In this document: piece by piece, positions 1-64,000 of the stretch | Layout of the letters: the number at the start of each line of letters is the position of its first letter | Position numbering within the stretch: position 1 is the first letter of the stretch | Virus record (IMG/VR): IMGVR_UViG_3300036766_000988 | Span: 186,001 to 250,000 of that record | Length of the DNA: 64,000 bases | Direction: 5' to 3' (one strand) | The notes under the pieces: model-generated | What the model saw: the letters and a program-made list of their open reading frames with translations, nothing else | Database searches by the model: none | Told to the model about the DNA's origin: nothing | Made by a program: the position numbers and the translations under genes

Positions 1-1691
1 GTACCATAGAGTTTCAGGAGCTTCGAGGCCATTTTCGGGCCGAAGCCGGGGACACCGGGGATGTTGTCAGACGTATCACCGTCGATGGCTCGGAAATGGA
101 CCATCCTGTCCGGCGTCGTCCCGTATTCCTTCTCGACCAGTGCGGCGTTGTAGAGCTTCTCTTTGCCCGCCCCCACGGCAGGAACCCACACCTGATCTGT
201 GGCTGAAACGAGCTGCAAAAAGTCCCGATCTGTCGAGATAACGACGTTTTGCTGACCTCGGTACGCCCCTCGGACGAGCGTCGCCACGACGTCATCGGCC
301 TCTTCCTCGACGTTCCACGCCTGCTTGATCCCGAGCAAGGGGAGGGTTTCGCGAAGCCAGTGGAACTGATCCCACTCGTCGTGAGCTGGGTAGAACGTCC
401 GCCCCCGAAGACGATTCGCCTTATAGGACGTAAACATTCGGGTCCGCCGCTGGCTCGACCCGTCCCATACGACGGTGATCTTTCCCCCTGGGAAGCGTTT
501 GAGGAACGAGCCGAGGCTCCGGAGAAAGCCGACGATGGCCCCCGTAGGACGGCCCTTCGAGTCCTTGAGCGTATCCAATCCAGGGCTCATGGAGCATCGA
601 ACTGCGAGGTTGTGGCCGTCGATGATGATGTTGTCGGTCATGGTCTTTCCCAAAAGGGTCCTCTCGATGGCCTCTACTTCATCATTCAGCACGGCAACTT
701 TGCCGAGCATCTCCTCAAACCACATCCACTTGAGGTACTGCGCTTCGATCGTCGCAAGCCTGTAGGAGGGCGGCGTGAAGAGAGGCAGGATTCCCAGTAG
801 ACGGTCTGCCCACCGGTGAAGCACCTCGAAGGATCGGAAGTTTTCTCGTATCGGGGTGGGGTCGAGCTGCTTTTCGGCAGCCTTCACCATCCCCACCAAT
901 TGGGTACCTCGCTGGTACCATCCGTGAAGCTTGTGCGCTGCTACGAAGGCACGAGCCACGGGGCGTGCATCCAAAGGTTCCCGCTCGACCACCTGTAGCT
1001 CGGCTTGCAACCCCAGCTCTTTGGCGATCCACCCGTCAAACTGATCCACGATCTGGAACCGTTGTCGGATCGGAACGATGCGGGCGTCGTCGAAGAGCAC
1101 GAAGGGCTTGACCTTCTTGAGCCAATCCCGGAGCGCCGCCAGCCTGGGCAGGAAGCTCGTTCGAGGAGCCTTCTCGACGAGCCGTAGGAATGACCTCGGT
1201 AGGGTGACGATCGACTCCTTGGAACGGAGTTTCACGTGGATCTGAACGCTTAGGTTCTCGGGGATGTCCTCGATGACCACCGCTCGGATTTGACGGTAGG
1301 GCCCGCTGGTGACTAGCACCGTATCGCCGACGTCAATTCCTTGGTCTTCCTTGTCGTGGATCTGGGACTTGAACCGGTCGATATCGGCATCGGTCGCGCA
1401 CGCAAGCTTCCTGACGGCACGGTAGCCTGAGCGGTCGATCTTGGTGATGACCGATTGCACGTAGCGGGAGCCTTCGAGCTTGTAGTACTTCTCGTCCGGC
1501 TGGGCGCGCTTGATGAAGGCGTACCCATCCACGAGGTAGTTGATCAGCCGATCCTCTCCCACGTTGGTCACCGACACGGGGAGGTAGATCTCGGCGTCCC
1601 GTATCTGATGCCGAATCGAGGCCCGAATGAAGTCGGGATCTTCGCCCTCAGCCTTCGGACTCAGCTCAAGAACAACCCATTCGTTCGCCAC
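1..1691 (-). CDS. NusG/RfaH-like (NGN+KOW) domain fused in frame to a 5'-3' exonuclease (FEN/PolA N-terminal family); truncated at window edge
   Basis: Manual translation from GTG at 1691: EWVVLELS...EIYLP...YLVDGYAFI...IDVGDTVLVTSGPYRQIRAVV (KOW). No stop before the in-frame Met at 641 (1050 nt downstream), then IIDGHNL...VVWDG...YKANR...EEADDVVATL...ISTDRDFLQL...GDTSDNIPGVPGFGPKMA. Confidence 0.85.
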   Translation of the reverse strand, partial: MANEWVVLELSPKAEGEDPDFIRASIRHQIRDAEIYLPVSVTNVGEDRLINYLVDGYAFIKRAQPDEKYYKLEGSRYVQSVITKIDRSGYRAVRKLACATDADIDRFKSQIHDKEDQGIDVGDTVLVTSGPYRQIRAVVIEDIPENLSVQIHVKLRSKESIVTLPRSFLRLVEKAPRTSFLPRLAALRDWLKKVKPFVLFDDARIVPIRQRFQIVDQFDGWIAKELGLQAELQVVEREPLDARPVARAFVAAHKLHGWYQRGTQLVGMVKAAEKQLDPTPIRENFRSFEVLHRWADRLLGILPLFTPPSYRLATIEAQYLKWMWFEEMLGKVAVLNDEVEAIERTLLGKTMTDNIIIDGHNLAVRCSMSPGLDTLKDSKGRPTGAIVGFLRSLGSFLKRFPGGKITVVWDGSSQRRTRMFTSYKANRLRGRTFYPAHDEWDQFHWLRETLPLLGIKQAWNVEEEADDVVATLVRGAYRGQQNVVISTDRDFLQLVSATDQVWVPAVGAGKEKLYNAALVEKEYGTTPDRMVHFRAIDGDTSDNIPGVPGFGPKMASKLLKLYG

Positions 1692-1692
1692 G

Positions 1693-3219
1693 TTACCCCC
1701 GTCCTGGCCAGGTACGCTCGAACTCCCGACGCCATTCGTCTGGCATGAGTACCCTGAGATCTGCATCTTGGTTTGGATCCGAGGTGAAGATCACCTGGGT
1801 CGGCTGATTGCTTCGTCCCCGAGCCTTCTCCAACGGGACGGTCTTGTGGTCAAGTTCTGTGAGCGCTTCGACATCACTGGACCCGAGAGAACCAATGCCG
1901 TCGGGGCGCAAACCCCGTCCAACGGGCTTCGGAGGCTGAACCGGTGCAGCCGTTACCACGGGGGGAGTAGCAGGAGCAGAGGCCACAGGAGCAGTTTGCA
2001 CGACGGGGCCCGTAGAAGTCCCCCCAGGGGCGGTCGTGACCCCTTCCGTCGGAGCTGGGCCGGATACCATGGGTCCAGCGGGTTCGCTTGTCACCACGGC
2101 TTCAGAAGGCGGCCCAGACACGATTGTCTGGGCCGGAGGCGACATGGGGCCTGCCACCTGGATGATCACGGAAGAGGCCTGGGGACTAGGAATACCGCCA
2201 GCGAGATTCAAGACATCGCAGATGAGGCTCACTTTGGTCGCATATCGAGTTCGCAGGAAGTATTCCGCGAGCTTGATGCACCCGACACCGTAGCGTTCCC
2301 AAAGTTGCTGTCCGAGAGCCCGGTCGACGTAGACGAACTCCGCGAACATGCCGTTGGCGAGTCGAAAGCTGTTCATGGCAGCTTCGGCCAACCCCGCCGA
2401 CACTTCCTCGGCACTCACCCGCTCGATAGCCTGTTCAATGAGGCTAATGGCTCGCTTGGAATCCCCCAGTGCGAGTAGGATTTCGTAGTAGGTCGCCACG
2501 ACATTGAGGTGCAGGTACTCCCGCACGCTCTTGAGGGTGACGTCTCCTGCTTGCGCGATCATCTCCAGCCGGTTGACCACATCACGCACGTGGCCGCCCG
2601 AGTAGTCGATGACCGTCAAGACAGCATCGTCTTCGTGGTAGACTTCCTCGGCGTTGAGGATCTTCTTCATCCGCACCAGCACGTCTTCTCGTGTGATCTT
2701 GCGGATTGCGTATTCCTCGCACCTGGAACGAATCGGGCCTCGGATCTTCTCCGGCTCTGTCGTACAGAAGATCCCCACCATCTTCTTGTCTTCGAGGGGC
2801 TTGAGCAAGACGTCTTGCGCGTCTTTGGACATCCTGTGCGCTTCGTCGAAGACGTAGACTCGCTTCGGTGCGTTGAAGACCGCGAAAGGTAGGTCGTCCA
2901 CGATGGCGCGAACGTGCTCTATGGTCCCTCGGCTAGCGGCGTCCTGTTCGACGTACGCTCCGGAGGTCTCGGCAAGGACGTCGCGACAGTTCTCACACTC
3001 GTTGCAAGGTTCGGGGTTGGCCTTGTTGAGATTCATGCAGAGCATCGCTCGTGCAAGGATCCTGGCAAGGGTTGTCTTCCCTTGCCCATGCCCACCTGAG
3101 AACACGTAGTTCGTGTCCAAAGCGGTATCCTTCGCGAGACGTGCCTTGAGTAGAAGGACGGCGCCCTCCTGCCCAAGCACGTCTCCGAAGGTCATAGGCC
3201 TATATTTGGTGTCCCACAC
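1693..3219 (-). CDS. dnaX: DNA polymerase III subunit gamma/tau (clamp loader)
   Basis: KYRP..F.DVLGQ, Walker A GGHGQGKTT, Zn module PCNECENC, Walker B DEAH, SRC, Pro-rich C-terminal linker; GTG start after GGAGG. Confidence 0.93.
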   Translation of the reverse strand: MWDTKYRPMTFGDVLGQEGAVLLLKARLAKDTALDTNYVFSGGHGQGKTTLARILARAMLCMNLNKANPEPCNECENCRDVLAETSGAYVEQDAASRGTIEHVRAIVDDLPFAVFNAPKRVYVFDEAHRMSKDAQDVLLKPLEDKKMVGIFCTTEPEKIRGPIRSRCEEYAIRKITREDVLVRMKKILNAEEVYHEDDAVLTVIDYSGGHVRDVVNRLEMIAQAGDVTLKSVREYLHLNVVATYYEILLALGDSKRAISLIEQAIERVSAEEVSAGLAEAAMNSFRLANGMFAEFVYVDRALGQQLWERYGVGCIKLAEYFLRTRYATKVSLICDVLNLAGGIPSPQASSVIIQVAGPMSPPAQTIVSGPPSEAVVTSEPAGPMVSGPAPTEGVTTAPGGTSTGPVVQTAPVASAPATPPVVTAAPVQPPKPVGRGLRPDGIGSLGSSDVEALTELDHKTVPLEKARGRSNQPTQVIFTSDPNQDADLRVLMPDEWRREFERTWPGRG

Positions 3220-3221
3220 GA

Positions 3222-3635
3222 TTAGGCCTCCGAGCGCCGCTGCTTTATTTCGTAGAAAGTACGTGCATCGTCCGTGTCTTTCCACTCTTGGTCAGGGATG
3301 CACCGGATCCAGGAGCTGAAGAACTCTCCGGCTTCTACGAGGAGCTTGTCTCCCGCGCACTCGATTTCGACCAGACCGGGATAGCCACGGATGTTCTCGT
3401 TGACGGAGCTGAATCCGCCTCTTTCCCGAGCTGCCAAGATCTCCGTCACATAAGACACGGTGCCCGGTTGACAGAACTTGATGATCCGTGGGTGCTTGGA
3501 GGCCTCCACGTTCTCTTGTTCGGTAGGCGGCCGGACCCGAACCCACAGGTTTCCCTTCTTCATCGACGAGCGTCGAGAATTGTGGGCCTGTACGAACTTG
3601 CGGACATCCTCCGCAAAAGCGTGTTCAGGAGGCAC
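3222..3635 (-). CDS. hypothetical protein
   Basis: 137-aa ORF tightly packed in the operon. Confidence 0.6.
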   Translation of the reverse strand: MPPEHAFAEDVRKFVQAHNSRRSSMKKGNLWVRVRPPTEQENVEASKHPRIIKFCQPGTVSYVTEILAARERGGFSSVNENIRGYPGLVEIECAGDKLLVEAGEFFSSWIRCIPDQEWKDTDDARTFYEIKQRRSEA

Positions 3636-3640
3636 GGGGA

Positions 3641-4120
3641 TCAGGTCTGCCGCTGGGTGACTTCCTCGGTGACTTCGGCCGCGATCTCTTCGATGTTGAT
3701 CTGCTTGGCGACGGAGGCGAAAGCAGTGAGGTCATTGTTCCATGCCCCGTGTCGGCGAAGGATCGTGGCGAACTCCTGGACGTCGGGCTCGCGCATGGTC
3801 CACTTCATGGAGCTGTCTTCCTCGTTCTCTTCTCCCGTGCAGCGTTCGAGGAGATGGTCGACGAGAGCCGAGCGCTGTTGCTCGCTCATGTCGTTCCACT
3901 GATCCATACCGACTTCGAGCATGAAGTCGGAGTCGAGTAGAAACTCCAGAACGCCGGAAACCTTGCGAACCTTCCCAGGGACCGGCTTGCCATTCTTGAT
4001 GGAGGCCTTGTCCACGAACACGTACTTCACCCGAGCCGTCGCCAGCTCGGGGTGGTACATGGGGATGAGGTTCTTGGCAATGGCCTCGACAGACTCCGCG
4101 CTACCGTAGACTTTGGGCAT
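3641..4120 (-). CDS. phage putative metallopeptidase-like protein (degenerate HExxH)
   Basis: HPELATARVKYVF...W..MSEQQRSALVDHLLERC...DVQEF...RRHGAW pattern. Confidence 0.6.
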   Translation of the reverse strand: MPKVYGSAESVEAIAKNLIPMYHPELATARVKYVFVDKASIKNGKPVPGKVRKVSGVLEFLLDSDFMLEVGMDQWNDMSEQQRSALVDHLLERCTGEENEEDSSMKWTMREPDVQEFATILRRHGAWNNDLTAFASVAKQINIEEIAAEVTEEVTQRQT

Positions 4121-4838
4121 TATGGGTCTCCATGTCGTCCGAACCCAATTGAGTTCGGAGGTACTCCTGGAACCGAACATCCCCCCAAGTTTCCCAGAGG
4201 TCTCCTGGGTCCTTGGTGAGCTTGTCGGTCCCGATCATCGGGACAGTGGGATACGAGATAGTCCGTATACCAAATTCGTGACCGTGACTCTCCCTAAAAC
4301 GCTTCGAGACTCTCCGGCCGGTCTCATCCGCATCATATCCGAGCCAAATCCGCTCTACAAGACGTCGTAGGATGCGGAGGAAAGGTTCGGTCACCCTTGC
4401 CGTGAGCGTTGCGACGACTCCAGGGAAGACGCGCTGCACCGGGAAGAGGTCGAAACCGCCTTCGACGAGATACACCGAGCGTGTTGCCCAGACGTGGGGC
4501 ATCGCTTGAGCGAGCCCGAAAAGGACCGCCTCGTCCTTCCCCTCGATAAAGTCCATGTAGCCCGCGCGGTCTCTGGACACGTACCTGAACTGCACCCCAC
4601 GGATGGTGCCGATCGTGTTCGTCAGAGGCAGGACCAGAACATCGTCGAGCTTGGCCCCTCCATCCGACCACTTGAGGAAGGCCTGGGGGTAGTCCGCATC
4701 GGGCAGCTCTTTGTTGAGGTACCCGAGACCGTACGTAGCGATCTGCTGTTCGGACACGCCTCTAGCAGAGAGGGCGTCGAGAACTCTTTCGTTCAGGCGT
4801 CCGCAAGCGCCTGTCGTCAGATCATCGAGCCACGTCAT
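4101..4838 (-). CDS. DnaG-type primase catalytic core (Toprim), no zinc-binding domain
   Basis: RG.S.....YGLGY, LFGL, VYLVEGGFD, LGYDADETG, KDPGD motifs. Confidence 0.8.
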   Translation of the reverse strand: MTWLDDLTTGACGRLNERVLDALSARGVSEQQIATYGLGYLNKELPDADYPQAFLKWSDGGAKLDDVLVLPLTNTIGTIRGVQFRYVSRDRAGYMDFIEGKDEAVLFGLAQAMPHVWATRSVYLVEGGFDLFPVQRVFPGVVATLTARVTEPFLRILRRLVERIWLGYDADETGRRVSKRFRESHGHEFGIRTISYPTVPMIGTDKLTKDPGDLWETWGDVRFQEYLRTQLGSDDMETHNAQSLR

Positions 4839-5403
4839 CGACCACCACCATGTTTTGGTCGATGCGTTGGAACAGCAGACCCAGATGGTCTTCGACGCGG
4901 GTGTAGATCCCGAGACGATCGGAACCCACGGTCACCAACGCCGCCCCCTTGGGTAGGTCTGACACGAGTACCTTCATCCCGTTCACCACTCCGGCAAACC
5001 CTTCTGGTACTGGCTCGCTCTTCCCTATCATCGCTGGGGCGTCGATCGCGGAGACGACGATCACCTTCGCTTCTAGGCCGAGACTTCGAAACCGGTCTAC
5101 GGCTGTCTGGATACCACTACACCGCAGCGGCCACTTCTGCTGCGTCCAAAGCCACTCGTAGAGACGGCGGAGCAGCCGGGGCTCTTCTTCGAAGGAACAC
5201 GGGGAGAAACCGAAGCGAGCGACCCCTGTACGGCTGGTGCTGGTGGGCAGGAAAACACCGCGAGCGTTGGTCGCCAACAGGGGGTCTTGGCCTTGATGGA
5301 GATCAACTTCTCCTAGGAGAGGGGCCTTGAAGTCTCCTCTCCGACCCTTGGGAGGAAGGAACCGCTCGGCCCTCAGCATGTGTTGGAACACAGAGGCGGG
5401 CAT
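4822..5403 (-). CDS. hypothetical protein
   Basis: ATG overlaps upstream stop (TGATG). Confidence 0.6.
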   Translation of the reverse strand: MPASVFQHMLRAERFLPPKGRRGDFKAPLLGEVDLHQGQDPLLATNARGVFLPTSTSRTGVARFGFSPCSFEEEPRLLRRLYEWLWTQQKWPLRCSGIQTAVDRFRSLGLEAKVIVVSAIDAPAMIGKSEPVPEGFAGVVNGMKVLVSDLPKGAALVTVGSDRLGIYTRVEDHLGLLFQRIDQNMVVVDDVAR

Positions 5404-5948
5404 CACGTGTCCTTCGGAGCTTCGAGGAGCTTGGCGATGTCGTAGCTCGGTTGTACCGGCTCGACCCGGATTCGAAGCATCCGATACCAAAGACGCTTCC
5501 ACCATGGGATCCGCACCTTGCTGACCTCTGTATCGAGCGCCCAAAAGAGACCGTACATCTCAGGCATGTGGCTGGACACCCACTCCACGTTCTCGACATC
5601 TCGCCGGAAATTCTCTTCGAGGGTCTCTTTGGTTTGGGTCGGCGTGAAGTAGGGGCACCTCTGTGCATCGATGGGGTCTTCGCAGATGTTGCCCTGCCAC
5701 TGATCGGGATGCTCAGCTCCCAACATGCAGAGCCCCATTGTCTGCACTACAGGAAGCCCCCGGGAATCAGCGACTCGGTTGAAGCTGTCGTTGGGAGATC
5801 CTTCCACCAATTTCCGTGTGTCGAGGGGTTGTTGGTGGTTGTGCGTGCAGAGATGAGGGAGACGACGAGATGCCTCGTCCACACGTCGATCTAGCTCCTG
5901 AACGAGCAGGAACCGGATACGATCTGTGATCTGGCTCTGGGTTTTCAT
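5403..5948 (-). CDS. hypothetical Cys/His-containing protein
   Basis: ATGA overlap with upstream gene; HLCTHNH and further Cys residues. Confidence 0.6.
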   Translation of the reverse strand: MKTQSQITDRIRFLLVQELDRRVDEASRRLPHLCTHNHQQPLDTRKLVEGSPNDSFNRVADSRGLPVVQTMGLCMLGAEHPDQWQGNICEDPIDAQRCPYFTPTQTKETLEENFRRDVENVEWVSSHMPEMYGLFWALDTEVSKVRIPWWKRLWYRMLRIRVEPVQPSYDIAKLLEAPKDT

Positions 5949-6640
5949 CGTGCGCCTCGCATTCGACGAAGACCGAGACTCCAAGAGCCGTTGGTCTCCT
6001 CAGTGACACTGTGACCCTGGTACGCTAGATCCGCGTGATCGAGAAAAGCTTGCTTCTGAGAGACGTATAGGATGTGGATCCCTGTCGTCGCAGCGAGCTT
6101 CTTCAAGAACTGTCCGGCCGCGTCGATGTATTCGTCGCCGTTGATCGCCCCCAAGGTCTCATCGAGGAACAGAACAGGGGCACGTTTCAGACGAAGGATC
6201 GCAAGGAGTCGCAGCACCAAAGACGCAATGCTGGACGGGCCCCCTCCGAACGATTCCAGAGGGTGCCCTCGAACCGCCATCGTCTCACTCCCCTGGCGGA
6301 AGAAAAAGTCGATGGCGACCTTGTTGTACTTCTGCGAGATCTCGGCTTCGAACGTGAGTTGCTGGTCGAAGAAAATCGCCCGTAGCCCTTCGGTGACGAT
6401 CCCCTCGATCGTCCGTACCTGATCGGTGACGAGCTTGTCCATCAGGACCCGGAGAAGTTCTCCGACTTTGGTGAGACGTTCGATCTGACGCGATAGGGCT
6501 TCGACCTCCCGCTGCTTACCCTCCAGGTCACCCACGATCTGATCGCGGATGGCCTGGATTCGAGCTGCGTTTCGGTTGAGGGTCTGGACCCGTCGGCGCC
6601 AGGTCAGTCCTTGCTGGGCATGAAGCGCGTCACCCGGCAC
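5945..6640 (-). CDS. SbcC/Rad50-like ABC ATPase, C-terminal half
   Basis: Short coiled coil, signature-like SFGGG, Walker B VLFLDE; no Walker A. Confidence 0.8.
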   Translation of the reverse strand: MPGDALHAQQGLTWRRRVQTLNRNAARIQAIRDQIVGDLEGKQREVEALSRQIERLTKVGELLRVLMDKLVTDQVRTIEGIVTEGLRAIFFDQQLTFEAEISQKYNKVAIDFFFRQGSETMAVRGHPLESFGGGPSSIASLVLRLLAILRLKRAPVLFLDETLGAINGDEYIDAAGQFLKKLAATTGIHILYVSQKQAFLDHADLAYQGHSVTEETNGSWSLGLRRMRGAR

Positions 6641-7917
6641 TTGCTACCACCTTCCGGACGCTTCTCGTTGCCAGCCTCGTCCTTCTCGGTGGAGGAGCCC
6701 CCGATGACCTTCCCTTCGTTGTTCATCCAGAACTCGTCGATCGTGCGGAACATCGCCGCACCTTTCGGACGCCTGTCATCCGGCGGCACCGTGAGCACGC
6801 GGAACAAGACCTCGTGTCCCTTCAAGTCACCGATCAGCTCGATGAGCTGTGTGATGTTGAGGTTGTACTGGAAGTCCTTCTCCTCCGCGAGCTGGACCTC
6901 GACCGGTACCGGGAAGGCTCCGGTCTTGGATCCCCCATCACTGGCGGTGAAGTAGAGCTTCTTCTCCGACGCCTTGTATTGAATGTGGATCTTGTCGCGG
7001 TTCGTTTCGAGCCCTGAACGCGTGAAGTTGAGAGCGTTCATGAGCGTGACCTTGGCCATACGGAAGACGTACTGGTCGTGCTTGAGCGGCAGGTAGGAGT
7101 ACTTCGAATGCGTCTTCGAGTGAAAGGCCCAACCGAAGACCTGCTCGCCCTCGACATTCCCTTCCTTGTTCTTGATCTCGTTGGCAGCGAACATCATGTG
7201 CTTGCCGTGGCGGATCTCGACCGGCCCCTCGCATTTGCTGAGGAAGGCCCCCAGCCGATCGAGGTGGGCGCCGTGAATGGCAACCCCGTCGTTCTTGAAG
7301 GCCTCCGAATAGAACCAGAAGGCCTTGGTACCATTCGTCGCGTACATGTTGCCGTTGCCCTTGGCCCATGCCTCGTTCGTCTCGTCGAAGATCTGCACCG
7401 TTTTGAGGTGGTCTTCGGCGCGGGTGTCCTTCGCATCGGCGATGAATTTCTTCGAGAGGCTGATCGCCTCACGTAGGATCCCCGCAGCGAACGTCTTCTT
7501 CTGCCCCGCGGCCTCGAAGTCGTCGTCGATTGGCGAGATGAACCTCGGGTCGAACGACATCATCTCCTTGTGAGCTTCGCTCGTCGACTTGAACTGCACT
7601 GCGTAGTCGGGGCCTTCCGTCTTCACGTCGAAGTCGATCTCGTCGTCAGGGATGTACTGGATCCCGGCGAGAAGCATGGGGGGTGCGATGAACGACCCCT
7701 CGCCATCGAGTTCGAGGAGCTTGATGTCCGCCCTGGCGACCTCGGTCTGGTCCCGTGAGTAGACGTGGCATCGGGGAAGCCCATCCTTCAAGTACGCCTT
7801 GAAGAGATAGCCTGCACCCCCTTGAGTCGTAACCGGACTCGGAGTGACGTTGCCGACGATGTTGAGAGCCCTGATGAGATCGGCAGCCTTGAGCTTGAAG
7901 CGCATGTTCATCCTCAT
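6604..7917 (-). CDS. DNA sliding clamp (beta/DnaN-like), divergent
   Basis: MRFKLKAADLIRAL..V N-terminus, ATNG (cf. ATDG), NITQLIELI; clamp-loader genes in the same block. Confidence 0.65.
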   Translation of the reverse strand: MRMNMRFKLKAADLIRALNIVGNVTPSPVTTQGGAGYLFKAYLKDGLPRCHVYSRDQTEVARADIKLLELDGEGSFIAPPMLLAGIQYIPDDEIDFDVKTEGPDYAVQFKSTSEAHKEMMSFDPRFISPIDDDFEAAGQKKTFAAGILREAISLSKKFIADAKDTRAEDHLKTVQIFDETNEAWAKGNGNMYATNGTKAFWFYSEAFKNDGVAIHGAHLDRLGAFLSKCEGPVEIRHGKHMMFAANEIKNKEGNVEGEQVFGWAFHSKTHSKYSYLPLKHDQYVFRMAKVTLMNALNFTRSGLETNRDKIHIQYKASEKKLYFTASDGGSKTGAFPVPVEVQLAEEKDFQYNLNITQLIELIGDLKGHEVLFRVLTVPPDDRRPKGAAMFRTIDEFWMNNEGKVIGGSSTEKDEAGNEKRPEGGSKCRVTRFMPSKD

Positions 7918-8186
7918 TTCTTGTCGAATGCGGCGATGGCCTGCTCGGCAGCCACGAGGTCTTTCTCGTACGCGACCACCATCGTATTCAGGTTCTGTTC
8001 GGCCTTGTCTCGTTCAGAGGCAAGGTTCTTGGGGTCATGCCCTGCTGCGCGGATCTCTTTGATCAAGACCGCCAGCTCTTCCTTTTTGGCTTCGAGTTGA
8101 CCTCCCACTCCGGCCTTCTTCTTGTTGAAGGCATCCGTGCGGCGGATCAAATCCTCGACCTTTTTCTTTAGTTCTTCGGGAGCCAT
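7914..8186 (-). CDS. small coiled-coil protein
   Basis: 90 aa, heptad-like; AGGAG RBS. Confidence 0.7.
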   Translation of the reverse strand: MAPEELKKKVEDLIRRTDAFNKKKAGVGGQLEAKKEELAVLIKEIRAAGHDPKNLASERDKAEQNLNTMVVAYEKDLVAAEQAIAAFDKK

Positions 8187-8230
8187 CGATTCTCCTAACC
8201 GTTAGTCTCGACTTTGAGCGCTGGGGCTTC

Positions 8231-9133
8231 TCAAAAACCCACGTCTTCTACACCTGCGCCGTCAGGAATGGGGGCCCGAATGCTGCCAAAATACGTTCCC
8301 TCGGGGCAGATGGGCTTGAACGCGCAGAGACGGCACCGATCGCCGGGACTCACCGGGAACAGCTCTTGAAGGGCGGCGGTCTGATTCGCCCCTTGGAAGG
8401 TCGCTAGCCGTGTCTTGGCCTCTTCGATCCGCTTCATGGAGTCGAGGACGCCGTTCTGTAGCTCCAAGAGGTCCGCTTCAGTGAACGGGACCCAGTCGAG
8501 CGCCTGCTCAGCCTCAAATCGCCAGAAAACGAACCCGATCTTGTCTGGCATGAAGCCGTGCCGCAGCCGATGGAGCATCGCGTACCACCGGAGCTGGCTG
8601 GGATCGACATACTTGTCCCGCCATTTGGAACCCTTGCCGTCCAGTAGGATCAGATCGTTGTGCGGGGGGATCCGCTTGATGAGAAAGTCAGCCCGCCCAC
8701 CGATGGTATGCCCTTCGATGGTGTGGTCGAGCTTCACTTCGGCTTCGGACTGAGTCGGGCCGAGGAGCTTGTGGTGCCGAATAATCGAGAGCCCCCTGGG
8801 GATGGCCGATCGCACGTCATCGAGGAGTGCCTCGGGAGTTTCGTAGTTGGCCTTCTCGTCGTCGGGCTTCCAACGGATTGCCCCGTCACGGGATTCCTTG
8901 ACGAGCGCTCTTCGATAGTGAGCGGGTACGAGACCGAGGAGCGTTTGCTCGATACCGGACTGCCGCCAGATGCGCTCACTGTAGAACGTCTCGAATAGCC
9001 CTCCGACGATGGTGCCGAAGAGAGAGTTGACCCGATTGTCGGGCACATCCAACCGCGTTTTGTTGACGTACTGGTGCCAGTAGATACGAGGGCAGGACGA
9101 GAACGATTTGTGACCTGTGTAGGAGAGGTACAT
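8231..9133 (-). CDS. PD-(D/E)XK nuclease, Cas4/AddB-like with Fe-S cysteines
   Basis: YLSYT...CPR, GRAD, LLDGK, QLRWYA, CRLCAFKPIC. Confidence 0.85.
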   Translation of the reverse strand: MYLSYTGHKSFSSCPRIYWHQYVNKTRLDVPDNRVNSLFGTIVGGLFETFYSERIWRQSGIEQTLLGLVPAHYRRALVKESRDGAIRWKPDDEKANYETPEALLDDVRSAIPRGLSIIRHHKLLGPTQSEAEVKLDHTIEGHTIGGRADFLIKRIPPHNDLILLDGKGSKWRDKYVDPSQLRWYAMLHRLRHGFMPDKIGFVFWRFEAEQALDWVPFTEADLLELQNGVLDSMKRIEEAKTRLATFQGANQTAALQELFPVSPGDRCRLCAFKPICPEGTYFGSIRAPIPDGAGVEDVGF

Positions 9134-9570
9134 CAGACCGCCTTGATGTCGCCCGGACGCTCGCCGGGGTAGTCGTTGAAGATGCCAAGCGCCTGACGCT
9201 TATGCCCAGTCTTCGTAGAGTGCTTCTCGTTTGCCTGCGTCATGCGTTGGATTTGGAAATCAACCTGGAGGTCGGACTGTTTCGACAACCACATCGAGAT
9301 GGTCGTACACATCAGAGACCAAAGGGGATTGACCCACCCGTCTGCCCGCTTGAAGAGACGGTCGTAGTTTGCATCTTCCATGATGAAGCGAACGTCTACG
9401 TCCCTAAAGTCACGTCGTGTGAGGGACGAGCCGACGAGGTAACATCCGTACTCACCGAGCGCCTGGTTGACGATCACACAGGCTTGGTTGAGATTGTACG
9501 AGTTCGTTGCTGGTAGGTAGTCCGCCCGCCACTTCACCGGCTCTGGGGCCTTCTCTTCGTCGATCATCAA
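9133..9570 (-). CDS. minimal nucleotidyltransferase (Pol beta superfamily)
   Basis: YLVGSS...RDVDVR (GS..DxD). Confidence 0.7.
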   Translation of the reverse strand: MMIDEEKAPEPVKWRADYLPATNSYNLNQACVIVNQALGEYGCYLVGSSLTRRDFRDVDVRFIMEDANYDRLFKRADGWVNPLWSLMCTTISMWLSKQSDLQVDFQIQRMTQANEKHSTKTGHKRQALGIFNDYPGERPGDIKAV

Positions 9571-10547
9571 CCCACCTCCGCTCGTGCGCGTTCCAGATAG
9601 TCCTTGGCGAGGTCGCGTACATCGGTTGCGAAGTCGAGCGCCGCTAGGTTGTCTTCGATCGACTTGGTTGCATCGAAGGTGGTGCTCGCTTGCAACGCCC
9701 CGATGAACTGGTCAATGTTCGTGTCCTCTTTCTCTTGCCGCTCTTTGCGTTCTAGGTCGAAGACATCCTCGGCAGGCGCAACGATGAGAGGGAGAGGGAC
9801 GACCCGAATCCCTGACGGGTCGGCTTCGATGTACGCGACCTTGGGCGTTCGATGGAGGTTCTCACGTACGAGAGCCCCTCGTGAGACAGCCCCGAGGTTG
9901 ACGAACTGCTGCGTACCAATCTCGACGATCCCTTGATCTTTGTGCCAGTGTCCGAAGCACCAGACATCCGGACCATCCTCCGACACGAGATCGGCGTAGT
10001 CGAAAACAGGTTCCCCAAAGAAGTCCTCGACACTTGCGGGAGGGCTATCCCCAGCGAGCGCATGAACGACTGCTACCAAGAACGTGTCCCCCGGTTTCTT
10101 CTTGATCGCCCGCAAATCCGCCAGCGTGCGGAAGGGGCTGTAGGGCATCCCCACCACACGAACTTGGAGCTGCCCATCCGAAAAGACGTGTTCCGTCATC
10201 TGAATGAACACCTCGGATGCGAGCAGAACTCCAAGGGGCTGGCGTTCTAGCGTCTCAAGGTTGTTGTACGAGATATCATGGTTGCCTGGGACCGTGAGGG
10301 TCGGGCAACGGTAGCCTCGATGGATTTTGGCGCTCTGCACGACGAGCGAATGAGGATTCCTACTGGCGCTCTTGATGTGGAAGTAGTCCCCTCCGTCCAG
10401 TACCGCGTCCGCATCGTACTCCTTGGCGTACTTGCCGATCTGAATGAGGTTGTCCCAAATCTCGGCTGCGTAGTCGCCTTTCCACGACGCTGGATTCCGA
10501 TCACAGACGTGCGTGTCGGTACGGTAGATGAACGATAGACGAGGCAT
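9567..10547 (-). CDS. SbcD/Mre11-like metallophosphoesterase nuclease
   Basis: TDTH, GGD, GNHD, GHWH motifs. Confidence 0.88.
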   Translation of the reverse strand: MPRLSFIYRTDTHVCDRNPASWKGDYAAEIWDNLIQIGKYAKEYDADAVLDGGDYFHIKSASRNPHSLVVQSAKIHRGYRCPTLTVPGNHDISYNNLETLERQPLGVLLASEVFIQMTEHVFSDGQLQVRVVGMPYSPFRTLADLRAIKKKPGDTFLVAVVHALAGDSPPASVEDFFGEPVFDYADLVSEDGPDVWCFGHWHKDQGIVEIGTQQFVNLGAVSRGALVRENLHRTPKVAYIEADPSGIRVVPLPLIVAPAEDVFDLERKERQEKEDTNIDQFIGALQASTTFDATKSIEDNLAALDFATDVRDLAKDYLERARAEVG

Positions 10548-10559
10548 TTTCAGGGCCCA

Positions 10560-11918
10560 CTACACCCGCTGCTCGTGTCCCCCGGCATGAAAAGGCTGGG
10601 TACACGTTGGGCAAACTCCGAGGGCATCCCACTCGGCCTGGATGGCAACTCCATCGGTCTCGATCCCACGGTATTGATCCGTGAGAGTCGCCACTAGGGT
10701 GGTGAGTGCTTGATATCTTCTAGCAAGCCCCTCCAGACCTTCGAATGTTCTCGATGTCTCCGAGAGCTTCTCTGGCAACAGGGCGGACCCATTTGCTTCG
10801 ATCACCTCGTACAACTCGGTAAGAGCTGTCATCAAGCGTGTCACAGCTTGGTACCGCACTGCTAGTCGTTCGAGGCTTTCGTAGGACTCCAAGGATTCGG
10901 AGAGCTTTCCCGGTGCCAGCTCGGGGGAGGCATCGAGGGCCTTCGTACGCTCCAACCACGCCTTGAAGATACGAAGCTTGGCGATCCACCCCTCCAATGC
11001 CTCGAAGGTGGCTGCATGCGAACGCAGGGAATCTGGTTCGGGGGCAGAAACCGTCTCGATGGCTTGCAAAGCTTGAACGGCGGTCACGCGCTCGGTCCAC
11101 TGGGTGAGAAACCGAATCATCTGCGCGTGATTCTTCGACACGTCCGCAAGGGGGTTTGAATCAGGAGCTTGAAGGGCCATCACCGCTTCGAGGGCTGCCA
11201 CATGCTGCCCAAGAGCCGCCGCCCGTTCTAGGAACTTCTCGATGTTGAGGAGCTTCGTTTCTGCTGCCTCAACACTATCGAGCTGATCCTCAATATCCCG
11301 TACATTGGCTAGCGCCGTGTCCAGCCCATCGAAAAGGACAACCCTCCTGGTGAGGTCTGCGATGTCTTGTTCCCGCACTTTACGGGTCGAGGAGGCCTCT
11401 TTACGATCCTTCTCGGAGAGCCGGGTCGCGATGTTCACCCGATCCAGGTGGGCCACATCCGAGAGTACGTCAGCGACAACCCCGCCCGTCTGGTTCAAGA
11501 GGAAGATGGGATCGAACTGGTCCGCTACCTGTAGTAGTTCCTTGTCTTCGCCGATCTTCACCAAGGAGTAGATCGGCTGCAAGAAATCTGGGGTTCCACG
11601 TTCGGCCTTATCGTAGACCTTGCCATTGAACGTGTAACGGTTGATGGCGTCGCCCTTCTCCCAGAGGAGATCGAACGTCTCCGATCGGAGATGCACGGAG
11701 CAAAAGCACTTGCAGGTCTTGGCGCTCTTGACCTTCCTCGGACAGTCGGGAGAGTGGCGAACAAAAGAGGTCGAAGGCGCTCCCGTGAGGGCAGCTTTCA
11801 CTGCCCTCACGACCGCCGACTTACCGATGTTGCTACGCCCCACCAGGGCGGTGAAGCCCTGGATTTGAATTGCAGCGTGCTCAATCGACTGGAAGTTTCG
11901 AACCTCTACGTCGATCAC
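10560..11918 (-). CDS. SbcC/Rad50-like ATPase, N-terminal half ending at zinc hook
   Basis: VRNFQSI, Walker A GRSNIGKS, long coiled coil, terminal CPTC. Confidence 0.85.
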   Translation of the reverse strand: MIDVEVRNFQSIEHAAIQIQGFTALVGRSNIGKSAVVRAVKAALTGAPSTSFVRHSPDCPRKVKSAKTCKCFCSVHLRSETFDLLWEKGDAINRYTFNGKVYDKAERGTPDFLQPIYSLVKIGEDKELLQVADQFDPIFLLNQTGGVVADVLSDVAHLDRVNIATRLSEKDRKEASSTRKVREQDIADLTRRVVLFDGLDTALANVRDIEDQLDSVEAAETKLLNIEKFLERAAALGQHVAALEAVMALQAPDSNPLADVSKNHAQMIRFLTQWTERVTAVQALQAIETVSAPEPDSLRSHAATFEALEGWIAKLRIFKAWLERTKALDASPELAPGKLSESLESYESLERLAVRYQAVTRLMTALTELYEVIEANGSALLPEKLSETSRTFEGLEGLARRYQALTTLVATLTDQYRGIETDGVAIQAEWDALGVCPTCTQPFHAGGHEQRV

Positions 11919-13486
11919 CCCGCATCCCCGTCCCCATCTCCATCGAGAGCGCTGAGATCGGCCGCATCTTCCGCGTCGATCACCGTCTCGGAGGGCTTGG
12001 CCTCTGTCCCTTCCTCGTCGTCACCGAAGGCATCAGACAGATCTTCGAGGATCGCGTCCTCTGCGGACAGCTCCTCATCCGAGATGGCAGTCGGAGCTTG
12101 CGCGATGAGGGCTTCGGAAACCTGGGCCTTCACCTCTTCGAAGACTGCGGTATTGGAGAGCAGGTACGCGCGGAACTTGTCTCGGCTCTGGATGCGTTCG
12201 TTGCCGTACGAGTAGTACGCCCCATCCCGCTTGACGACTCCCGTGGCGACCCCCGACTCGATGACCGAATAGATGTCGTCCACACCGTAGCCATAGCGAA
12301 TGAAGATGTTCGCCGAGTGCCCTTGCTTTGCGTCGGCCTTCGACTTCACCATCTTGATCGCAGTGACGTTGCCATAGGGGAACTTCTTCTTCTTGCCTGT
12401 GGCCATGTCCTTGCGCTCGATCATCTCCGACGAGATACGAGCGAGCCGCAGACGAACGTAGGCGAAGTACTTGAGAGCCTTGCCGCCCGCCGTGTTGGGC
12501 TCGGGGGCACCGTGACCACCGCCCGTCGAAATCGTAGCGCGTTCCTGATTGAGGAAGATGAGGGCCGTGCCCTTGGCGTCCTTGCGGGGCTTCTTGTTCT
12601 CGCCCGTCCCTTCCATCGGGTGCTTCATGAGCCAGAGAGCGAACTTGGGTAGGGTCTCGCTCATCTTCTTTGCGACGGCGCCGATCTTGGCCACATCGTC
12701 GATCTTCTTCTCCAGCTCGTCCTTCGGGACCATGGCGGCGATGGAGTCGACGATGATGAGATCGACTCCAGATGCGATGCCGACGAACATCGCCTTGAAG
12801 CCCTCTTCCATCGTATCGGGAGCAGCGAGCGTCCACGTGTCGTCGAATTTGACCCCGATCTGCTTTGCGTACCCGTGGTGGATGGCGTGCTCGAAGTCGA
12901 GGTACAGAACGGAACCTCCACGGCGCTGCACATCGGCCGCAGCCGCAAGAGCCACCGTGGTCTTACCGCTCGACTCAGGTCCGTAGATCTCGGTGATCTT
13001 CCGACGCGGGTAACCCGGGCATACAGAGCCCTTGCCGTCTTGGGTCTTCGATCCTCCGATGAGGTTGTTGATGATGATCGACCCCGACGGTACGTGGGCC
13101 ATCGTGCTCATTGCCGTCTCGACCGGCTTGATACCGATCTTGTTGAGCATCGAACGCATGAGCGAAGCGGTCTGAGAACCCTGCGATGCAGAAGTCTTGA
13201 CGGTCTTCGCTGCGGGTTTGGCTGCGGGCTTGGCAACCGCAGGAGGCGCCGCCACAGGTTTGGCTGCCACAGGCGTGGCAACAGCGGTCTTGGCCGCCAC
13301 GGGCTTGGGAGGAAGCTCCTTCAGAGCTTCGGGCTTTGCCGCACTGGTCTTCTTCGCGTAGCAGGCTTCACACTCAAGCCGTAGCCCATCTTTGGCTCTC
13401 TTGTCTGGGCCGAACGGCCCAGAGCCCCCACATGCTGTGCAGGTCTTCGTTGCAGTGCTGTCCGTGTTCTTGGGATCGATAGTCAT
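11915..13486 (-). CDS. recA: RecA recombinase with N-terminal zinc ribbon and Pro/Ala/Lys linker
   Basis: EIYGPESSGKTT, IVDSIAA, IFLNQER, GGKALKYFAYVR; acidic tail. Confidence 0.92.
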   Translation of the reverse strand: MTIDPKNTDSTATKTCTACGGSGPFGPDKRAKDGLRLECEACYAKKTSAAKPEALKELPPKPVAAKTAVATPVAAKPVAAPPAVAKPAAKPAAKTVKTSASQGSQTASLMRSMLNKIGIKPVETAMSTMAHVPSGSIIINNLIGGSKTQDGKGSVCPGYPRRKITEIYGPESSGKTTVALAAAADVQRRGGSVLYLDFEHAIHHGYAKQIGVKFDDTWTLAAPDTMEEGFKAMFVGIASGVDLIIVDSIAAMVPKDELEKKIDDVAKIGAVAKKMSETLPKFALWLMKHPMEGTGENKKPRKDAKGTALIFLNQERATISTGGGHGAPEPNTAGGKALKYFAYVRLRLARISSEMIERKDMATGKKKKFPYGNVTAIKMVKSKADAKQGHSANIFIRYGYGVDDIYSVIESGVATGVVKRDGAYYSYGNERIQSRDKFRAYLLSNTAVFEEVKAQVSEALIAQAPTAISDEELSAEDAILEDLSDAFGDDEEGTEAKPSETVIDAEDAADLSALDGDGDGDAG

Positions 13487-14139
13487 GAGGTACCATCCAT
13501 CAATTTGGAAAACCGATAGAATCGAGAGTTCTCTTTGAAGATCGCCCCACAATACACCGTCTCGCCTGCCCGTTCCCCTCTCTTGAGAGTGCGTACCTTC
13601 GCGAATGCTCGATACTCGGACGGTGTGAGGTCGTCGTTGGTGATCTTCTCGTCGAGGCGTAGGAAGAACCGCGCAGCAAACCTCGCCACGTGGTAAGCGT
13701 CCGCCTCATTGTGGTTGAACCGGCCCGTGATACCCGTATCGACTTTCGCTGCCGCTACCATGTCGGCTTTGAACATCTTGCCTTTACGGGCCTTCGGATC
13801 GAGCTTCGCTAGCATCTTCACAGTGCCGGGGTCGAAGTACACGACATCCTTGCGGTGCGTGTAGACCACCTCGTTTGTGTAGACGAAAAGCGCGTAGGCA
13901 CCGGGCGACCATTGCTCGCCGTAAACCGGGGATTCGATGCCTATACACTCGACTTCAGGATGATCCGCGAGGAGCTTCGTCAGCATGTCGCGAAAGTCCA
14001 TGTACCGTTTGACGAAGACCGTTTTGGCCGACGTCGAGAACAGGCCTTTCGCTAGAATGCGTGCGGGTCCCTCGGCCTCCGAATCATGAATGCACCAGCC
14101 GTAGCCAGTGATCGATGGGTCGAATCCAAGTGAGATCAT
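13483..14139 (-). CDS. RuvC-like Holliday junction resolvase
   Basis: LGFDPSITGYG, IGIE, NEADAY. Confidence 0.8.
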   Translation of the reverse strand: MISLGFDPSITGYGWCIHDSEAEGPARILAKGLFSTSAKTVFVKRYMDFRDMLTKLLADHPEVECIGIESPVYGEQWSPGAYALFVYTNEVVYTHRKDVVYFDPGTVKMLAKLDPKARKGKMFKADMVAAAKVDTGITGRFNHNEADAYHVARFAARFFLRLDEKITNDDLTPSEYRAFAKVRTLKRGERAGETVYCGAIFKENSRFYRFSKLMDGTS

Positions 14140-14145
14140 GGCGTG

Positions 14146-14181
14146 AGAAAGGCGGGCCCAGCTACCCGAGCCCGCCTTTCT
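14146..14181 (-). terminator. probable intrinsic terminator after the ssb-like gene
   Basis: 12-bp inverted repeat AGAAAGGCGGGC/GCCCGCCTTTCT, 13 nt downstream of stop. Confidence 0.6.
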
Positions 14182-14194
14182 TGGCCTCTACGGC

Positions 14195-15088
14195 TCAGAC
14201 CTGATCGAGGAGGTCGGTGAAGTCCCCGCCCGACGCTGCATCAGCGCCGACCGACGAGACAGCCGAACCACCCATGCCGAGCTTCGCTCGAAGCTGATCG
14301 GTCGTCATCTCGCGGAACGGGATGAGCTTGTCGTAGAAGGGCATCGCCTTCGCGAGCACCATGTTGCGGAACTTCTCGTGCTTCTGCCAGATGGCCGCGC
14401 CGACGAACGACACGTCGATGTTCTGGTACTGGGCATCCTTGCATTCGAGCTTGATGTCCTGCGAGTGGATCCCCATGCCGTTGCTCTTGAGCCCGGCATT
14501 GAGCTTCCAGATGTTCTCGTAGGTCTTCTTGCCGAAGCGCCACGGCATGATCCGCCAGTCGGTCGTGAGACGCGGCTTCTCGTTCTCCGTGATGTCCCCA
14601 CGAGCATCCGTCGGGTAGAGGATGAGGAGCGTCGTGAAGTAGAGCTTCGGCTCCGCGATCTTCTTCCAGACCGCATCGGCCTCGGGCCCATCTTTGCCGA
14701 GCCGGTTGACGACGAAGCCCAGGCCTGCCTGGTACGAACCCCAGAGCTTCTTCATCTTGACCTCACTGAGGTCGAGACGATCCATCTCCGTGAGCTGATC
14801 GACGGCCTTGACCGGCGTGAGCTGCGCTGCCCGCTCTTCGAGCACCTTGCGAGCGATGCCCCGGATGACCTCCGGCGTGAGCTTCTCGCTCTTCTTCGCA
14901 GCCTCGGCCATCACCTTCGTGACGGCGTTCTTGTCGATCGTGTGGAAGTACACGAAGGCGCCCCGTAGGCACTGGCCCTTCGTCATCTTCAGCCACTCCT
15001 GACGCGGCTGTAGGAACTGCTTCCCGTCCTCGTCGAGCCCCACATCGGACTCGTCCATCGTGTATTCGGTGCTGAAAGGATCACTCAT
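14195..15088 (-). CDS. probable single-stranded DNA-binding protein (phage type)
   Basis: Context beside recA/ruvC; acidic-hydrophobic tail GGDFTDLLDQV; strong codon bias; GGAG RBS. Confidence 0.55.
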   Translation of the reverse strand: MSDPFSTEYTMDESDVGLDEDGKQFLQPRQEWLKMTKGQCLRGAFVYFHTIDKNAVTKVMAEAAKKSEKLTPEVIRGIARKVLEERAAQLTPVKAVDQLTEMDRLDLSEVKMKKLWGSYQAGLGFVVNRLGKDGPEADAVWKKIAEPKLYFTTLLILYPTDARGDITENEKPRLTTDWRIMPWRFGKKTYENIWKLNAGLKSNGMGIHSQDIKLECKDAQYQNIDVSFVGAAIWQKHEKFRNMVLAKAMPFYDKLIPFREMTTDQLRAKLGMGGSAVSSVGADAASGGDFTDLLDQV

Positions 15089-15149
15089 GACTTCTTCTCC
15101 TGGGGCTTCCCGAGACACACAGTTCCATTTATGGGGGTGGCCGGGTTTA

Positions 15150-15239
15150 GCCGTTGATGCGTACAACGGCAGGCCCACCTTTGCGTAGTCTACGGACTGG
15201 GGGGGCCAAGTCCTTCGACGAATGCTGGTGGGCCTGCCG
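15150..15239 (-). promoter_or_regulatory. structured 5' leader of ssb-like gene
   Basis: 13-bp stem 15227-15239/15167-15179; competing hairpin 15150-15170. Confidence 0.55.
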
Positions 15240-15270
15240 AGCGCGCACTACACCGAGGTATCGAAAGAAA

Positions 15271-16098
15271 TCAGAGATTGTCGAAGACGTCGTTGAAATC
15301 TTCCGTCGAGGGGTGTCCGGAGGGCGTATCAAGGAAATCGCGCACTTTAGCGTCGTCGTCGGCCTCTTGGGTCGCTTCCGCTTCAGGCTGCGAGGGGATT
15401 TCTTGAACGGGCTCGGGAGTAGGCTCTGGGGTGGATTCTGGGGAGGCTTCCTGGATGGCCTCAGAAGGAAGCTCTGGCGGGTCTTGGGCCTGTAGCTCTT
15501 GTGCCGTTTGCTCAGTTTCGAGCATGGCTGCGATCTCGTCTTCATTGACGTCATCGCCATCGAGCCCGAGAGGCCCCTTACCACTGCCGTTCGACTGCCT
15601 TTCGTGCCCAAACTGCCGCTCGTCGCCGTACATGGCACCGGAATCGATCTCGTCCCGGATAAGGGACCGTTGGAGCTTGATCTCGCTCATGGTCGAGGTC
15701 AGTTCCTTGTGCCGGTGCCGGACTGCCTTCTCGACGTACTCCAGGTCTTGTAGCTCGGCCTTGAGAGCAGTGATGGCGTTCAGGCTATCGCGTAGGATGA
15801 CGTTTGCCGTCGCCTTACGGTCCTCGATAGAGGGTAGGCGCCGGACCCGTTCGTCGTTGGCTAGAATCTCGACGAACGAGACTTCATGAGACGCTTCCTG
15901 GGCTCGCAACGCCCTCGATACGTCTTGCTTCTCTCGGTGGACTTCGATCTGAATGCGGCTCACCGCATTCAGAAAATTGCGGCATTCCGCGATGGTGTTC
16001 TGTAGGTACAGCGGCCCTAGTGAACGAGGGTCGGCTGCTAACCGGATCTCGTACTGCGTGATCTCGGTATAGATCTCTTTGACCCTCTCGATTTTCAC
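15271..16098 (-). CDS. helical/coiled-coil protein, possibly UvsY-like recombination mediator
   Basis: Helical N-terminal region plus acidic Pro/Glu tail; context only. Confidence 0.45.
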   Translation of the reverse strand: MKIERVKEIYTEITQYEIRLAADPRSLGPLYLQNTIAECRNFLNAVSRIQIEVHREKQDVSRALRAQEASHEVSFVEILANDERVRRLPSIEDRKATANVILRDSLNAITALKAELQDLEYVEKAVRHRHKELTSTMSEIKLQRSLIRDEIDSGAMYGDERQFGHERQSNGSGKGPLGLDGDDVNEDEIAAMLETEQTAQELQAQDPPELPSEAIQEASPESTPEPTPEPVQEIPSQPEAEATQEADDDAKVRDFLDTPSGHPSTEDFNDVFDNL

Positions 16099-16535
16099 TT
16101 GGCCTCACCCTCGCCGTTGCCGTTCCCATTGGAGCCGTTGTCCTGAAGCATCCGTGCGATGCCGTCGTCGTACGAGCCAAGGATCGCCCGCATCTCCTCA
16201 AGGGCCACCGCCTTCGGGGTGATTCCTCGCCGCATGACGTCTTCGTAGGTCGCCGCAACGACGTGCTTCGCGAGCAGGCTACGGATGAGCTTTACGTCTC
16301 TGGGAGCGAACCCGAGCGACTGCTTTTCCTCACCCATCGTCGGGATCTCAGCTCCCGTTCCACGGGACGCCGTGACCGAGTAGAACGCCGACTTCTTCCG
16401 ACCCGCAGGGTCACGATCCTCTATCGAGAAGGACACCGTGAGCTTGTCGAATTGGATGCTATCTTGGAGCTTCTTCAACCGCTCCGACTGTTCCGGCGTG
16501 AGGTTGCTCAGGGGGCTCTTTTTCTGCTCGTTCAT
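16095..16535 (-). CDS. hypothetical protein
   Basis: 146-aa ORF; GGTGTAT 9 nt upstream. Confidence 0.7.
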   Translation of the reverse strand: MNEQKKSPLSNLTPEQSERLKKLQDSIQFDKLTVSFSIEDRDPAGRKKSAFYSVTASRGTGAEIPTMGEEKQSLGFAPRDVKLIRSLLAKHVVAATYEDVMRRGITPKAVALEEMRAILGSYDDGIARMLQDNGSNGNGNGEGEAK

Positions 16536-18744
16536 GGCTCTTCAATACACCGGAAGTTGCTTGAATTGCTTCTGAAACGGCACGTCCGAAGGCCGTGTTT
16601 CGCTGCACTACCTTGTCGTTTGCAATAGCGGCTTGAACCGATGCGGGGTCGCCTAAAAGCCAGCACTTCTTCTTCGCACGGGTGACGGCAGTGTAGAAGA
16701 GGTTACGCTGCCGCATCCTTCCGTACGCCCTAACGAGTGGAAAGATGATCGTGTCGAACTCGGACCCTTGGCTCTTGTGTACGGTGATCGCATACGCAAG
16801 CCGGACCGTCTCGATGGCTTTGCTTTTGGGGATTCGGACGGGCATGTCCACCCCATCGAAACCGTGGATGCCGATCACGAGATCTTCACGGCCAATCGCT
16901 CGTATTTTCCCCATGTCGCCGTTGTAGACGTTCAGCTCGTAATCGTTCTTGGTGATCATCACTCGATCCCCAAGTCGGAAGTGGATCTTTCCGGCCTTCC
17001 ATTCGGCACTCCCTACATCGGGGTTGAGAGCCTCCCGCAACCGGTTGTTGAGGTTCGTGACCCCCACCACCCCATCGTACTTCGGGGAGAGCACTTGGAA
17101 GTTGGCGTCTCGGCTCTTGAGCTTTTCGGCCATCTTCACGATGAGGTCGCAAAGCATGCTTTCATCGGGGCAGTTGATGAACTGGAAATCCGATGTAGAG
17201 GGGCGAGCCTCAAGCGAGAGAGCTTCACCTCGGTTGATCCGGTGGCTCACCTGGACGATTTCGCTCTGCAACGCTTGCCGGAAGATCTGCGTGAGTCGAA
17301 CATGGGGAACCGTGTCACACGCGATGAGTTCCCGAAGTACGTTACCAGGGCCCACGGAGGGGAGCTGCGCATCGTCTCCGACGAGCACCAACATGGTGCT
17401 TGGATGTAGAGCATCGAGGAGCCGGTAGAACAGCTCCTGATCGACCATTGACATCTCGTCTACGATGACGGCCCCAACGGGGAACTTGTTGTAGCTGTTG
17501 AAGCCCCACCGGTCGCCCGTGTACCCCAGGGTTCGGTGGATGGTGGCCGCGTCCGAGCCCGTGACGGCCGCTAGACGCTTGGCAGCGATGCCTGTGGGGG
17601 CCATGAGGAGGTGGGTGACCCCTGTGGCCTTGAAGAGGCGTACGAACGTCTTCACGAGGGTGGTTTTGCCGGTCCCAGGAAGGCCGGTGAGAACCAGGAC
17701 CCGGTTGTCCACCAACAGCCGAACGCCGTCCCGTTGGGCATCCGATAGCTCGATGGCATGACCCTTCTCGTACTCCGCTAGAAATACAGCGAGATCGATG
17801 TCGAGCTTTGAAGGCTTCACGAAGCTGGCCAGCTTGGTCGCCCCATCACGCTCGAAACGGTAGAACTCGGGGAGGTAGACCCCTGCCTCCATGTCGAGCA
17901 CAAGAGCCTTGCTTGCGACGAGCCTATCGACAGCGTCCATGAGCGCCTTGAACATGTCATCTTGTTCGAAGGGCTCGATGTCTTCTTGCTGCATCATCTC
18001 GTCGAGTAGGGTCGGTAGATCCCCACGCCGGATGTAGAGGTGCCCTTGTTGGGCCTCTTGGCGAAGGATCCAGAGCACCGCTCCCTCGATGCGTCGAACG
18101 TCATTGGGAAGAATGCCGATCCGATGGGCTACTCTGTCTGCCCTGGCGAACGTGAATCCCTCGACCGCGATGAGGCGGTACGGGTTCTGTCCGATGATGT
18201 TGGTAGCTTCGAGCCCGAACGCCGCGAAGATCACTTTCACGATGTTCGAGTTGATGTCGTAATCCTGGAGGAAGACCGAGAGCGCGGAGAGGGAACACGC
18301 CGACTGCCATCCCATGATCGCTCGGTCCAACGTCATCCGCTTCGGATCTTCATCCGTGAAAAGACGCCGCAACTCGTCGGGGGCGTTCGATAGCTTGTCG
18401 TAGGCATCGAGCCCATAGAGGGTCACGAGGAGCTTCACCATCTCGGGATCCTCGAATCCCGATAGACAGTACGAGAGGAACCGCTCGACATCCGGCACTG
18501 TTTTCGCGTAGGGCTTCCATCCGAACGGCCGTACCTGTTTGCCGTACTTCGGATGCTCAACCCATTCCCCCACGATCCCTAGCGGGACACCCGACTTCAC
18601 TTGCACGAGTCCACTCAGGGAACCAGAGACCATGACTGTCTTCGAACGTGTCGCGGGCTCCGCTGCTTCGACACTCATTTCGAAGACTGCGAACCCTTCG
18701 TTCTGATGACGAATGTTCAGAACACGTCCGAAGAAGGTAGCCAC
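16459..18744 (-). CDS. recD2: RecD2-like SF1B helicase
   Basis: GLPGTGKTT, IVDEMSMVD, GDDAQLPSVGPG, YAITVHKSQGSEF; N-terminal HhH region. Confidence 0.9.
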   Translation of the reverse strand: MATFFGRVLNIRHQNEGFAVFEMSVEAAEPATRSKTVMVSGSLSGLVQVKSGVPLGIVGEWVEHPKYGKQVRPFGWKPYAKTVPDVERFLSYCLSGFEDPEMVKLLVTLYGLDAYDKLSNAPDELRRLFTDEDPKRMTLDRAIMGWQSACSLSALSVFLQDYDINSNIVKVIFAAFGLEATNIIGQNPYRLIAVEGFTFARADRVAHRIGILPNDVRRIEGAVLWILRQEAQQGHLYIRRGDLPTLLDEMMQQEDIEPFEQDDMFKALMDAVDRLVASKALVLDMEAGVYLPEFYRFERDGATKLASFVKPSKLDIDLAVFLAEYEKGHAIELSDAQRDGVRLLVDNRVLVLTGLPGTGKTTLVKTFVRLFKATGVTHLLMAPTGIAAKRLAAVTGSDAATIHRTLGYTGDRWGFNSYNKFPVGAVIVDEMSMVDQELFYRLLDALHPSTMLVLVGDDAQLPSVGPGNVLRELIACDTVPHVRLTQIFRQALQSEIVQVSHRINRGEALSLEARPSTSDFQFINCPDESMLCDLIVKMAEKLKSRDANFQVLSPKYDGVVGVTNLNNRLREALNPDVGSAEWKAGKIHFRLGDRVMITKNDYELNVYNGDMGKIRAIGREDLVIGIHGFDGVDMPVRIPKSKAIETVRLAYAITVHKSQGSEFDTIIFPLVRAYGRMRQRNLFYTAVTRAKKKCWLLGDPASVQAAIANDKVVQRNTAFGRAVSEAIQATSGVLKSHERAEKEPPEQPHAGTVGAVEEAPR

Positions 18745-18745
18745 G

Positions 18746-19024
18746 TCAGACCTCGCTCAAGTTGTCGGCACGGAACTCATCGATCGAGTGTCCGCCCATC
18801 TGCCAGAGAGCACCCTGGATAAAGCAGAGCCAGCGCACCGCCTTGTCGGGGTTCGCCACTGCGTTGTTCTTCGCTTCGATGACCATCCAGTAGAGATGCC
18901 CTAGGCTTTCGGCCTGAGAGGGATTGCGGCCATCGACCGGGAATCGAAACGGTCGGACCCCAGGCCTGAGTTCGAAGATAGCCGCGTAGCGATTGAGTGC
19001 TTTGATGATTTGGTCTGCGGTCAT
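18746..19024 (-). CDS. hypothetical protein
   Basis: MTADQIIKAL start with ATGA overlap and GGAG RBS. Confidence 0.65.
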   Translation of the reverse strand: MTADQIIKALNRYAAIFELRPGVRPFRFPVDGRNPSQAESLGHLYWMVIEAKNNAVANPDKAVRWLCFIQGALWQMGGHSIDEFRADNLSEV

Positions 19025-20943
19025 GACTCCACCATCTTGAGGAGATCGTCCTCGGTGATGCACTTCGTCCCGTTCTTGGCCGCTGCTTTGGCCTTCGTCG
19101 ATCCCGATGCGGGGTCCGCCATCACGAGGTACGTAAGCCCCTTGCCTACGCTGGTCTTCACGATCCCGCCGTGCTCGGCAACGATGGCTTCGAGGTCGCT
19201 TCGCTTCCGCACACTCTTGCCGGTAAAACAGAACGAAAAGCCAGTCAGGTTGCCCTGGATCGGGGCCTTGATCTTGACCCCGGCTTTGAGCATCCCCGGC
19301 ACGACAGTCCTGCCAACCTCTTCGACCCATTTCCAGAGGGCCTTCGCCTTGATCGGCCCGAGCCCAGGAACGGTCTCGAATTGCTGCTCGGAACAGCCTT
19401 GGATCTTCTCCCACGTGTCGTATCCAGCATCCATGACCATGCGGATTGTCGATGACGCGCAGAGCGGGATGGAGAGCGCCCCCAGAAGGGTTTCGAGCGG
19501 CAGCTCGTTCTTTTCCCAGAGGAGCCCGAGGAGCTTGTCTGCCAAAGTCTCGGTGATACGCTCGACTTCCGAGAGACTCGGGATGTTGAGCTGGTAGAGA
19601 TCGGCGGGGGTTTTGACCTTCCCGCTGGTCACCAAGCGCTCGATGAGGGTCTCCCCCCACTCCTTTACGTCAAGGGCCGCGATGTACCGCTGGATGCGCC
19701 CCATAGCCTGAGCAGGGCACCCGGCTGTGTTGGGACAGACGAGGTACTCCCCGTCGACCGTGAGGGCGGCTTTGCACGAAGGGCACTCTTCGGGAAAGTC
19801 GTAGTCCCCATCCGCTTCCTCGATCACCTGCGTGACCCTGGGGATGACATCGTTGGCCCGTGCCACCAGGATCCGGGATCCCACCAAGATCCCCAGGTCT
19901 TGGATGTACTTCATGTTGTAGAGGCTTGCGTTCGTGACCTCTGCTCCTACGAGCTGCACAGGATCGAACACAGCAACCGGCGTGATCCGACCCGAGCCCC
20001 CCACCTGCCAGAGGATGTCACGCAGGATCGTCTCACGAGCGACCGCAGCAAACTTGAACGCCACAGCCCCCTTGGGCCGCCCATCCTTCTCCCCGAGCGC
20101 GAGCTGCCGTTCGAAACTGTTGACGGAGAACACGAGCCCGTCGATGTCGTAGTTGAGCGTTTCGCGCATCCCCTCTTGGTAGTCCAATCGGATCGTCTCG
20201 GGAGTCGCCCCACCGGATTGCATCACGGTGACACATGAATTGGGGAGCTTGAACCCCTGGTGAGCAAGCCACTCGAATTGCTGCGCCTCGGTCGAGAAAT
20301 CCTTCCCGTCGGCTACTCGATAGAAGAGCACCGTCAAGTGCTCGCATCCCTTGCCGTCGTACCGCTTCGAGGTACCGGCAGCAGTGTTCCGTGTGTTGGC
20401 CTTGTCAGGGAAGTGCGCCGCATGATCCTGCTTCGTCAGGATGATCTCCCCACGAAGGCTTCCGGTGAACTTCTCGGGAAGCTGGGCCAGCACCCCCTTC
20501 ATCTTGGCGACGTTGGGGGTGATGTCCTCGCCCGTTGTCCCATCGCCACGCGTGATGGCTTGGGTGAAGACGCCGTTCACGTACCTGGCGTGGATCGAGA
20601 TCCCATCGAGCTTCTCGCTCATGAAGAGGGCCTCGATGTCGGAGATGCCGTTGCCCACAGCCCAAACCCCCAGCTCCTCGGGGGTGTTCACCTTGTCGAG
20701 AGAGCCCATCGGGATGCCATGCCGGACCTTCGGCCACTCCGAGGTGGCGGGTACGGGGGCGCCGATGGCCGTGACGGCAGGGGCATCTGCTTGCAGCTCG
20801 CGAAGCTCGTCCACCCAGGCATCGAACACTTCGTCGGTGGTCGTCGGGACCCCGTTGAAATAGTCGAGCCGAGCTTGGTTGATCTGGGCTTGGAGCTTTT
20901 GGATCCGAGCGTCGTTTGCCGCTGCCATCATCTCTTCGAGCAC
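19021..20943 (-). CDS. ligA: NAD-dependent DNA ligase
   Basis: SEKLDG, RGDG, DIDGLV, Zn finger CPSC..C..C, C-terminal BRCT (FCFTG). Confidence 0.95.
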   Translation of the reverse strand: MLEEMMAAANDARIQKLQAQINQARLDYFNGVPTTTDEVFDAWVDELRELQADAPAVTAIGAPVPATSEWPKVRHGIPMGSLDKVNTPEELGVWAVGNGISDIEALFMSEKLDGISIHARYVNGVFTQAITRGDGTTGEDITPNVAKMKGVLAQLPEKFTGSLRGEIILTKQDHAAHFPDKANTRNTAAGTSKRYDGKGCEHLTVLFYRVADGKDFSTEAQQFEWLAHQGFKLPNSCVTVMQSGGATPETIRLDYQEGMRETLNYDIDGLVFSVNSFERQLALGEKDGRPKGAVAFKFAAVARETILRDILWQVGGSGRITPVAVFDPVQLVGAEVTNASLYNMKYIQDLGILVGSRILVARANDVIPRVTQVIEEADGDYDFPEECPSCKAALTVDGEYLVCPNTAGCPAQAMGRIQRYIAALDVKEWGETLIERLVTSGKVKTPADLYQLNIPSLSEVERITETLADKLLGLLWEKNELPLETLLGALSIPLCASSTIRMVMDAGYDTWEKIQGCSEQQFETVPGLGPIKAKALWKWVEEVGRTVVPGMLKAGVKIKAPIQGNLTGFSFCFTGKSVRKRSDLEAIVAEHGGIVKTSVGKGLTYLVMADPASGSTKAKAAAKNGTKCITEDDLLKMVES

Positions 20944-20964
20944 GCGTGACCTCCGCTCCCTCTC

Positions 20965-20990
20965 CTACACCGGGGAGCGGAGGTGTTCAG
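20965..20990 (-). promoter_or_regulatory. bipartite promoter-like motif CTGAAC-N13-GGTGTAG upstream of ligA
   Basis: Exact motif and spacing repeated at other loci. Confidence 0.7.
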
Positions 20991-21244
20991 CCTGCCTTGG
21001 GAGCCTGACTCGCGGAAATCTGTCCACTTTCGACCATCTGAGCCACCTTGTTGATGGTGGCAAAGGGCACGAGGATGACGCGCACCTCTTCGTTCTGGTA
21101 GCGTTCGAGCGCGGCCTGAACATCGAAGTACTCGAAGGTGCCATCTTGCTGAGCGCAGCGGAGCACCATGCGTCCTGTCATGGGGTCGATCTCCACAACC
21201 CCTTCCTTCACGTGTCCGAGATCCAGTTGGTCATCCGTAGGCAT
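20987..21244 (-). CDS. hypothetical protein
   Basis: 85-aa ORF with RBS. Confidence 0.65.
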   Translation of the reverse strand: MPTDDQLDLGHVKEGVVEIDPMTGRMVLRCAQQDGTFEYFDVQAALERYQNEEVRVILVPFATINKVAQMVESGQISASQAPKAG

Positions 21245-21277
21245 GGCGCCCCCTTCGTTCTGAGAGATCAGAAGCTG

Positions 21278-23584
21278 TCAGACGATGCTACAGGCCCCTC
21301 CGGCACACGCCACCTCGCTCTTGAGGTCGGTGTCGTCGGTGTCCTCCAACATCGTCGTGTAATCAACAGGCTGGTAGTCTTCGAGGATGGCGTTCCATCG
21401 AGCCTCGTCGACCGGGGTGACCACCGCTTCGTTGGGCGCGAAGGCGTAGTCTTTGTCTCCTGTGCTGGCGAGAAGCGAGACCCCTGTGAAGAACTCCCGG
21501 TTCTCCCAAAGGTAGTCCGCCACCTTGTCCCACTCTTCGGGCCGCACCGTCACGGTGTTGGAGACGTTGTGGCTGAGGCCTGGCGAGTACTGGCTGTCTG
21601 CGGTGCCTGCAAGCACCCAGTTCTCTTGTGTGGACTTCACCATATCGAGGAACGGGATGGCTGTGATGTCGTCCTTGATGGTTGCTCCCGGAGGAGCTTC
21701 GACCGGAAACTCGATCACGTACTTCCCATCCGGCTTGCGGACGCACATGTGGGGGTTGACCACCTTGAAGGCCTGGAAGACCTGCTCCAATTCATCCGCC
21801 GTCACACGACGGATGTACCGACGAGCATGGTGAGCGTGGTGTCCCGAGCCGACGCAGCCGAGTTCGAGAGACGTGGTCCCTGATGGCTTTACACAGGTGG
21901 TGCGAGCCGCAGGCTTGACCCCGATACGCGCTGCGTATTCGGCATTCCACTGCTTGATCAACCCAGCAACCTCTCGCTGGTACTCCGGGTTGCAGGCGAT
22001 GGCGGGAGCATCGAGCATCCCTGTCATACCGATCCCCAAGAGAGCCTCACGTTCGGCGATTGTCTCTGAGATCGCTCCGAGGTAGGGCATCTTCGTGTAC
22101 CCCGCTTGGAGCGTACCGATGATCGCTGCTGCCCTGGCTGCCTCTTTGAAGTCCTGTAGGGACGTCAGTTTGGCTGCGTTGATCTCACAGAGGTTGCAGA
22201 AGGCCCAACCCGTGTAAGTCTGACCGACCGCTGTCTCGACGCCTTTCGCCGCGAGTTTCGCCTGAGCTTCGGCGTCGATTTCGAGCTTGGGGTTCAAGCC
22301 AATCTCACAGCACGGGTTCGTGCCGTAGTCGTAGTCGTTCGTGAAGTAGAACCCAGGCTCTCCCCACTGACGAGTCATTCCGAAGATGCGCTTGAACTGC
22401 TTTTTCTTCACCTCGTCCCGTTTGAGGACGACGCTGTTGTTGGAGTTCGCCAGCCAGGGCTCTGTGGAATACCAGTTCCCTGTCTTGAGGTGCATCATCT
22501 CGCTGTCATCGAGCGAGAAGAGGCAGATCATGGCCGACCGACGAATGCCCCCCGAAAGGACGGCATCGGCTGCATGACAGAGGATTCGGTGGCACTCGAC
22601 CGGGCGGAGCTTACGCCCCATGGCGGCATTCAGAACGCCTCGGATGCGTTCCAAAGAGTCCTTGAGCTTGAGGTGCCCAGGAGCCCGCCCCCCCGACGTA
22701 CGGAGGGGCGTGCCTGCATCCCGGATTTGGTGGAAGGCGAACTCCAAGTTCACACCATCGAGAAAGCTCTGGACCAGCGCCTTGAGGGCGTCTGCCCACC
22801 CCTCGATGGTATCCTCGACGACGTGATGGCGAACCTTCTTCACGTCTACGTAGGAGATCGACGGAAGCTTCTCGATGTGGTCGAACTGAACCGAATACCC
22901 CACGCCGCAACCCGATAGGAGCAGGTAGAGAGCCTCCGAGAAGATTTCGGGACGATCGACGAGTGAAAACGAGCAGTTGTAGATGCGGTTGTTGTTGGCG
23001 AGAATGGCCTTGCCACCGAACTGCATGGATCGCATGGACGGTAGAACGCGCTTGTCTCGTACGAGATCGAAGGCCCAACGGATCTCCTCTTCCATCTCGG
23101 GATACACGTCGAGGTGCATCCCCTCGATGCGGGCGACGGTCTCGGCGAAGACCTCGCGACGCTTCTTGGCGGGTAGGTAGCGGGCGTACTTCCCCGCGTG
23201 GATGTAATCGGAGATGGCCTTGGGATCAGGCGACTTCGGAGTACGCGCTTGACGAGCCTCTGTCCGTTGATGCCGATATAGAATGAACGCCTTGGCAACC
23301 CCAAACTGGCTGTGTCGCATGAGGGCGGTCTCGACGGCATCCTGCACGTTCTCGACGCAGACGGTCTCTTCCGTCAGAGCGTCCATCACCGTGTTGATGA
23401 CCTTGTTCAGAGCCCGTTCATCGACGAGACCCTTCGACTCGATCCATGCCCGACTGAGGGCTCTACGGATCTTGGACACATCGAAGAGTTGAAGTGTCTG
23501 CCCATCCCGTTTACGAATGTGCTGTAGGGTTCTCACTACCGTGAGGTTCGGTTCGAGAGCACTCTGTACGCTAGGGGCCATCAT
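21278..23584 (-). CDS. nrdJ: class II (B12-dependent) ribonucleotide reductase with ATP-cone
   Basis: IRKRDG ATP-cone, YNCSF, TNPCCEI, CNL, KPSGT, C-terminal CAGGAC. Confidence 0.92.
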   Translation of the reverse strand: MMAPSVQSALEPNLTVVRTLQHIRKRDGQTLQLFDVSKIRRALSRAWIESKGLVDERALNKVINTVMDALTEETVCVENVQDAVETALMRHSQFGVAKAFILYRHQRTEARQARTPKSPDPKAISDYIHAGKYARYLPAKKRREVFAETVARIEGMHLDVYPEMEEEIRWAFDLVRDKRVLPSMRSMQFGGKAILANNNRIYNCSFSLVDRPEIFSEALYLLLSGCGVGYSVQFDHIEKLPSISYVDVKKVRHHVVEDTIEGWADALKALVQSFLDGVNLEFAFHQIRDAGTPLRTSGGRAPGHLKLKDSLERIRGVLNAAMGRKLRPVECHRILCHAADAVLSGGIRRSAMICLFSLDDSEMMHLKTGNWYSTEPWLANSNNSVVLKRDEVKKKQFKRIFGMTRQWGEPGFYFTNDYDYGTNPCCEIGLNPKLEIDAEAQAKLAAKGVETAVGQTYTGWAFCNLCEINAAKLTSLQDFKEAARAAAIIGTLQAGYTKMPYLGAISETIAEREALLGIGMTGMLDAPAIACNPEYQREVAGLIKQWNAEYAARIGVKPAARTTCVKPSGTTSLELGCVGSGHHAHHARRYIRRVTADELEQVFQAFKVVNPHMCVRKPDGKYVIEFPVEAPPGATIKDDITAIPFLDMVKSTQENWVLAGTADSQYSPGLSHNVSNTVTVRPEEWDKVADYLWENREFFTGVSLLASTGDKDYAFAPNEAVVTPVDEARWNAILEDYQPVDYTTMLEDTDDTDLKSEVACAGGACSIV

Positions 23585-23597
23585 GTATTCGATCCTT

Positions 23598-24566
23598 CTA
23601 CCCGGCGACTGAAAGCACAGCCAACTCGACGTGTGTACGCGGCGAGCTGGATTGACCCTTTACATTTGCATCTAATCGGCACAACCGGCCCATGCTTCGA
23701 ATAAGATCCCTCAGTAGGTGCTTACGCGCTTGAAGGAGAAGAGAGTTCTTGAATTTGAATGGGTGCATCCCAATCGAGGCTGCGATGTCGTCCTCGGATA
23801 TCCCGCGATCGAGTAACGAGCGAACAACGATAAGCTGCTCGACCCTTTTCATGAGAGCGTAGGCGATGGGCACATCCGCATCGTCCCCCATGTTTTTGTA
23901 GACCGTGGACAACCAGTTCATCGCTTGCCGTGGGTTTTTGTCGGCTGCCGCTTCAGCTACTTGGTAAGGGGTGGCTGTCTGCGCTGGAGAGATGACGAGC
24001 TTCAAGTGCTCCATCGTCGCCTTCTCTTTGCCTACCAGGATGGAGAGCTTCTGTAGTTCACTTGCAATGCGGTATAGATTACTCCCGAGAAGGAAGAAGA
24101 AAGCATCGGCAACACCCTTGTCGAGGGTGATCCCAATACGTCGAGCCTCGGTCTCGACCCACTTCACAACCTCGTTGTTGTTGTCCCAAGTCTTCAACTT
24201 CTTGTGCTCAAGAAGTTTGCCCTTCTTGGCAGCTTGAGCCCAAACGGCAGGGCACTTCTCGGAGCGGATGATCGCGACCAACACCGTCGTATCGTCCTTG
24301 GGGTTCTTCTCGTCGATGTACTGCTTCAGGGCCTTATCGCCCTTGATTTTGTTGGCCTCGTCCACAATGACGACACGAAGGGTGTCGTCCATCGAGCGGG
24401 TCTCGCAAATCCCAACGAGTTCCACGTCTGTGAGGTCATCCCCATCAACAAGCACGACTGTACGGCCGTCCCACTTGCGGGCACGCTCTAGATCTCGATC
24501 GAGGAAGAGAGGCTCAACCCCAAACGAAATGACAAAAGGGACGCTGGTTGTGGCTTTTGCAGCCAT
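23598..24566 (-). CDS. holA: DNA polymerase III delta subunit
   Basis: GVEPLFL, ELQKL, GMHPF, RLDANVKG features; 322 aa. Confidence 0.8.
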   Translation of the reverse strand: MAAKATTSVPFVISFGVEPLFLDRDLERARKWDGRTVVLVDGDDLTDVELVGICETRSMDDTLRVVIVDEANKIKGDKALKQYIDEKNPKDDTTVLVAIIRSEKCPAVWAQAAKKGKLLEHKKLKTWDNNNEVVKWVETEARRIGITLDKGVADAFFFLLGSNLYRIASELQKLSILVGKEKATMEHLKLVISPAQTATPYQVAEAAADKNPRQAMNWLSTVYKNMGDDADVPIAYALMKRVEQLIVVRSLLDRGISEDDIAASIGMHPFKFKNSLLLQARKHLLRDLIRSMGRLCRLDANVKGQSSSPRTHVELAVLSVAG

Positions 24567-25525
24567 CAGGACACCACGAAGGACTGGGCGAGAAGAGCTT
24601 TGACGTGGAACGTCAAGAAGAGCTTGGTCGAACGGGACTGCTCACGAAGTCCTCGAACCGCAGCCCCCAGTTGGTGCCACATCGCGTTGGTGTTTCGTGT
24701 GCTCATCTGCGCGATGTCGTCACTCAGATCGAGGTTGATGATGCGGGTAGGGTCGGTAGAGAAGAGGAGCAGATCATGCAAGAGCTGCGATAGGAAACGA
24801 AGGACTTGCGGGAGTTCTTTTTCCACCGAATCGATCGCTGAAAAGAGCCCTGCGAGATCTCTCTCCAAGGAGAGTCGTATTAACGAAAACGTCTTGTCCC
24901 GGAGCACGAGACGACCCGAACCCCAGTATCGAACAGCACGGCCAACCGAGCCTTCGCTCAACCTTGCATAGACAAGAGCTTTAGTGTGGTCTGGTTCGAA
25001 CCGTTGAAGCACTGATAGGACCATTGGCTCCGAAAGTGCGTGGTACGAAACGAGACCACACCGTGATCGAATCGTTGGGATCACGCGAGCTTGCGACTCA
25101 GCAAGCAGAAAAAACCGTGTTATATGAGGCGGTTCTTCCAGGGTTTTGAGAATCGCGTTAGCTGCCGCACTGGTAAGGCGATCAGCACCGTCGATCATGA
25201 GAATCTTGAACGGAGCTGTCGTCGGGCATGTCGTTGCCGATGGAATGAGCGCACGAATTGCATCGACCCCAATTTCCTTATCGCCGTCCGGAGAGAGCAT
25301 AAAGAAATCGGGATGGATTCCCTGATCGAGCTGAACGCAATGAAAGCACGGACACTTGTCCTCGTGCGTACCAGTACAGAACATCTCCTTCGTCGCTTGC
25401 ATGACGGAGAAGCGCCGACCAACGCCTTCTTCCCCTACAAGGAGTAGAGGAGACGAGAAGCGTTGCTCAACCACTCGACGGAGGAAATGAACTCCCTCCT
25501 CTTGTTCACGAACGTCGCTCAGCAT
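24566..25525 (-). CDS. holB: DNA polymerase III delta' subunit
   Basis: GEEGVGR, Zn module CPCFHC, HPDF, AANAILKTLEEPP, TIRSRC. Confidence 0.88.
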   Translation of the reverse strand: MLSDVREQEEGVHFLRRVVEQRFSSPLLLVGEEGVGRRFSVMQATKEMFCTGTHEDKCPCFHCVQLDQGIHPDFFMLSPDGDKEIGVDAIRALIPSATTCPTTAPFKILMIDGADRLTSAAANAILKTLEEPPHITRFFLLAESQARVIPTIRSRCGLVSYHALSEPMVLSVLQRFEPDHTKALVYARLSEGSVGRAVRYWGSGRLVLRDKTFSLIRLSLERDLAGLFSAIDSVEKELPQVLRFLSQLLHDLLLFSTDPTRIINLDLSDDIAQMSTRNTNAMWHQLGAAVRGLREQSRSTKLFLTFHVKALLAQSFVVS

Positions 25526-25712
25526 TCTCGCCGCTTCCAAGCTGGGCCGAGCGGCGTAGGGGCTCCACTGGAACGAGCTGCATCACCAGATGAAAGTTCT
25601 GGCCGCAATTCGAACAGATGAAACGATGGGGCTCCTGTCCACTCGGCGAGAGTTGACTGCGGCACGTGCTACACCGCATGAGCGATTCAGGAGATGTCGA
25701 TTCTTCGGGCAT
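25506..25712 (-). CDS. small zinc-ribbon protein
   Basis: CSTC...CSNC. Confidence 0.6.
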   Translation of the reverse strand: MPEESTSPESLMRCSTCRSQLSPSGQEPHRFICSNCGQNFHLVMQLVPVEPLRRSAQLGSGENAERRS

Positions 25713-25924
25713 CAGAGGTCAAAAACGCCGCCAGTTGCGAGCCCCCAGGTTGTGTTGCACTTGGCGCACCGGTAGAGGTGCCGACCTTGCGAGTTCGGGG
25801 GGGTCATCTCGATTGCGAGAATGCTCTCACACCCAGGCCGCTTGCACTTGATGTGGACGGTCTTGGGCTCCTCGGGAACGGGAGCAGCAAGACCCGGCTT
25901 GGTTCCGGCAGGATCGATCGGCAT
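25712..25924 (-). CDS. small zinc-ribbon protein
   Basis: CKRPGC...YRCAKCNTTW; AGGAG RBS. Confidence 0.7.
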   Translation of the reverse strand: MPIDPAGTKPGLAAPVPEEPKTVHIKCKRPGCESILAIEMTPPNSQGRHLYRCAKCNTTWGLATGGVFDL

Positions 25925-25968
25925 CTACTTCTCCTAGGCTCAGCTTGCAGGGCGCTGAACTGTCCTCG

Positions 25969-26379
25969 TTACAGGTTCGATGTGGGGTACGAATCGGGGA
26001 ACAACGCACGCAGTTGCCCGTAGACGCGGGAGAAGAACACCGGATCCCACTGGTCGATCGTAGAAAGATCGGGGTTGATGAGCGGATTTCCCGTGTTGAC
26101 GAAGTGCGGGGGCGGGTATTGCCTCGGATCGAACGTCCCATCCTGGATGAAGGGTAGGATTTTCGCGAAATCCGTGGCCAGTACTAGACACACGAACCCC
26201 TTCGCCTTGAAACGGTAGTAGGCGACTTGCTTCGCGAAAACCCGTTCGGCCTGTACGATCTTGCGTTCGTAGCCGACGATCGCCGCCGCTACGTCGTGTA
26301 GGTCTTCTTGCCGAAGACGGGACAGACGTCGACCGTCAACGAATTGCAGCCGGGCGTCCACGATGAGGAGGCTCGACAA
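25969..26379 (-). CDS. hypothetical protein
   Basis: 136-aa ORF, start uncertain. Confidence 0.55.
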   Translation of the reverse strand: MSSLLIVDARLQFVDGRRLSRLRQEDLHDVAAAIVGYERKIVQAERVFAKQVAYYRFKAKGFVCLVLATDFAKILPFIQDGTFDPRQYPPPHFVNTGNPLINPDLSTIDQWDPVFFSRVYGQLRALFPDSYPTSNL

Positions 26380-26383
26380 GTAG

Positions 26384-26490
26384 AAAAAACTCAGCCCCTC
26401 AAATCGCCCGCCCCGCCCCTTCGGTCCAGCGCTGTTCAGACGCTTAGACCGTCAGTTGAACACAGGAATCGGGCGGTTTGAAGGGCCGAG
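26384..26490 (-). ncRNA. putative structured ncRNA (element 4) with long terminal stem and U6 tail
   Basis: 21-bp closing stem CUCGGCCCUUCAAACCGCCCG/CGGGCGAUUUGAGGGGCUGAG (G-U pairs on minus strand), internal hairpin, UUUUUU. Confidence 0.6.
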
Positions 26491-26496
26491 AAACTT

Positions 26497-26603
26497 TGGT
26501 GGACACGATCGGGGTTGAACCGACAACCAGGGCTTTGGAGGCCCCAGCTCTACCCGTCTTGACAAGCGGCGCCGCCGGTCAAGACCTTGAGTCTTACGTG
26601 CCC
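26497..26603 (-). tRNA. atypical tRNA, anticodon CCA (Trp), G3-U70/A73, 30-nt D-loop insertion
   Basis: Acceptor GGGCACG/CGUGUCC-A-CCA, anticodon arm GGGGC-CUCCAAA-GCCCU, T arm GUCGG-UUCAACC-CCGAU. Confidence 0.85.
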
Positions 26604-26615
26604 GTGAACTGAGAA

Positions 26616-26795
26616 GCTCGTTCGCTCCCGTGGAGGGGCTGGCTACTCTCCAGCGTGTCGCAGGCGTATACGTTCATGACGCGCATCGTGTCTGCGAGCA
26701 AGAGGGTTGATCTCACGGCCGTAAGACCAACACCCTGGCTTTCGGCAGGCCCTCGCGGGCTCACCATCAAGCTGCCCTCCCGGCAACGAACGAAC
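26616..26795 (-). ncRNA. putative multibranched ncRNA (element 2), 180 nt
   Basis: Closing stem GUUCGUUCGUU/AGCGAACGAGC, GGAGGG/CCCUCC, GCCC-GCGA-GGGC tetraloop hairpin, UGGUCUUAC/GUGAGAUCA, UCGCAG/CUGCGA. Confidence 0.65.
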
Positions 26796-26796
26796 T

Positions 26797-26894
26797 GAAC
26801 CACAAGCAGGCGTAGATATGACCCACGCACTTCCAGCCTACACGGCGACTCCCTGGCAAGGGGGCGGTCTCCTTGATCCTACTGCTTGTGGTTC
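26797..26894 (-). ncRNA. putative structured ncRNA (element 1), 98 nt
   Basis: Perfect 13-bp terminal stem GAACCACAAGCAG/CUGCUUGUGGUUC starting 9 nt after the promoter motif. Confidence 0.6.
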
Positions 26895-26903
26895 GTAGTT
26901 TTA

Positions 26904-26929
26904 CTACACCGCTCGACCCCCAAGTTCAA
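26904..26929 (-). promoter_or_regulatory. TTGAAC-N13-GGTGTAG promoter-like motif upstream of ncRNA cluster
   Basis: Exact motif and spacing. Confidence 0.7.
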
Positions 26930-27231
26930 CCTTGCTTCGATACCAAGACCGCTTTCTCGTATGAGGAGCCGATCTTCGCGTACAGCTCGGCCGGAGAGAA
27001 CCCTGGCTCAGGGACCTCCCCTCGATGGGACGCTTCGGCCTTTTGGTGGCAGGGGTCACAGAGCGAGATGCCGTTCTCGGCGACGTAGCCACCGTTGGGC
27101 ATCTCAGTCCGATCGGTGATGTGGTGAGCATCAAGCGGTTGAGGAGCTGAGCAAACGCGACAGGCGTTCCGGTCCCTCTTGAAGACGGCCTCCCTAAACG
27201 CCTGTCGCACCTGCTTCTTGGTGTCACCCAC
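26926..27231 (-). CDS. HNH endonuclease
   Basis: VFKRD..CRVC...DAHHI...NGISLCDPCH. Confidence 0.85.
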   Translation of the reverse strand: MGDTKKQVRQAFREAVFKRDRNACRVCSAPQPLDAHHITDRTEMPNGGYVAENGISLCDPCHQKAEASHRGEVPEPGFSPAELYAKIGSSYEKAVLVSKQG

Positions 27232-27886
27232 CTTCGATCCTGTTCCGAACGGGCTTTCGGTCCTTCCAGTGCTCGTCCGTTTGAACGTGATCTTCGCGAA
27301 CCCACTTGGCCACGTAGTGGGGGAACATGGAGTCGGGCATGTCGCACTGGCGTCGAACCACCACCCCTTCACGAGTTTCGCCAACGTGGCTTGCCCCGAG
27401 GGCATGCCGCTCGACGAGCTTCTGAAGCTCCTTGTCGCTGTAAACGATCACGTTCCGTTCCAGAACGGGTACCGTGGGACACCCCACCAGATCGGCCCAC
27501 TGCTCGACCTCGGCCCAGCTAGCCCACAGGCACTTTCGGAGGTCGCAGACCCCAAAGACCATGAAGTAGGCGGGCAGCCGGTTGTAGCTGATTGTGTGCT
27601 GAGCCCAGAGCCACTCGCCGAAGATCTGCACCCCAGCCGGGATGCGGCTCCTGATGCACGCGTGCATGGCCTTGAGAGCGCTGAAACTTTGGTGGCGGGG
27701 TCGGCCAGCATGGGTGCGGGCGAAGACCGCCTCGTTCTCCAGGCAGACGTTCGAGCCGTCCATCTTCTCGGTCACCATGATGGGGGAGAAGAGCAGGAAG
27801 TCCGTGGACTCGATTCGCTTGTCATCCTTCGTGCAGCCGGGGCTGAACAAGAAATGACCTGTTCGGGGGTACTTGGGGGAGTCCAT
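27224..27886 (-). CDS. ATP-dependent RNA ligase family protein
   Basis: KYPRT, TEKMDGSN (motif I), FGE, EGVVVR, KWVR. Confidence 0.85.
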   Translation of the reverse strand: MDSPKYPRTGHFLFSPGCTKDDKRIESTDFLLFSPIMVTEKMDGSNVCLENEAVFARTHAGRPRHQSFSALKAMHACIRSRIPAGVQIFGEWLWAQHTISYNRLPAYFMVFGVCDLRKCLWASWAEVEQWADLVGCPTVPVLERNVIVYSDKELQKLVERHALGASHVGETREGVVVRRQCDMPDSMFPHYVAKWVREDHVQTDEHWKDRKPVRNRIEGG

Positions 27887-27905
27887 GACATGCCTCGTGC
27901 GGCTA

Positions 27906-27931
27906 CTACGCCACGGGTCCCCCAAGTTCAG
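27906..27931 (-). promoter_or_regulatory. CTGAAC-N13-GGCGTAG promoter-like motif
   Basis: Intergenic, upstream of RNA ligase. Confidence 0.7.
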
Positions 27932-27934
27932 CCC

Positions 27935-29988
<2,054 letters not shown>

Positions 29989-30018
29989 CGCGGCATGATA
30001 GCCACGTCTGGTCTGATG

Positions 30019-30564
30019 TCAGCCGACTTTGGCTCCGTCGTCCCCAGAGCAGTATAGGAGAACCGTACCCGAGGGCCCCGACGTGGCGAGGATCATCCCT
30101 TCCGACTCGATGCCCATGATCTTGCGAGCTGCCAGGTTGAGAACCGCGACAACCTTCACGCCGATGAGAGCTTCGGGTGCGTAGGACTTCGCCAGCGTTG
30201 CGACGATTGGACGATTCCCCCCAGGCCCAAACGAGACCAACAGCTTCAGGAGCTTGTCGCTCTTCGGGATCCTCTCGGCTGTCTTGATGGTACCCACCCG
30301 CATGTCGACCTTGAGGAAGTCATCGAAGGAGATCTTTCCTCCCGAGAGAATCCTCGACATGGCTTCTGGAGACAGCCCTTGAGGATTGCTGACACCCTTC
30401 ATCTCCGCAGGCTTCGCTGCTCCCGAATCCGCCATCTCCTGCATGGTGGGCCGGTCGGGGCTCTCGAAAGCTTTCTTGTAGGCCTCCCGTGTCCCCTCGG
30501 TGATTTCCACCTTGAGACTCGAAATGGGGACTTCTGCGTGTAGGTCGATCTTGTGGTCAGTCAT
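30019..30564 (-). CDS. tRNA-binding OB-fold protein (Trbp111/CsaA/MetRS C-terminal type)
   Basis: ISFDDFLKVDMRVGTI...SDKLLKL...NLAARKIMGIESEGMILA. Confidence 0.88.
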   Translation of the reverse strand: MTDHKIDLHAEVPISSLKVEITEGTREAYKKAFESPDRPTMQEMADSGAAKPAEMKGVSNPQGLSPEAMSRILSGGKISFDDFLKVDMRVGTIKTAERIPKSDKLLKLLVSFGPGGNRPIVATLAKSYAPEALIGVKVVAVLNLAARKIMGIESEGMILATSGPSGTVLLYCSGDDGAKVG

Positions 30565-30923
30565 GGTGCCTTCTTGTCGATGAGCGCGAGATGCGCGTCA
30601 ATGTCTTGTTGCTCGAATTCCGCAGCAAAGCCCAGCGAATGACAGCACCAACATCCGGTGCCCCAATGGCCGTTGCATGCGGGGTTGCAGCAGCCGAGTC
30701 CGTGCTGCTCCGCGATCTTACAACGTCGTTCACCAGCCTGATGAGGCCGCTGTTTACTGAGGATGCTCTCGTAGAAGCGAATGCGCTTCTGGAGTTCTTC
30801 GACGTACGGATTGCACTTGGGGCACGGAGTGCAGTAGGCGGGCCATTGGGCTTGGCGTTCCGAGTCGAGAGCGCGATGCCACCCGGCCGGATAGGGATGC
30901 CGATGCTCACAGGTGGGGATCAT
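30561..30923 (-). CDS. hypothetical Cys-rich protein
   Basis: ATGA overlaps at both ends. Confidence 0.55.
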   Translation of the reverse strand: MIPTCEHRHPYPAGWHRALDSERQAQWPAYCTPCPKCNPYVEELQKRIRFYESILSKQRPHQAGERRCKIAEQHGLGCCNPACNGHWGTGCWCCHSLGFAAEFEQQDIDAHLALIDKKAP

Positions 30924-31330
30924 GGTTGGGACTCCTCAGCCTCAGCAACGATTTGAGGAAGGATTGGTGCGTAGAAGTTTCTGAATGCCGATTGGGCCAG
31001 AAAGTCCTCGACGCTCTTCCAAGCTACGGGACATCCTTCCTCCATCTCACGTGGCCCTCCTACAGCTTCCACCAGGAAGAGGCACACGATAGACGCCCGT
31101 CCTGGCTTGTGGGGAAGGCCGTGCGGCCCTTCGTGGACAAGCCGAGCACTTACCGTGAGTACTCCCGTCTCTTCCCCCAGCTCACGCCGCTGAGCAGCTT
31201 CGGGGGTCTCTCCGTCTTCGACCATACCGCCAGGCAAAGCCCAACTTTGGTAGCGGGGATTCCACACGCACAGTACATCGCCATCGCTGACGACCACCGA
31301 CACGGCTGCTTTTCGTTCTTCGCTAGGCAT
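30920..31330 (-). CDS. NUDIX hydrolase
   Basis: Nudix box GGMVEDGETPEAAQRRELGEETG. Confidence 0.9.
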   Translation of the reverse strand: MPSEERKAAVSVVVSDGDVLCVWNPRYQSWALPGGMVEDGETPEAAQRRELGEETGVLTVSARLVHEGPHGLPHKPGRASIVCLFLVEAVGGPREMEEGCPVAWKSVEDFLAQSAFRNFYAPILPQIVAEAEESQP

Positions 31331-31349
31331 GCTTCACCCTTGCTGATGC

Positions 31350-31769
31350 CTAGCGGGGCTCCGGTACCAACACGAAGCCCAATGAGGTACCATCGTCCCG
31401 ATAGATCTCAATATCACGTGAAGGCCCTTCTCCTGGTACCTGAAAGGAGTCCCGATAGGAGATCCGGAAGGTGGCGTTGGCTTTGGCGTTACAGGCTTCA
31501 TCGGAGACAACCGTCGAGATTTTAGCCTCGGTGGGGAAGGGGATCTCCGTTGCAAGCAACTCCAGATCGTTCGAATAGTTGGTATCGACGACCCTAACCG
31601 GTAGGGGGTTATCTTCACCTTCGGGCTGAACGAGCCCATCAGCTCCGGCACCATCCCGATGCCGGAGCGTATACAAGGTCAAGGTTCCTGGATTGTGCGC
31701 AAAGCTAAACCAGAACCCGTCGCCTGTCAGATCGATCAGCATGACATTTCTCGGGGAAGACGTGCCCAC
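31350..31769 (-). CDS. hypothetical protein
   Basis: 139-aa ORF. Confidence 0.5.
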   Translation of the reverse strand: MGTSSPRNVMLIDLTGDGFWFSFAHNPGTLTLYTLRHRDGAGADGLVQPEGEDNPLPVRVVDTNYSNDLELLATEIPFPTEAKISTVVSDEACNAKANATFRISYRDSFQVPGEGPSRDIEIYRDDGTSLGFVLVPEPR

Positions 31770-31847
31770 CTCTGATGATGAGCAATACCCCAGACGGCGG
31801 ACTTCGATACATCGAACATGTAAAAAATAGCCCGCCCTCTTCTGGGA

Positions 31848-33251
31848 TCAGTCTGCCCCCTTGATGTTGGCCACGGGGTACAACCGGTGGGCGACCCTAG
31901 CGATCTCCTCGGCTTCCAGAACCCCCAAGACCGAGTCGAGATCTTTGTAAACGTGAGCGCATTCGTCGAGCGGGATGTGGCGGTGGTTGCTCATGATGCC
32001 TTCGATGGCCACGCCGTTGAACGTACGCTTGACGTTGGCCATCTCGTCATCGATCCGCTGCTGCTTGTGTTCGAGGTCCCGCTTGGCCTTGCCCCGCGCC
32101 ATGATGCGGCCGGATCCGTGGTTGACCGAGCACGCCGTCCTGTAGGCATTCCGCTGCGGAAACAGGACTGCGGCACCCTCGTACATCGAACCGGGGATGA
32201 GGCAAGGGTGGCCGGTGGCCTCCCACGGGGTTCCCACCAGATCGGGATGTCCCGCCGGAAACGCGCGAGTGGCCCCCTTGCGGTGAACGAAGCCCTTCTT
32301 GGTCGTCCCATCGGGAAGGACGAGCGTCTCCTGCTGGACCAGGTTGTGGCTGATCTCGTAGTAGACCTGGACGTCCGATCCGAAGACTTCTTGCGTGGCC
32401 TCTCGAACTCCGTTGACGATGATGTGTCGGTTCGCGACAGCGAAGTTCGCAGCCGAGTTGTGGTGAGCCCAGTACTCCTTGCCGAGGGGCTCGTCCGCAC
32501 GGAGCCACGACTCCTCGCGCCGGTTGGCCGGGAGGTTGCGGACCTTCGCGCCTTCGTAGAAGAAGTGGTTGGCCGTCTGCCAGCCGTATCCGCGCGAGCC
32601 GCAGTGAACCATGATGAAGACCTCGCCCGAGTCGCGGTCGCACTGCATCTCGACGAAGTGGTTACCGCCGCCGACACTGCCGAGCTGGCCGATGACGCTG
32701 CCGTACGCCTTCTCGATCTTCGTGAGATCGGCGGTCTCGTCGACCGGGATGTACTGCCGCTCGCAGAGCCCAGCATCGACCCCGAGGGCCTTCGCTCCGT
32801 AGCGGAGGATCTCGTCGACCTGTTGCTTCTTGAACTTGGGCATCAGCTCCGGCCGGTTGTGTCCCTTGCCGGTTGCGATACGACGCTCGACCTCGGTGAC
32901 CCACTGGCGCCGACGTTCCTTGCTCTTCACGGAACCCGCGTTGAGGTTCGCCTTCATGTAGAGCACGCCGCACGAGATGTCGTAGCCCGAGCCGCCCTGG
33001 ATGATCGTGTTGTCCGTCACGATGACCGAGCCAACCGGAACGCCGTAGCCGACGTGGCAGTCCGGCATCAGGTACGCCCCGATCACCCCTTCGTAGGAAG
33101 CGCCGTCCGCGATCTGCTGCCAACAGCCTTCTTCGGAGGACTCGTAGAGAGCTTCCGAAAGGAAAGCGTGGGCATCTACCCGCATCTTGCCAACCTTCGG
33201 CAGGACGTAGTGGTTGTCGCGGACCTTCTGAACGGCGTACTTGAACGACAT
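31848..33251 (-). CDS. rtcB: RtcB RNA ligase
   Basis: MPDCH.GYG.PVG, GYDISCG, GGGNHFVE, HCGSRG, SHN, HRKGAT, PGSM, HGSGR. Confidence 0.95.
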   Translation of the reverse strand: MSFKYAVQKVRDNHYVLPKVGKMRVDAHAFLSEALYESSEEGCWQQIADGASYEGVIGAYLMPDCHVGYGVPVGSVIVTDNTIIQGGSGYDISCGVLYMKANLNAGSVKSKERRRQWVTEVERRIATGKGHNRPELMPKFKKQQVDEILRYGAKALGVDAGLCERQYIPVDETADLTKIEKAYGSVIGQLGSVGGGNHFVEMQCDRDSGEVFIMVHCGSRGYGWQTANHFFYEGAKVRNLPANRREESWLRADEPLGKEYWAHHNSAANFAVANRHIIVNGVREATQEVFGSDVQVYYEISHNLVQQETLVLPDGTTKKGFVHRKGATRAFPAGHPDLVGTPWEATGHPCLIPGSMYEGAAVLFPQRNAYRTACSVNHGSGRIMARGKAKRDLEHKQQRIDDEMANVKRTFNGVAIEGIMSNHRHIPLDECAHVYKDLDSVLGVLEAEEIARVAHRLYPVANIKGAD

Positions 33252-33259
33252 GGGATCTA

Positions 33260-33285
33260 CTACACCAACCGGGGCTCTTGTTCAG
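33260..33285 (-). promoter_or_regulatory. CTGAAC-N13-GGTGTAG promoter-like motif, 8 nt before rtcB ATG
   Basis: Exact motif; no SD between motif and ATG. Confidence 0.7.
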
Positions 33286-33863
33286 CCAGGCTCTTGGGGG
33301 GGATCGGGTCGACGAAGGAGACCTCGGCTGAACTCGATCATCTGATGAACCACCGCTTCGAGGTTCCGCCGCTGGATTTCCTCGCGGAATTTGTCCTCTT
33401 CGGTGGCTCCCTCACGGCTCGCCCGTTCTTGGGCTTGTTCGTAGGCGATGTCAGCTCGACCGCATCGTTGCAACAGGGCCTCCATCACCCCAAAGTGCAT
33501 GAGGCGCTCTTCCATGCCCTTGCGCTTGAGCGCCATGGCGGTCCAGAACTCTTCGGCCGCATCGTCTGCCGTGACCCCTTCGCCAAGCGTGACCTTTCCG
33601 TTCGGATCGATCTGGACGATGACCCGGCCGGTTTGGGTGGCGAACGTGAGGGTACCCGGATGGGGGGCTCCCAGCTCACGGATGAGCCGGTTCTCGACCG
33701 ACTCGGGCCTTGGCCCCAGAACGGCATCCCAGTAGCCTCTCAGCCCCTCCTGGTCCTCCCCGGCCCCGGCGTTGGGGGCTTCGGAGTGGTCTTTTTCAGT
33801 GGAGGCCTCTTGAGGGGCTTCTCCTGGGGTGCCTTCTGAACGGTCTTTTTGATCGTTGGGCAT
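33282..33863 (-). CDS. hypothetical protein
   Basis: 193 aa, AAGGAGG RBS. Confidence 0.7.
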   Translation of the reverse strand: MPNDQKDRSEGTPGEAPQEASTEKDHSEAPNAGAGEDQEGLRGYWDAVLGPRPESVENRLIRELGAPHPGTLTFATQTGRVIVQIDPNGKVTLGEGVTADDAAEEFWTAMALKRKGMEERLMHFGVMEALLQRCGRADIAYEQAQERASREGATEEDKFREEIQRRNLEAVVHQMIEFSRGLLRRPDPPQEPG

Positions 33864-34378
33864 GGCGTGCCCTCCTTCTCATCTGGGTCGTCGCGTAGGA
33901 TACGTTCCCACGCGGTCAGGATTTGGGTTCGGTCGACTTTCGGCTCCTCGACCTTGGGCTCGCGCCGACGTGTTCTACGGGTGCGGACGGGTTCTTCGCG
34001 ATACGGACCCTGGGGGGTTCCTCCAACGAAGGCCTGTCGGAGGGCCTCAGCGTTGAAGGCTCCTGTTTCGAAGCCCCCTACGGAGAGATTCTGGTGAACT
34101 TCCAGGCGTTCCGCTTCAAGCTGGAGTTCGCTGGTGGCTCGCTGCATCTCCGCGTTGGCTTGCCGGATCTCTTCCTGCGTTCGTTCGGCTCGTCCTTGTC
34201 TGGCCCTAAACTCCCTGACCCTTCGTTCGACGAGCCAGCGGAAGGCGTACTTCCACGCCTGCGCCGACCACACGATCAGAAGAAAGCCAACCGCTATCCC
34301 GAAAGCGTAGCGACCCGAGGGGCTCAACCAGCTCCACAAACCGGTGAACCAACCGGTGACATCTCCGACCGTGACCAT
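33740..34378 (-). CDS. hypothetical membrane protein
   Basis: N-terminal hydrophobic helix; GGTGTAG 8 nt upstream. Confidence 0.65.
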   Translation of the reverse strand: MVTVGDVTGWFTGLWSWLSPSGRYAFGIAVGFLLIVWSAQAWKYAFRWLVERRVREFRARQGRAERTQEEIRQANAEMQRATSELQLEAERLEVHQNLSVGGFETGAFNAEALRQAFVGGTPQGPYREEPVRTRRTRRREPKVEEPKVDRTQILTAWERILRDDPDEKEGTPCPTIKKTVQKAPQEKPLKRPPLKKTTPKPPTPGPGRTRRG

Positions 34379-34646
34379 GGCCTACCCTACACCTCCTGAG
34401 CTTTCGAGGGCTGAAGAAAAAACGCAACAACCGACCCCTCTCAGGCCCATTACCAGTAGGGGGTTCGACACACCTCCCTTCGACGCTGCGAAGTATTTTC
34501 GACTGCCGCGAAGGATTTTGGCGCTTCCTCCACATAGGAGCGCTCGAAGTTGTCCCGAGAGCCTACGACCTGTCCCGTAAAGAACGGGGTTGTCGTCTTT
34601 CTTCGCTCCGACGTGAACGAAGTGGATCACAGGGGAGCATAACCCG

Positions 34647-35033
34647 ATGGAGGATCAGATGAGAGCGTTCTACGTGAAGATCGATGAGGCTACCCAGGCG
34701 AAGACTCCAGCAGAGGCTATCGGGAAGTTGACGGAGGCCTACTCGCTCGGGCAGCCGCTCATCAAGCGGGCCCGAGCCCGGTGCGAGTTCAGGACGGTGG
34801 CGAATCTCTCGGATATCCTCCGGTGGGCCGCCTTCACTTGCGCAGCGAAGCTTGTCGGTGGCGACCGAGCCCCTTGGGCCCTTTTTCCTTACGATGGCAG
34901 CTCCTCGCCGACGCTCAGGGGAGAGTCGTCAAGCCTCGACTGGCGGTGGCGTAAGGAGCAGGAGTGGGCCGAGACGTGGCTTCCGAGTGTCCCCCTCTGG
35001 ACCCGAGGCCCTGACTCGAAGATGAGCTTATAG
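34647..35033 (+). CDS. hypothetical protein
   Basis: 128-aa ORF. Confidence 0.6.
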   Translation: MEDQMRAFYVKIDEATQAKTPAEAIGKLTEAYSLGQPLIKRARARCEFRTVANLSDILRWAAFTCAAKLVGGDRAPWALFPYDGSSSPTLRGESSSLDWRWRKEQEWAETWLPSVPLWTRGPDSKMSL

Positions 35034-35045
35034 GCCTGGAAAGCT

Positions 35046-35414
35046 ATGGAGAGTCTCACCCAGCGGGTTGTGCGTCGATTCCTGGCAGCTCAACCTCGGT
35101 TCCAAGACGTCCGCCAGATGCTGCTCGAAGGGCTCAAGCGGGAGGGGTGGGAAGTTCGCGAGGGCCTCATGGTGCCGCACGCGACCTCGCCGGATCACAA
35201 GACCCGCCTGTGGTTCAAGGCCCGTGCGGTCTACATGAATGACCTGGGCACGGATCCCCGTGACTATAAGAACACCCACAGCTTGTCATCCGACATCCGT
35301 GAGTACGTCGATCTCCGAGGGCTCTTGAACGACATCGCTATCATGCGGCGAATCCAACATGGATCCAAGCCGGACCCCGCAGGAAACCCGGGATCACCCG
35401 AATTTCGCGCCTAG
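35046..35414 (+). CDS. hypothetical protein
   Basis: 122-aa ORF. Confidence 0.65.
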   Translation: MESLTQRVVRRFLAAQPRFQDVRQMLLEGLKREGWEVREGLMVPHATSPDHKTRLWFKARAVYMNDLGTDPRDYKNTHSLSSDIREYVDLRGLLNDIAIMRRIQHGSKPDPAGNPGSPEFRA

Positions 35415-36313
35415 GTCTCGTCTTCTTCGTCCGCCTCTTCGCCGTTCTCGGCCTCTTCGGCTTCCCTTGCGGCCTTGGCGATCTCCGCCACACGGTCTGC
35501 GAACCCTTCGTGGAGATCCCAATTGATGTCTTGGGAACCCTTCCCAGGCGGGGGTCTCCAGGCTCGCCGAAGTCCATATAGCACTTGGTTGACGTGAGCG
35601 ACGTCTCCGATCTCGCGGAAGATGTTGAGCGCGGTTTCCGGTGTGATCGTTCCGTCGGTCATCCCTTGCATCAGAAGGGTGCGGTAGAAACTGAAGCTTG
35701 GTCCTGCCTCACCTGGTATGAAGATCGACGAGAAAAACGACGTCCGCTCTTGGAAGTGGTTCTCAGTTTTGAAACAGTCTCGCAGTTCCTTGGCTGGGTT
35801 CTCTACAAGATACTGCACGAGGGCTGCGGCATCCTGGTGAGCCTTTCGTCGAGACGACTCTCCCCAGAAAGGCTCGAACTTGAGCCCCAGGAGGTAGTCC
35901 CACACGTCTTCACGAATGAGCACCTGACCCACCGGTTCGAACTTTCGGTAGCCCTTTCGTTGAACCCAGCCCCGTTCGATGGGCTCGAAGAACTTCTCGT
36001 AGTCGTAGACGACCGGCAGAGGAGCTTCCGGTTTCTCGAACCGATCGTCTCGCCAGGTCATCGGACTATCCCCAAGCAGATCCTTGGTCACGTCCCAGTG
36101 GATGGGCTGCGGTTCGAAATTGAGCGTGCCTCGGTCATCGTTGTACGTCCCCCGGAACGGCAAGCAGAGCGGACTCCACAGCCCTACCGGGTAGCAGAAG
36201 CCGCTTCGTCCATCGTCGATGCTCGTGCCTGGTCTGAGCAGGAAGAGCAAGGCCTTCGTTCCTGGTGGGAGAGGAAGGCCGGAGAGCCCACAGGTTTCGT
36301 ACCAACATCCCAT
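35411..36313 (-). CDS. hypothetical protein
   Basis: 300-aa ORF, MGCWYETC start. Confidence 0.7.
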   Translation of the reverse strand: MGCWYETCGLSGLPLPPGTKALLFLLRPGTSIDDGRSGFCYPVGLWSPLCLPFRGTYNDDRGTLNFEPQPIHWDVTKDLLGDSPMTWRDDRFEKPEAPLPVVYDYEKFFEPIERGWVQRKGYRKFEPVGQVLIREDVWDYLLGLKFEPFWGESSRRKAHQDAAALVQYLVENPAKELRDCFKTENHFQERTSFFSSIFIPGEAGPSFSFYRTLLMQGMTDGTITPETALNIFREIGDVAHVNQVLYGLRRAWRPPPGKGSQDINWDLHEGFADRVAEIAKAAREAEEAENGEEADEEDET

Positions 36314-36381
36314 AGTCCAGCTCGTGTTTCAGTTCGATGCGTTGGGCGTTCGTTGGTGTAAGGCGGGTCGAGGGTCATTCG

Positions 36382-36798
36382 ATGGCAGACGACAAGCGCA
36401 AGCACGAGGGAGTCATCTACCAGGTGGGGGAGCCCGAGCGGGTCGGGAGATATCCGGTTCGCACCGAGCTAACGGTGTTGCCCGCCGCCGATGATCCGAA
36501 GGTCGGCTGGACCGTCGGGCATGTGTACTCGGGAGAAGAGGTCTTCAAAGCAGGGGCTCCCGATGTCTCCTTGACGCGGAGAGAGGATCTTCAAGAAGGC
36601 ATGGAGATCATCGTGGCTACCCTCGTCGGGGGCTATCGCATGATCGTCAAGAGAGATGACGACGGAGAACTCTACGCTGAAACTGCGAACGGGTTGACGG
36701 GGGCGTTCCTCGACTTCGATACGGATGATCGGCACTGCTGGACTTCTGCGATGGCGTACAACCGGCGTGCCCTCAAGAGCTTGGAGACGTCGGGCTAG
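36382..36798 (+). CDS. hypothetical protein
   Basis: GAGG RBS; GGTGTAA upstream. Confidence 0.6.
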   Translation: MADDKRKHEGVIYQVGEPERVGRYPVRTELTVLPAADDPKVGWTVGHVYSGEEVFKAGAPDVSLTRREDLQEGMEIIVATLVGGYRMIVKRDDDGELYAETANGLTGAFLDFDTDDRHCWTSAMAYNRRALKSLETSG

Positions 36799-38114
36799 CT
36801 GGCGAGCTTCTGTTCGATGGCGTTGAGCGCTGTCTCGATCGAAGCCACCCCGCCCTTGTCTCCGAAGACGTAGGGGACGTGATTGGTCTTACAGGCATCG
36901 GTGATCTTGTTGCTGGTCTTGTGCCCGATGAGCCCTTCGAGAAGGATGATGGCGCACACGCCGCCGGTACGAATCCGATGCGCCATTGATTCGACCGACT
37001 TCATGGAATCGCTGTCGGTCTCATGCCATTCGACCTTGACCCCGAAGCGATTTGCGCAGAGTTCGATCTTCTCGTTGACGACGAGGCCTCCGACGATGAA
37101 GAGGGGTTTCTTCTGCATCGCAGCCCGGAGCGAAGGAAGCTTCGGCCACGAGTGCAGGATCGAGGTCTTCTCGGCTTCAACCTTCGGTTTTGGGGTGGCT
37201 TTGACCGGCCCCTGCGAGGCCACGAAGGCGGTGTCGCGATCGAACTGCGCAACCTTACGACGGCCTTCCGAGGCGATCTTCTCCCACTCTCCGTAGGAGC
37301 CGAAGGCCAGGCCTTTGATGTAGTCCGAGATGCCGCTCTCGGCCTTCATGCCCCCCAAGACAGGCATGAGCTGCCCGATGCGTTCGTACAGGAAGTGATC
37401 CTCGGGCAGACGATCTTGGAGACCCCGACCTTCGGCTACCAGCGCCTGAAGCAGGGGATAGAGCCGGGTTGGATGGTTGTCTTGCACCTTGCCGCTGAGA
37501 GCTTCGATTTCAGCGACGAGTCTCTTCGCTTTCTCGACATCCGTGGAGAGAAGCTTTCGTTTTGCGGACGGCTTCACCTCCGACTTCGCGAGTAGATGGG
37601 CGAACGTCTCGGGTTTTTCTTCCGCCGCCGGTGCCGTCGTCTTGAGAGACAACGAGGTGTCCACAACATGGACGTCAACGACCGACGACGGACCCACTAA
37701 AGGGAGGACACCTCCCACGAGTTCGCATACTTCGAGCAGCGCAGTGCGAAGAGCCGTGCGACTGGTCTCTGCTCCCTCGACATCGGGCATGGGTTCTTGC
37801 CCGAGTGCGGTCAGAACCGAGTTCAAAACACGTCGTTCCGCTTCTTGTCGAGCGACCGTCTCGTACGTGTCGAGATGAGTCTTGAGCCGCGCCATCTTCT
37901 CGGCCACGGGCTTCATCTCGGTGTCGACCTTCTTGAGCGCAGCGGTCTGTATCGTGTCGGGTAACTTGGACGCGACAGGGGCAGCAGCAACCATCGGGGG
38001 CTCCTCCGTAGGTACAGGGTTGGGTTTTTTCGGGCGCGGCTTGATCGCCCAGGGCTCGACTTCACGCGCCACAGCCTTCAAATAGCCGGAGATGGACGGG
38101 CCGTAGTGGGGCAT
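36795..38114 (-). CDS. protein with C-terminal DUF2325-like domain
   Basis: LFIVGG...AIILLEGLIGH...ACK..HVPYVF..GG.ASI. Confidence 0.65.
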   Translation of the reverse strand: MPHYGPSISGYLKAVAREVEPWAIKPRPKKPNPVPTEEPPMVAAAPVASKLPDTIQTAALKKVDTEMKPVAEKMARLKTHLDTYETVARQEAERRVLNSVLTALGQEPMPDVEGAETSRTALRTALLEVCELVGGVLPLVGPSSVVDVHVVDTSLSLKTTAPAAEEKPETFAHLLAKSEVKPSAKRKLLSTDVEKAKRLVAEIEALSGKVQDNHPTRLYPLLQALVAEGRGLQDRLPEDHFLYERIGQLMPVLGGMKAESGISDYIKGLAFGSYGEWEKIASEGRRKVAQFDRDTAFVASQGPVKATPKPKVEAEKTSILHSWPKLPSLRAAMQKKPLFIVGGLVVNEKIELCANRFGVKVEWHETDSDSMKSVESMAHRIRTGGVCAIILLEGLIGHKTSNKITDACKTNHVPYVFGDKGGVASIETALNAIEQKLAS

Positions 38115-38166
38115 GTGCCTCTCTTACTGATACACCGCCCCGAACGGTGTAGCGTAGCCACGTGAC

Positions 38167-38628
38167 ATGGTGCTGACCGAGATCCGCCCTCCGCTCGACG
38201 GGCCCGGTGGGAAAGACGTGACCGAGAACGACCTCGAAGAGTGGTGGGCTGACATCCTGCCCCCACCGTTGAATCCCCCACACTACCCCGTGACGGGTCT
38301 TGTGTTCGGGCACCTGTGGATGGGTCTGCTTTACGGAGAACGTGAACTCACCGACGCGAACTACCAGCGTCAGCGAGTCGTCATCCCATCGGGATCCACG
38401 ATGGAATTTCGAGCCGAGTTTCCACAAGGCATCGCAGGGGATGTCACGGCCGCCGCTCTGTACCTACGGGAGCGAGGGGGAGAGCTTCTCTGGAAGAAGG
38501 AGTACCCTATCCTCTGTCTTTCCCCTGGGGTTCAGCTCAGCATTTCGCTGGTCCTACAAGACGTAGAGGGTGACGCAGGACAGTTCGTGGGCTTCCGAAA
38601 GATCCTCAAACTACACGGTGTTCTGTGA
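38167..38628 (+). CDS. hypothetical protein
   Basis: 153-aa ORF. Confidence 0.6.
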   Translation: MVLTEIRPPLDGPGGKDVTENDLEEWWADILPPPLNPPHYPVTGLVFGHLWMGLLYGERELTDANYQRQRVVIPSGSTMEFRAEFPQGIAGDVTAAALYLRERGGELLWKKEYPILCLSPGVQLSISLVLQDVEGDAGQFVGFRKILKLHGVL

Positions 38629-38903
38629 TCGGACGAATCGAGATCGACGAGAAGTTTTTGGAATTGTTCGGAACCGGGACGCTGCTTGGGACCCTCTTGG
38701 ATCTCTACGGCAAGGCCCCGGAGAAGGTCGTGTTGGTCTTTCCGAGAACCACAACCGCTTGGCGGGAGAAGTTTGGGGGTCCGCACCAGTACATCGTGAA
38801 CGAGTACACGATTGCTTGCTTGTTGGAGGATGTCTTGCGGCTTCGTGCGCAAGGCATCGAAGTCAGCATCGAGTACGAGACCAAGGATTGGGGCCGTGGG
38901 TGA
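38625..38903 (+). CDS. hypothetical protein
   Basis: GTGA overlap. Confidence 0.55.
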   Translation: MIGRIEIDEKFLELFGTGTLLGTLLDLYGKAPEKVVLVFPRTTTAWREKFGGPHQYIVNEYTIACLLEDVLRLRAQGIEVSIEYETKDWGRG

Positions 38904-39122
38904 GAGGCACGCAGCTCGTGTTCTTCTACGGCGCTTTGGCCCGCGTGCTCTTTTGGCGAAGAGCGCCGGACGTTGGTCTGTCATCATCATGCACCAAGCC
39001 AACTACGGCTCAGGGGTGACGATCACTGATCAGTGCTGTACGGTTAGCCGTGCCGTGTCCCAGGCAATCCAGTACGCCATTGCAGAGAGGGTCGGAATTG
39101 ACCCCGTATTTGGGGAATCCTC

Positions 39123-39752
39123 ATGAGTCTATCGGACGCGATCTCCAGTCTCAAAATCACCCTAGGGCACTGGCAGGCACCTTCGGCTTGGGATCGGGTG
39201 AAGCAGGATGAACCCCGGGATCCTGTCGAGGGTGAATTCTTACCCGCAACAGGATCCAATGCCACCCTGACGACCCTTACCATTACGACGCAAACAATCG
39301 GGTCGACGACTCTTCCCACGACCTTGTCCACGGACACGACTTCCTCCGTGACGTACATCACGGAGGCCATTGAGCGTGTCCGTTATCAGATGGATGGGTG
39401 GGCAGGAAACAACTTCGATCAGGGGACTGGGACGAGCGTTGACGGCAACCAACCCTCGGGTCCAACGACAGGTCCCACCCGAGCCCAAGGGATGCGTACC
39501 CAGTTCGATATTGCGTACGGCAGAAGTCGCACGCGAGTAGTGCCGCCCCAACAGGAGTACCCCTATGCGCGAAATGGCAAAGAACGCAAGATTCTAGCGT
39601 CCATTCGGAAGCGGCTTCCTGAGCTGATCCAGAAGTTCACGAGCATCTTCGGAGCACCTGATGGCTCTTACGAATGGAACGCTCGTTTCTTTGAGTTCGT
39701 CAATCGGGCACGAGAACGAAACGCGGCCGTTTCTCACCGTCGGGCCAGATGA
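39123..39752 (+). CDS. hypothetical protein with Thr-rich segment
   Basis: 209 aa; GGGGA RBS. Confidence 0.6.
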   Translation: MSLSDAISSLKITLGHWQAPSAWDRVKQDEPRDPVEGEFLPATGSNATLTTLTITTQTIGSTTLPTTLSTDTTSSVTYITEAIERVRYQMDGWAGNNFDQGTGTSVDGNQPSGPTTGPTRAQGMRTQFDIAYGRSRTRVVPPQQEYPYARNGKERKILASIRKRLPELIQKFTSIFGAPDGSYEWNARFFEFVNRARERNAAVSHRRAR

Positions 39753-40075
39753 CCTCTTCCTCGAACATCGAGACAGGGCGAGCCCACCAATCCGATGACG
39801 CCGAGTACTCCACGGGGATGTCCCCCCACATGGTAAACAGCCATCGGTTCTTGGGTTTCGGAGTGCTTTGCGATGAGAAGGGGGTTCCCCTGGGACTTTG
39901 AAGTTGAGCGGATCCCCCAATCGAGGGACTCGAAAGAGAGGTGTCCCACGTTGCGGAGCTGTGGGCGTGGGGCCTTGTGGTAGACCGCCATCAGCTCCCC
40001 CGTCTCCGAGTGTTTCGCGACGAGAAGAACACAATACAACGTGCCCTTGGAATGACGGTAGTTCCCGAGGATCAT
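39700..40075 (-). pseudogene. DUF1653-like gene with apparent frameshift at a G6 run
   Basis: YRHSKG..Y.V..VAKHSET.E.MAVY in one frame; WARPVSMFEEEV...PRF continues in the +1 frame after 39822-39827. Confidence 0.65.
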
Positions 40076-40302
40076 GATCGGGCGCTCTTCGTCGAATCCG
40101 GCATGAGAATGAAGCGTGGCCGAGTCTCTCCATCGGGCCAGAGGACTTCTTCCTCGAACATCGCGATGGAACACACCAGGTACTGACCGTCCCCCTTCGT
40201 ATAGACGACGACCGGTTCTTGGGTCACGGCATCCTTTGCACGAACGACTGCGATGTAAATAGTCCCCTCGAAATGCTGGTAATCCCCGCCGATTTGGATC
40301 AT
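40072..40302 (-). CDS. DUF1653-like protein
   Basis: GGDYQHFEG..Y....A....T.E..VVY...MFEEEV...PRF. Confidence 0.7.
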   Translation of the reverse strand: MIQIGGDYQHFEGTIYIAVVRAKDAVTQEPVVVYTKGDGQYLVCSIAMFEEEVLWPDGETRPRFILMPDSTKSARS

Positions 40303-41036
40303 GACTTTTTCCTCGCAACAATGAAGTAGCTGTGGTTGTGTCGAGAATGTTGTTGCTTCACCATCCTGGAGACGCCGGGCTTGTTGGTCGCGACGATGAC
40401 GAACAAATCCTCGATGATGAAGTTGTGGGCTTCGTAGAAGTTGACTAGCTCGACGTGAGTGAGACGCTGCCGATGCGCGCACACTTCGTCTTGGCACTTC
40501 ACGATGTAGATGCCCTTGGGTCGTAGGACGCGGTGCGCTTCATGAGCGGCTTCGTAATAGAGCTGCAACACAGCATCATGCCACTTTTTGGTTTCCCCCT
40601 CGGGCACTACGACATCGTTGTTTCGATAGCACTCGTCGAATCCAGGCATCGACTTGTAAACTGAACCCCCGCTGTGCATGTACGGCGGATCGAACACGAC
40701 AGCATCGAAGCTCTGATCCCTGTAGGGGAGTTTTCGGACATCCCATCTGGTGACCAAATCTTCATGCTCGGGCCGGGGGTTGAGATCCGAGAAGAAGGTC
40801 TCATATAGATCTACGGGGACGTTGCGCCAGAAGGCCCCTTTTCCGTAGGTGACGTCGGCGACCTGCGCTTTGGGGGCTACGTAGAGGTGTAGGATGCTAG
40901 GGAAAACGTCTCCGTTGTTCCCCACCTTGGCCGAGTAGATGAGGGGCTGCCCTCCGTTTAGAAGTTCCTTGGCTCCTTCAGGTCGAGTAACTATCGCGTC
41001 GAAGAAAGAAACGGGATCATCGTCGTCGGGGTTCAC
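40299..41036 (-). CDS. amino-DNA methyltransferase (N6-A/N4-C type)
   Basis: SAM-binding DVTYGKG, catalytic VVFDPPY, RVLRPKG. Confidence 0.8.
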   Translation of the reverse strand: MNPDDDDPVSFFDAIVTRPEGAKELLNGGQPLIYSAKVGNNGDVFPSILHLYVAPKAQVADVTYGKGAFWRNVPVDLYETFFSDLNPRPEHEDLVTRWDVRKLPYRDQSFDAVVFDPPYMHSGGSVYKSMPGFDECYRNNDVVVPEGETKKWHDAVLQLYYEAAHEAHRVLRPKGIYIVKCQDEVCAHRQRLTHVELVNFYEAHNFIIEDLFVIVATNKPGVSRMVKQQHSRHNHSYFIVARKKS

Positions 41037-41113
41037 GGGCCCTCATACACCGCTGCTCGAACGCAGTGGAGCGCGAGACGTACGAAATTCTCTTCGGTGG
41101 TGTAGGACAGGGC

Positions 41114-42127
41114 ATGCCCGACAGCCAAGAGGACGACGGTGATGCTCTCGCATGGCTCGAAGAGAACGTCGCAGATTTTCGAACTAGGCCCGAACCCGTC
41201 CCGAATTTGGAAGCCGTCGAAACGGACAACCCGTTGGAAACGTTCTTCCCGCCCCCTCCCGTCGTTCTAGCGCCTGTTCTACCATCGCTTGCGGCCTTCA
41301 TCGAGCCGTGCTCTCTCGGGAACGTTGTAGGAGAGGCCGTACGAGCCGTTCTTCAGATGGTTCCTACGCTGTCATTCGAAAACGCTTGGGTCCTTCTCTG
41401 GCGGCTTCTACTACAGATCGAGCCTCGAACCGGCTTACCGGCCATCATCGACGGCAATGATATGCAGCAGGGGAAGCCCTACTACGAGAGGGCTCGTAGA
41501 GTTCAAGCGTTTTTTGCACAGGTGCTGGCCGTGTCCATCGAGGAGCTTCCAAACAGGATCAGTCTCCTTGTCCGAGCTGGGGTGGACGACGGAGATGAGG
41601 CCGAGCGCCTCCAGAACAACAGGAACACGACCGGCACAGGTTTCGAGGTAGTGTTGCGATGTCTTCTCGAAACTCTCAGCGGGATCCCCTCGAATCGGAT
41701 CCTTGCCAACCGTTTTCTGAACACGGTCCCTTGTTTCAGGCCATCCGAGACTTTGGATCGAAAACCCGACCTACTCGTTGTCGACCGAGATGGGAACGTG
41801 ACCCTGATGCTCACCGTGAAGTGGAGTCTTCGAGGAGACAGGAAGGATGGTCTTGTAGAAGATGCTCGCTCGTGTCGGCAAAGGATCACGACTCCGAACT
41901 TGCGGTGCGGGGTAGTCACCAACGATTTCAATCCAGGACGATTGCGTAAGTTGCTCGTAGCCCATCCCGATAGGGATCCCGAGCACCCCATCTTCGATGT
42001 CATTTATCACGTGGCGCCACACCTTCTGGCAGTTGCCCATGACATGCCCCGTGTCTTGGGGGACTTCGTGGATGAGGGGCGTCTGCGGAGCGTCGCCGAC
42101 CTTTTCAGGGAGTCGAGAGTGTTGTAG
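41114..42127 (+). CDS. PD-(D/E)XK restriction endonuclease-like protein (BsaWI/Cfr10I-like motif)
   Basis: GTGFE, KPDLLV, VKWSLRGDR, D.IYHV; GGTGTAG 8 nt before ATG 41114. Confidence 0.65.
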   Translation: MPDSQEDDGDALAWLEENVADFRTRPEPVPNLEAVETDNPLETFFPPPPVVLAPVLPSLAAFIEPCSLGNVVGEAVRAVLQMVPTLSFENAWVLLWRLLLQIEPRTGLPAIIDGNDMQQGKPYYERARRVQAFFAQVLAVSIEELPNRISLLVRAGVDDGDEAERLQNNRNTTGTGFEVVLRCLLETLSGIPSNRILANRFLNTVPCFRPSETLDRKPDLLVVDRDGNVTLMLTVKWSLRGDRKDGLVEDARSCRQRITTPNLRCGVVTNDFNPGRLRKLLVAHPDRDPEHPIFDVIYHVAPHLLAVAHDMPRVLGDFVDEGRLRSVADLFRESRVL

Positions 42128-42138
42128 CTCGGGCCCCG

Positions 42139-42426
42139 TCAGTGGTCCCCGGCGGGGCCCGCACGGTACCCAGAGGCGGTCACCCGAAGGAGGCCTGAAC
42201 CCTCCCATGTGAACTCCGGCACGATGGCGGTGAAGAAGATGACAGCTTCGCGGATCACCCGCGTGGCACCGGACGTGGCAGCGGCTGTACCAGGGTTCTC
42301 GATCCCGAGCGCCTTGGCTGCCGCCCTGGGGTCGAGGATGCGATCGATGGGTTCCCGCCAGTCTTTGGGGTTGCAGACCAGGTCGAAGGCCTTCTGGTAG
42401 GCAGCGCGGTCGGTTTCGTAGCTCAT
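42139..42426 (-). CDS. hypothetical protein
   Basis: ATG 7 nt after GGCGTAG. Confidence 0.65.
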   Translation of the reverse strand: MSYETDRAAYQKAFDLVCNPKDWREPIDRILDPRAAAKALGIENPGTAAATSGATRVIREAVIFFTAIVPEFTWEGSGLLRVTASGYRAGPAGDH

Positions 42427-42433
42427 GGGCCTG

Positions 42434-42499
42434 CTACGCCCGTCAAGGGACAAATTCAGCCGAAATTTAGATGCTGAACGTCCGGTTTCCAGGGCGTAG
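42434..42499. promoter_or_regulatory. back-to-back promoter-like motifs: CTGAAT-N13-GGCGTAG (-) and CTGAAC-N13-GGCGTAG (+)
   Basis: 42434-42459 on minus and 42474-42499 on plus, each 7 nt from an ATG. Confidence 0.72.
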
Positions 42500-42506
42500 T
42501 ACGGGC

Positions 42507-42818
42507 ATGGCGACCTCATCCCGAGTCCAGGTTCCCTGCCCCCGCTGCGGTGGTCATGGCGTTCGTCAGAGCTGGCGTCCCGACGCAGGCATCTGTTACC
42601 GCTGTCGCGGCAACAGGGTCGTGACCATCAACGTGGCCCGTCATCAGGCGGCCCTCTGGTTCCTCCGTGCGAAGTACGTCCGCCTTCTGCATGAGGTGCG
42701 GGCGGCAGAGGCGGCGGATCGGGATCCTTCCCTCGCGGCAGAGGCTCTCCAGTACTGCGTTCAGGATGGGCTTCGTGTTCGTGCAGATCTCGAAGCCGCA
42801 GGTGTAGAGGTAAAGTGA
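42507..42818 (+). CDS. DnaJ-type zinc-finger protein
   Basis: CPRCGGHG...CYRCRG. Confidence 0.65.
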   Translation: MATSSRVQVPCPRCGGHGVRQSWRPDAGICYRCRGNRVVTINVARHQAALWFLRAKYVRLLHEVRAAEAADRDPSLAAEALQYCVQDGLRVRADLEAAGVEVK

Positions 42819-43027
42819 TGGGACGCGAGGCGGACAAGGAAGAAGCCCCCTTCGAGACCCTCGTCACGTTGCTGGGGTTGGAGGCTCAGTGTCCTGCCTG
42901 CAAGCGTCCGCCCGATGCGGTGAACCACGTCCCAGGGCACGTGTTCGTTGGTTGGGGGTGTGGGTGGCAACCTTGCCCCCGATGCGGCGGAACCGAGCGC
43001 ATCCCCCGAAAGTCTTCTGATACCTGA
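42815..43027 (+). CDS. small zinc-finger protein
   Basis: CPAC...CPRCGG. Confidence 0.55.
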   Translation: MMGREADKEEAPFETLVTLLGLEAQCPACKRPPDAVNHVPGHVFVGWGCGWQPCPRCGGTERIPRKSSDT

Positions 43028-43041
43028 GAAAAGAGTCCACC

Positions 43042-43314
43042 ATGGAACGCGAAGTTCACACCGTCAGGGGCTACACCGGGGAGTACGAGGACGCACGCGA
43101 CTGGCCGGTTCGTGCCTTCCTGAAGAAGGACCAGGCCGACACGTTGGCGGGCCAGTTGAACGACTGGTGCAAGCAGCACAAGCTGCACACCGACGACGCG
43201 CCCGTTCAATTTGAGGCGCAAGACAGTGCGGGTAAGCCCGCGCTCGACCCCAACTTTCACACGTGCGGGCGCACCGGGGTTCGGTACTTCGTCGAGACGG
43301 TTCCGCTCGGCTGA
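43042..43314 (+). CDS. hypothetical protein
   Basis: 90-aa ORF. Confidence 0.6.
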   Translation: MEREVHTVRGYTGEYEDARDWPVRAFLKKDQADTLAGQLNDWCKQHKLHTDDAPVQFEAQDSAGKPALDPNFHTCGRTGVRYFVETVPLG

Positions 43315-43332
43315 ACGAAAGGGTGGAGATCG

Positions 43333-43587
43333 ATGAGTGTCCTGGCTTGTGGGCGAAAGCAGTGCTCCAACATCATGTGCGAGCGGTTGATCCTTGAGGG
43401 TCAGGCGTACATCTGCCCCCCATGTTGGGAAGAGCTGTTGACGTACAAGGCAACTTGGCCCGAGACGATGTCGGCGGCCGAGGTGCGTGAACGCATCGAA
43501 GACTTCATGCACAAGAGCCCTCCAGGCACGTTCTTGCTTGTGGAGAAGGCGGACATTGACGCTGAATTTGAGCGTCTGACAGGTTAG
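43333..43587 (+). CDS. hypothetical Cys-rich protein
   Basis: GGAG RBS; YICPPC. Confidence 0.65.
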   Translation: MSVLACGRKQCSNIMCERLILEGQAYICPPCWEELLTYKATWPETMSAAEVRERIEDFMHKSPPGTFLLVEKADIDAEFERLTG

Positions 43588-43616
43588 CTGAACGAGACCC
43601 TCACCCCGAGGTTCCC

Positions 43617-43793
43617 ATGTCCTGGCCCATCTCCCGTAGCGAGCGCACGCTCATCAAGGCGTTGCTCAAGGTCGCCCGTACCGCGTTGGTCGAGGTTCAC
43701 GTGCTGGTAAAGTCCCGTACGGCCGAGAGAGACCCTGCTCAACAGGACAGCTTGGAGGAAGCGATCCGCTTGATCGATGAGCTGGTGCCGTAA
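43617..43793 (+). CDS. small hypothetical protein (58 aa, below track cut-off)
   Basis: GAGG RBS, MSWPISRSERTLIKALLK..., fills the gap. Confidence 0.55.
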   Translation: MSWPISRSERTLIKALLKVARTALVEVHVLVKSRTAERDPAQQDSLEEAIRLIDELVP

Positions 43794-43798
43794 CCTGA

Positions 43799-43824
43799 CT
43801 GAACCAGGCCTTCGGTTGACGTAG
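43799..43824 (+). promoter_or_regulatory. CTGAAC-N13-GACGTAG promoter-like motif
   Basis: Intergenic variant with identical spacing. Confidence 0.6.
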
Positions 43825-43842
43825 TGCTTGCCAAGGAACCAT

Positions 43843-44025
43843 ATGGTCAAGAAAGAGAAGATGATCCGGTTGGTGCTGACGCAGAAGCAAGCGGAGCGCC
43901 TGGGCATCGTCCGCTGTGAGTGCGGGCATCCGCCCAACAACCACTTCGATCATGACAAACGCCCGTGCGCGCACTGCAAATGCAAGGAATACCGGCAGGT
44001 CATCAAGCTCCCACCGAAGGACTAG
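43843..44025 (+). CDS. small Cys/His protein
   Basis: AAGGA RBS; CECGH...H...CAHCKC. Confidence 0.6.
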   Translation: MVKKEKMIRLVLTQKQAERLGIVRCECGHPPNNHFDHDKRPCAHCKCKEYRQVIKLPPKD

Positions 44026-44027
44026 CC

Positions 44028-44189
44028 ATGCGGGTCGGAACGAAAGCTCAAGGTCAGAACCAGAACGCGAAGCTCGTGTCGATCCGACACGGCCACGCCC
44101 CCCGACGTTCCTGCAACGCACAGGAGAAGGCGGCCGAGACGAAGGTGCGTCAGGCAGCCCGCAAGGCATGCCGGGAAGAGGATTGCTGA
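44028..44189 (+). CDS. small basic protein, paralog A
   Basis: MRVGTKAQG...KVRQAARKAC. Confidence 0.6.
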   Translation: MRVGTKAQGQNQNAKLVSIRHGHAPRRSCNAQEKAAETKVRQAARKACREEDC

Positions 44190-44347
44190 TGCAAGTCGGA
44201 CTTCGAGTTCAGGGGCCCAAGGTGCGGCACAAGATCGCCGTTCCTCGTCATCGGGTGCTCTCGCGACGATCTGCCGATGCTCTCGAACGGGCATTGGAAC
44301 GGAAGGTTCGTCGTGCAGCCCGCAAGGCGTGTCAGGAGCACGAGTGA
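44189..44347 (+). CDS. small basic protein, paralog B
   Basis: MQVGLRVQG...KVRRAARKAC. Confidence 0.6.
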   Translation: MQVGLRVQGPKVRHKIAVPRHRVLSRRSADALERALERKVRRAARKACQEHE

Positions 44348-44544
44348 TGGATCCCGAGGTCGCCAGAATCATCAACGCTTGCGGAGGGTGGCTCAAGTTC
44401 GAAGCCATCGTGCTCGAACATCGGAAGCATGGGATGGACAACGATTTCGCCGCCCGGCAGATCGTCGATGATCTCTACCGGCAAGGCCACGACTTCCAGT
44501 TCCAGCAACATCTCGTCGAAGGGATGGCTGGAAAGGTTCTGTGA
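44347..44544 (+). CDS. hypothetical protein
   Basis: TGATG overlap, AGGAG RBS. Confidence 0.6.
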   Translation: MDPEVARIINACGGWLKFEAIVLEHRKHGMDNDFAARQIVDDLYRQGHDFQFQQHLVEGMAGKVL

Positions 44545-44556
44545 TGGACTAGGCTG

Positions 44557-44582
44557 TTGAACCGTTGAGGTTCCCGGCGTAG
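44557..44582 (+). promoter_or_regulatory. TTGAAC-N13-GGCGTAG promoter-like motif
   Basis: Intergenic, exact spacing. Confidence 0.7.
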
Positions 44583-44604
44583 CACTTCAAGAGGACATCA
44601 TCCC

Positions 44605-44814
44605 GTGAACACCATCGTACAGAGTGATCGTGATGGACGACTGTTCGTCGAGGTGGACGACATCCGCTACACGGCCGATGATCTTCCGCCCGAGGGTACG
44701 GACGTCGAGGTCGAGCCCTATACGGGCATCAACGATTGTCGTTACGCCGACGTCACGTGGAGCGCCGAGACCCCGTCCGGCTACTGTGACACGACGGCCG
44801 AAGAGATCTGGTGA
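44605..44814 (+). CDS. hypothetical protein
   Basis: GAGGA RBS. Confidence 0.55.
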   Translation: MNTIVQSDRDGRLFVEVDDIRYTADDLPPEGTDVEVEPYTGINDCRYADVTWSAETPSGYCDTTAEEIW

Positions 44815-44818
44815 CCCA

Positions 44819-45052
44819 ATGGCAACTGAGCATCAATGGCACCCTGAGTCGCACCCTGACATCCCTTTCGGGCTGAACGGGGAGAAGCTCGTTGGCTGGG
44901 AGTGTCCGGCATGCACCCTCTTCGTCATGACCCAAGAGGGGACTACTCCGACGGACGCCCCTAGGATCTACGTTTCCTGTGGGTCCTTTGGCCCTACCCT
45001 CTGGCACCGTTGGCCCTGCACCCCAGACAACAAGTACCAGATCAGGGATTGA
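44819..45052 (+). CDS. hypothetical protein
   Basis: 77 aa, CPAC. Confidence 0.5.
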   Translation: MATEHQWHPESHPDIPFGLNGEKLVGWECPACTLFVMTQEGTTPTDAPRIYVSCGSFGPTLWHRWPCTPDNKYQIRD

Positions 45053-45054
45053 AC

Positions 45055-45795
45055 ATGAACACGGTATTCAGAGCTGGCCGCTGGGTGATCGGTAAGGTGT
45101 GGGAGAAGATCAACCTCCCGGCCATCTACCGCGAGCTGCGAGGCCTTGGACGCAAACACGGGAAGCGTTTCTTCTGGGCCGCGCTCATTTGGGAGCTGAT
45201 CGAGGACGTGCTGTTTCCGTATCTTTCGTGGCTCGCCGGGATGCCAGAGCTGATCCCTCTCTTCCTCGTGTTGCACTTCGAGCCGATCGTCTACCCGGTC
45301 TTTTTCTGGGCTTTCCGTACGTATGACCGCGCCAAAGGCCGCGAGCCGTGGGAGCCTGATCGCTCCGCGCAGTCGAGCCACTGGCGTTCCGTCGCCAAAG
45401 TCGGGGTCTACAAGATCGCTACGCTCGGATGGTTCGTCGCCATCTTCCTCGTCTGGCACGCTACGCCGAAGATGCTCGTGCTCTACGCCATCCTGATGGC
45501 GCTCTTCGGATTCATTCACGAACGGATCTGGCACGACTCCAACTACGGGATCCTTCCGAACGATCAAGTCGAAGGCCGTCGGATCTTCATGAAGGCCATG
45601 ACCTACCGCATCGTGTCGACGATGATCTTCTATCCCTTCCTTCGCGTCTCCCTCGGGGTTGTGCCCTGGAAGCTCCTGGGGCTCTGTCAGGGGGTTGGGT
45701 TGGTTCTCTACCTCGTGCTCGAATCCGTGTGGGCTCGTTCGATGTGGGGATGCTCTCCCGTACCGCAGCTCAAGGTCAAGGAAGTGCCATGCTGA
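45055..45795 (+). CDS. membrane protein with two DUF2061-like repeats
   Basis: RSVAKVGVYKI...FIHERIW and KAMTYRIVS...LVLESVW; several TM helices. Confidence 0.65.
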   Translation: MNTVFRAGRWVIGKVWEKINLPAIYRELRGLGRKHGKRFFWAALIWELIEDVLFPYLSWLAGMPELIPLFLVLHFEPIVYPVFFWAFRTYDRAKGREPWEPDRSAQSSHWRSVAKVGVYKIATLGWFVAIFLVWHATPKMLVLYAILMALFGFIHERIWHDSNYGILPNDQVEGRRIFMKAMTYRIVSTMIFYPFLRVSLGVVPWKLLGLCQGVGLVLYLVLESVWARSMWGCSPVPQLKVKEVPC

Positions 45796-45974
45796 CCGAT
45801 GCAATGAAGCGTGAGATCGTGCAGTACACCCTCACCTACTCGAAAGGTCTCGTCGAGGACGACCAGGCGTGCCCCGAGGTGGTCAAGGCGTTCTATGCGG
45901 ATGCCGTGACGAGTGGAGAGCTGGAAGAGTACGTCGAGAAGTGCAAGGAAACGCTCCTCAAGAATCTCCCGTGA
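45789..45974 (+). CDS. small hypothetical protein
   Basis: AAGGA RBS, overlaps both neighbours. Confidence 0.55.
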   Translation: MLTDAMKREIVQYTLTYSKGLVEDDQACPEVVKAFYADAVTSGELEEYVEKCKETLLKNLP

Positions 45975-47011
45975 TCCCCATGAAGATCTCTCTCGATACG
46001 ATTGGTTTCCACACGCTCAGGGACGAGCGAGCGCGAACGTGTAGCACGACATCTCCGATGTCCTTGGCGTGCTTCATCATCACGGGCCGCTGCAATTTTT
46101 CGTGTCCGTATTGTAACGGTCCCGCGTGTAATCGGGACTTCACGGTTGAGCAGGTGCGCGGTCTGTTGACGGATCTGCGAGGCCACCAGCTCCAAGCAGT
46201 CCGCTTTACGGGTGGGGAACCCACGCTTCACAAGGGCCTGCCCGAGATGGTTCGAATCGCCCGAGATCTGGGGATTTCGAAGATCGCCATCTCGACGAAC
46301 GGAGCAGCACGTCCCGAGCTGTACCGAGAGCTGGTTGCTGAAGGGGTCGACAACTTCTCAATCTCGGCCGACTGCCGAGATTTGGAACTGGCTGCCAAAC
46401 TCTCAGGTCGACCGGGGACGTGGAATCGTGTGAAGGAGAACATCAGGATGCTCTCCGGTCTCTGCTACGTGAACACCGGAACGACCATCACGGCCGAGAA
46501 CCTTGACCAGATTCCCGACACGCTCCAATTCCTCGGAGACCTTGGAGTGGCGGATATCAAGCTGTCGACGGCAACCCAGTTCCAGGGAGCGATCCCGCTG
46601 ACGTTGCTCGACAAGATCCCGCAGGCGTTGTTCGACCGCATGCCGATCCTGCGGTACCGCATCGAGCATTACCGGCAGGGACGACCTGTTCGAGGACTTG
46701 TCGAAGGCCGAGACAGCCATCATTGCTGGTGGGTACAGGACGACATCGTGTTGACCCCCGACGGCCACTATCCGTGCATCGTCTATCCCCGCGAGAAGGG
46801 ACGTCCGATCGGACCGCTCAAGACCGTCGCCGAGATGCGAGCGGCCAGGCTCACGTGGGCTCTCAGCCGAGACACCTTCGAGGATCCGATCTGCTCTCCC
46901 TATTGCATGGACATCTTCGCCGAGTGCAACAAGCGGATCGAAGATCTCCAGGGTCTCATCCCCGTCCAAGCTCTCCGCCGCAACAAAGCACGAAGTTTGA
47001 GTATCCTGTGA
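45971..47011 (+). CDS. radical SAM enzyme (MoaA-like core, Cys-rich C-terminus)
   Basis: CNFSCPYC, FTGGEP, STNG. Confidence 0.88.
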   Translation: MIPMKISLDTIGFHTLRDERARTCSTTSPMSLACFIITGRCNFSCPYCNGPACNRDFTVEQVRGLLTDLRGHQLQAVRFTGGEPTLHKGLPEMVRIARDLGISKIAISTNGAARPELYRELVAEGVDNFSISADCRDLELAAKLSGRPGTWNRVKENIRMLSGLCYVNTGTTITAENLDQIPDTLQFLGDLGVADIKLSTATQFQGAIPLTLLDKIPQALFDRMPILRYRIEHYRQGRPVRGLVEGRDSHHCWWVQDDIVLTPDGHYPCIVYPREKGRPIGPLKTVAEMRAARLTWALSRDTFEDPICSPYCMDIFAECNKRIEDLQGLIPVQALRRNKARSLSIL

Positions 47012-47487
47012 GGATTGTGTTCCTAGACTTCGATGGGGTGCTCAACTCGCATGCTTTCGTGGCGAGAAGACCGATCGAAGAGCATGGAAAACACATAGGT
47101 CTCGATCCCCTAGCAATCGAACGCCTAAACCGACTGCTGCGTGAAGCCTCGGCAGAAGTTGTCGTGTCCAGTACGTGGCGACACCGCCGCGATTGCGCGC
47201 AGCTTCAGACTGTTCTCACGGAGAAGGGTTTTGTTGGGAAGGTGTTGGGGAAGACTCCCCGGTATCTCAAGAACCGTGGTGAAGAGATCCAGGCTTGGTT
47301 GTATGACGCTCCCAATTACGGCATCGAGGTGGAGTCGTTTGTCATCCTCGACGACGACTCGGATATGGCGCACCTCATGGACCGGCTGATTAAGACGACG
47401 TTCGACGATGGGTTGCTCGACGAGCACGTGGATCGCGCTGTCACGATGCTCTGTGAGCCGCAACCGCTTCTGGTACTGCCGCAGTAG
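47008..47487 (+). CDS. HAD phosphatase (Swiss-Army-Knife RNA-repair-like type)
   Basis: FLDFDGVLN, VVSSTWR, RG.EI..WL, FVILDD. Confidence 0.85.
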   Translation: MRIVFLDFDGVLNSHAFVARRPIEEHGKHIGLDPLAIERLNRLLREASAEVVVSSTWRHRRDCAQLQTVLTEKGFVGKVLGKTPRYLKNRGEEIQAWLYDAPNYGIEVESFVILDDDSDMAHLMDRLIKTTFDDGLLDEHVDRAVTMLCEPQPLLVLPQ

Positions 47488-47614
47488 AACTGCTCTGTTT
47501 GACGGAGATCACCTAAACGAGCCTGTTCCCACAGTCTTCCCACAGGGTCTAGAGTGATAAACCGCTTATGGCCCGCGTGCCTACGGACCTACTTTTCTCG
47601 GTGTAATCCGTGGG

Positions 47615-47914
47615 ATGGCGAAGCCTGTGCAGTCCGACCTTCAGGTAACCCGAGCACTGCTCTCGATGGATGTGGGGAAGCTATCCCCAAGTGAAAAGCG
47701 CGCCTTCCAAGGGATGTACGACAACCTCATGGCAGGACAGATCATACGTCTCTCGATGCGGCAGCGAGCGTGGGCCGACGAGGTCTATGACAAGCACAAT
47801 CTCGACAAGGAGCGCCCGGCGGCGAAGAAGATCGCCATTCAGGACAAGTCGCTTCTACCCACGCACCCTCTCGATCAGCTACAGAGGCCGCTCAAGCCAC
47901 CGGGGAGACGGTGA
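47615..47914 (+). CDS. hypothetical protein
   Basis: GGTGTAA 8 nt upstream. Confidence 0.65.
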   Translation: MAKPVQSDLQVTRALLSMDVGKLSPSEKRAFQGMYDNLMAGQIIRLSMRQRAWADEVYDKHNLDKERPAAKKIAIQDKSLLPTHPLDQLQRPLKPPGRR

Positions 47915-48123
47915 TGGCAATGAGCGGCGTCCTCGATGAGCGCCTAGGCACTCGGGTTCCTTCAACGCTCAAGACGAGTGAGCTGATTCGACAGCTTTGC
48001 TCGTTGCAGGATCTCCTGAGAGTGGAGTGGAATCACGAGAACAGGAAGAAGCTACAGACGAGGATCCTGGCTCTGTCTGCCGAGATCGACGTGCGTCTTC
48101 CGGGGCCTCCACCGAGTTATTGA
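47911..48123 (+). CDS. hypothetical protein
   Basis: GTGA overlap. Confidence 0.55.
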   Translation: MMAMSGVLDERLGTRVPSTLKTSELIRQLCSLQDLLRVEWNHENRKKLQTRILALSAEIDVRLPGPPPSY

Positions 48124-48152
48124 ACATAGGGCGCTTGGTGTAAACTCAGAGC

Positions 48153-48365
48153 ATGCCCGAATTCAAAACCTACCTACCCAATCCCAGAACTATTGAGGCG
48201 GCCTACTTCGAGAAAGCGGGCAAGTACGACCTCGAAGGGTATCCCATTGAGATCGATACGGACGATACTTACGTCATCAGGACAGAGGATGGGTATGCAA
48301 CCAGGACTGGGGAGTTCTTCCGGAACGACTGGGTTCCAGGTCCGGGTGGGCCCCTACTTCGATGA
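48153..48365 (+). CDS. hypothetical protein
   Basis: GGTGTAA 9 nt upstream. Confidence 0.6.
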   Translation: MPEFKTYLPNPRTIEAAYFEKAGKYDLEGYPIEIDTDDTYVIRTEDGYATRTGEFFRNDWVPGPGGPLLR

Positions 48366-48468
48366 CGCGTGCCGAGTACGAAGCTTGGAGGAAGCGCCGT
48401 GGGGACGCGCTTACCGCTCTTGAAGAGGATGCTTGGGAGCGGGCGGGCAAACCGGAGCGCCCCTAGCT

Positions 48469-48738
48469 TCACGTGGGGTTGCAGGAGAGCCACGCCCGTA
48501 TCGCTGTGAGGTTCTCCTCGGGTAGTGGGGAACCCTTCACAACAAGTCGTGGGCCCTGGGGGACATAGGCCTCTCGGGAGAAGCGCACCAATTCACTACG
48601 TAGGTCTGTTGGCAAGTACGCCATGATCTCGTCTACGTTGTCTTGTGTAAGCAAGCGGACGATCATGTCGGCGCGCAGATAGAAGCTGATCTCAACCGCT
48701 AACACGAAGTCCAGCTCTTCTTTTACCGAGGGGGTCAC
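48469..48738 (-). CDS. hypothetical protein
   Basis: 89-aa ORF. Confidence 0.55.
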   Translation of the reverse strand: MTPSVKEELDFVLAVEISFYLRADMIVRLLTQDNVDEIMAYLPTDLRSELVRFSREAYVPQGPRLVVKGSPLPEENLTAIRAWLSCNPT

Positions 48739-48744
48739 AACGCG

Positions 48745-49011
48745 TTACCCGAGCCTCTTGGCGAGATCTTCTGCATATCGGGCCAGCCACCCGTTCGAGT
48801 ACAGGTTTGGCTCCTGTGGGCTGCGTTCGTAATTGTCGACCGCTTCGCAGACAAGACGTTCCACGTCCCCCGGTGGGATGTGATCCCGCATCAGGGTATA
48901 GAGGAAGTCGACGAGCTTGCCAGGGATCTGGACGCTGCCACTTCGTAGGCGCAGGTCTGCGTTGCTGGGATGGGGCTTGGATAGACGGGGGCGGGGCTTC
49001 TTCGGCATCAT
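48745..49011 (-). CDS. hypothetical protein
   Basis: ATGA overlap. Confidence 0.6.
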   Translation of the reverse strand: MMPKKPRPRLSKPHPSNADLRLRSGSVQIPGKLVDFLYTLMRDHIPPGDVERLVCEAVDNYERSPQEPNLYSNGWLARYAEDLAKRLG

Positions 49012-49214
49012 GCGAGGCCGTCAAGGAAACGCTGGGCGAACGCTTCATTCTGTTTGAGAGTCCGTAGACATCGGTGTTTGACACGCCCTGCTGTCAAATG
49101 AAGAGCAGCGGCGGTCTTGGCGACCGATCGGGTCTCCCATAGACTTCGGACGATGTTGGCGTCCTCGGGCGAAGCCTGTTTGAGAGCCTGGGTCAGTTCT
49201 TGTTCGGTGATCAT
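49008..49214 (-). CDS. stand-alone sigma-70 region 4-like HTH protein
   Basis: LTQALKQASPEDANIV...SVAKTAAALHLTAGRVKHRCLRTLK; GGAGG RBS. Confidence 0.55.
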   Translation of the reverse strand: MITEQELTQALKQASPEDANIVRSLWETRSVAKTAAALHLTAGRVKHRCLRTLKQNEAFAQRFLDGLA

Positions 49215-49218
49215 GGGC

Positions 49219-49431
49219 CTAGCCTCCAAACTCGATGAAGAGCGGTCCTACGATAACAACGAGCGTACCCTTGCAATGCTCGATGTGGTAGGGCCATCGC
49301 CATAGATCGTGGCGCCAGCGCCATGTGTAGAAGCCAATCGCTACACTTTGCAGGCTTCCGGGGGCTCCTACGGTTTCAATGACGTGGCGCACGTTGCCGA
49401 GCCAGCTCCGATCATTGAGCTTCATCACCAA
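49219..49431 (-). CDS. hypothetical protein
   Basis: 70-aa ORF in operon. Confidence 0.45.
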   Translation of the reverse strand: MVMKLNDRSWLGNVRHVIETVGAPGSLQSVAIGFYTWRWRHDLWRWPYHIEHCKGTLVVIVGPLFIEFGG

Positions 49432-49751
49432 CGTTCCTTCTCGACCGTATCGCGGGGCTCAATCCGCACTTGTACCACACGGCCACGGTCTCGCTCTTCT
49501 TCGACCTTCGAGCCGTAGGTGAAGCACATCTCCACGAGCATGCGGCGAGGGAAAATCATACAGAAGGTTTTGTCTTCGGCGTCCCACCAACCCCACTGAT
49601 CCCCGTTTGGATCCAGCGTGACCAACACAGGGGTAACGGGCCCGTCCCCACACATACGGACTGCCGTGGCAGACCCATGCAGGTCGGTGAAACACCCGTC
49701 CCGCACGTGGGCGAACAGATGGCTTCGTGCGTTGGCGGGGACTTCGATCAC
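49425..49751 (-). CDS. hypothetical protein
   Basis: 108-aa ORF. Confidence 0.6.
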   Translation of the reverse strand: MIEVPANARSHLFAHVRDGCFTDLHGSATAVRMCGDGPVTPVLVTLDPNGDQWGWWDAEDKTFCMIFPRRMLVEMCFTYGSKVEEERDRGRVVQVRIEPRDTVEKERW

Positions 49752-49767
49752 AGGAGTTCCCTAGCCG

Positions 49768-50724
49768 CTACACCGCAGGGGGCATCGCGAAGGGCCTGTA
49801 GACAGGCTTGCCGACGAGACGGGTCAGGATTGCATCGAACCTGTCATGGAGGTCCCAGGCATCTCCGTGGCGGCATGCGGGGTCTTCCACCAGACACTCT
49901 TCGAGCAGCTCCCGCACTTGGCGCGGGACTTCGGTCGGCATCTGGTTCGTGAGCGGATGTCCTCCGAGCAGAGCTACGATGCACTTGGCGAGCATGTAGA
50001 GGTCGGTTGCCGGGCTCGGGATCCTCTTTGCCGTGACCTCGGGCGGGTAGTAAAGCCCATACTCGGGCGTGATCGCTTTGATGTGCCCCGGACCTGCGGG
50101 CTCTTCTTCGAGGATGATGTGGGTTTCGTCGTCCTCGTCCATGAGGCGAGCCCATGCAGTAGGCCGTTCGGCGGCCTTTTTCACAGGCTTCGGAGCCTTC
50201 GGGTCTTCCTTGAGCAGAACAGCGTACGACCAGTCGATGATCTTCCCCCCGTGTCCGATCGGATGCACGAGGATGTGGGGCGGGGTGATGTTGCCGTGAA
50301 CGATGTTCTTCTGGTGTACCCACCCGAGGACGACGAGTGCTCGCTTAAACATCCAGGCCATGTCCCGGTAGTCGATCCCCTGCGGATACGCGCGGATCAC
50401 GTCGGCCATCGAGACGTATTCAGCCGAGCCCGTTCGAGCTTCGGTATCGACCGCCTTGGCGAGGATGTTGTACGCCAGTCCTCCGGCCATCGTCCCGCTG
50501 GCGAGAAGCTTCGAGAGATAGCGGTAGAATTTCGTGTCGCTGGCCGTTGGGGGATAGAGCCGACGGAGCATCCTGGTCTCCGTCTGTACGAGGTCGTTGT
50601 CGGCCTTGTTTGCGGCGACCTTCACGATGACCGACGCGCCTTCGTAAGTACCCTCATAGAGGTTGCAAAGGTCGCCTTTCGGCAGCTCACGGGTGATGGT
50701 GACGTTTGGGATGACGGGCGGCAT
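49768..50724 (-). CDS. Ser/Thr protein kinase-like (possibly pseudokinase)
   Basis: VIVKVA, VHGNITPPHILV, IIDWS, YYPPE, TDLYML. Confidence 0.8.
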   Translation of the reverse strand: MPPVIPNVTITRELPKGDLCNLYEGTYEGASVIVKVAANKADNDLVQTETRMLRRLYPPTASDTKFYRYLSKLLASGTMAGGLAYNILAKAVDTEARTGSAEYVSMADVIRAYPQGIDYRDMAWMFKRALVVLGWVHQKNIVHGNITPPHILVHPIGHGGKIIDWSYAVLLKEDPKAPKPVKKAAERPTAWARLMDEDDETHIILEEEPAGPGHIKAITPEYGLYYPPEVTAKRIPSPATDLYMLAKCIVALLGGHPLTNQMPTEVPRQVRELLEECLVEDPACRHGDAWDLHDRFDAILTRLVGKPVYRPFAMPPAV

Positions 50725-50764
50725 GTCTTTATTTACACCGCTTCTCGTGGTGTAGAGATCCCTT

Positions 50765-51220
50765 ATGAAGCTTCCGATCACGTATCCGCTGGTCAAGGCT
50801 CGTCACCCCGAGGCCGTCAAGGACATCTTGACTAAGCTCAAGAAGGGTCGCTCGAAGGAACGCGGATCACGACCCCAAGATCTTACGTGGAATTACACAT
50901 GGGGGGTCCTTTGCGTGGAGGCCCACTTCGGAGAGCTGCCTACGGCCGAAGGTCGTGTTCAGGATATCCTCTCTCGTTGTCGGGTTGGTCTGGCGGCTTC
51001 GAAGGGCCGTTGGTACGAAATGGTGCCACTCGAAGGGGAGGTCCCGCCAGAGGTCCGAGAGATCTACGTGCAGGCCGAAAAGAAGCGGGCTGTGGAAGAG
51101 GCACGTGTCGCTGCGCTCACTCCCCAGGAGCGGGAAGAGGAGTTGCGCAAGCTCTTCGCATCCCTCAGTAAGGACCCTGGTTTCATGGTCATCGAGATTG
51201 GCCGTGAACGGGCTACTTGA
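50765..51220 (+). CDS. hypothetical protein
   Basis: GGTGTAG 9 nt upstream. Confidence 0.65.
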   Translation: MKLPITYPLVKARHPEAVKDILTKLKKGRSKERGSRPQDLTWNYTWGVLCVEAHFGELPTAEGRVQDILSRCRVGLAASKGRWYEMVPLEGEVPPEVREIYVQAEKKRAVEEARVAALTPQEREEELRKLFASLSKDPGFMVIEIGRERAT

Positions 51221-51545
51221 GTAGGAACAGGTCGATGCGTTTGTCTTGAAACGACCAGACCTCCACCCACTTGTCATCGCTGCTTCCAAGCCGATGCCAT
51301 TGTTTCAGCACGATTTCCCTCGTGAATAGAGGTGTCATCCCGAAGGCCATGAGCTGTTGGCGCAGGGAGTCGAGGTCGTTTTCGGCCGTTGTGAGGGGGT
51401 ACAACACCAGATCGAGATCTTTGCGGCTCGCACCCTTGGTGAGCACGGAGCCTGTGAGCGCAACGGCGTGCGCGGTCAGGTGCCCTGCCAGCTCTCGGCA
51501 AAGCGTGAGAGCTTCCTCCAAAGTCCAGACGGGCGGGCGCTTCAT
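51213..51545 (-). CDS. minimal nucleotidyltransferase
   Basis: ALTGSV...KDLDLV...RIDLF. Confidence 0.7.
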   Translation of the reverse strand: MKRPPVWTLEEALTLCRELAGHLTAHAVALTGSVLTKGASRKDLDLVLYPLTTAENDLDSLRQQLMAFGMTPLFTREIVLKQWHRLGSSDDKWVEVWSFQDKRIDLFLLK

Positions 51546-51769
51546 CCGTGACGCCTTTGGGCTCTGAGCTTCTCGATGACATCGGCGACCGATTTGCCGG
51601 TGACAATCGTGTGTTGGCCTCGGGTAACGATCCCAAGTTCCTCAGCTTTATCGTAACGCGTGTCGTGCTCCGCGTACTGATGAAGTTGCGCCGAGTACCC
51701 CTCGGGGCCTCGTCGGAGCGTGAGCACCCCGAGCACACCATCGGCGAGGAGAGCTTCGATCTCCTCCAT
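51542..51769 (-). CDS. hypothetical protein
   Basis: Stop/start overlaps on both sides. Confidence 0.6.
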   Translation of the reverse strand: MEEIEALLADGVLGVLTLRRGPEGYSAQLHQYAEHDTRYDKAEELGIVTRGQHTIVTGKSVADVIEKLRAQRRHG

Positions 51770-52014
51770 CAGACGACCGGCTTGAGACGTCCCTCGATGT
51801 AGGTGACGGCTTCCTGGACGGTGCGGATTTTTTCGGTGTCGTCATCGGGGATGTCCAACTCGAACTCCTCCTCGACGCCGAGCAGAATCTCGACCAGAGA
51901 AAGGGAATCGGCCCCGAGATCCTCGATGAGGTCGCTTTCGGGTTTGACATCTGCGTCCTCGACGTCGAGGTTGTCGGTCAAGATGCGTCGAAGCCTGCTG
52001 AACACGTCCGCCAT
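51769..52014 (-). CDS. acpP: acyl carrier protein
   Basis: EDLGADSLSLVEI...EEEF...IPDDD.EKI.TV.EAV.YI. Confidence 0.92.
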   Translation of the reverse strand: MADVFSRLRRILTDNLDVEDADVKPESDLIEDLGADSLSLVEILLGVEEEFELDIPDDDTEKIRTVQEAVTYIEGRLKPVV

Positions 52015-52156
52015 GTCTGAACGTACACCGGGGAGGGCATCTACGCGAAGGGTCAAGCATCCTTCGCATGTACTAGGGGAAAATTAGGATGATCCCCCCG
52101 AAGTCGGAGCGTAGAAGAACCGGGGTCTCTACATCAACCCCCACCGGAGACTGATC

Positions 52157-52453
52157 ATGTCTGGTCCGAACATCACCAAGGGTACGCGCATCCAGGCCAC
52201 GTGGTTCCAGGCCAAGCCGTTGGGGACCTGGGCGCTCGCGGGAGTCCAGATGAAGGTTACGGGGAGCTTCGTGACCGTGACCGGGGTCTGTCGGCACTTC
52301 CGGGGAGACGATCCGGTAACCCCCACGAAGATCAGGGTCTACATCGACCCCGATCCTGGCACTTGGGGTGGGCCAACCGTGCGCCCCATCGGGTGCTCGT
52401 GCGACCACCCTCATGTTGAGATCAACCCTGATCACATCGTCGCGGTGGTGTAG
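52157..52453 (+). CDS. hypothetical protein
   Basis: GGAG RBS. Confidence 0.6.
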   Translation: MSGPNITKGTRIQATWFQAKPLGTWALAGVQMKVTGSFVTVTGVCRHFRGDDPVTPTKIRVYIDPDPGTWGGPTVRPIGCSCDHPHVEINPDHIVAVV

Positions 52454-52456
52454 GGT

Positions 52457-53296
52457 ATGATCGTGAAGATTGGTCGCCAAGAAGGCATCCCCTACTCCCT
52501 CTCCCGTTGGACGGACGTCCCAGCGGCGAAATGGGAGTGGATGATGGATGCCTTCAAGCAGCAGAAGATGGTCGCTTTCGATCCCAGGACGGCCATCCCT
52601 TCCGAGTGGTCGCTCAAGCCGGAAGACACGCTCGGGCTCTTGTTCTGGACGAAGGACCCGACGAACCTCATCACCGAAGCCGACCTGATCAAGCGTTACC
52701 GGCACAAGATCCACGTTACGCTGACCGGCTGGGAAGAGGTCGAACGGGGTGCGCCAAACCTCGCGTACGGGACCGCGCTTTTGGTCGATACGGTGGAAGC
52801 CTTCGGTCCCGCGAACGTCACCTGGCGGTTCTCGCCAGTGCCGCTGCTTCATCCTGATGAGATAGCCGTTCGCTTTCAGCACATCGCCTACCGGGCCGGT
52901 CTGGCGGGCCTTCGGTCGGTCTACCTGAGCTTCCTCCAGGCAAACGACCTCATGCCCGAGATGCGGACGCTCGAAGAGCGGCATCAGCTCCTCCGGCGAC
53001 TTGCCGACGTGGGAGCCCCGTATGGGATCCAAATCCGCCTCTGCAACGAGGACCGGCTCCTTGTCGGGGCTTCGACCTACCCGAACCTCGATTCTGATGT
53101 CTGTGCGCCCCCGAAAGACTTCGCTCTGCCGAACCGGGAAGCACCCCCCTCTGAAGGATGCGGTTGTGTCCTGATGGCTGATCCATTCACGGTCAACGAG
53201 ACCTGTACGATGGGGTGTCAGTACTGCTACGCCGCAGACGAGAACCTCTCTCCGAAGAAGCGGAACACGACCCGCAGCCTGCCGGTGATCCGATGA
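52457..53296 (+). CDS. DUF1848-family protein (C-terminal CxxxCxYC)
   Basis: SRWTDVPA, FWTKDP, WRFSP, GCGC, CTMGCQYCYA. Confidence 0.8.
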   Translation: MIVKIGRQEGIPYSLSRWTDVPAAKWEWMMDAFKQQKMVAFDPRTAIPSEWSLKPEDTLGLLFWTKDPTNLITEADLIKRYRHKIHVTLTGWEEVERGAPNLAYGTALLVDTVEAFGPANVTWRFSPVPLLHPDEIAVRFQHIAYRAGLAGLRSVYLSFLQANDLMPEMRTLEERHQLLRRLADVGAPYGIQIRLCNEDRLLVGASTYPNLDSDVCAPPKDFALPNREAPPSEGCGCVLMADPFTVNETCTMGCQYCYAADENLSPKKRNTTRSLPVIR

Positions 53297-53406
53297 GCGA
53301 TCTGGTTCAAACAGCTATCGCCACCGTGGCAGCCCTGGTTGTGGGCTCCTTGCTCTTCTGGTTGTGGAGGCGGAACTACGAGCGACGTCAGAAGGACTCT
53401 CAGTGA
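53293..53406 (+). CDS. small membrane protein
   Basis: 37 aa single TM; overlaps at both ends. Confidence 0.5.
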   Translation: MSDLVQTAIATVAALVVGSLLFWLWRRNYERRQKDSQ

Positions 53407-54335
53407 AGCATCCGAACCCACTCATGCTGGTCAGGATCGCGCAGGGTGACGCCTACGGGATGGCGTGCGAGTACATCAAGTTCCCGCGTGACCAAGAAGT
53501 ACACGACCAAGCGCTGCGGTTCGAGCGCTATGGACGGCACCCGATCCACAAGCTCGCCCCTGGTCAGTACACCGACGACACCCAGATGTCGGTAGCGGTC
53601 TCCGAGGTGTTGTTGGAGTTGAACGTCCCCGATCCCCTCGCGCCTGACCGCACCTGGAATCTCCGTGAAGTCGCGGACGCGATGAAGCTCAAGTTCGCTG
53701 AGGCGTTCGTTCGATGTTTCAAGCGGGACCGACGGGATGGGTACGCCAGGCACTTCCAGGCGTTCCTCGAAACTGTGAAGGATGGCCAAGACTTCATCCA
53801 ACGCATCCACCCCGATTCCGACAAGAACGGCGCCTGCATGCGAGCAGTTCCGTTGGGAATACTGCCGACCGAAGCTCAGGTGGAGTTTGCTGCTGGTGAG
53901 CAAGCTCAGCTCACGCACGACACCGAAGGCGGACGGGGCTCGGCGATGATCGTCGCCCTGATGAGTCACTTCGCTCTCTATAGCGAGGAACCGCTCTCAA
54001 AGGTGCCCGACTTCATCCGAAAGTACTTTTGCATCTCCTCTGGAGGGTTGCCCCTTTGGGATGGCAGCCCTGTGGTGGGGCCGGACGTCGGGATGAAGAC
54101 GGCACGGGCGGTTATGACCCTCTTGGCGACTCAATCCTCCCTGTTGGACATCGCCCGCACAACTATCGAGTGGGGAGGGGATACAGACAGTGTGCTTGCC
54201 ATCGCGTGGGGGATCGCCAGTGCTAGAATGCACGAAAAGCTGCCTCCGTTCTTCGACGGTGGCCTTGAGAACGGTCCGTATGGCTACAAGTTCCTCGCTG
54301 ACCTGGGGGCGAAGCTCATGAAGAGGTATCCATGA
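53403..54335 (+). CDS. ADP-ribosylglycohydrolase (DraG/ARH family)
   Basis: GDAYG, YTDDTQM, NGACMR, TH, GGDTDS. Confidence 0.9.
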   Translation: MKHPNPLMLVRIAQGDAYGMACEYIKFPRDQEVHDQALRFERYGRHPIHKLAPGQYTDDTQMSVAVSEVLLELNVPDPLAPDRTWNLREVADAMKLKFAEAFVRCFKRDRRDGYARHFQAFLETVKDGQDFIQRIHPDSDKNGACMRAVPLGILPTEAQVEFAAGEQAQLTHDTEGGRGSAMIVALMSHFALYSEEPLSKVPDFIRKYFCISSGGLPLWDGSPVVGPDVGMKTARAVMTLLATQSSLLDIARTTIEWGGDTDSVLAIAWGIASARMHEKLPPFFDGGLENGPYGYKFLADLGAKLMKRYP

Positions 54336-54592
54336 ACCAAGCCCCCGAGGATGACTCCGAAGATCTCACCGACGGCCAGATCGCTCAGGCGGTCGAAACC
54401 ACAGGCTCGAAGGATTTCGGCGAGCGTCAGGCGCGTCTGTCCTGTACTACGTGTGGAGCACGACACGGAACTCTCAGCCATGCGCTCCGTCGTCGGGCAC
54501 CCCATCTCTACTCGCGAACCGAGGCCACCTGCGAAGCAGGACACCAAGAGATGTTCGTTTTCCTCGTGGATTGGCTGAAGGGAACAAGCTGA
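54332..54592 (+). CDS. small zinc-ribbon-like protein
   Basis: CTTC...CEAGH. Confidence 0.55.
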   Translation: MNQAPEDDSEDLTDGQIAQAVETTGSKDFGERQARLSCTTCGARHGTLSHALRRRAPHLYSRTEATCEAGHQEMFVFLVDWLKGTS

Positions 54593-54948
54593 TGAGCTGC
54601 GATGAAACCCCCCGCAAGACGATGTGCGACCGCTACCAGCCGGGTGACAAGAACGTCTGGGTCGAGCGTGGAGACACCCCCGGAAGCGAAAACGCGCCTG
54701 GTATCTGCCTTCTCGACACGATGAGTCGGGAGCAGGTCATCTACTCCATCGAGCGGGATGAGGTCGCCAGGGCGGACCTCTTGAAGGTCACCACCAACCC
54801 GGATCTCATCGAGCTGGCCAACACTGTGACTCGTCTACCAACGGCCGAACTGGTGGATATGGAGCAGACGACCGGCAACCGTCCGCAAGAGGCCGCCGGG
54901 ATCCCCTTCTACGCCATCTTCCGAGGGCAACCCCCGTTCGCTCAGTGA
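54592..54948 (+). CDS. hypothetical protein
   Basis: TGATG overlap. Confidence 0.55.
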   Translation: MSCDETPRKTMCDRYQPGDKNVWVERGDTPGSENAPGICLLDTMSREQVIYSIERDEVARADLLKVTTNPDLIELANTVTRLPTAELVDMEQTTGNRPQEAAGIPFYAIFRGQPPFAQ

Positions 54949-54962
54949 GGAGATCGTGACCG

Positions 54963-55196
54963 ATGACCGCACGCATGTTCAACGCTCCGCCCGCACCGAA
55001 AGTGCAGGCGCCGAAGTCGCACACCGAGTGGACCAAGCTCATGCGCTTGGTGGTCGAGCGGGCGGAAGCCCTTCAGCATCGGCACCTTCCAGGGCTTCGA
55101 GCATCCCTGGCCAAGGGGAACGCCGAGAAACACCTCCGCACCCTCGGGATCATCAGCCAGGCCGATCTCGACCGGGAGTTCCCGCTCCCGAAGTAG
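54963..55196 (+). CDS. hypothetical protein
   Basis: GAGGAG RBS; overlaps alternative-frame ORF 54956-55492. Confidence 0.5.
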   Translation: MTARMFNAPPAPKVQAPKSHTEWTKLMRLVVERAEALQHRHLPGLRASLAKGNAEKHLRTLGIISQADLDREFPLPK

Positions 55197-55593
55197 ACCC
55201 CACCGAGGCCCTCATCGCAGCATTCGAAGCTGGCGATCCTGTGGTTGCTTTCAAGGCCGCAACCCAGCTCATCGAGGCCTACCGGAGCGTAACCTTGGAG
55301 GCCGCCAAGCTTCGGTTTCAACTCAACTTCGGAACCCCTGGGTGCAACCAATGTGACGGGCTGCATGCCGGGCCGGGGGTTTCCGCAACCTGCTTCCAGA
55401 TGAAGCAGTGCCACTACAGCAACCTCAAGGAGGGTGAAGGGAGTTCCCGGCAACTCAGGGTGCTCAAAACATTGACCGAGATCCCCAAATAGCGCTTGAC
55501 GCCCATCCCAAGTTAGTATTCTTTGGGCTCAGGGTACTCATCCGCTGGGGATAGACCAAAAACCAGACCCGGATGTAGACAGGAGAAATTGAG

Positions 55594-56601
55594 ATGACTG
55601 CGATTCAGACTTTGAAGAGTGGGCGGGCGTCCGCCTTGAAGGATGTCGAGAAGGCCCGCAAGGAGCACAAGAAGCTTCAGACCAAGACCGAGGCCATCGT
55701 CAAGCTGTTCGGCGAGTCCAAGGTGCGTCTCGCACGGGCCGAGGCTGGACTGAATGCCCTCGACGACGCCCTCAAGAACATGGAAGGCGATACCGAGAAG
55801 GCTCCCAAGGCGAAGGCCACCTCGGTGGATGCTGTGAAGATCGACGGCCGAAGCAAGGAGGCAAGGGCCGCCAAGGCTGCGGTGAAGGCCGCTGGCAAGG
55901 CTCCCAAGGCGAAGGCCACCTCGGTGGGTGCCGTGAAGATCGACGGCCGAACCAAGGAGGCAAGGGCGGCCAAGGCTGCGGTGAAGGCCGCTGGCAAGGC
56001 TCCCAAGGCGAAGGCTCCCAAGGCGAAGGCCGTCAAGGCTGCTCCGGCAAAGAAGACCCCCAAGGCTGCGAAGATCTCCGCCAAGAAGACGGGCAAGAAG
56101 GGCGTGAGTCGTCAGGCGGCGGGTCGCCGCGAGGTCGCCGAGGGCAAGCGCCCGACGATCAAGGACGCGATCGTGCAGGTGATGGGCAACAAGGTGATGT
56201 CACGTCACCAGGTCCACGACGGGCTCAAGGCGAAGGGCTGGCTCCCGCGGTCGAACGACACGCTCGGGTACGTCGGGTACCTGCTCTCCGCCACGAAGGC
56301 GAAGGACGGCGGGCACCTCTTCGAGCGCGACGAGGCGAAGGGCCGAGGCTTCTACCGCGTTCGGCAGGACTCTTTGACGAGCCCCGAGACGCCGAAGGTC
56401 GAGAAGGCCAAGAAGTCGGAGAAGGCCGAGACGGCGGCAGCGGAGCCCAAGGCGAAGCGGAAGTACACGAAGAGGGCCAAGCCCGAGGCCGTGGCTGCAC
56501 CGCCGAAGTCCGAGGTCAACGGGACGTCGAAGGAGAAGTCGGCCGACGAGATCCTGGCGGACGCGCATCTCCTCGATACCGCGGCTCCTTTCGGAGGGTG
56601 A
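55594..56601 (+). CDS. histone H1-like Lys/Ala-rich protein with winged-helix-like domain
   Basis: KAPKAKA repeats flanking PTIKDAIVQVMGNK...GWLP...YLLS...FER...RGFYRV; AGGAG RBS. Confidence 0.75.
   Translation: MTAIQTLKSGRASALKDVEKARKEHKKLQTKTEAIVKLFGESKVRLARAEAGLNALDDALKNMEGDTEKAPKAKATSVDAVKIDGRSKEARAAKAAVKAAGKAPKAKATSVGAVKIDGRTKEARAAKAAVKAAGKAPKAKAPKAKAVKAAPAKKTPKAAKISAKKTGKKGVSRQAAGRREVAEGKRPTIKDAIVQVMGNKVMSRHQVHDGLKAKGWLPRSNDTLGYVGYLLSATKAKDGGHLFERDEAKGRGFYRVRQDSLTSPETPKVEKAKKSEKAETAAAEPKAKRKYTKRAKPEAVAAPPKSEVNGTSKEKSADEILADAHLLDTAAPFGG
55798..56031 (+). repeat. 99-bp in-frame tandem repeat (two copies plus partial)
   Basis: Units start at 55798, 55897 and 55996; encode KAPKAKATSVxAVKIDGR[ST]KEARAAKAAVKAAG. 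Confidence 0.9.
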
Positions 56602-56616
56602 TCCCTCACCATGAGG

Positions 56617-56660
56617 TACGAAAGCGCCGGGAGGTAAGATTCCTCTGCGGCGCTTTCGTA
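56617..56660 (+). terminator. hairpin/terminator after H1-like gene
   Basis: 13-bp inverted repeat TACGAAAGCGCCG/CGGCGCTTTCGTA. Confidence 0.6.
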
Positions 56661-56682
56661 TGTCTGGTGTCTGATCTCTATC

Positions 56683-57030
56683 ATGAACCAACGCGCCCAA
56701 CGCACCGAGCGGGTAGCTCGACGGCTCATCAAGAGCATGGCCCGTAGGCACATTTACGAGGTGAAGTCGGCGGAAACGAACGGGGCAGCCTACGATCGGA
56801 TGCTCATGCTCGAAGCCGCCATTCTGGAAGAGTCCCGTCGCGAATGGCGCGAGACTCTCTCCCTCTGGACATCGGACTTCGATCGGCTCGCCCTTTTGCC
56901 GATTCTCGCGAAGGTGACTCCTGCGGTGTATCGTGAGTGCCGAGAGACCGGCGACGAACTCGGGCCCGTGGCAAGCCACGCGCTCAAGAACTTCTTCGAC
57001 ACGTTCGATCCTCAAGGACTGCTCACATGA
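56683..57030 (+). CDS. hypothetical protein
   Basis: 115-aa ORF. Confidence 0.6.
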   Translation: MNQRAQRTERVARRLIKSMARRHIYEVKSAETNGAAYDRMLMLEAAILEESRREWRETLSLWTSDFDRLALLPILAKVTPAVYRECRETGDELGPVASHALKNFFDTFDPQGLLT

Positions 57031-57551
57031 AGTTAGGCGACCTCGTGATGCACCTCGATCGCCATTGGATCGTGAGTCGGTACGATCCAAAGCGAACCCG
57101 AACCGCGGTGCTTCTCGCGGCTGATGGGACACAGACGGAGATTCCCCACGATCTTGATGCCATCGGCGGGGCTCAGGTCATCGCGAACCCAAGCGAGCAG
57201 TGGCCGTTCGTTGTGGTACCGCCGAAGAACGGTTATGTCATTGCAGGTATCTCGCATGCTGGGGTTGTGATCGAGCCGATTACTGGTTGGGTAGCAAGTG
57301 ATCCTACGCGTACGGGCGGCCCAGTTTTCCTCGCACCCAACCCACGGCTTCGGTACGGCGAGACGCTCCTCGTCCGTCTTCAAGGCATCAAGCGTCGGGA
57401 AATATCGACCAAGCGGGTGGACATTCCACGAGAGTTCGGGACTGTGAAGCAACGGACGGCACGTGCCGAAGCTGCACGTACGAAGCCGGAGGAAAAGGCA
57501 AACGCTTTCTCCCGCTTACTCTCGGATGACCAAATAGGGGATGACGACTGA
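57027..57551 (+). CDS. hypothetical protein
   Basis: ATGA overlap, AAGGA RBS. Confidence 0.65.
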   Translation: MKLGDLVMHLDRHWIVSRYDPKRTRTAVLLAADGTQTEIPHDLDAIGGAQVIANPSEQWPFVVVPPKNGYVIAGISHAGVVIEPITGWVASDPTRTGGPVFLAPNPRLRYGETLLVRLQGIKRREISTKRVDIPREFGTVKQRTARAEAARTKPEEKANAFSRLLSDDQIGDDD

Positions 57552-58150
57552 TGGCTCGAAAGCTCCCCATTTTCACGGAGCGAACGATCGCCGAAACGAA
57601 AGCCGATCAGATCGAGCACGAAAGGGCGTTCTCTGATCAGCTCGGGCCAGTCGTGTGCAAAGAGGGGTGTTCAAATTGCTGCTCTCATGCCGTCCATGTG
57701 ACGCTTCCTGAAGGAATCCTTGCGTACAAGGCCCTCGTCAAGAAAGGTCTCTGGACGCCAAGTCTACGCAAGAAGCTCGAAGAGCATGCAGCTCGCACGT
57801 GGGATCTTTCGGTTGTGGTCTGGCATCTATCGAACATCCCGTGTCCGCTCCTAGAGAAGGAGCGTTGCATCGTTCACGATGCCAGACCCTTCGCATGTCG
57901 GGTAACGTTCGCGCTAAGCGATCCCGCAGGGTGTCACCCTCACCGAGTGAATGACTTCCCCTCGGTGCTACCGAAGCGTGAAGCTCTCGAAGCCTTTAGC
58001 GCCAAGCAAACGCAACTCTTGCGACGCCATGGGATCCCTATGTTTCTGATGTCGCTCTCAAAAGCCATCCTTTTGGGGGAGAAGATTGCTACAGGGAACG
58101 TGGATCTCGAAAACTTCGCTCAACTTTTCGCGAAAGACCCTGTCCCATGA
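57551..58150 (+). CDS. YkgJ/UPF0153-family Fe-S or Zn cluster protein
   Basis: CKEGCSNCC, CPLL...CIVHDARPFACR. Confidence 0.85.
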   Translation: MARKLPIFTERTIAETKADQIEHERAFSDQLGPVVCKEGCSNCCSHAVHVTLPEGILAYKALVKKGLWTPSLRKKLEEHAARTWDLSVVVWHLSNIPCPLLEKERCIVHDARPFACRVTFALSDPAGCHPHRVNDFPSVLPKREALEAFSAKQTQLLRRHGIPMFLMSLSKAILLGEKIATGNVDLENFAQLFAKDPVP

Positions 58151-58437
58151 AGTGCGGTATCTGTCGTCGCGATAAAAACACCGATGATATGAAGCACATC
58201 GTCCTCACGGATGAGGAACGTGCGTTCGTGAAGCGGATGCAAGGGATCGACGAGACAGAGTACTGGTGCTGCAAGCCCTGTTACGCTGTGCTTTCGGACA
58301 AGCAGCAAGGGGCTCAGCTCATCAAAGGCACCTTGCAGGTGAACCTCACAGCAGCCGGAGTCCGAGATCCCGAGAAGTACGCCAAGAAGGTGTACGACAT
58401 GTTGATCGACAAGTCCGCCAAAAAGCCGGTTTCGTAG
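58147..58437 (+). CDS. small zinc-binding protein
   Basis: CGIC...CKPC. Confidence 0.6.
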   Translation: MKCGICRRDKNTDDMKHIVLTDEERAFVKRMQGIDETEYWCCKPCYAVLSDKQQGAQLIKGTLQVNLTAAGVRDPEKYAKKVYDMLIDKSAKKPVS

Positions 58438-58438
58438 G

Positions 58439-58663
58439 ATGATGACGCATGCCGAGTTGGAGGCAGTCGCTCGACGACGAGGGATTGTTCGCTGGTCTCC
58501 CTCCCGTCGTATCGAACGTCTCCGTCTCGGCCGTGATGGAGTCATTCTCGCCCTACGAGCCTTAACGGGAAAAGAGCACCCTCTTTGGCTTCGACGTGCC
58601 GTGTACTGGTGTATTGAGGTCGATCCCAAGCAGCCCGTCCCAGTGGGCGACTTGCTCTGGTAG
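58439..58663 (+). CDS. hypothetical protein
   Basis: 74-aa ORF in operon. Confidence 0.5.
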   Translation: MMTHAELEAVARRRGIVRWSPSRRIERLRLGRDGVILALRALTGKEHPLWLRRAVYWCIEVDPKQPVPVGDLLW

Positions 58664-59428
58664 GTGAGAACCCTGATGAATACCCAATCGCTCGAAACCG
58701 TTATCACCCAGCTCCAAAAGATCCGTCGGGAGCAGGGTGAAGAGGCGTTCCAACACGCCCTCAAGTATTTCGTGAAAGCGGGTCTTCGGGCAGGAGGTCA
58801 GTCCGAGATCTTTGTCGTGTCTCTCGCCAAGCACTTCCCTTTCGTCGATCTCGACGCTCTACGGGCAGAGATTCAAGCAGGGGTCGTGGATCCCGACATC
58901 CGCCAAGGGCCACCCCCTGAACCAAAACCCTCCGTAGCCGCTTCGGGATCGACCGCCGCAGCCCCAGGAGATGTCTTCGCCGAAGCGCTCAAGCAACAGC
59001 TCCCTGGACTCAAGAATAAAGCGCAGATGAACGCCTTCATGGCGTCCTTCGAGGCTTACCGTGAGGTGATGAACGCGATTCTCGATGGAGACCCCTTGAA
59101 AGAAGGGAAGGCTCGCGAGGCGCTCATGACTTCTTTCGAGGTTGTGCGTAAGGCGACCGAAATCTCGAACATGCTCAAGGATGTACCGGAAGCAGCGGCT
59201 TCGAAGGCGTCCGATGACTTCCGCAGTGAGCCTACCCAGTGGGGCGAGTACGACGTTCAGCGGAAGCTCCTCTCCGAGTTGGAAGGGCTCAAGCAGCTTC
59301 ATGACTTGAACGATTGGTACAAGACCAACCGTAAGCGCATCGACGAGGTTCAGACCGCTACCCTTCGCAACCCGTTGCTCGACGCGATCCGCGAGAAGAA
59401 GATGGCGCTCTCGAAAGACAGCCCGTGA
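58664..59428 (+). CDS. hypothetical protein
   Basis: 254-aa helical ORF. Confidence 0.7.
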   Translation: MRTLMNTQSLETVITQLQKIRREQGEEAFQHALKYFVKAGLRAGGQSEIFVVSLAKHFPFVDLDALRAEIQAGVVDPDIRQGPPPEPKPSVAASGSTAAAPGDVFAEALKQQLPGLKNKAQMNAFMASFEAYREVMNAILDGDPLKEGKAREALMTSFEVVRKATEISNMLKDVPEAAASKASDDFRSEPTQWGEYDVQRKLLSELEGLKQLHDLNDWYKTNRKRIDEVQTATLRNPLLDAIREKKMALSKDSP

Positions 59429-59826
59429 GCGAGCATCGGACGAAGTACGTCGTCGCGATGTACGGGGATCTCAACCGAGGAGAGCGGATGAACATCGCTG
59501 TCCTGGCGTGGGATACGCTCTTGGGGGCCACGGCGCCTGTAACGGTCCATGTCCTCGAAGACTGGTCTCGTATCCATGCAGCTTTCCCCGCAGGGGGTGA
59601 AGAGCAACAGAGGCTCGTGTCGGTGCGGCTAGAGGGGATCGAAACCTACGCCGAGTACATTCAAATCTGGACTCGTATGGGCCCCTATACGCCTTTCGAG
59701 TTCACAGAAGAACGGGGGTCTCTCGAATCCCCCGAGAAGACTGCCGCCTCGATGGCGGTGTATTTCCTCAGACAAGGACAGGATCCGCTTCGTATGGAGA
59801 AAGCGTTGATCAGCCGTCATTTCTGA
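59425..59826 (+). CDS. DUF3037-like protein
   Basis: Y..D..RGERMNIAVL. Confidence 0.5.
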   Translation: MSEHRTKYVVAMYGDLNRGERMNIAVLAWDTLLGATAPVTVHVLEDWSRIHAAFPAGGEEQQRLVSVRLEGIETYAEYIQIWTRMGPYTPFEFTEERGSLESPEKTAASMAVYFLRQGQDPLRMEKALISRHF

Positions 59827-59827
59827 T

Positions 59828-60226
59828 ATGGCAGCCGCATATAAGCCCGAGGCTACAGCGCGATCCACGCTTCAAAGTCGTAAGTGGCGTGCGGCTAACA
59901 AAGAAAGAGCCAGTGAGCTTGCTCGTGAATGGAGAGACAAACATCCCGAGCAAACAAAAGTCACAAACCGCAACAGCAAAATCAAGAAGGCATACGGACT
60001 ATCTCCTGAACAATACGATGCTAAGTTGTTGGAACAGGGTGGTGTTTGTGCAATATGCAGAGAGACGTGCGCAACAGGACACGCTCTATGTGTTGATCAC
60101 AACCACACCACGAATGCAGTCCGAGGGCTTCTCTGCAAGAAGCACAACACGATGATCAGCTACGCCAACGAAGACATCTCTACTTTGGAAGCGGCTATCG
60201 CATACCTAAGGAAGTACGGTGCATGA
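59828..60226 (+). CDS. T4 endonuclease VII-family endonuclease
   Basis: YGLS..QY...L..QGGVCAIC...LCVDHNH...VRGLLC...N. Confidence 0.85.
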   Translation: MAAAYKPEATARSTLQSRKWRAANKERASELAREWRDKHPEQTKVTNRNSKIKKAYGLSPEQYDAKLLEQGGVCAICRETCATGHALCVDHNHTTNAVRGLLCKKHNTMISYANEDISTLEAAIAYLRKYGA

Positions 60227-60615
60227 AAGTTCTTGTGTGTGGGTCTAGGGATTGGACTGATCGTAAGGCGATTGAAAGGGAGTTTAAGAAGCTCCCACCT
60301 GGAACGATCATCGTTCATGGAGCATGCCCAACGGGAGCAGACGCTCTAGCAGATGCCGCAGCGATGAAGTTCGGATTCCAGATCAGGCGCTACCCTGCGG
60401 ACTGGGATGGCGAGCTGGCGGCTACGGGATCGGCCAAGGCAGCCGGGCCGAAGCGGAACTCGAAGATGATCCGTGAGGAACACCCGGACAAGGATGGCGT
60501 GCCGATCCACATGGGCCTTGCCTTTACGCTCGACCTCTCTCGCTCCCGAGGAACCAAGGACTGTACGGAGCGTGCCCGCAAGGCAGGCATCAAGGTCGAG
60601 GTCTTCTCGGTGTAG
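60223..60615 (+). CDS. SLOG-superfamily protein (DUF2493/YspA-like)
   Basis: VLVCGSRDW, IVHGACPTGAD, YPADW, AGPKRN, SRGT. Confidence 0.85.
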   Translation: MKVLVCGSRDWTDRKAIEREFKKLPPGTIIVHGACPTGADALADAAAMKFGFQIRRYPADWDGELAATGSAKAAGPKRNSKMIREEHPDKDGVPIHMGLAFTLDLSRSRGTKDCTERARKAGIKVEVFSV

Positions 60616-60623
60616 TGCTCGCC

Positions 60624-60902
60624 ATGGTGATGGTCGCCCCCAGTCCTACGCACATCCAGGTGGCTCAACGCCTTTACGAAGCCCATCGGGTACCTGGGGA
60701 TCAGAAACCTTGGGAGCACCTATCAGACGACACCCAAGCACGCTGGGTGACGGTGGCCAAGGCTGCTGCGGCCTTGCTCTACGAACAGGCTGCGGATGAA
60801 GTCTGGGGGTTCATGGCCTCGGCGGAGGACTGCGGCAAGCAGGTAGACAAGATGACCATGTCGAGCGCTGTCGTCCACCTGAAGCGTCTATCCAAAGAAT
60901 AG
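60624..60902 (+). CDS. hypothetical protein
   Basis: GGTGTAG 8 nt upstream. Confidence 0.6.
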   Translation: MVMVAPSPTHIQVAQRLYEAHRVPGDQKPWEHLSDDTQARWVTVAKAAAALLYEQAADEVWGFMASAEDCGKQVDKMTMSSAVVHLKRLSKE

Positions 60903-60910
60903 GGGATCCC

Positions 60911-61411
60911 ATGGTGATGAACTACCTGCTCCCAGGTTTGTTGAATCCTGAGAAGCCCGCGACCGAGCATGTGGTGACGGCGGAGCCTTCCAAGGCGGCG
61001 GAGTCTCGGGATTTGGTTCCTCCCACTGTGACGAGCCCGGTTGCAGACGCGACGGCTGGGCAGGCTTTGCGGGCTGAACTGCACCTCATCGAGCACCAGA
61101 CGACTGGGCTTCCCCTACTAACCGAACAGATCGCTGGGAAGCTTGGGGTGCCCTATCTGGGGATCCTGAAAGATCGAGTCCAAGACTCGTCGATCCTGAA
61201 CTTCCCTTCGGGACTCAATCTTCCGAAGGACAAGCCGTGGCCAGAGAGCCAATTGAATGCCATCGGTAAGGTCGTCGCGCTCTACGCGATCCCTAACTCG
61301 TGGCTTCTGGGTATTCGAGGCGAACACGGTGACCGCTATCTCCGAGTCACCGATATTCAGCGGTACCGTCATATCGCGGTGTTCGAACACCTGACTGGCA
61401 TCACGGTATAG
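60911..61411 (+). CDS. hypothetical protein
   Basis: 166-aa ORF. Confidence 0.65.
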   Translation: MVMNYLLPGLLNPEKPATEHVVTAEPSKAAESRDLVPPTVTSPVADATAGQALRAELHLIEHQTTGLPLLTEQIAGKLGVPYLGILKDRVQDSSILNFPSGLNLPKDKPWPESQLNAIGKVVALYAIPNSWLLGIRGEHGDRYLRVTDIQRYRHIAVFEHLTGITV

Positions 61412-61413
61412 GC

Positions 61414-61785
61414 ATGAGTCTCATTCCATTTCTAAAAAGCCTCTTCCAGACAGCTCCGGTCAAGCCGCTGCCCGCTAAAGAGCCGGACACCCGAGGGCCA
61501 TTCACTGTCGAGGCGGGAGCCAGGATCAAATCCCATGGTAATCAGTGGGAGATCCTCAGTGTTGTTGCAGATGGGAGCACGTTCCGATTCAAAGCTCTCG
61601 CAGCGAATCCTCAAGTCGAATCGTATATCGACATCGGAGCGATCTATACATGCCATCGGCACAGCCGTCTCTATGCCAGTATGCCTCTCGTCTACGAAGT
61701 CCCTGAGAATGAGATGAAGCGCTCTACGAGCCAGCTTCTGCTTTTCATCTGGGAGACGGGGCCCGAAATCGAATTAGACTGTTAG
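61414..61785 (+). CDS. hypothetical protein
   Basis: 123-aa ORF. Confidence 0.6.
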   Translation: MSLIPFLKSLFQTAPVKPLPAKEPDTRGPFTVEAGARIKSHGNQWEILSVVADGSTFRFKALAANPQVESYIDIGAIYTCHRHSRLYASMPLVYEVPENEMKRSTSQLLLFIWETGPEIELDC

Positions 61786-61801
61786 CGGAGGGGAGAGTGC
61801 A

Positions 61802-62248
61802 ATGCCGGACGATACCAAAAACCTGAACATCCGTGGGAGAGTCGTGGGGCGTGACCACTGGACGCCGGAAGACCACGCCGAGTGGGCCCGAAGATCCAGG
61901 GCCAACGGTGAGGTACACAGGGCACGGCGCCAAGCTCTCGTCGACTTCGGTTGGGAACTCCACGACCGACGTTGCTCTCACCATCACGGCGGCGAATGGG
62001 CTCTGGATCCGCTCGGTGGGGAGCACGTCACTCACGAAGAAGCCTACCGACGTCAGGAAGAACGTCGGCCGGGTTCGATCCCGAGCTGGCCGACGTTCGA
62101 CAACGACTGGAAGCCGCCCTCATCAAACGAGGGGCTGATGACCATCAGCGAGTTGAAGATCCAGCCCCTTCAGGCACCGTCTGGGCTGATCTTCTACCAA
62201 GAATACGGTGAGATGTTCAAGGACAACGCGAAGACAGAGAAGCCATAA
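61802..62248 (+). CDS. hypothetical protein
   Basis: GGAGG RBS. Confidence 0.6.
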   Translation: MPDDTKNLNIRGRVVGRDHWTPEDHAEWARRSRANGEVHRARRQALVDFGWELHDRRCSHHHGGEWALDPLGGEHVTHEEAYRRQEERRPGSIPSWPTFDNDWKPPSSNEGLMTISELKIQPLQAPSGLIFYQEYGEMFKDNAKTEKP

Positions 62249-62271
62249 TCTACGCGTTCGTCGCCAGGGCT

Positions 62272-62550
62272 ATGATCGACCTCTTCTTTCACGCGGACTT
62301 GAACGGCATCACGTTTCAGCTCGACATCCCGTTCAAGGATCGCACAGCAAAGAAGCTGCCACGGTTCGTTTTCATGAGCTTGGACGCTCCACCTCTCAAG
62401 CCCCAGGTGATTGGGAAAGATCGCCTCTTCGCGGTCACCAGCATCCTCACTGGGCAGTCGATGCAGGCTGTCGGGCAGGAGGGCATCGGCGTGTATCGCT
62501 ACGTGGGAGACGGGCGTCGATTGATCTGGAAGGTGAAGGAACCATGTTGA
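62272..62550 (+). CDS. hypothetical protein
   Basis: 92-aa ORF. Confidence 0.55.
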   Translation: MIDLFFHADLNGITFQLDIPFKDRTAKKLPRFVFMSLDAPPLKPQVIGKDRLFAVTSILTGQSMQAVGQEGIGVYRYVGDGRRLIWKVKEPC

Positions 62551-62735
62551 AGCACATGACGGGCAAGCAGATCGCGCATCTTGCTGTAGGGTTGGGACTT
62601 CTTCTGAGCTTCGGCTTCGTTCTGTTGGCCGTCCTCATCCCCGAGGCCCGTTTGGGAGCTGCTTTAGGCGGGGGTCAGATTTTCATGGCCACAGCCGTCG
62701 GGTACGGGAAGTTCCGTCGCGCTGGGCAAGTCTGA
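62544..62735 (+). CDS. small membrane protein
   Basis: Two hydrophobic segments; AAGGA RBS. Confidence 0.55.
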   Translation: MLKHMTGKQIAHLAVGLGLLLSFGFVLLAVLIPEARLGAALGGGQIFMATAVGYGKFRRAGQV

Positions 62736-62767
62736 CGGTGTAGGGCCACCAAGACCGGGAGGTCCCT

Positions 62768-63103
62768 ATGGCCAAGCACGTCTGGAAGCGGCAGAGAAAC
62801 GACAAAGTCACGGTCCACATCTATGCGTGCAAGGGATGTGGTCGCTCGATGAAGATCCGAGCGGGTTTCGACAACATCGAGACAATGGCCCAGTGGCTCA
62901 AATATCCGGTGGAGTGTCCACGACCGGTGCCGACTCCCAAGGACTTAAAAGCTCTGTGGGAAATCGCTCGCCAATGGGTTACGACCCACCAGGTTCGAGG
63001 GCCGGAATCGGTTGACCAGGTGGATAGCGTGAACTTGGCGTGTCCTGCCCTGGCATCGGATGTTGCAGGTCTGGTCGGCTTCTACGAGGACGACATCGAA
63101 TGA
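62768..63103 (+). CDS. hypothetical protein
   Basis: GGAGG RBS; CKGC. Confidence 0.6.
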   Translation: MAKHVWKRQRNDKVTVHIYACKGCGRSMKIRAGFDNIETMAQWLKYPVECPRPVPTPKDLKALWEIARQWVTTHQVRGPESVDQVDSVNLACPALASDVAGLVGFYEDDIE

Positions 63104-63594
63104 TCCAATATCTCAAAGGCGACGCCACAGCTCCCCAGGCCAAGGGGCCCAAGCTCATCGTCCACATCGTCAATACTCTTGGAGGCTGGGGAAGTGGCTT
63201 TGTTCTTGCCATTTCGAAGCGGTGGTCGGAGCCCGAGGCTGCCTACCGGAAATGGTACAAGGACAAGTCCTATGGGAACCCTCCAGTCAAGTTCGAGCTG
63301 GGGGCCATTCAGCTCGTGCAAGTCAAGCTCGACACCACTGTAGTCAACATGGTGGCCCAACAAGGAATCGGGACAGGGAGCAACGGCCCTCCCATTCGAT
63401 ACGATGCTCTGGAGAAGTGCTTGGCAAGCGTAGCTGAGTGGGCCCAAAAGAGCGGTGCCTCTGTGCATGCCCCCAGGATTGGGTGCGCTCTTGCGGGTGG
63501 ACGTTGGAGGGAAGTTGAACCGATCCTTCAACGGACGCTGATCAAGAACGAAGTGTCTGTGACCATCTATGACTTCGGTCCCTTCAACCCCTAG
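63100..63594 (+). CDS. macro domain protein (Poa1p/TARG1-like)
   Basis: IQYLKGDAT, IVHIVN..GGWGSGF..AI, PRIGCALAGG.W. Confidence 0.88.
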   Translation: MIQYLKGDATAPQAKGPKLIVHIVNTLGGWGSGFVLAISKRWSEPEAAYRKWYKDKSYGNPPVKFELGAIQLVQVKLDTTVVNMVAQQGIGTGSNGPPIRYDALEKCLASVAEWAQKSGASVHAPRIGCALAGGRWREVEPILQRTLIKNEVSVTIYDFGPFNP

Positions 63595-63601
63595 AGAGCA
63601 C

Positions 63602-63868
63602 ATGTCGATTACCATTAGCCCAGGCGACACCTTTTACGACAAGCTGCCTGATGGGCGCTACGAGAAGTGTGTCCTTCAGCAGACGACCAACGACACCCCA
63701 GATCGGCATGCGGCGGCCCGAGGTGGTACTGGTGAGTTCTTCCGAGCCATCCCCAAGGACGAGCTTCGTGCGCTGTTGAGCAACCCGCCACCGTGCCCAC
63801 GTCTGGATGCTGCGGTGATGATCTACGATACGGATGGTCTCTTCGTGCATTTGGAGCCCGTGCTGTGA
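63602..63868 (+). CDS. hypothetical protein
   Basis: 88-aa ORF. Confidence 0.55.
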   Translation: MSITISPGDTFYDKLPDGRYEKCVLQQTTNDTPDRHAAARGGTGEFFRAIPKDELRALLSNPPPCPRLDAAVMIYDTDGLFVHLEPVL

Positions 63869-64000
63869 AACCGCATGTCGTAAAAGCGTGGGCATGCAGC
63901 TCCTGCCACAAACCATATCCGCATACCCCGTTCGGCAAGGTTGCTGCGCTGGGATGTTGTGGGTGTCGAGAATGTGGGGGTCGTGGAGAGTACACGGGCA

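What the first reader, a model, noticed from the sequence alone, without database searches (positions are those of the whole stretch)
1..1691. NusG/Spt5-like transcription factor fused in frame to a 5'-3' exonuclease
Seen: one uninterrupted minus-strand ORF from GTG 1691 to the window edge. It has an NGN-like segment and a KOW motif (about 175 aa), a helical linker (about 175 aa), and then a FEN/PolA-type 5'-3' nuclease starting at the in-frame Met 641. The ORF track omits it because no stop falls in the window, which also argues against an internal stop. Established: NusG binds RNA polymerase, and eukaryotic torpedo termination couples Spt5 with a 5'-3' exonuclease (Xrn2/Rat1, a different gene family). 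Inference: an RNAP-tethered nuclease for termination, R-loop or primer removal, or host shut-off. An alternative is a recent loss of a stop codon, since Met 641 has a purine-rich upstream stretch (GGGAAAG).
Basis: partly seen in the sequence, partly recalled or inferred. Interest (0 to 1): 0.85.

Follow-up and report, generated by a model that had tools for sequence, protein, structure and literature searches.

The report
Phage NusG factor fused to flap nuclease
An uncultured huge-phage lineage encodes one protein joining a NusG-type RNA-polymerase factor to a DNA polymerase I-type 5' flap nuclease, a conserved architecture I found described in no paper and which probably links transcription with DNA replication or repair.

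Summary
Window 1..1691 (-) is an open frame of 563 codons. It is the first 563 residues of a 643-aa protein (P0001).

- **Residues 1-175:** a complete NGN+KOW NusG/Spt5 module, supported by profile and fold matches.
- **Residues 176-350:** an orphan arm of five long Trp-containing helices.
- **Residues 351-643:** a Pol I-type 5' nuclease (FEN) with every catalytic carboxylate invariant.

The fusion is not a recent stop-codon loss. 160 of 171 fetched relatives that carry the linker and/or the FEN, and 65 of 66 loci, have it in one ORF. These sit on IMG/VR phage contigs of up to about 530 kb. Only three hits occur among 185,579 prokaryotic species genomes.

Two split variants keep the halves adjacent with a 4-nt start/stop overlap. 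One of them is nested inside the fused clade. A sister clade has a stand-alone NusG-like gene of about 200 aa.

In all 82 loci that extend past it, the gene is followed by a sigma-70 region-4 gene. In nearly all it follows a DnaX-type clamp-loader gene, inside a clamp/primase/clamp-loader block.

Best reading, inferred and untested: a specialised phage NusG paralogue carries a flap/RNA-DNA-hybrid nuclease on transcribing RNA polymerase. No paper describes it. It is a new variant of a known kind.

The parts
1..1691 (-). NusG-like/FEN fusion gene. This is the window part, residues 1-563 of the 643-aa protein P0001. The last 80 codons and the stop lie beyond the window edge (L001:6001-7932).
   Evidence: Stop-free translation. 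Identical to the 643-aa P0001. Same single-ORF architecture in 65 of 66 related loci.
1392..1691 (-). NGN domain, residues 1-100. It carries the invariant motifs W5-V-x-L-E-L and G56-Y57-x-F59.
   Evidence: AF2 pLDDT about 90. Foldseek hits NusG/RfaH/Spt5 at probability 1.0. Pfam NusG PF02357 hits 6 of 31 family members. The GYaF motif aligns to GYVF of T. maritima NusG.
1167..1337 (-). KOW domain, residues 119-175, with the invariant R156-S157-K158 hairpin tip.
   Evidence: Pfam KOW E 3.8e-4 and 20.6 bits, just under the 22.3-bit cut-off. KOW hits 10 of 31 members. PDB NusG KOW 1nz9 and 2mi6 match. RSK aligns to F-G-R of T. maritima NusG.
642..1166 (-). Orphan helical arm, residues 176-350. 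It has five long helices, each with a conserved Trp (W190, 221, 257, 293, 321/323). Its length varies from about 100 to 200 aa among relatives.
   Evidence: AF2 helices 180-198, 206-235, 243-273, 279-305 and 312-344. Only noise hits in PDB profile, Foldseek and the ESM Atlas. Variable length shown.
3..641 (-). Pol I-type 5' nuclease (FEN), residues 351-563 within the window. Includes the N-terminal resolvase-like domain and the start of the H3TH/SAM fold. All active-site carboxylates are inside the window: D358, D410, E464, D466, D467, D488, D490, D539, D542.
   Evidence: Pfam 5_3_exonuc_N 1.4e-27 and 5_3_exonuc 6e-11. Taq Pol I 2.4e-28 with residue-by-residue alignment. Profile against Pol I 1.6e-45. 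Invariant columns listed.
1696..1700 (-). GGGGG ribosome-binding-like run before GTG 1691. The upstream gene's TAA stop lies at 1695-1693.
   Evidence: Read directly from the sequence.
1693..3285 (-). Upstream DnaX-type clamp-loader subunit (530 aa), probably translationally coupled to the fusion gene. A recognisable homologue was found in 79 of 82 related loci; most of the others are contigs cut short on that side.
   Evidence: Pfam DNA_pol3_delta2 1e-22. Synteny shown.
3641..7917 (-). Rest of the conserved block: phage metallopeptidase (3641-4180), Toprim primase (4101-4838), two unknown ORFs, an ATPase (5945-6640), and a sliding-clamp-like processivity factor (6604-7917).
   Evidence: Pfam and PHROG hits. 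The same order recurs in 47-65 of 82 loci; shorter contigs explain most of the rest.

Best explanation
**What it is.** This is a specialised, phage-encoded NusG paralogue whose KOW domain is followed by a helical arm of about 175 aa and an active Pol I-type 5' flap nuclease.

**Shown.**
- The domain identities.
- The intact nuclease active site.
- Long-term conservation of the single polypeptide in a lineage of huge uncultured phages.
- A fixed position between the clamp-loader gene dnaX and a sigma-70 region-4 gene.

**Inferred mechanism.** The NGN domain docks on the clamp helices of RNA polymerase, as every characterised NusG/Spt5 does. The polymerase is probably the host enzyme reprogrammed by the neighbouring sigma-4-like protein. 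The KOW domain then sits over the upstream DNA near the beta flap and RNA exit. The helical arm holds the nuclease within reach of the upstream fork. There the nuclease would cleave 5' flaps, or the RNA strand of RNA-DNA hybrids made by transcription on replicating phage DNA. Candidate substrates are R-loops and transcripts or primers left at transcription-replication encounters. The outcome would be to couple transcription with lagging-strand, recombination or repair processing.
For: **NusG identity.**
- Profile of 31 N-termini against the PDB: Thermotoga NusG at 2.4e-7 and 3e-6.
- AF2 model with pLDDT above 90 over residues 1-175.
- Foldseek: all 41 hits at E<=1e-3 are NusG/RfaH/Spt5, most taken from RNAP complexes.
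- NCBIfam nusG hit in 27 of 27 members, UpxY in 22, LoaP in 18.
- The invariant GY-x-F strand aligns with NusG GYVF. The homologous Tyr42/Leu44 pocket of archaeal Spt5 binds the RNAP clamp coiled-coil (PMC2896526).

**Active FEN.**
- Pfam hits.
- Taq Pol I alignment places D358, D410, E464, D466, D467, D488, D490, D539 and D542 on Taq D18, D67, E117, D119, D120, D142, D144, D188 and D191.
- All of these are invariant in 30 sequences.

**The fusion is real and old.**
- 259 hits to the N-terminal region. Nearly all of the 120 listed are 600-660 aa and carry the FEN Pfam domains.
- 160 of 171 relatives that carry the linker and/or the FEN are fused.
- 65 of 66 loci have a single ORF.
- One 100/100-supported branch separates fused from stand-alone forms.

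**The halves stay associated when split.** Split variants keep adjacency and a 4-nt overlap.

**Links to transcription and replication.**
- A sigma region-4 gene lies immediately downstream in all 82 loci. dnaX lies upstream in 79.
- One cluster, P0055, fuses all three.
- Clamp, primase and clamp-loader genes neighbour it.

**Geometry.** NGN contacts the clamp helices, and the RfaH KOW sits above the upstream DNA next to the beta flap (10.1101/324400).
Against: - No binding or nuclease data exist.
- The window's own protein scores below Pfam's KOW cut-off and has no direct Pfam NGN hit.
- Identity to cellular NusG is only about 15-21%.
- The KOW hairpin tip is invariant Arg-Ser-Lys instead of the Phe-Gly-Arg of NusG, so canonical partners such as S10 and Rho are unlikely.
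- Which RNA polymerase is used, host or phage, is unknown.
- The gene sits in a replication module, which fits a purely replicative FEN equally well.
- The linker is modelled with low confidence in the full-length model (pLDDT 45-70), so the reach of the arm is not established.
Confidence: 0.5

Rival explanations
1. It is a replisome FEN. The protein is simply the phage's Okazaki-fragment or primer-removal nuclease. The NGN-KOW-arm part has been repurposed as an adaptor to a replisome component such as the clamp loader, clamp, primase or SSB, or to DNA, and does not bind RNA polymerase.
For: - The gene is embedded in a conserved block of sliding-clamp-like, primase, DnaX, delta and delta' genes, with RecA, RecD2, ligase and SbcCD-like genes nearby.
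- It is probably translationally coupled to dnaX.
- The KOW tip differs from cellular NusG.
- The FEN is of the Pol I type that removes primers.
Against: - From my own knowledge, every characterised NGN domain binds RNAP. The motif that carries the RNAP-binding pocket is invariant here (PMC2896526).
- The stand-alone sister clade keeps NGN-KOW without any FEN, always next to a sigma region-4 gene. The module therefore has a FEN-independent role, plausibly in transcription.
- The candidate C-terminal clamp-binding motif turned out to be part of the nuclease fold.
Confidence: 0.2
2. It is a split-sigma or replication-coupled activator. The NusG-like NGN would occupy the beta' clamp helices, the site of sigma region 2. 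The neighbouring sigma region-4 protein would occupy the beta flap. Together they would replace or displace host sigma and drive phage middle or late transcription from replicating, nicked or flapped DNA. This is analogous to T4 gp55/gp33 with the gp45 clamp, with the FEN recognising the DNA discontinuities.
For: - NusG-like and sigma-4-like genes are adjacent in all 82 loci across both clades.
- A natural triple fusion exists, P0055.
- The sigma-4-like protein lacks any detectable region 2.
- Both genes lie directly after the clamp/clamp-loader genes.
- From my own knowledge, and as indexed in PMC12802917, NGN and sigma compete for the same RNAP site.
Against: - This is purely an analogy. No homology to gp55 or gp33 was shown.
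- No clamp-binding peptide was identified; the ILxAFF motif is structural.
- Gene adjacency may only reflect co-expression.
- P0055 is a single cluster on one 6-kb contig and could be a sequencing frameshift.
Confidence: 0.12
3. It is a torpedo-type terminator or RNA-degrading factor. The nuclease would load on the 5' end of nascent RNA and chase RNAP, like Spt5-Xrn2 or archaeal Spt5-FttA, or it would degrade host transcripts for shut-off.
For: - NusG/Spt5 pair physically with 5'-3' nucleases in eukaryotes (PMC11695829) and in archaea. The latter is seen in PDB 9bct, a top Foldseek hit.
- Tethering after the KOW domain puts the nuclease near the RNA exit.
Against: - The nuclease is closest to Pol I 5' nuclease, FenA and Xni. 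From my own knowledge, these act on DNA flaps and RNA-DNA hybrids and not on free single-stranded RNA.
- The genomic context is replication rather than RNA turnover.
- Nothing points to host shut-off.
Confidence: 0.08
4. It is an artefact or a recent accident: a lost stop codon or an assembly frameshift joined two separate genes in this contig.
For: Two-gene versions do exist (L009/P0092 and L084/P0105). An in-frame Met with a purine-rich stretch precedes the FEN.
Against: - The single ORF recurs in 160 proteins of 36-70% identity from many samples.
- The linker itself is conserved at HMM E values down to 8e-51.
- The one split form placed on the tree (L009) is nested inside the fused clade, so it is a secondary fission.
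- Met351 is not conserved.
Confidence: 0.01

Closest known systems
Bacterial NusG and its specialised paralogues (RfaH, LoaP, UpxY)
   Same: - Co-linear NGN then KOW architecture of about 175 aa.
- Profile and fold matches.
- The conserved GY-hydrophobic strand of the RNAP-binding pocket.
- Like the paralogues, it is an accessory copy carried by a mobile or foreign element.
   Different: - Scores are far below every NCBIfam equivalog cut-off: 24 bits for this protein against a cut-off of 135.7 bits for nusG.
- The KOW tip is Arg-Ser-Lys instead of Phe-Gly-Arg.
- It carries a C-terminal extension of about 470 aa with a nuclease.
- It is phage-encoded and lies between dnaX and a sigma-4-like gene. 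No ops-like recruitment site is known.
5' nuclease (FEN) domain of bacterial DNA polymerase I; stand-alone FenA/ExoIX(Xni); phage FENs (T5 D15, SPO1 gp32.85)
   Same: - Pfam 5_3_exonuc_N plus 5_3_exonuc.
- All metal-binding carboxylates and the H3TH motif.
- Best matches are Pol I 6vde at 1.6e-45 and Taq at 4.6e-41.
- About 35% identity to SPO1-like phage FENs.
   Different: It is attached at its N-terminus to NusG plus a helical arm, rather than at its C-terminus to a polymerase or standing alone. No relative in GenBank phages has the N-terminal part.
Spt5-Xrn2/Rat1 (eukaryotes) and Spt4/5-FttA/aCPSF1 (archaea) pairs
   Same: A NusG/Spt5 factor on the elongation complex works with a 5'-3' nuclease (PMC11695829; PDB 9bct is among the Foldseek hits).
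   Different: Those pairs are non-covalent. Their nucleases belong to other sequence families (XRN, beta-CASP), and they degrade RNA to terminate transcription. Here the link is covalent and the nuclease is a DNA-flap/hybrid enzyme.
Stand-alone phage NusG/RfaH-like proteins
   Same: Same NGN-KOW module. The sister clade (L064-L080 and LR745208.1) shares the dnaX - nusG-like - sigma-4 synteny. BFVD holds phage proteins of 146-241 aa named NusG or RfaH.
   Different: They have no linker and no FEN. LR745208.1 has no hit to the family's FEN or linker models anywhere in its 485 kb. Some have an acidic tail or another C-terminal domain instead.
T4 late-transcription machinery (gp55, gp33, gp45 clamp, gp44/62 loader)
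   Same: This is a functional analogy only. Small RNAP-binding factors are encoded with, and may be coupled to, the sliding clamp and its loader (own knowledge).
   Different: No sequence or fold relationship was demonstrated, and no clamp-binding peptide was found.

Membership tests
NusG/Spt5 family | NGN domain fold (alpha/beta, about 100 aa) at the N-terminus | tested here: met
   AF2 pLDDT about 90 over residues 1-115. All top Foldseek PDB hits are NusG/RfaH/Spt5 aligned over about 175-190 columns. Pfam PF02357 hits 6 of 31 family members. NCBIfam nusG hits 27 of 27. The window protein itself has no direct Pfam NGN hit.
NusG/Spt5 family | KOW domain following the NGN | tested here: met
   Pfam KOW at residues 121-152 with E 3.8e-4, at 20.6 bits against a 22.3-bit cut-off. 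KOW hits 10 of 31 members. PDB NusG KOW domains 1nz9 and 2mi6 match.
NusG/Spt5 family | Binding of the NGN hydrophobic pocket to the RNAP clamp helices or coiled-coil | not testable with these tools
   There is only indirect evidence. Invariant G56-Y57-x-F59 aligns with NusG GYVF. The corresponding Spt5 Tyr42/Leu44 are needed for RNAP binding (PMC2896526). The residue equivalence is my inference.
Housekeeping NusG (equivalog TIGR00922) | Score above the curated equivalog cut-off, and a KOW tip able to bind S10/Rho | tested here: not met
   23.9 bits against a cut-off of 135.7 bits. The tip is Arg-Ser-Lys rather than Phe-Gly-Arg. It is a paralogue, not an orthologue.
RfaH / LoaP / UpxY specialised paralogues | Membership of the curated subfamily, a recruitment element (ops-like), and for RfaH a fold-switching KOW | tested here: not met
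   Only weak sub-threshold hits: RfaH 18.5 bits against 144.5, with UpxY and LoaP matched by 22 and 18 members at best E 3.7e-8 and 1.6e-5. Recruitment sites and fold switching were not tested.
FEN / 5'-3' exonuclease family (Pol I N-terminal type) | N-terminal resolvase-like domain plus H3TH/SAM-fold domain | tested here: met
   PF02739 at 96.9 bits (cut-off 34.3). PF01367 at 43.1 bits (cut-off 40) even when truncated by the window. The full domain is present in P0001.
FEN / 5'-3' exonuclease family (Pol I N-terminal type) | Complete set of metal-binding carboxylates | tested here: met
   D358, D410, E464, D466, D467, D488, D490, D539 and D542 align to the Taq active-site residues. All are invariant in 30 homologues.
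FEN / 5'-3' exonuclease family (Pol I N-terminal type) | Structure-specific 5' nuclease activity | not testable with these tools
   This needs an enzyme assay.
XRN (Xrn2/Rat1) torpedo exoribonucleases | XRN N-terminal catalytic domains | tested here: not met
   There are no XRN hits in Pfam or PDB searches. The best matches are Pol I, FenA and Xni.

The most novel reading that the evidence does not exclude
The NusG-like protein and the invariably adjacent sigma region-4 protein may together form a bipartite substitute for sigma on host RNA polymerase. NGN would sit on the beta' clamp helices and sigma-4 on the beta flap. In the fused clade the attached flap nuclease would couple this transcription apparatus physically to replication intermediates such as nicks, flaps and R-loops. 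That would be a new, NusG-based form of replication-coupled phage transcription, or conversely of transcription-primed replication.
Probability: 0.15. Interest if true: 0.9.

Novelty: new variant of a known kind. Interest (0 to 1): 0.72.

Why it matters
NusG/Spt5 is the only transcription factor conserved in all cellular life. It works as a tether: its KOW domain recruits ribosomes, Rho or RNA-processing enzymes non-covalently.

A conserved covalent fusion of NusG to a DNA-flap/RNA-DNA-hybrid nuclease would be a natural 'hard-wired' example of recruiting a nucleic-acid-processing enzyme to RNA polymerase. The fusion is wedged between the clamp loader and a sigma-like factor in a widespread lineage of huge phages.

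It gives a concrete, testable handle on three questions:
- how large phages manage R-loops, primers and transcription-replication conflicts;
- what specialised NusG paralogues can evolve into;
- whether phages use NusG-like proteins together with partial sigma factors to take over host polymerase.

The protein could also be a useful tool, as an RNAP-targeted nuclease.

Tried and rejected
1. **Recent stop-codon loss or assembly artefact.** Rejected by conservation of the single ORF and by the tree.

2. **Internal translation start at Met351 as a conserved feature.** Rejected, because the Met is not conserved. It does coincide with the start codon of a split variant.

3. **C-terminal [DE]xxLxxFF as a PIP-box or clamp-binding peptide.**
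   - The motif is conserved.
   - By continuation of the profile alignment, it falls on the last helices of the Taq Pol I 5' nuclease domain. The alignment runs to Taq residue 273 and the envelope to 289.
   - It is a well-modelled helix (residues 629-636) at the end of the nuclease domain in the AF2 model.
   - I therefore dropped it as evidence.

4. **Identity of the 176-350 linker.** PDB profile search gave only LRR, spectrin and coiled-coil noise. Foldseek gave nothing beyond NusG. The ESM Atlas scored at most 0.40. The linker remains an orphan.

5. **Cultured or annotated relatives.** A DNA search of 8 kb against GenBank phages found nothing. tblastn of the N-terminus and of the sigma-4 protein found only the unannotated LR745208.1.

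6. **Literature.** Three full-text searches and two NusG reviews turned up no paper describing a NusG-nuclease fusion, or NusG in huge or jumbo phages. IMG's automatic name '5'-3' exonuclease/transcription antitermination factor NusG' shows that pipelines see both halves.

7. **A phage RNA polymerase.** Eight ORFs of 1146-1406 aa in the sister-clade genome LR745208.1 carry no RNAP domain. This scan is not exhaustive, and the seven largest ORFs, of 1677-3644 aa, were not scanned. The full 252-kb contig of the window could not be read.
Full report
**1.

Translating window 1-1691 on the minus strand gives 563 codons with no stop, starting at GTG 1691. The ORF lister omits it only because it runs off the window edge. 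At the window's 59% GC, I estimate the chance of 563 stop-free codons at about 5e-9.

The full product is in the protein collection as P0001, 643 aa and 100% identical. The same locus, including the missing 80 codons, was recovered from IMG/VR as L001, contig IMGVR_UViG_3300036766_000988 of 252,183 bp.

GTG 1691 sits one base after the TAA of the upstream gene. A GGGGG run lies five bases upstream of it. Homologue N-termini begin at the equivalent position. An in-frame ATG 75 nt further upstream is therefore unlikely to be the start.

**2. Domain anatomy**

*Residues 1-175: a complete NusG/Spt5 module.*
- The window protein alone gives only a sub-threshold Pfam KOW hit and a weak PHROG 'transcription antiterminator' hit.
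- A profile of 31 family N-termini matches Thermotoga maritima NusG at E 2.4e-7 across the NGN-KOW boundary.
- 6 of 31 members hit Pfam NusG and 10 of 31 hit KOW.
- All 27 tested members hit NCBIfam nusG. Many also hit UpxY, LoaP and RfaH. All scores are far below the orthologue cut-offs.
- The AlphaFold2 model has pLDDT above 90 here.
- All 41 Foldseek PDB hits at E<=1e-3 are NusG, RfaH or Spt5, mostly chains from RNA polymerase complexes.

*Residues 176-350: an orphan helical arm.* Five long helices each carry a conserved Trp. The segment has no detectable relative. Its length ranges from about 100 to 200 aa among homologues. This looks like a spacer built of repeats.

*Residues 351-643: a Pol I-type 5' nuclease.*
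- Pfam 5_3_exonuc_N at 1.4e-27.
- Taq Pol I at 2.4e-28.
- The family profile against mycobacterial Pol I at 1.6e-45, FenA at 3e-29, Xni at 1e-22 and T5 exonuclease at 8e-13.
- Every active-site carboxylate aligns to its Taq counterpart and is invariant in 30 homologues. These are D358, D410, E464, D466, D467, D488, D490, D539 and D542.
- pLDDT is above 90 in the full-length model.

**3. The fusion is conserved, not accidental**

- A search restricted to the N-terminal 350 residues found 259 proteins. Nearly all of the 120 listed are 600-660 aa and carry the FEN Pfam domains, at 36-70% identity. IMG's pipeline names several of them '5'-3' exonuclease/transcription antitermination factor NusG'.
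- Among 261 fetched family proteins, 160 have NGN-KOW plus FEN in one chain. Another 11 have NGN-KOW plus linker only, and 90 have NGN-KOW only.
- Among IMG/VR and genome loci of the close clade, 65 of 66 carry one ORF.
- The two-gene versions L009/P0092 and L084/P0105 end the first gene exactly at the end of the linker. They start the FEN gene with a 4-nt overlap.
- L009, the split form placed on the tree, is nested within the fused clade as sister to a fused sequence, with 100/97 support. It is therefore a secondary fission.
- An exhaustive HMMER pass over 1.84 billion cluster representatives with the NGN-KOW profile found 166 at E<=1e-30 and 345 at E<=1e-10.

**4. Who carries it**

- The loci lie on IMG/VR viral contigs, many of 100-530 kb.
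- A scan of one genome for each of 185,579 prokaryotic species found three hits, all on MAG contigs.
- GenBank phages hold no DNA match to this region.
- Only one protein-level relative of the N-terminus exists there, the unannotated 485-kb LR745208.1.
- The window itself is a replication and repair region. It holds DnaX-, delta- and delta'-like clamp-loader subunits, a sliding-clamp-like protein, Toprim primase, RecA, RecD2, NAD ligase, SbcCD-like genes, a PD-(D/E)XK nuclease, RuvC-like and RNR genes, and a phage metallopeptidase.

**5. Conserved synteny is the most informative new result**

All 82 loci that extend past the gene have a sigma region-4 gene immediately downstream. 79 have a recognisable DnaX-type gene upstream. 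The full block order, wherever the contig is long enough, is:

clamp-like - ATPase - two unknowns - primase - metallopeptidase - DnaX - [NusG-like, with or without FEN] - sigma-70 region-4 protein.

- The downstream gene lies outside the window at L001:7947-8573. It hits Pfam Sigma70_r4 at 3.9e-14 and follows the fusion gene's stop by 14 nt, with its own GGAGGG.
- The same triad holds for the sister clade, at 24-29% identity. There the NusG-like protein is about 200 aa and often ends in an acidic tail.
- It also holds for a variant with a different C-terminal domain, P0204/L086.
- One cluster, P0055 of 840 aa, reads through into the sigma-4 protein.
- In the complete sister-clade genome LR745208.1 the triad is present. 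Neither the FEN model nor the linker model finds anything, even at E<=10.
- A single 100/100 branch separates fused from stand-alone forms. Because cellular NusG is stand-alone, the linker-plus-FEN extension is most simply a gain in the fused clade. That direction is inferred; the tree is unrooted.

**6. Mechanism**

*Shown:* a NusG-family module, an intact FEN, their long-term covalent linkage, and their fixed place between a clamp loader and a sigma-like factor.

*Inferred:* the rest rests on established knowledge of the families.
- NGN domains bind the RNAP clamp helices through a hydrophobic pocket (PMC2896526; 10.1101/324400). The pocket-bearing GY-x-hydrophobic strand is invariant here and aligns with NusG's GYVF.
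- The RfaH KOW sits above the upstream duplex beside the beta flap (10.1101/324400).
- A nuclease attached after the KOW by a long helical arm would therefore be held near the upstream fork and the RNA exit.
- From my own knowledge, Pol I-type FENs cut 5' flaps and remove the RNA of RNA-DNA hybrids.
- I therefore favour, at about 0.5, an RNAP-borne flap/hybrid nuclease that processes R-loops, primers or flaps where transcription meets replication or recombination.

*A further difference from cellular NusG.* The KOW hairpin tip is invariant Arg-Ser-Lys where NusG has Phe-Gly-Arg. From my own knowledge, that Phe is the contact for S10 and Rho. Ribosome or Rho coupling is therefore unlikely, and a different partner or nucleic acid is implied.

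**7. Rivals**

- **Replisome FEN whose NGN-KOW is only an adaptor (0.2).** This fits the replication context. It does not explain the FEN-less sister clade or the invariable sigma-4 neighbour.
- **Bipartite sigma substitute or T4-like replication-coupled activator (0.12).** This is attractive because NGN and sigma region 2 share a binding site and sigma-4 binds the flap. It is analogy only. My candidate clamp-binding motif proved to be the terminal helix of the nuclease fold.
- **Torpedo terminator or host shut-off nuclease (0.08).** This is disfavoured by the nuclease type and the context.
- **Artefact (0.01).** Excluded by the comparative data.

**8. Novelty**

Phage NusG/RfaH-like proteins exist in databases as short stand-alone proteins. 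Automated pipelines label both halves of this protein. I found no paper describing a NusG-nuclease fusion, or NusG-like factors of huge phages.

I rate it a new variant of a known kind: a specialised NusG paralogue with a hard-wired FEN effector, set in a conserved dnaX - nusG-like - sigma-4 module.

**9. Limits**

- No biochemical test was possible.
- The RNA polymerase partner, host or phage, is unknown. A partial scan of the sister genome found no RNAP domain.
- The host is unknown.
- Only 64 kb plus 5 kb of the 252-kb contig could be read.
- The linker is modelled with low confidence in the full-length model.

Noticed in passing
L001:7947-8573 (just beyond the window's left edge): A sigma-70 region-4-only protein of about 208 aa immediately downstream. 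It has a very conserved N-terminal peptide (M-S-x-G-Y-V-I-P-V-D-P-x-E-L-A-N-R-F), an acidic stretch, what looks by eye like two HTH units, and a conserved C-terminus (F-N-I-L-R-E-V-K-L-P-Q-W). It is present in all 82 related loci. No sigma region 2 is detectable.
   Followed up: partly
P0055 (840 aa; one 6-kb JGI contig): A natural read-through fusion of NusG-like, linker, FEN and the sigma-4-like protein in one chain. It could be a real triple fusion or a sequencing frameshift.
   Followed up: partly
L064-L080; LR745208.1 420272-420946 (-): A sister clade of stand-alone phage NusG-like proteins of about 200 aa, in the same dnaX/sigma-4 synteny. Many end in acidic tails such as L-D-E-L-L or E-F-I-P-E-D. 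The complete 485-kb genome has no detectable Pol I-type FEN, and it has a second sigma-4 paralogue at 153829-154692.
   Followed up: partly
L086:5001-5972 (P0204) and similar proteins P0184, P0186, P0203, P0205, P0210: NusG-like proteins of about 320 aa carry a different C-terminal extension ending in a motif like G-L-W-x-L-T-x-x-G. From memory this may be winged-helix-like. The synteny is the same. This suggests the phage NusG module is a platform for swapping effector domains.
   Followed up: no
window 1693-3285, 23598-24566, 24566-25540 (all -): Three separate clamp-loader-type genes (DnaX-like, delta-like, delta'-like), plus a sliding-clamp-like gene at 6604-7917. Together these look like a near-complete bacterial-type clamp/loader set in a phage.
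   Followed up: partly
window 11915-13552 (-): A RecA homologue of 545 aa with an N-terminal extension of about 165 aa that has no Pfam match.
   Followed up: no
window 27935-29596 (-): A full-length GroEL/Cpn60-type chaperonin gene (Pfam 1.4e-66).
   Followed up: no
window 31848-33251 (-): An RtcB RNA ligase (Pfam 1.4e-88). No tRNA genes were found in the window.
   Followed up: no
window 45869-47011 (+), 53364-54335 (+), 40299-41036 (-): A radical-SAM enzyme, an ADP-ribosylglycohydrolase and a DNA methyltransferase-like gene. These are possible auxiliary or counter-defence functions.
   Followed up: no
window 18746-19660 (-) versus 19021-20943 (-): A 304-aa ORF overlaps the 5' part of the NAD-dependent ligase ORF by about 640 nt. 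The ligase adenylation domain starts only at residue 68, so the ligase start is probably further downstream than the longest ORF suggests.
   Followed up: no
P0023, P0026, P0008, P0013 (alignment A1, columns 517-560): Some fused homologues carry a long Gly/Asn/Ser/Ala-rich insertion in the region that, from memory, corresponds to the FEN helical arch through which 5' flaps thread.
   Followed up: no

Follow-up and report, generated by a model that had tools for sequence, protein, structure and literature searches.

Two related classes of sites that are most likely promoters in an uncultured huge phage

In phage phiEco32, the lone element tAATGTAtA is read by gp36 and transcription starts 6-8 bp downstream, and in phage 7-11 gp47 reads a bipartite promoter; the two are precedents for attributing the motif described here, which occurs in a bipartite and a single-element form, to a phage sigma factor (PMC8948821). 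The window that we analyzed comprises 64,000 nt, bases 186,001-250,000 of a 252-kb phage contig that is ~53% complete (CheckV). Gene positions come from a crude codon-usage gene caller of our own making, so individual start codons may be off. Neither RNA polymerase core genes nor a T7-type polymerase were detectable on the 252-kb contig, and none of the public RNA runs holds this phage.

Two classes of sites and their geometry

A first-pass annotation of the window had listed the bipartite motif YTGAAC-N13-GGYGTAG at eight places, and its coordinates, strands and variants (CTGAAT at 42434, GACGTAG at 43799) proved exact. The implied enrichment over background is also borne out: with ≤1 mismatch the window holds 9 matches vs 0.20 expected from 100 dinucleotide-preserving shuffles (largest shuffle count, 1), and the exact pattern occurs 18 times in the contig vs 0 in the reversed control. 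A weight-matrix scan of the contig returned 51 sites of this bipartite type (class 1) and 0 in the reversed sequence, with 44 of the 51 lying within the 18% of the contig left non-coding by the crude gene calls. Spacing is rigid—N13 in 36 of 43 cases, N14 in 3, each other length from 8 to 19 in 0-1—and when spaced word pairs were counted without bias, none in the contig were more over-represented than TGAAC-N15-CGTA with its shifted versions (32-39 observed, 1-2 expected). The class 1 consensus is gCTGAAC-N13-nnCGTAGTA, and the sites in the window are as follows (SD, Shine-Dalgarno sequence).

20963-20990, minus: CTGAAC-N13-GGTGTAGGA, upstream of the NAD-dependent DNA ligase gene (19021-20943); leader of ~22 nt with a GGAG-type SD
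26902-26929, minus: TTGAAC-N13-GGTGTAGTA, followed by ~400 nt without a convincing ORF
27904-27931, minus: CTGAAC-N13-GGCGTAGTA, upstream of a 220-aa gene (27224-27886), ATG 20 nt after GTA; top matrix score in the contig (36.4)
33258-33285, minus: CTGAAC-N13-GGTGTAGTA, ATG of RtcB (31848-33251) 9 nt after GTA; would be leaderless
42432-42459, minus: CTGAAT-N13-GGCGTAGCA, ATG of a 95-aa gene (42139-42426) 8 nt after GTA; divergent partner of the next site
42474-42501, plus: CTGAAC-N13-GGCGTAGTA, ATG at 42508, 8 nt after GTA (103-codon frame)
43799-43826, plus: CTGAAC-N13-GACGTAGTG, upstream of a 60-aa gene (43843-44025); short leader with AAGGAA
44557-44584, plus: TTGAAC-N13-GGCGTAGCA, upstream of a 69-aa gene (44605-44814), GTG 23 nt after GTA

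Seven of the eight point toward a downstream gene, as had been claimed for all of them; the exception is 26904-26929(-), where the ORF-free stretch is a candidate non-coding transcript and a tRNA-like element that lacks a D-arm and ends in CCA lies beyond it at 26500-26559 (minus).

The second class, cGGTGTAg alone without a -35 element, outnumbers the first. GGTGTA had already been noted upstream of many more genes, and indeed no hexamer is more enriched within 60 nt before gene starts (69 of its 170 copies lie there). Of the 160 copies outside class 1, 71 have a gene start on the same strand ≤100 nt downstream, vs 3-11 for control hexamers of similar frequency. Class 2 sites in the window, including the three divergent pairs previously reported (38130/38146, 41045/41099 and 50733/50749), are the following.

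38131-38136 (minus) and 38146-38151 (plus): back-to-back divergent pair serving a 439-aa gene (36795-38114, minus) and a 153-aa gene (38167-38628, plus); leaders of 15-16 nt
41046-41051 (minus) and 41099-41104 (plus): divergent pair at the GTG of a 245-aa gene (40299-41036, minus) and the ATG of a 337-aa frame (plus), each start codon 9 nt after GTA; both transcripts would be leaderless
50734-50739 (minus) and 50749-50754 (plus): divergent pair with hexamers 9 nt apart, leaving no room for separate -35 elements; ATG 9 nt (318-aa gene, 49768-50724, minus) and 10 nt (151-aa gene, 50765-51220, plus) after GTA
52447-52452, plus: GTG/ATG of a 279-aa gene (52457-53296) 4-10 nt downstream; part of the ninth one-mismatch match (52428-52453, plus), which has CTGATC at the -35 position and behaves as a -10-only site
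34388-34393, minus: ATG of a 212-aa frame 9 nt after GTA
47600-47605, plus: ATG of a 99-aa gene (47615-47914) 9 nt after GTA
52024-52029, minus: ATG of an 81-aa gene (51769-52014) 9 nt after GTA
60609-60614, plus: ATG of a 92-codon frame 9 nt after GTA; the site overlaps the upstream gene's end
16546-16551, minus: ATG of a 146-aa gene (16095-16535) 10 nt after GTA
29633-29638, minus: 36 nt upstream of a GroEL-like gene (27935-29596)
10561-10566, minus: 13 nt upstream of a 326-aa gene (9567-10547) in a replication/recombination module

In both classes GTA is usually followed 8-10 nt later by the start codon, which, judging from sequence, would make most transcripts leaderless. This fixed distance to a long coding frame, seen in 43 cases in a first pass, holds for 33 of the 51 class 1 sites and for 57-61 class 2 sites. 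The earlier annotation had missed this start-codon position and the leaderless mRNAs that it implies.

The contig, half a genome, holds ~51 class 1 and ~70 class 2 sites, so the two-class motif system would be the dominant promoter system of the phage and not a small regulon. The canonical sigma-70 consensus shows no enrichment at 26-46 kb of the window (2 found vs 3.4 expected), and the loose intergenic pattern TTGAC-N17-19-TAnnnn occurs only ~6 times in the contig. Few sites of either class lie in structural- or late-looking regions (1-20 kb of the contig; 0-140 kb of the relative G003).

Conservation and lineage-specific words among relatives

The signature GGTGTA-N9-ATG recurs in 22 related huge-phage records of 44-69% GC (354 matches vs 21 in the control), and a class 2 site stands upstream of an N6/N4 methyltransferase gene in four relatives despite diverged flanks. 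For class 1, every lineage keeps the N13 spacing while the words themselves differ:

G000: CTGAAC/GGCGTAGTA
L045: CTGAAT/GGCATAGTA
G015: TTGAAT-N13-GGTGTAGTA
G003: TTGATC-N13-GGCATA

The G000 and G003 forms are mutually exclusive. The resemblance to promoters of ECF sigma factors, on which the first-pass annotation had leaned, is thus lineage-specific and not a defining property, since sister phages of the same architecture use other bipartite words (the last two above).

Promoters or translation signals

A fixed start-codon distance of 8-10 nt could also mark a signal tied to the start codon rather than a promoter: ribosome recruitment without an SD, termination-reinitiation, or a stoperator-like operator bound by a DNA-binding phage regulator. 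GGTG can pair with part of the anti-SD sequence, an upstream open frame takes its TAG/TAA stop (...V-stop) from the motif at 21 of 61 class 2 motifs in this phage, and translation-related genes are known in huge phages, this one having 54 tRNAs and a tmRNA. However, the 11-12 nt between GGTG and the ATG is too great a distance for that part of the anti-SD, and pairing is impossible for the invariant TA; the stop-codon overlap shrinks to 2 of 51 sites in the relative G001, and the divergent back-to-back pairs lack a gene upstream of them whose termination they could serve. Translation has no use for a -35-type hexamer whose spacer is fixed at 13 nt. Moreover, several sites carry variable leaders of 20-40 nt with an SD of their own (at the ligase gene, the gene for the sigma-like protein P1 introduced below, and others), and sites precede the ORF-free stretch as well as RNA genes: a class 2 site lies 20 nt ahead of the tmRNA gene, and in two sister phages such sites lie 7-42 nt ahead of tRNA genes. 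Rigid spacing, SD-bearing longer leaders, sites at tmRNA and tRNA genes and conserved positions in relatives argue for promoters over translation signals, and we regard a non-promoter role as very improbable.

Sigma-like proteins and candidate readers

A search of the contig for a sigma factor identified P1 (290 aa; contig 135,002-135,874, minus strand), whose own gene has the bipartite motif upstream, an autoregulation-like layout. The regulon for a phage-encoded or hijacked sigma factor envisaged in the first pass was therefore right in kind, in promoter geometry and in the presence of P1, but it merged two classes and was pictured too small. The class 1 site at the P1 gene recurs in relatives L035 and L044 (P1 58-59% identical) and L045 (46%), and in G003 it appears in that phage's own dialect. 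P1 is sigma-like, a divergent member of the sigma-70 family. Sigma70_r2 matches occur in 8 of 11 family members (best E 5e-8), P1's own match scoring 18.6-18.8 bits, below the Pfam cut-off of 24, and JGI labels a homologue "sigma24 family." In structural comparison P1 gave only sigma-2 domains as its top matches (among them E. coli sigmaE, 6jbq_F, Z 6.6), at VIA Z-scores of 5-6.6 that the tool rates as possibly non-specific; E-values in a Foldseek search with P1 were not significant, and a profile search of PDB sequences gave no match. The segment NHFANFCRTR, equivalent to regions 2.3-2.4, is invariant in the family, and the C-terminal helix-turn-helix (HTH) varies.

The best explanation overall, and in our judgment a reasonably probable one, is that the sites are huge-phage promoters at which P1 would redirect the host core RNA polymerase. 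Its sigma-2 domain would read a -10-like GG-Y-R-TA, best as cGGTGTAg; this optimal element would act alone (class 2, ~70 sites) and would need no -35, therefore allowing back-to-back divergent pairs. The variant nnCGTAGTA would be helped by a -35-like CTGAAC exactly 13 nt upstream (class 1, ~51 sites), read by a sigma-4-like domain, most simply P1's variable C-terminal HTH. Transcription would start 8-10 nt after GTA, at the A of the ATG at most sites, so that the mRNAs would be leaderless and would need no SD. As the P1 gene is preceded by a canonical TTGACA-N18-TACGAA site and then its class 1 site, the host sigma would prime P1 synthesis, after which P1 would amplify itself and switch on the rest. 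This explanation does not account for the G in place of A at the class 1 position equivalent to -11, or for why the classes differ by 1-2 nt in their GTA-to-ATG distance. Also counting against it, if class 1 genes (small, early-looking clusters) depend on P1, there are very few host-type promoters to start from.

A second protein, P2 (212 aa; encoded just left of the window), has two sigma-4-type HTH domains and is probably part of the same promoter apparatus. A P1 relative is encoded in 20 of 21 huge-phage records with the GGTGTA-N9-ATG signature and P2 in 22 of 22. P1 is only ~30% identical between phages with an identical GGTGTA element, whereas P2 is 65-90% identical across the clade with both recognition helices invariant, and P2 therefore fits the invariance of GGTGTA at least as well. 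There could accordingly be two readers, P2 reading or being required at GGTGTA—as a minimal sigma, or as an activator on duplex DNA at -16 to -11—and fast-evolving P1 reading only the lineage-specific class 1. T4 late transcription is coupled to the clamp, which the place of the P2 gene in a replication operon, adjoining the clamp loader, may recall. P2 domain 1 superposes on sigma-4 domains (TM 0.8-0.86, rmsd 0.9-1.7 Å), and "minimal" single-HTH sigma factors and gp33-like factors have been reported in jumbo phages (PMC7824862). Yet no sigma-2 domain is detectable in P2, which could thus not melt DNA by the known sigma mechanism, its 20-kb neighborhoods are motif-poor, and P1 is no less universal in the clade. 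The -10 elements of the classes also overlap (GGTGTAGTA is found at 10 of 27 class 1 sites in this phage and at 9 of 9 aligned sites of G015), suggesting one reader; we consider two readers unlikely. Assignment of P1 to either class is not exclusive, given that the contig is about half a genome, that sister phages have further sigma-2-like ORFs and that this phage has a possible third sigma-like gene, P3.

Less probable still than two phage readers is that a host sigma, be it a hijacked ECF factor or the primary sigma of a host from an unusual lineage, reads one or both classes, leaving the phage sigma-like proteins to other promoters such as late ones. The small early-looking clusters driven by class 1 would be needed before any phage protein, and the site-poor structural- or late-looking regions leave room for a third class for phage factors. 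The -35 variants TTGAAT, TTGATC and CTGAAC resemble TTGACA, with 17 nt from the -35 hexamer to TA, and the motif of this lineage resembles ECF promoters such as that of B. subtilis sigmaW (TGAAAC-N16-CGTA). However, one common host is unlikely for the 22 phage records that share the GGTGTA-N9-ATG signature at 44-69% GC, the T conserved at -7 for primary sigmas is absent, and class 1 in this phage has G at the place of A-11. The P1 gene has its canonical TTGACA site separately from its class 1 site, and the class 1 dialects are mutually exclusive between phages equal in GC and track P1 divergence.

Two classes of promoter-like sites in a huge-phage genome

Almost everything known about huge phages comes from metagenomes, and next to nothing of their regulation has been read. 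The window is part of such a phage, as the 252,183-bp IMG/VR virus record that contains it at bases 186,001-250,000 (~59% GC) is only ~53% complete by CheckV. It encodes proteins of replication and repair (clamp loader, clamp, RecA/UvsX-like protein, RecD2-like helicase, NAD-dependent ligase and ribonucleotide reductase) along with a GroEL-like chaperonin and RtcB; a family A DNA polymerase, a DnaB-like helicase and a methyltransferase are encoded on the contig outside the window. No gene for an RNA polymerase core or a T7-type polymerase was detectable on the contig. Megablast against INPHARED returned no match, and hence no cultured relative in that phage collection, and the best match of the contig's DNA polymerase (≤34% identical) comes from an uncultured 485-kb phage. 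Of the public sequencing runs, a single DNA run, which probably represents the source sediment metagenome, contains the sequence; matches in RNA runs came solely via unrelated GroEL-like words. The contig encodes 54 tRNAs covering all amino acids, a tmRNA (tag ANDNSTALPALLAA), and an amber-suppressor-like tRNA with anticodon CUA (labeled Pyl by ARAGORN):

G000:C1:62,869-88,477 (G000 being the contig; loci L028 and L029) and L026:16908-16981, minus strand throughout, tRNA/tmRNA gene set, outside the window

The first-pass annotation had described a recurrent promoter-like motif, YTGAAC-N13-GGYGTAG, and the motif is real: the window holds nine matches at ≤1 mismatch where 0.20 are expected, the eight sites reported for it are all exact, and the exact pattern occurs 18 times in the contig vs. 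0 in a reversed control. A weight matrix built from these sites matches the contig 51 times and the reversed sequence never; 44 of the 51 matches are intergenic, falling in the 18% of contig sequence that lies outside the gene calls. A count of spaced word pairs that made no prior assumption about the motif likewise ranked TGAAC-N15-CGTA and its shifted versions as the most over-represented in the contig. The spacer is 13 nt in 36 of 43 sites, 14 nt in three and of any other length in at most one site each, and its sequence is not conserved. The literature searched held no description of this motif, and the exact pattern gave 12 single matches across IMG/VR, in line with chance.

That GGTGTA alone precedes many genes, as also claimed at the outset, holds equally well. 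It is the top-enriched hexamer upstream of gene starts, and copies outside the bipartite sites lie ≤100 nt upstream of a same-strand gene start in 71 of 160 cases, vs. 3–11 for control hexamers. Alignment of the sites yields two classes, gGCTGAAC-N13-nnCGTAGTA (class 1) and cGGTGTAgnG (class 2), the latter informative only from the base just before the hexamer onward, so that its -35 region is blank. The -10 parts of the classes overlap (GGTGTAGTA occurs in 10 of 27 class 1 sites), and the three back-to-back divergent class 2 pairs noted in the window are indeed present.

The classes precede different sets of genes. Class 1 sites cluster ahead of small-gene runs (contig 25–27 kb, 95–119 kb and 143–155 kb; window 42–45 kb) and also lie upstream of the ligase gene, RtcB and a gene adjoining GroEL, and class 2 sites lie upstream of the DNA polymerase, helicase and methyltransferase genes and many others. 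Structural-looking or late regions have few sites of either class, which suggests that a third promoter class may exist. A search for a third motif by intergenic k-mer enrichment brought up only classes 1 and 2 and tRNA T-loops; TATACGG was followed and dropped. As a terminase search meant to place the late genes gave no match, the timing of the two classes is read from gene content only. A canonical sigma-70 reading was rejected, with a consensus scan of window 26–46 kb at or below expectation and only ~6 intergenic TTGAC-N17-19-TAnnnn sites in the contig, these without a common -10.

Start-codon geometry and the nature of the signal

The distance from motif to start codon is narrowly set. 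A first pass found 43 cases of a long coding frame beginning 8–10 nt after GTA; by class, 33 of the 51 class 1 sites have a frame start 8–10 nt after GTA (mostly 8 nt) and ~60 class 2 sites have one at 9–10 nt, with gene positions taken from our own crude codon-usage gene caller, so that individual starts may be wrong. Transcription by sigma-70-family factors starts ~6–9 nt downstream of the -10 element. If this spacing applies here, most class 1 and class 2 transcripts would have their 5' ends on or beside the start codon, i.e., would be leaderless, and standard gene callers would therefore mis-start many of these genes. Several sites instead have 20–40-nt leaders with their own Shine–Dalgarno sequence, e.g., at the ligase gene and the candidate sigma gene discussed below.

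Could the motif be a translational signal or an operator? A Shine–Dalgarno sequence pairs with the 3' end of 16S rRNA, sits 5–10 nt from the start codon and precedes protein-coding genes only. Of the motif, GGTG alone could pair, it lies 11–12 nt from the ATG, and the invariant TA is unpairable; in the complete genome of a sister phage (G001), other genes have ordinary AGGAG sites at -12 to -9. The tmRNA gene has a class 2 site 20 nt ahead of it, and tRNA genes in sister phages have such sites at 7, 28 and 42 nt upstream. These RNA-gene sites, a class 1 site ahead of an ORF-poor stretch (described below), the rigidly spaced -35-type hexamer, the separate Shine–Dalgarno leaders and the unsuitable distance of GGTG from the ATG favor transcription over translation, and a translational or operator role is unlikely. 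Both the architecture of the elements and their co-oriented placement upstream of genes, tmRNA and tRNA genes included, are those of sigma-70-type promoters. Mycobacteriophages offer a parallel: Cluster K start-associated sequences include the ribosome-binding site, and Cluster A stoperators are repressor sites. Like these, the present motifs are short, asymmetric, repeated, oriented with transcription and near gene starts; unlike them, they have a -35 partner at fixed spacing, precede RNA genes and lack Shine–Dalgarno complementarity at the right distance.

At 21 of 61 class 2 sites in this phage, a frame that is open upstream ends on a stop codon within the motif, as compared to 2 of 51 in G001 (48% GC), a rarity that marks the overlap as packing economy rather than function. 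For around a third of class 2 sites, the upstream frame stops at the TAG or TAA within GGTGTA(G/A), and such genes end in “...V-stop,” so that the final codons of one gene contain the promoter of the next (e.g., window 60,609-60,614; C1:94,646-94,653).

One class 1 site (window 26,902-26,929) is followed by ~400 nt without a convincing ORF and by a sub-threshold tRNA-like 3' end. The ORF-poor stretch (window 26,380-26,900, minus strand) ends in a tRNA-like element at 26,500-26,559 (minus strand) that has a CCA and no D-arm and scores 24 bits for Rfam tRNA against a 29-bit cut-off; it could be a non-coding RNA of unknown type or a degenerate tRNA. No known RNA families were found in the window.

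Candidate readers of the two classes

Three phage proteins enter into consideration:

Contig 135,002-135,874, minus strand, P1, 290 aa, sigma-70-family-like protein with a weak Sigma70_r2 match
Contig 185,119-185,757, minus strand, P2, 212 aa, in the clamp-loader operon, 243 nt left of the window
Contig 94,646-95,464, minus strand, P3, 272 aa, possible third sigma-like protein, adjoining P1 in relatives

Support for P1 as a sigma factor is moderate. Its own Sigma70_r2 score is 18.6–18.8 bits against a cut-off of 24, but 8 of 11 members of its family match that domain (best E-value 5e-8) and a homologue is labeled “sigma24 family” by JGI. The top structural matches of its AlphaFold model (pLDDT 74.6) are sigma-2 domains only, at moderate scores (VIA Z 5–6.6): E. 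coli sigmaE (Z 6.6) is followed by SigI, sigma32, sigma70 and then a chain of the gp79/phiEco32 complex (9m7y, Z 5.1) that we take to be the phage sigma. Foldseek with the whole model gave no significant E-values, a sequence-profile comparison with the PDB found nothing, and tblastn found no match to P1 in the phage collection. Within the family, the NHFANFCRTR segment equivalent to regions 2.3–2.4 is invariant, whereas the C-terminus, a short helical HTH in the model, is variable. The predicted sigma-2 domain also accommodates an insert of ~80 residues (67–145), best matched by MerR-family, CarH and RacA winged-helix domains (Z ~5), which might make an extra DNA contact.

A class 1 site, the type that P1 is proposed to read, stands before the P1 gene itself, as in ECF-type autoregulation. 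Upstream of it lie, in order, TTGACA-N18-TACGAA, GCTGAAC-N13-CGCGTAGTAG and a ~30-nt leader with GAGAGGA; the first two are kept in the close relatives L035 and L044 (P1 58–59% identical), the relative L045 (P1 46% identical) has GCTGAAT-N13-GGCATAGTA and the sister phage G003 has TTGATC-N13-GGCATGTA before its own P1. The presence of both a TTGACA site and a class 1 site suggests that host sigma would prime P1 synthesis, with P1 then reinforcing its own expression. Directly downstream of P1, ~970 nt (G000:C1:134,031-135,001; L009:1-783) are without a plausible coding-strand ORF. Relatives have P3 and the methyltransferase gene in this position, which in this phage are 40 kb off, and a rearrangement is likely.

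P2 gives a Sigma70_r4 match (4e-14) and holds an additional HTH; in structural comparison, domain 1 aligns with sigma-4 domains at TM 0.8–0.86. P2 is 65–90% identical across the clade of related phages, and its recognition helices are invariant. P1 (residues 10–23 in P0001) and P2 (residues 11–22 in P0014) share a similar conserved N-terminal peptide, (V/G)IPxDxxxLxxx(F/Y), which might dock RNA polymerase or a common partner. Left of the window by ~960 nt, at G000:C1:185,042 (minus strand), TTGACT-N16-TACTCT-N6-ATG stands before a 290-aa gene just downstream of P2; it ranks among the few sites of canonical appearance and is a candidate leaderless host-type promoter.

P3 was considered as a further sigma and set aside, with no Pfam match in four close members and no significant hhalign match to P1; the sole support is a homologous ORF in G003 that scores 23.5 bits for Sigma70_r2, nearly at the cut-off. 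P3 itself ends in “...PV-stop” via a class 2 motif. Further sigma-like ORFs occur in sister phages.

The simplest model is that a single sigma-2 specificity, GG-Y-R-TA, serves both architectures: an optimal -10 element would act alone (class 2), and a weaker one would be aided by a lineage-specific -35 element read by a variable sigma-4-like domain (class 1). P1 fits this model by its conserved sigma-2 core, variable C-terminus, autoregulatory layout and universality in the clade. The main rival assigns the invariant GGTGTA to P2.

Conservation among sister phages and relation to known systems

The same grammar recurs in sister phages, though in different dialects. The methyltransferase gene has a conserved class 2 site upstream of it in four relatives, despite diverged flanks. 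G003 (312 kb, 59% GC; P1 30% and P2 65% identical) has class 2 sites of the same architecture, with 47 cases of an ATG at 9–10 nt, and its class 1 form is TTGATC-N13-GGCATA-N8-ATG (34 sites at N13 and three at N14, one of them upstream of its own P1 gene); this form and that of the present phage are mutually exclusive. In G015 (412 kb, 44% GC) class 1 reads TTGAAT-N13-GGTGTAGTA-N6-ATG. In G001 (398 kb, complete) GGTGTA is again the top upstream hexamer, with the ATG at 9–10 nt, and a class 1 form could not be extracted from the spaced-pair statistics, which are dominated by coding repeats. Motif counts in the 20-kb neighborhoods of P2 on 53 contigs were uninformative because this region is promoter-poor even in known-positive phages, and whole records were scanned instead: GGTGTA-N9-ATG occurs 354 times in 22 P2-encoding huge-phage records, vs. 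21 in the reversed control. P1 relatives are present in 20 of 21 of these records, including all seven complete genomes.

This conservation bears on a host sigma as reader, which is less likely than a phage factor given that the signature spans phages of 44–69% GC and that the motif is without a T at -7. We tentatively propose, as a possibility short of an even chance, that a clade of huge phages (230–530 kb, 44–69% GC; represented by 22 or more records in this analysis and by hundreds of metagenomic P2 homologues) runs a host-independent grammar of gene expression. It would comprise a universal -10-only GGTGTA promoter giving leaderless mRNAs without need of a Shine–Dalgarno sequence, the P1 sigma-2 domain together with P2 as readers, and lineage-specific -35 dialects that coevolve with the P1 C-terminus.

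ECF promoters are the resemblance first remarked on. ECF sigmas have sigma-2 and sigma-4 as their sole domains, in most cases with an anti-sigma factor encoded alongside, and read promoters such as TGAAAC-N16-CGTA (B. subtilis sigmaW) or GGAACTT-N16-TCAAA (E. coli sigmaE). This lineage shares with them AAC in the -35 element, CGT(A) in the -10 element, a rigid spacer, a candidate sigma gene with its own promoter type in front, and in that candidate a predicted sigma-2 domain with a short C-terminal HTH. The AAC...CGT signature is present here and in close relatives but is not conserved further, being replaced by TTGATC/GGCATA in G003 and TTGAAT/GGTGTAGTA in G015. The AAC-to-CGT spacer of 15 nt is also 1–2 nt shorter than usual, P1 has its ~80-residue insertion in sigma-2, and a -10-only class is atypical of ECF sigmas. 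No anti-sigma factor was recognized, and P3, the neighbor of P1 in relatives, has no Pfam match.

Primary sigmas dispense with a -35 element at a strong extended -10 and need it at a weaker -10, a property that Thermus phage P23-45 exploits; Thermus phage transcripts are often leaderless. The likeness lies in one -10 specificity serving two architectures, as in the model above. The difference is that GGTGTA, being without a conserved T at -7, does not suit a primary sigma and that its proposed reader is phage-encoded.

In T4 late transcription, sigma-2-like gp55, flap binder gp33 and clamp gp45 act at a -10 promoter, TATAAATA. Three features here are reminiscent of T4: promoters with a -10 element only, a sigma apparatus that looks split or reduced, and a small sigma-4-like or flap-directed protein encoded among replication and clamp genes. 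In contrast, GGTGTA is unrelated to TATAAATA, neither PHROG nor Pfam matched P1 or P2 to the gp55 or gp33 families, and class 2 precedes replication, metabolism and RNA genes, not recognized structural genes. Group 2 jumbo phages have been described as using such sigma-4-like or flap-directed factors, and sigma factors without a phage polymerase have been described for one jumbo-phage group (PMC7824862).

Among systems studied by experiment, the phiEco32 group comes closest to the promoters predicted here. There, gp36 reads a single element, tAATGTAtA, at middle/late promoters, with the start 6–8 bp downstream, and in phage 7-11 a distant homologue, gp47, recognizes a late promoter of bipartite form, GTAAtg-N16-aCTA (PMC8948821). 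Shared features are a divergent phage sigma-70-family factor redirecting host core polymerase (as proposed here), a single -10-like element with TGTA and no -35 (bipartite in a related phage) whose start lies, putatively here, 6–9 bp downstream, and a promoter sequence that shifts as the sigma diverges among related phages. However, here both architectures occur in one genome and share a -10 core, genomes are 230–530 kb rather than ~77 kb, sites number >100 per half genome, and most transcripts would be leaderless. P1 has a MerR-like winged-helix insert and appears to keep the C-terminal HTH (region 4 is lacking in the phiEco32-type sigma), and it is accompanied by a second, highly conserved double-sigma-4 protein. 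No sequence similarity to gp36 was detected in P1.

A promoter grammar recognizable from sequence gives transcription units and true starts for hundreds of genes of unknown function, and points to P1, P2 and possibly P3 as the phage proteins that would capture the host polymerase. Should the clade-wide grammar proposed above be correct, one could predict promoters, operons and start codons directly across unannotated giant genomes. The kept -10 core and 13-nt spacer with a -35 that varies by lineage make a testable case of sigma–promoter co-evolution and, if the assignments hold, the lineage-specific P1/-35 pairs would be a natural orthogonal sigma–promoter set, usable as expression parts. The predicted leaderless design, 54 tRNAs and tmRNA suggest limited dependence on host-specific transcription and translation signals, an idea relevant to the ways in which these phages might cross between hosts.

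Three minor observations concern the sister genomes and P2 homologues. In G001 (IMGVR_UViG_3300017991_000048), strongly periodic ACAGG/CCGGT/CCTGT words recur genome-wide at 13–14-nt offsets, probably reflecting a repetitive coding region, perhaps collagen-like. The same complete genome has a 409-aa ORF (G001:C1:38,175-39,197, plus strand) with two P2-like segments (37 and 25% identical), a putative paralogue of the sigma-4 protein that arose by fusion or duplication. A scan of genome contigs for P2 returned only MAG contigs labeled Parcubacteria, Lentisphaeria and Alphaproteobacteria, which are probably mis-binned phage DNA; the P2 homologues on L085 (JBAZMT010000153.1, Parcubacteria MAG) and L086 (JBAZJM010000002.1, Lentisphaeria MAG) are 57 and 37% identical, respectively.

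Follow-up and report, generated by a model that had tools for sequence, protein, structure and literature searches.

Promoter-like boxes at fixed short distances from start codons suggest leaderless mRNAs in a clade of huge phages

In Deinococcus-Thermus (PMC12340547; Deinococcus deserti, PMC4007540), as in mycobacteria (PMC3898074, PMC4633059), leaderless mRNAs arise from a −10 motif adjacent to the ORF. The phage clade described here resembles both groups: a −10-like element precedes the start at a constant short spacing, the Shine–Dalgarno (SD) sequence is missing, and other genes, led by an SD, exist in parallel. In those bacteria the distance of the −10 motif from the start codon matters, and the fixed spacing of TANNNT-type elements (~6–8 nt between hexamer and start) is matched here by peaks at 10/11 nt for one box class (A) and 9 nt for another (B). 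The bacterial element, however, is TANNNT, a feature of the host genome recognized by the primary sigma of the host, whereas the elements found here are GGTGTA, or CGTAGTA plus a GAAC box, in a phage clade. Only TA is common to the two: the final T of TANNNT is not conserved in the present contig (G000) or in the related record G003, and the required bases are the GGTG preceding TA.

Sevostyanova and colleagues are said to have found that the middle and late genes of Thermus phage phiYS40 are largely leaderless and are preceded by a −10-like element without a −35 element. The likeness lies in a large phage with later genes leaderless from such an element; phiYS40 differs in being cultivated, with mapped 5′ ends, a low GC content and a TATAAT-like element, and we claim neither homology nor a shared motif. 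T4 late promoters (TATAAATA) are read by gp55 together with gp33 and the sliding clamp. Class A resembles them as a single strict near −10 element without a −35 box, presumably used by host core polymerase with small phage sigma-like proteins, but the consensus TATAAATA differs from class A and T4 late mRNAs have SD-bearing leaders. T4 also relies on gp55/gp33, whereas the sigma-like proteins found here, neither of them identified as a gp55 or gp33 homolog, are an ECF-like protein of 290 aa and a sigma4-type protein of 212 aa. Sigma factors and gp33 in jumbo phages have been described (PMC7824862). In phiKZ, which has its own multisubunit polymerases, dRNA-seq showed no leaderless transcripts (PMC8244752). 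Jumbo phages of the phiKZ type are likewise giant phages with promoter consensus sequences of their own, but they use their own polymerases, whereas none was detected in the present clade.

Promoters of ECF (group 4) sigma factors include that of Bacillus subtilis sigma-W, TGAAAC-N16-CGTA, and that of Mycobacterium tuberculosis SigL. Class B is similar in its AAC-containing −35 box, its CGT(A) −10 box and its rigid spacer, and the gene for the 290-aa candidate ECF-like sigma has a class B promoter upstream, as an autoregulated ECF sigma would. It is unlike them in that its spacer is one to two nt shorter, region 2 of the 290-aa protein carries a large insertion, and there are ~40 class B copies per half genome, on arrays of small phage genes as predicted leaderless units. 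The start-associated sequences of cluster K mycobacteriophages are a 13-bp motif just upstream of starts that includes the SD and is thought to act in translation. They too are phage-specific conserved motifs at a fixed place before many starts, but the present boxes lack SD character and fail SD tests.

Two box classes and their distance from start codons

The window, a stretch of 64,000 nt, comes from a huge-phage IMG/VR record (IMGVR_UViG_3300036766_000988) whose contig measures 252,183 bp, with a CheckV completeness of ~53%. Among public runs, the only one containing this DNA is a sediment DNA library, and no RNA run has the sequence. Start positions were derived from ORFs with the help of ortholog alignment and a crude codon model. 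GGYGTA occurs 81 times in the window, compared with 27.2 ± 4.8 times in dinucleotide shuffles. The initial annotation had taken GGYGTAN, at a gap of 7–9 nt, as a mark of widespread leaderless mRNAs, and GGYGTA was present with the reported gap and strand at all 14 starts that it named. The genome-wide distance histogram that it proposed, computed over the contig as box position versus the start of ORFs of at least 60 aa, gave sharp peaks: among 170 GGTGTAN sites, 31 had a gap of 8 and 22 a gap of 9, with ~3 at other gaps, and GGCGTAN peaked at a gap of 7 (9 sites). No such peak appeared for control hexamers or for the reverse complement.

These boxes do not form one motif. GGTGTA and GGCGTA differ in spacing (A-to-start distances of 10/11 versus 9 nt), and an upstream box accompanies only the CGTA type. 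The single motif proposed earlier is thus replaced by two promoter-like classes, with its GGCG variants falling into class B. Class A is the strict hexamer GGTGTA, located at −15..−10 or −16..−11, which puts its A 10 or 11 nt ahead of the start codon; counted to ATG, there were 28 sites at distance 10 and 16 at distance 11. All six bases are needed: in three genomes 16–26% of consensus sites were start-associated, versus at most 3% for any single-base variant and 0–2% for GGTGAA, GGTGGA and GGTGCA. Upstream of class A boxes there was neither a −35 box nor any further motif in common, the sole additional conservation being a pyrimidine at the flanking base. No known −10 consensus reads GGTGTA and the final T is unconserved, so the −10 register of class A is read from spacing only. 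Class A boxes also occur as back-to-back divergent pairs, TACACC-N4..9-GGTGTA.

Class B is bipartite, consisting of GCTGAAC (−34..−28), a 15-nt spacer and CGTAGTA (−12..−6), and ATG follows the A of CGTA at a distance of 9 nt. TGAAC-N15-CGTA occurs 32 times, against ~2 at other spacings, and CGTAG lies at distance 9 from the start at 28 sites. The spacer sequence varies between copies while the boxes are invariant. Class B has neither a purine-rich core nor complementarity to the anti-SD. It combines an AAC-containing −35 box, a CGT-containing −10 box and a fixed spacer, as ECF-sigma promoters do, and with a transcription start at the A of ATG its −10 box would fall in the canonical −12..−7 register. 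The close-box sites of the window are as follows (distance, A of the box to the start codon).

16533..16551, minus strand: class A box (16546–16551) and ATG 16535; distance 11; 146-aa ORF
33249..33266, minus strand: class A box and ATG 33251 of the RtcB gene; distance 10; TGTA is also preceded, 15 nt upstream, by a GAAC box
34376..34393, minus strand: class A box and ATG 34378; distance 10; 212-aa ORF
41034..41051, minus strand: class A box and GTG 41036; distance 10; 245-aa ORF, divergent from the 41114 gene
41099..41116, plus strand: class A box and ATG 41114; distance 10; 337-aa ORF
42424..42457, minus strand: class B (GAAT-N15-CGTAG) and ATG 42426; distance 9; 95-aa ORF
42476..42509, plus strand: class B (GCTGAAC-N15-CGTAGTA) and ATG 42507; distance 9; 103-aa ORF
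42801..42817, plus strand: class A box and GTG 42815; distance 9; next ATG at 42818; 70-aa ORF; the least typical site
47600..47617, plus strand: class A box and ATG 47615; distance 10; 99-aa ORF; box kept in the G003 ortholog
48137..48155, plus strand: class A box and ATG 48153; distance 11; 70-aa ORF
50722..50767, both strands: divergent class A pair TACACC-N9-GGTGTA with ATG 50724 (minus) and ATG 50765 (plus); entire intergenic space 40 nt
52012..52029, minus strand: class A box and ATG 52014; distance 10; 81-aa ORF
52447..52465, plus strand: class A box and GTG 52463, not listed in the initial annotation; distance 11; 277-aa ORF
60609..60626, plus strand: class A box and ATG 60624; distance 10; 92-aa ORF

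Beyond the 14 sites of the initial annotation, the window holds one of the leaderless type (GTG 52463), four with leaders of 3–8 nt and seven in which the box is followed by an SD-bearing leader. Examples with leaders are given below.

20941..20971, minus strand: class A box preceded by a GAAC box; 23 nt to the NAD-ligase GTG; SD in leader
27884..27929, minus strand: class B, 21 nt before ATG 27886; SD-like stretch in leader
29594..29638, minus strand: class A box, 37 nt before the GroEL ATG 29596; GGAG-type SD in leader
38112..38169, both strands: divergent class A pair TACACC-N9-GGTGTA; ATG 38114 (minus, distance 17) and ATG 38167 (plus, distance 16), both with short leaders
43801..43845, plus strand: class B, 20 nt before ATG 43843; SD in leader
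44559..44607, plus strand: class B, 24 nt before GTG 44605; SD in leader
62737..62770, plus strand: class A box, 26 nt before ATG 62768; SD GGGAGG in leader

Start-codon context and conservation in related phages

SD content follows the distance between box and start. An SD-like 4-mer was found at 6 of 50 class A sites at distance 10–11 and at 1 of 20 class B sites at distance 9–11, versus 7 of 9 class A sites at distance 21–27 and all 8 class B sites at distance 16–36. The earlier observation that the gap mostly lacks an SD thus holds (7 of 70 close-box starts have one), while the other genes, and those farther from a box, have an ordinary GGAG-type SD. Start codons differ as well: close-box genes begin with ATG, GTG and TTG in 61, 8 and 1 cases, compared with 76, 26 and 14 among SD-led genes (p = 0.001), corresponding to ATG shares of 87% and 66%. 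C occupies −1 in 73%, 70% and 88% of box-associated starts versus 41% in SD-led genes, with A at +1. Predicted folding of the first 30–50 nt showed no difference from SD-led genes.

The arrangement recurs in related phages. Eight huge-phage records (G001–G008; 241–437 kb, two complete) all showed an excess of class A with the same spacing: GGTGTA-N9/10-ATG had 47, 28, 55, 41, 78, 65, 47 and 28 hits, against 3, 8, 3, 3, 5, 2, 3 and 5 for controls. Three comparison phages showed no clear GGTGTA excess (12 vs 10, 4 vs 0 and 13 vs 5). Orthologs in G003 keep the box in frame in 6 of 9 cases versus 4 of 48 other genes (p = 4e-4), and those in G001 in 3 of 7 versus 3 of 54. The N-termini of box-bearing orthologs coincide; for the 52463 gene, the G003 and G001 orthologs start at the same residue, behind GGTGTA-N9/10-ATG. 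The motif-bearing genomes span 48–62% GC, and their orthologous proteins are 32–57% identical.

Start codons that lie close to a box, lack an SD and keep the box at a fixed 9–11 bases point to ~70 genes whose mRNAs are most likely leaderless and translated without an SD. The word "widespread" needs narrowing: ~70 start codons do have a close box, but they represent roughly one in five genes, not most.

Sigma-like proteins and the reading of the boxes

Two sigma-like proteins co-occur with the motif.

Genome 135002–135874, outside the window: 290-aa ECF-like sigma candidate (weak Pfam and fold match)
Genome 185119–185757, 244 nt outside the window: 212-aa protein with sigma region 4 (Pfam and structure alignment)

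The 290-aa protein has a weak Pfam match to sigma region 2 (E = 0.0017), and its top VIA-align matches are mostly sigma region-2 domains, at Z values of just 5.5–7.1; Foldseek and a PDB profile search gave no significant match. Two members of its family carry a precomputed PF04542 assignment and the JGI name sigma-24, and the family alignment contains conserved 2.1–2.4-like blocks. The class B footprint upstream of its gene is invariant in four orthologous regions with a varying spacer; distant homologs of the protein occur in genomes without class B. The 212-aa protein matches PF04545 (52 bits) and PF08281 (34.5 bits), and its residues 43–109 align to at least 20 sigma4 structures (Z 8–9.7). 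It has a second helix-turn-helix (HTH) stretch besides the region-4 domain; as region 2 was not found in it, it is not a complete sigma factor. Its identity is 61–67% in G001 and G003, two distant relatives compared directly, and its gene adjoins the clamp-loader and replication module in both the present contig and G003.

We propose that the boxes act in DNA as promoter elements at which transcription starts at the start codon, a reading to which we assign a probability of roughly 75%. RNA polymerase would initiate on the start codon's A or only a few bases away, so that the 5′ end would be the start codon, as the initial annotation had suggested; spacing, the SD dichotomy, C(−1)A(+1), the ATG bias and conservation, all properties of sequence, lend this support. 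RNA stems beginning 10–11 nt after a box point the same way. Boxes farther upstream (16–36 nt) would yield leadered transcripts with an SD. The polymerase would be the host core enzyme, because nine related records, two of which are complete, yielded no polymerase gene: Pfam found no beta/beta′ domain, although a divergent phiKZ-type enzyme could escape it, and a T7-type search, run without a valid control, was also negative. Specificity may come from phage proteins, the 290-aa and 212-aa proteins being candidates; co-occurrence makes their pairing with particular boxes a candidate assignment.

The boxes could instead be sites of a phage regulator, operator- or "stoperator"-like and bound, for example, by the 212-aa HTH protein, with the true promoters elsewhere and the mRNAs leadered. 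A strict hexamer does suit a sequence-specific binder of double-stranded DNA better than a degenerate −10 element, the TACACC-N4..9-GGTGTA pairs resemble inverted repeats, and the motif is accompanied by a highly conserved HTH protein. Most sites, however, are single and oriented towards a gene, divergent intergenic regions of 40 nt are too small for another promoter, and class A boxes share no other upstream motif. Genes at distance 10–11 also lack the SD that a leadered mRNA would need, whereas farther genes have it; C(−1)A(+1) is typical of start sites and class B is bipartite, as sigma-dependent promoters are. We therefore consider regulator sites unlikely. Endoribonuclease sites in RNA, at which polycistronic transcripts would be trimmed a fixed distance downstream, would make the mRNAs leaderless by processing and would equally fit the fixed distance and missing SD, in a phage that encodes RNA-repair and RNA-handling proteins (RtcB and a Ro60 homolog). 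It is hard to see what the upstream box of class B, rigidly spaced at 15 nt and without predicted pairing, would do in RNA, though, and divergent pairs would demand read-through transcripts on both strands. Leadered genes behind the same boxes keep an SD 16–36 nt downstream, which cleavage at +10 explains no better, and no candidate nuclease was identified, leaving processing a poor prospect.

A translation-initiation signal in a leadered mRNA, whether GGTG as an atypical SD (16S CACC) or the whole box as a "start-associated sequence", is very improbable. GGTG can pair with part of the anti-SD and its position relative to the start codon is fixed, but that pairing would call for ~3–7 nt to the start, whereas GGTG ends 11–12 nt before it, outside the ~5–10 nt of SD spacing. 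Variants that keep GGTG (GGTGAA, GGTGGA and GGTGCA) lose the association, T5 and A6 being as essential as the Gs, which disfavours the SD explanation that the initial annotation had raised as its alternative. Class B, lacking anti-SD complementarity, behaves alike, and distant-box and other genes use ordinary SDs. It is scarcely conceivable that the excess lacks a function and simply follows from composition or from the spread of repeated intergenic cassettes through recombination: class B units do resemble one another closely and occur in arrays of small genes, but shuffles and backwards-read controls showed no excess, spacers differ between copies whose boxes do not, and the motif is kept despite the diversity in GC content and protein sequence noted above.

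RNA stems and intragenic copies

Two class A boxes on the minus strand precede structured RNA.

15170..15254, minus strand: class A box (15249–15254), then a leader hairpin at 15236–15170 (z = −3.7)
26797..26910, minus strand: class A box (26905–26910), then a branched RNA of ~98 nt with a 13-bp closing stem; no ORF

RNA stems had been said to begin at the same gap from the motif as the start codons, at 15239 and 26894. This is the case for 26894, the first base of the 13-bp closing stem, which follows the A of GGTGTA at a distance of exactly 11 nt. At the other locus the stem starts at 15236 and belongs to a 5′ leader hairpin in which the GTG start of ORF 14195–15178 is paired, not to a free-standing ncRNA. 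Separately, some 60–100 of the 170 GGTGTA copies in the contig are intragenic with no start nearby; they may reflect chance or another role.

Two box classes at set distances from start codons

G000, the 252,183-bp IMG/VR record of which the window forms bases 186,001-250,000, is linear, has a GC content of 59.5% and a CheckV completeness of 53%, and is a fragment, about half a genome, of an uncultivated huge phage. Its gene products include a clamp loader, a RecA/UvsX-like recombinase, RecD2, an NAD-dependent ligase, ribonucleotide reductase, GroEL and RtcB, and many of its large proteins lack any family match. Gene calls were made with a crude codon model and ORF tests. Megablast of a 7.5-kb query found no close relatives of G000 among phage records, and a RecA query found none among viral contigs. 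The sole sequencing run matching G000 in a search of such runs is DNA from a sediment metagenome, probably its source.

At each of the 14 starts that the initial annotation had tied to a GGYGTAN motif, GGYGTA is present at the gap and on the strand assigned to it, and the window holds 81 GGYGTA copies versus 27.2 ± 4.8 in dinucleotide shuffles. The spacing was measured independently of annotation over the whole contig, as the gap from each motif copy to a start codon opening an ORF of at least 60 aa. The fixed gap is borne out: the histogram for GGTGTAN peaks at 8 (31/170 copies) and 9 (22/170), with about 3 at other gaps, and the gap peak for GGCGTAN is 7. Five control hexamers and the reverse complement gave no gap peak over the same contig.

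The boxes do not form the single motif first proposed. They fall into two classes, and the GGCG cases at 42426 and 42507 belong to the second. Class A is the strict hexamer GGTGTA, whose final A precedes the ATG by 10 nt at 28 sites and by 11 nt at 16, with few GTG and almost no TTG starts. The consensus is associated with starts at 44/170, 35/217 and 49/225 sites in three genomes, and all 18 single-base variants lose this association (each ≤3%, three genomes). Upstream of class A no position is conserved except a flanking pyrimidine. The boxes are scattered over the contig and are absent from its first 20 kb, a region of very large genes. We also considered that the TAR triplet in the box is merely the stop codon of the upstream gene. 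G001, a related huge-phage record, gave no support for this: of 31 such triplets there, 1 terminates an open frame of 60 codons or more.

Class B is bipartite and ECF-promoter-like. TGAAC-N15-CGTA occurs 32 times versus about 2 at neighbouring spacings, and the ATG lies at distance 9 from CGTAG at 28 sites. Counted from the ATG, the consensus comprises GCTGAAC at -34 to -28, 15 variable bases, CGTAGTA at -12 to -6 and a C at -1. Class B sites are concentrated where small genes form arrays (genome 20-30, 90-120, 140-160 and 220-231 kb). An open frame of at least 60 codons ends at the TGA of the -35 box at 17/32 sites and at the TAG of the -10 box at 11/32. The next class B promoter thus often contains the stop codon of the upstream gene, producing cassettes of one gene each, about 29 nt apart, for example:

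Window 42476-42509: class B site with a stop codon inside the promoter

A third, sigma-70-like class, TTGAC-N17-TA.T., was rejected as such, being represented by isolated examples with no spacing peak. One of these, TTGACT-N17-TACTCT at genome 185042 (minus strand, outside the window), lies 6 nt before the ATG of the gene at 184136-185008; it would be a host-type promoter that is also placed for a leaderless start.

Divergent gene pairs share back-to-back boxes of the form TACACC-N4..9-GGTGTA, as at window 50722-50767 and 38112-38169 and, in the related record G003, at 45670-45710 and 206196-206234. The whole intergenic region of such a pair is consequently an inverted repeat of about 40 nt.

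Promoter versus ribosome-binding signal

If transcription begins at the A of the ATG, the TA of class A falls at -12/-11 or -11/-10 and the CGTAGT of class B at -12 to -7, the canonical place of a -10 hexamer. Boxes close to the start codon are rarely accompanied by an SD-like 4-mer (class A at distance 10-11, 6/50; class B at 9-11, 1/20), a level to be read beside the 13% found at random positions in a slightly wider window. Distant boxes are followed by one at 8/8 class B sites (16-36 nt) and 7/9 class A sites (21-27 nt); the genes for GroEL, the ligase and the sigma-like protein are examples. The base at -1 is C in 73%, 70% and 88% of three leaderless sets versus 41% of SD-led genes, and C(-1)A(+1) typically marks transcription starts. 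Start codons in the leaderless set are ATG in 61 cases, GTG in 8 and TTG in 1, versus 76, 26 and 14 among SD-led genes (p = 0.001). This bias is in keeping with leaderless translation, which is known to depend on AUG. Folding of the 5′ coding sequence did not differ between leaderless and SD-led genes, and the nine records yielded no match to a phage-encoded IF3 or ribosomal protein S21, which were considered as possible helpers of leaderless translation.

That GGTG might act as an SD sequence, the alternative raised in the initial annotation, is disfavored by hexamers that keep GGTG and alter the TA, which show no association with starts. The end of GGTG also lies 11-12 nt from the start codon, too far for the matching part of the anti-SD, and class B has zero anti-SD complementarity. 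Rival readings take the boxes for an atypical ribosome-binding signal, operators bound by a regulator, signals for RNA processing or a functionless repeat. No single one of these four covers, together, the presence of SD sequences behind distant boxes and their scarcity behind close ones, the C(-1)A(+1) signature, the bipartite form of class B and the 40-nt divergent intergenic regions. The best-supported reading of these sequence patterns is that both boxes are promoter elements, at which the host core polymerase would be directed by phage specificity factors and would initiate on or beside the start codon, yielding leaderless mRNA. Leaderless expression had been proposed to be widespread; the sequence tests do favor a start at or next to the start codon, and the extent this would imply is about 70 genes, roughly one in five on the contig.

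Conservation across the clade and candidate specificity factors

A weak Sigma70_r2 match led to a 290-aa protein encoded outside the window (genome 135002-135874), an ECF-like sigma candidate. It has 13 homologs, two of which carry PF04542 and are named sigma-24 by JGI, and its family alignment contains blocks resembling regions 2.1-2.4 and a C-terminal HTH. The best structural alignments of its AlphaFold model (pLDDT 74.6) are to sigma region-2 domains, yet with Z of only 5.5-7.1; a PDB profile search with the family alignment gave no match, nor did a sigma profile against genome contigs. Upstream of the gene, four orthologous regions share GCTGA..-N15-CGTAGTAG without change apart from a variable spacer, and an SD-containing leader lies between this class B promoter and the gene.

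The profile of this protein retrieved three distant relatives at 29-33% identity, on viral contigs of 398 kb (complete, with direct terminal repeats), 323 kb and 312 kb. GGTGTA-N9/10-ATG occurs 47, 28 and 55 times in them versus 3, 8 and 3 in a backwards-read control. In two of them, G001 and G003, the distance again peaks at 10 and 11 and both Gs are essential; class B is absent from these two records, and in the distant relatives boxes of the TTGAC-N17-TA type replace it upstream of the 290-aa gene. Among orthologs in G003, an in-frame GGTGTA-N9/10 start is found for 6/9 leaderless class A genes versus 4/48 others (p = 4e-4), and the same test in G001 gave 3/7 versus 3/54. Ortholog N-termini match exactly; the product of the gene at window 52463, for instance, aligns from residue one in all three genomes. 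Downstream of the hexamer, which stays fixed, the second half of class A seems to change from lineage to lineage: G001 favors GGTGTAATA, G003 favors GGTGTAG, and G007, a complete 437-kb record, carries the lineage-specific extension GGTGTA-Y-R-G-T-R, often GGTGTATGGTG.

The second candidate adjoins the replication module:

Genome 185119-185757 (L002:1168-1806), minus strand: gene for a 212-aa protein, 244 nt outside the start of the window

Besides a clear sigma region 4 (PF04545, 52 bits; more than 20 sigma4 structures aligned at Z 8-9.7), this protein contains another HTH-like stretch. In both HTHs the predicted recognition helix is invariant across 20 aligned homologs. Foldseek returned no match at E ≤ 0.001 for either sigma-like model. 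In G001 and G003 the 212-aa protein is 61-67% identical, the 290-aa protein only 30-33%, and other proteins of these relatives 30-57%. More than 780 homologs were found, some on contigs of up to about 570 kb, and none of the best 120 falls below 66% identity; it looks like a clade hallmark gene.

In 20-kb loci around the 212-aa gene on 27 viral contigs, 5/124 GGTGTA copies lie at distance 10/11. Such loci are too promoter-poor to be informative, and pattern counts over whole records were therefore used. Five further carriers of the 212-aa gene (241-437 kb, one complete) contain 41, 78, 65, 47 and 28 copies of GGTGTA-N9/10-ATG versus 3, 5, 2, 3 and 5 in the control, and all five encode a 290-aa homolog. 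For comparison, the counts are 12 versus 10 in a 735-kb uncultured phage and 4 versus 0 in Bacteroides phage DAC16, both without the 212-aa protein. The sole match among phage records, an uncultured 485-kb phage whose 212-aa homolog is only 40% identical, has a weak excess (13 versus 5); no cultivated member of the clade was found in these records.

The near-invariant 212-aa protein thus tracks the invariant GGTGTA, and this co-occurrence suggests it as the class A factor. The 290-aa sigma may serve class B, as it has its own class B promoter where the subclade has class B. The nine records (two complete) gave no match to an RNA polymerase beta or beta′ domain, a search that very divergent enzymes could escape. 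We tentatively propose, with a probability of roughly 0.35, that GGTGTA is the recognition site of a clade-defining system in which the 212-aa protein, with or without the 290-aa sigma, acts on the host core polymerase and sets initiation exactly on the AUG.

G003 opens with 20 kb of phage replication genes that are syntenic with the replication module of the window, though IMG/VR flags the record as a provirus. The clamp-loader gene there (L049:16132-18225) carries an intein that has a LAGLIDADG domain; in the clamp-loader gene of the window (1693-3285), a Pfam scan of the same kind detected neither an intein nor LAGLIDADG.

Known systems and RNA stems behind class A boxes

Nearly all that is known of huge phages comes from metagenomes. 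Thermus phage phiYS40 reportedly has leaderless genes with a -10 element at a set distance. The same arrangement occurs in Deinococcus-Thermus (PMC12340547, PMC4007540) and in mycobacteria (PMC3898074, PMC4633059). In all three the element is a host-type TANNNT, unlike the phage boxes described here. T4 late promoters resemble class A in being a single strict element without a -35 box, but their mRNAs are leadered; class B shares its architecture with ECF promoters. Mapping in phiKZ, the best-mapped giant phage, revealed no leaderless transcripts (PMC8244752). A survey of huge phages (PMC7162821) and a comparison of jumbo phages (PMC7824862) mention sigma factors, and neither promoter motifs nor leaderless expression; within the limited coverage of our search, no earlier account of the motif or of leaderless expression was found in the literature on huge and jumbo phages. 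The principle is familiar. The motif is new, as are its conservation throughout this clade of uncultivated huge phages, the second promoter class of ECF type and the candidate factors.

If the proposal is correct, a whole clade of uncultivated huge phages would have a dedicated leaderless channel independent of SD/anti-SD pairing, running on a large scale from phage-specific, not host-type, promoters, and the G000 subclade would have a second, ECF-type class from which self-contained leaderless cassettes of one gene each are expressed. This would bear on how such phages separate their own expression from that of the host. For a large clade, a simple sequence rule would flag the transcription units and the true start codons, some of which standard gene callers that expect an SD would misplace, and the strict hexamer could mark contigs as clade members. 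Two promoter consensus sequences and two candidate specificity factors would also become testable in vitro without cultivating the phage.

Two class A boxes precede predicted RNA structures, whose first paired base had been taken to mark the transcription start. At 26894 this is exact, a 13-bp closing stem beginning 11 nt past the A of the box. At 15239 a stem follows 3 nt after the predicted start, and this stem turns out to be a leader hairpin of the next ORF (window 15236-15170, minus strand; -35.5 kcal/mol, z = -3.7). Both cases agree with a predicted transcription start 10-11 nt past the box. The hairpin pairs the predicted 5′ end of the transcript with the GTG start region of ORF 14195-15178, and may be a translational control element, or the start of the ORF may be misassigned.

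The box at 26894 heads a non-coding stretch of about 520 nt (window 26380-26910, minus strand), which blastn did not find conserved in G001 or G003 and in which Rfam, as in the rest of the window, gave no family at gathering score. At its 5′ end, the 13-bp stem closes a branched RNA some 98 nt long (26894..26797). Further 3′ lies a tRNA-like module (26500-26559; Rfam tRNA, 24 bits, E 0.018) with CCA encoded at the end of its acceptor-like 3′ strand. The RNA could conceivably be Y-RNA-like or tRNA-like, because the phage encodes:

Genome 33759-35561: Ro60/TROVE homolog
Window 31848-33251: RtcB
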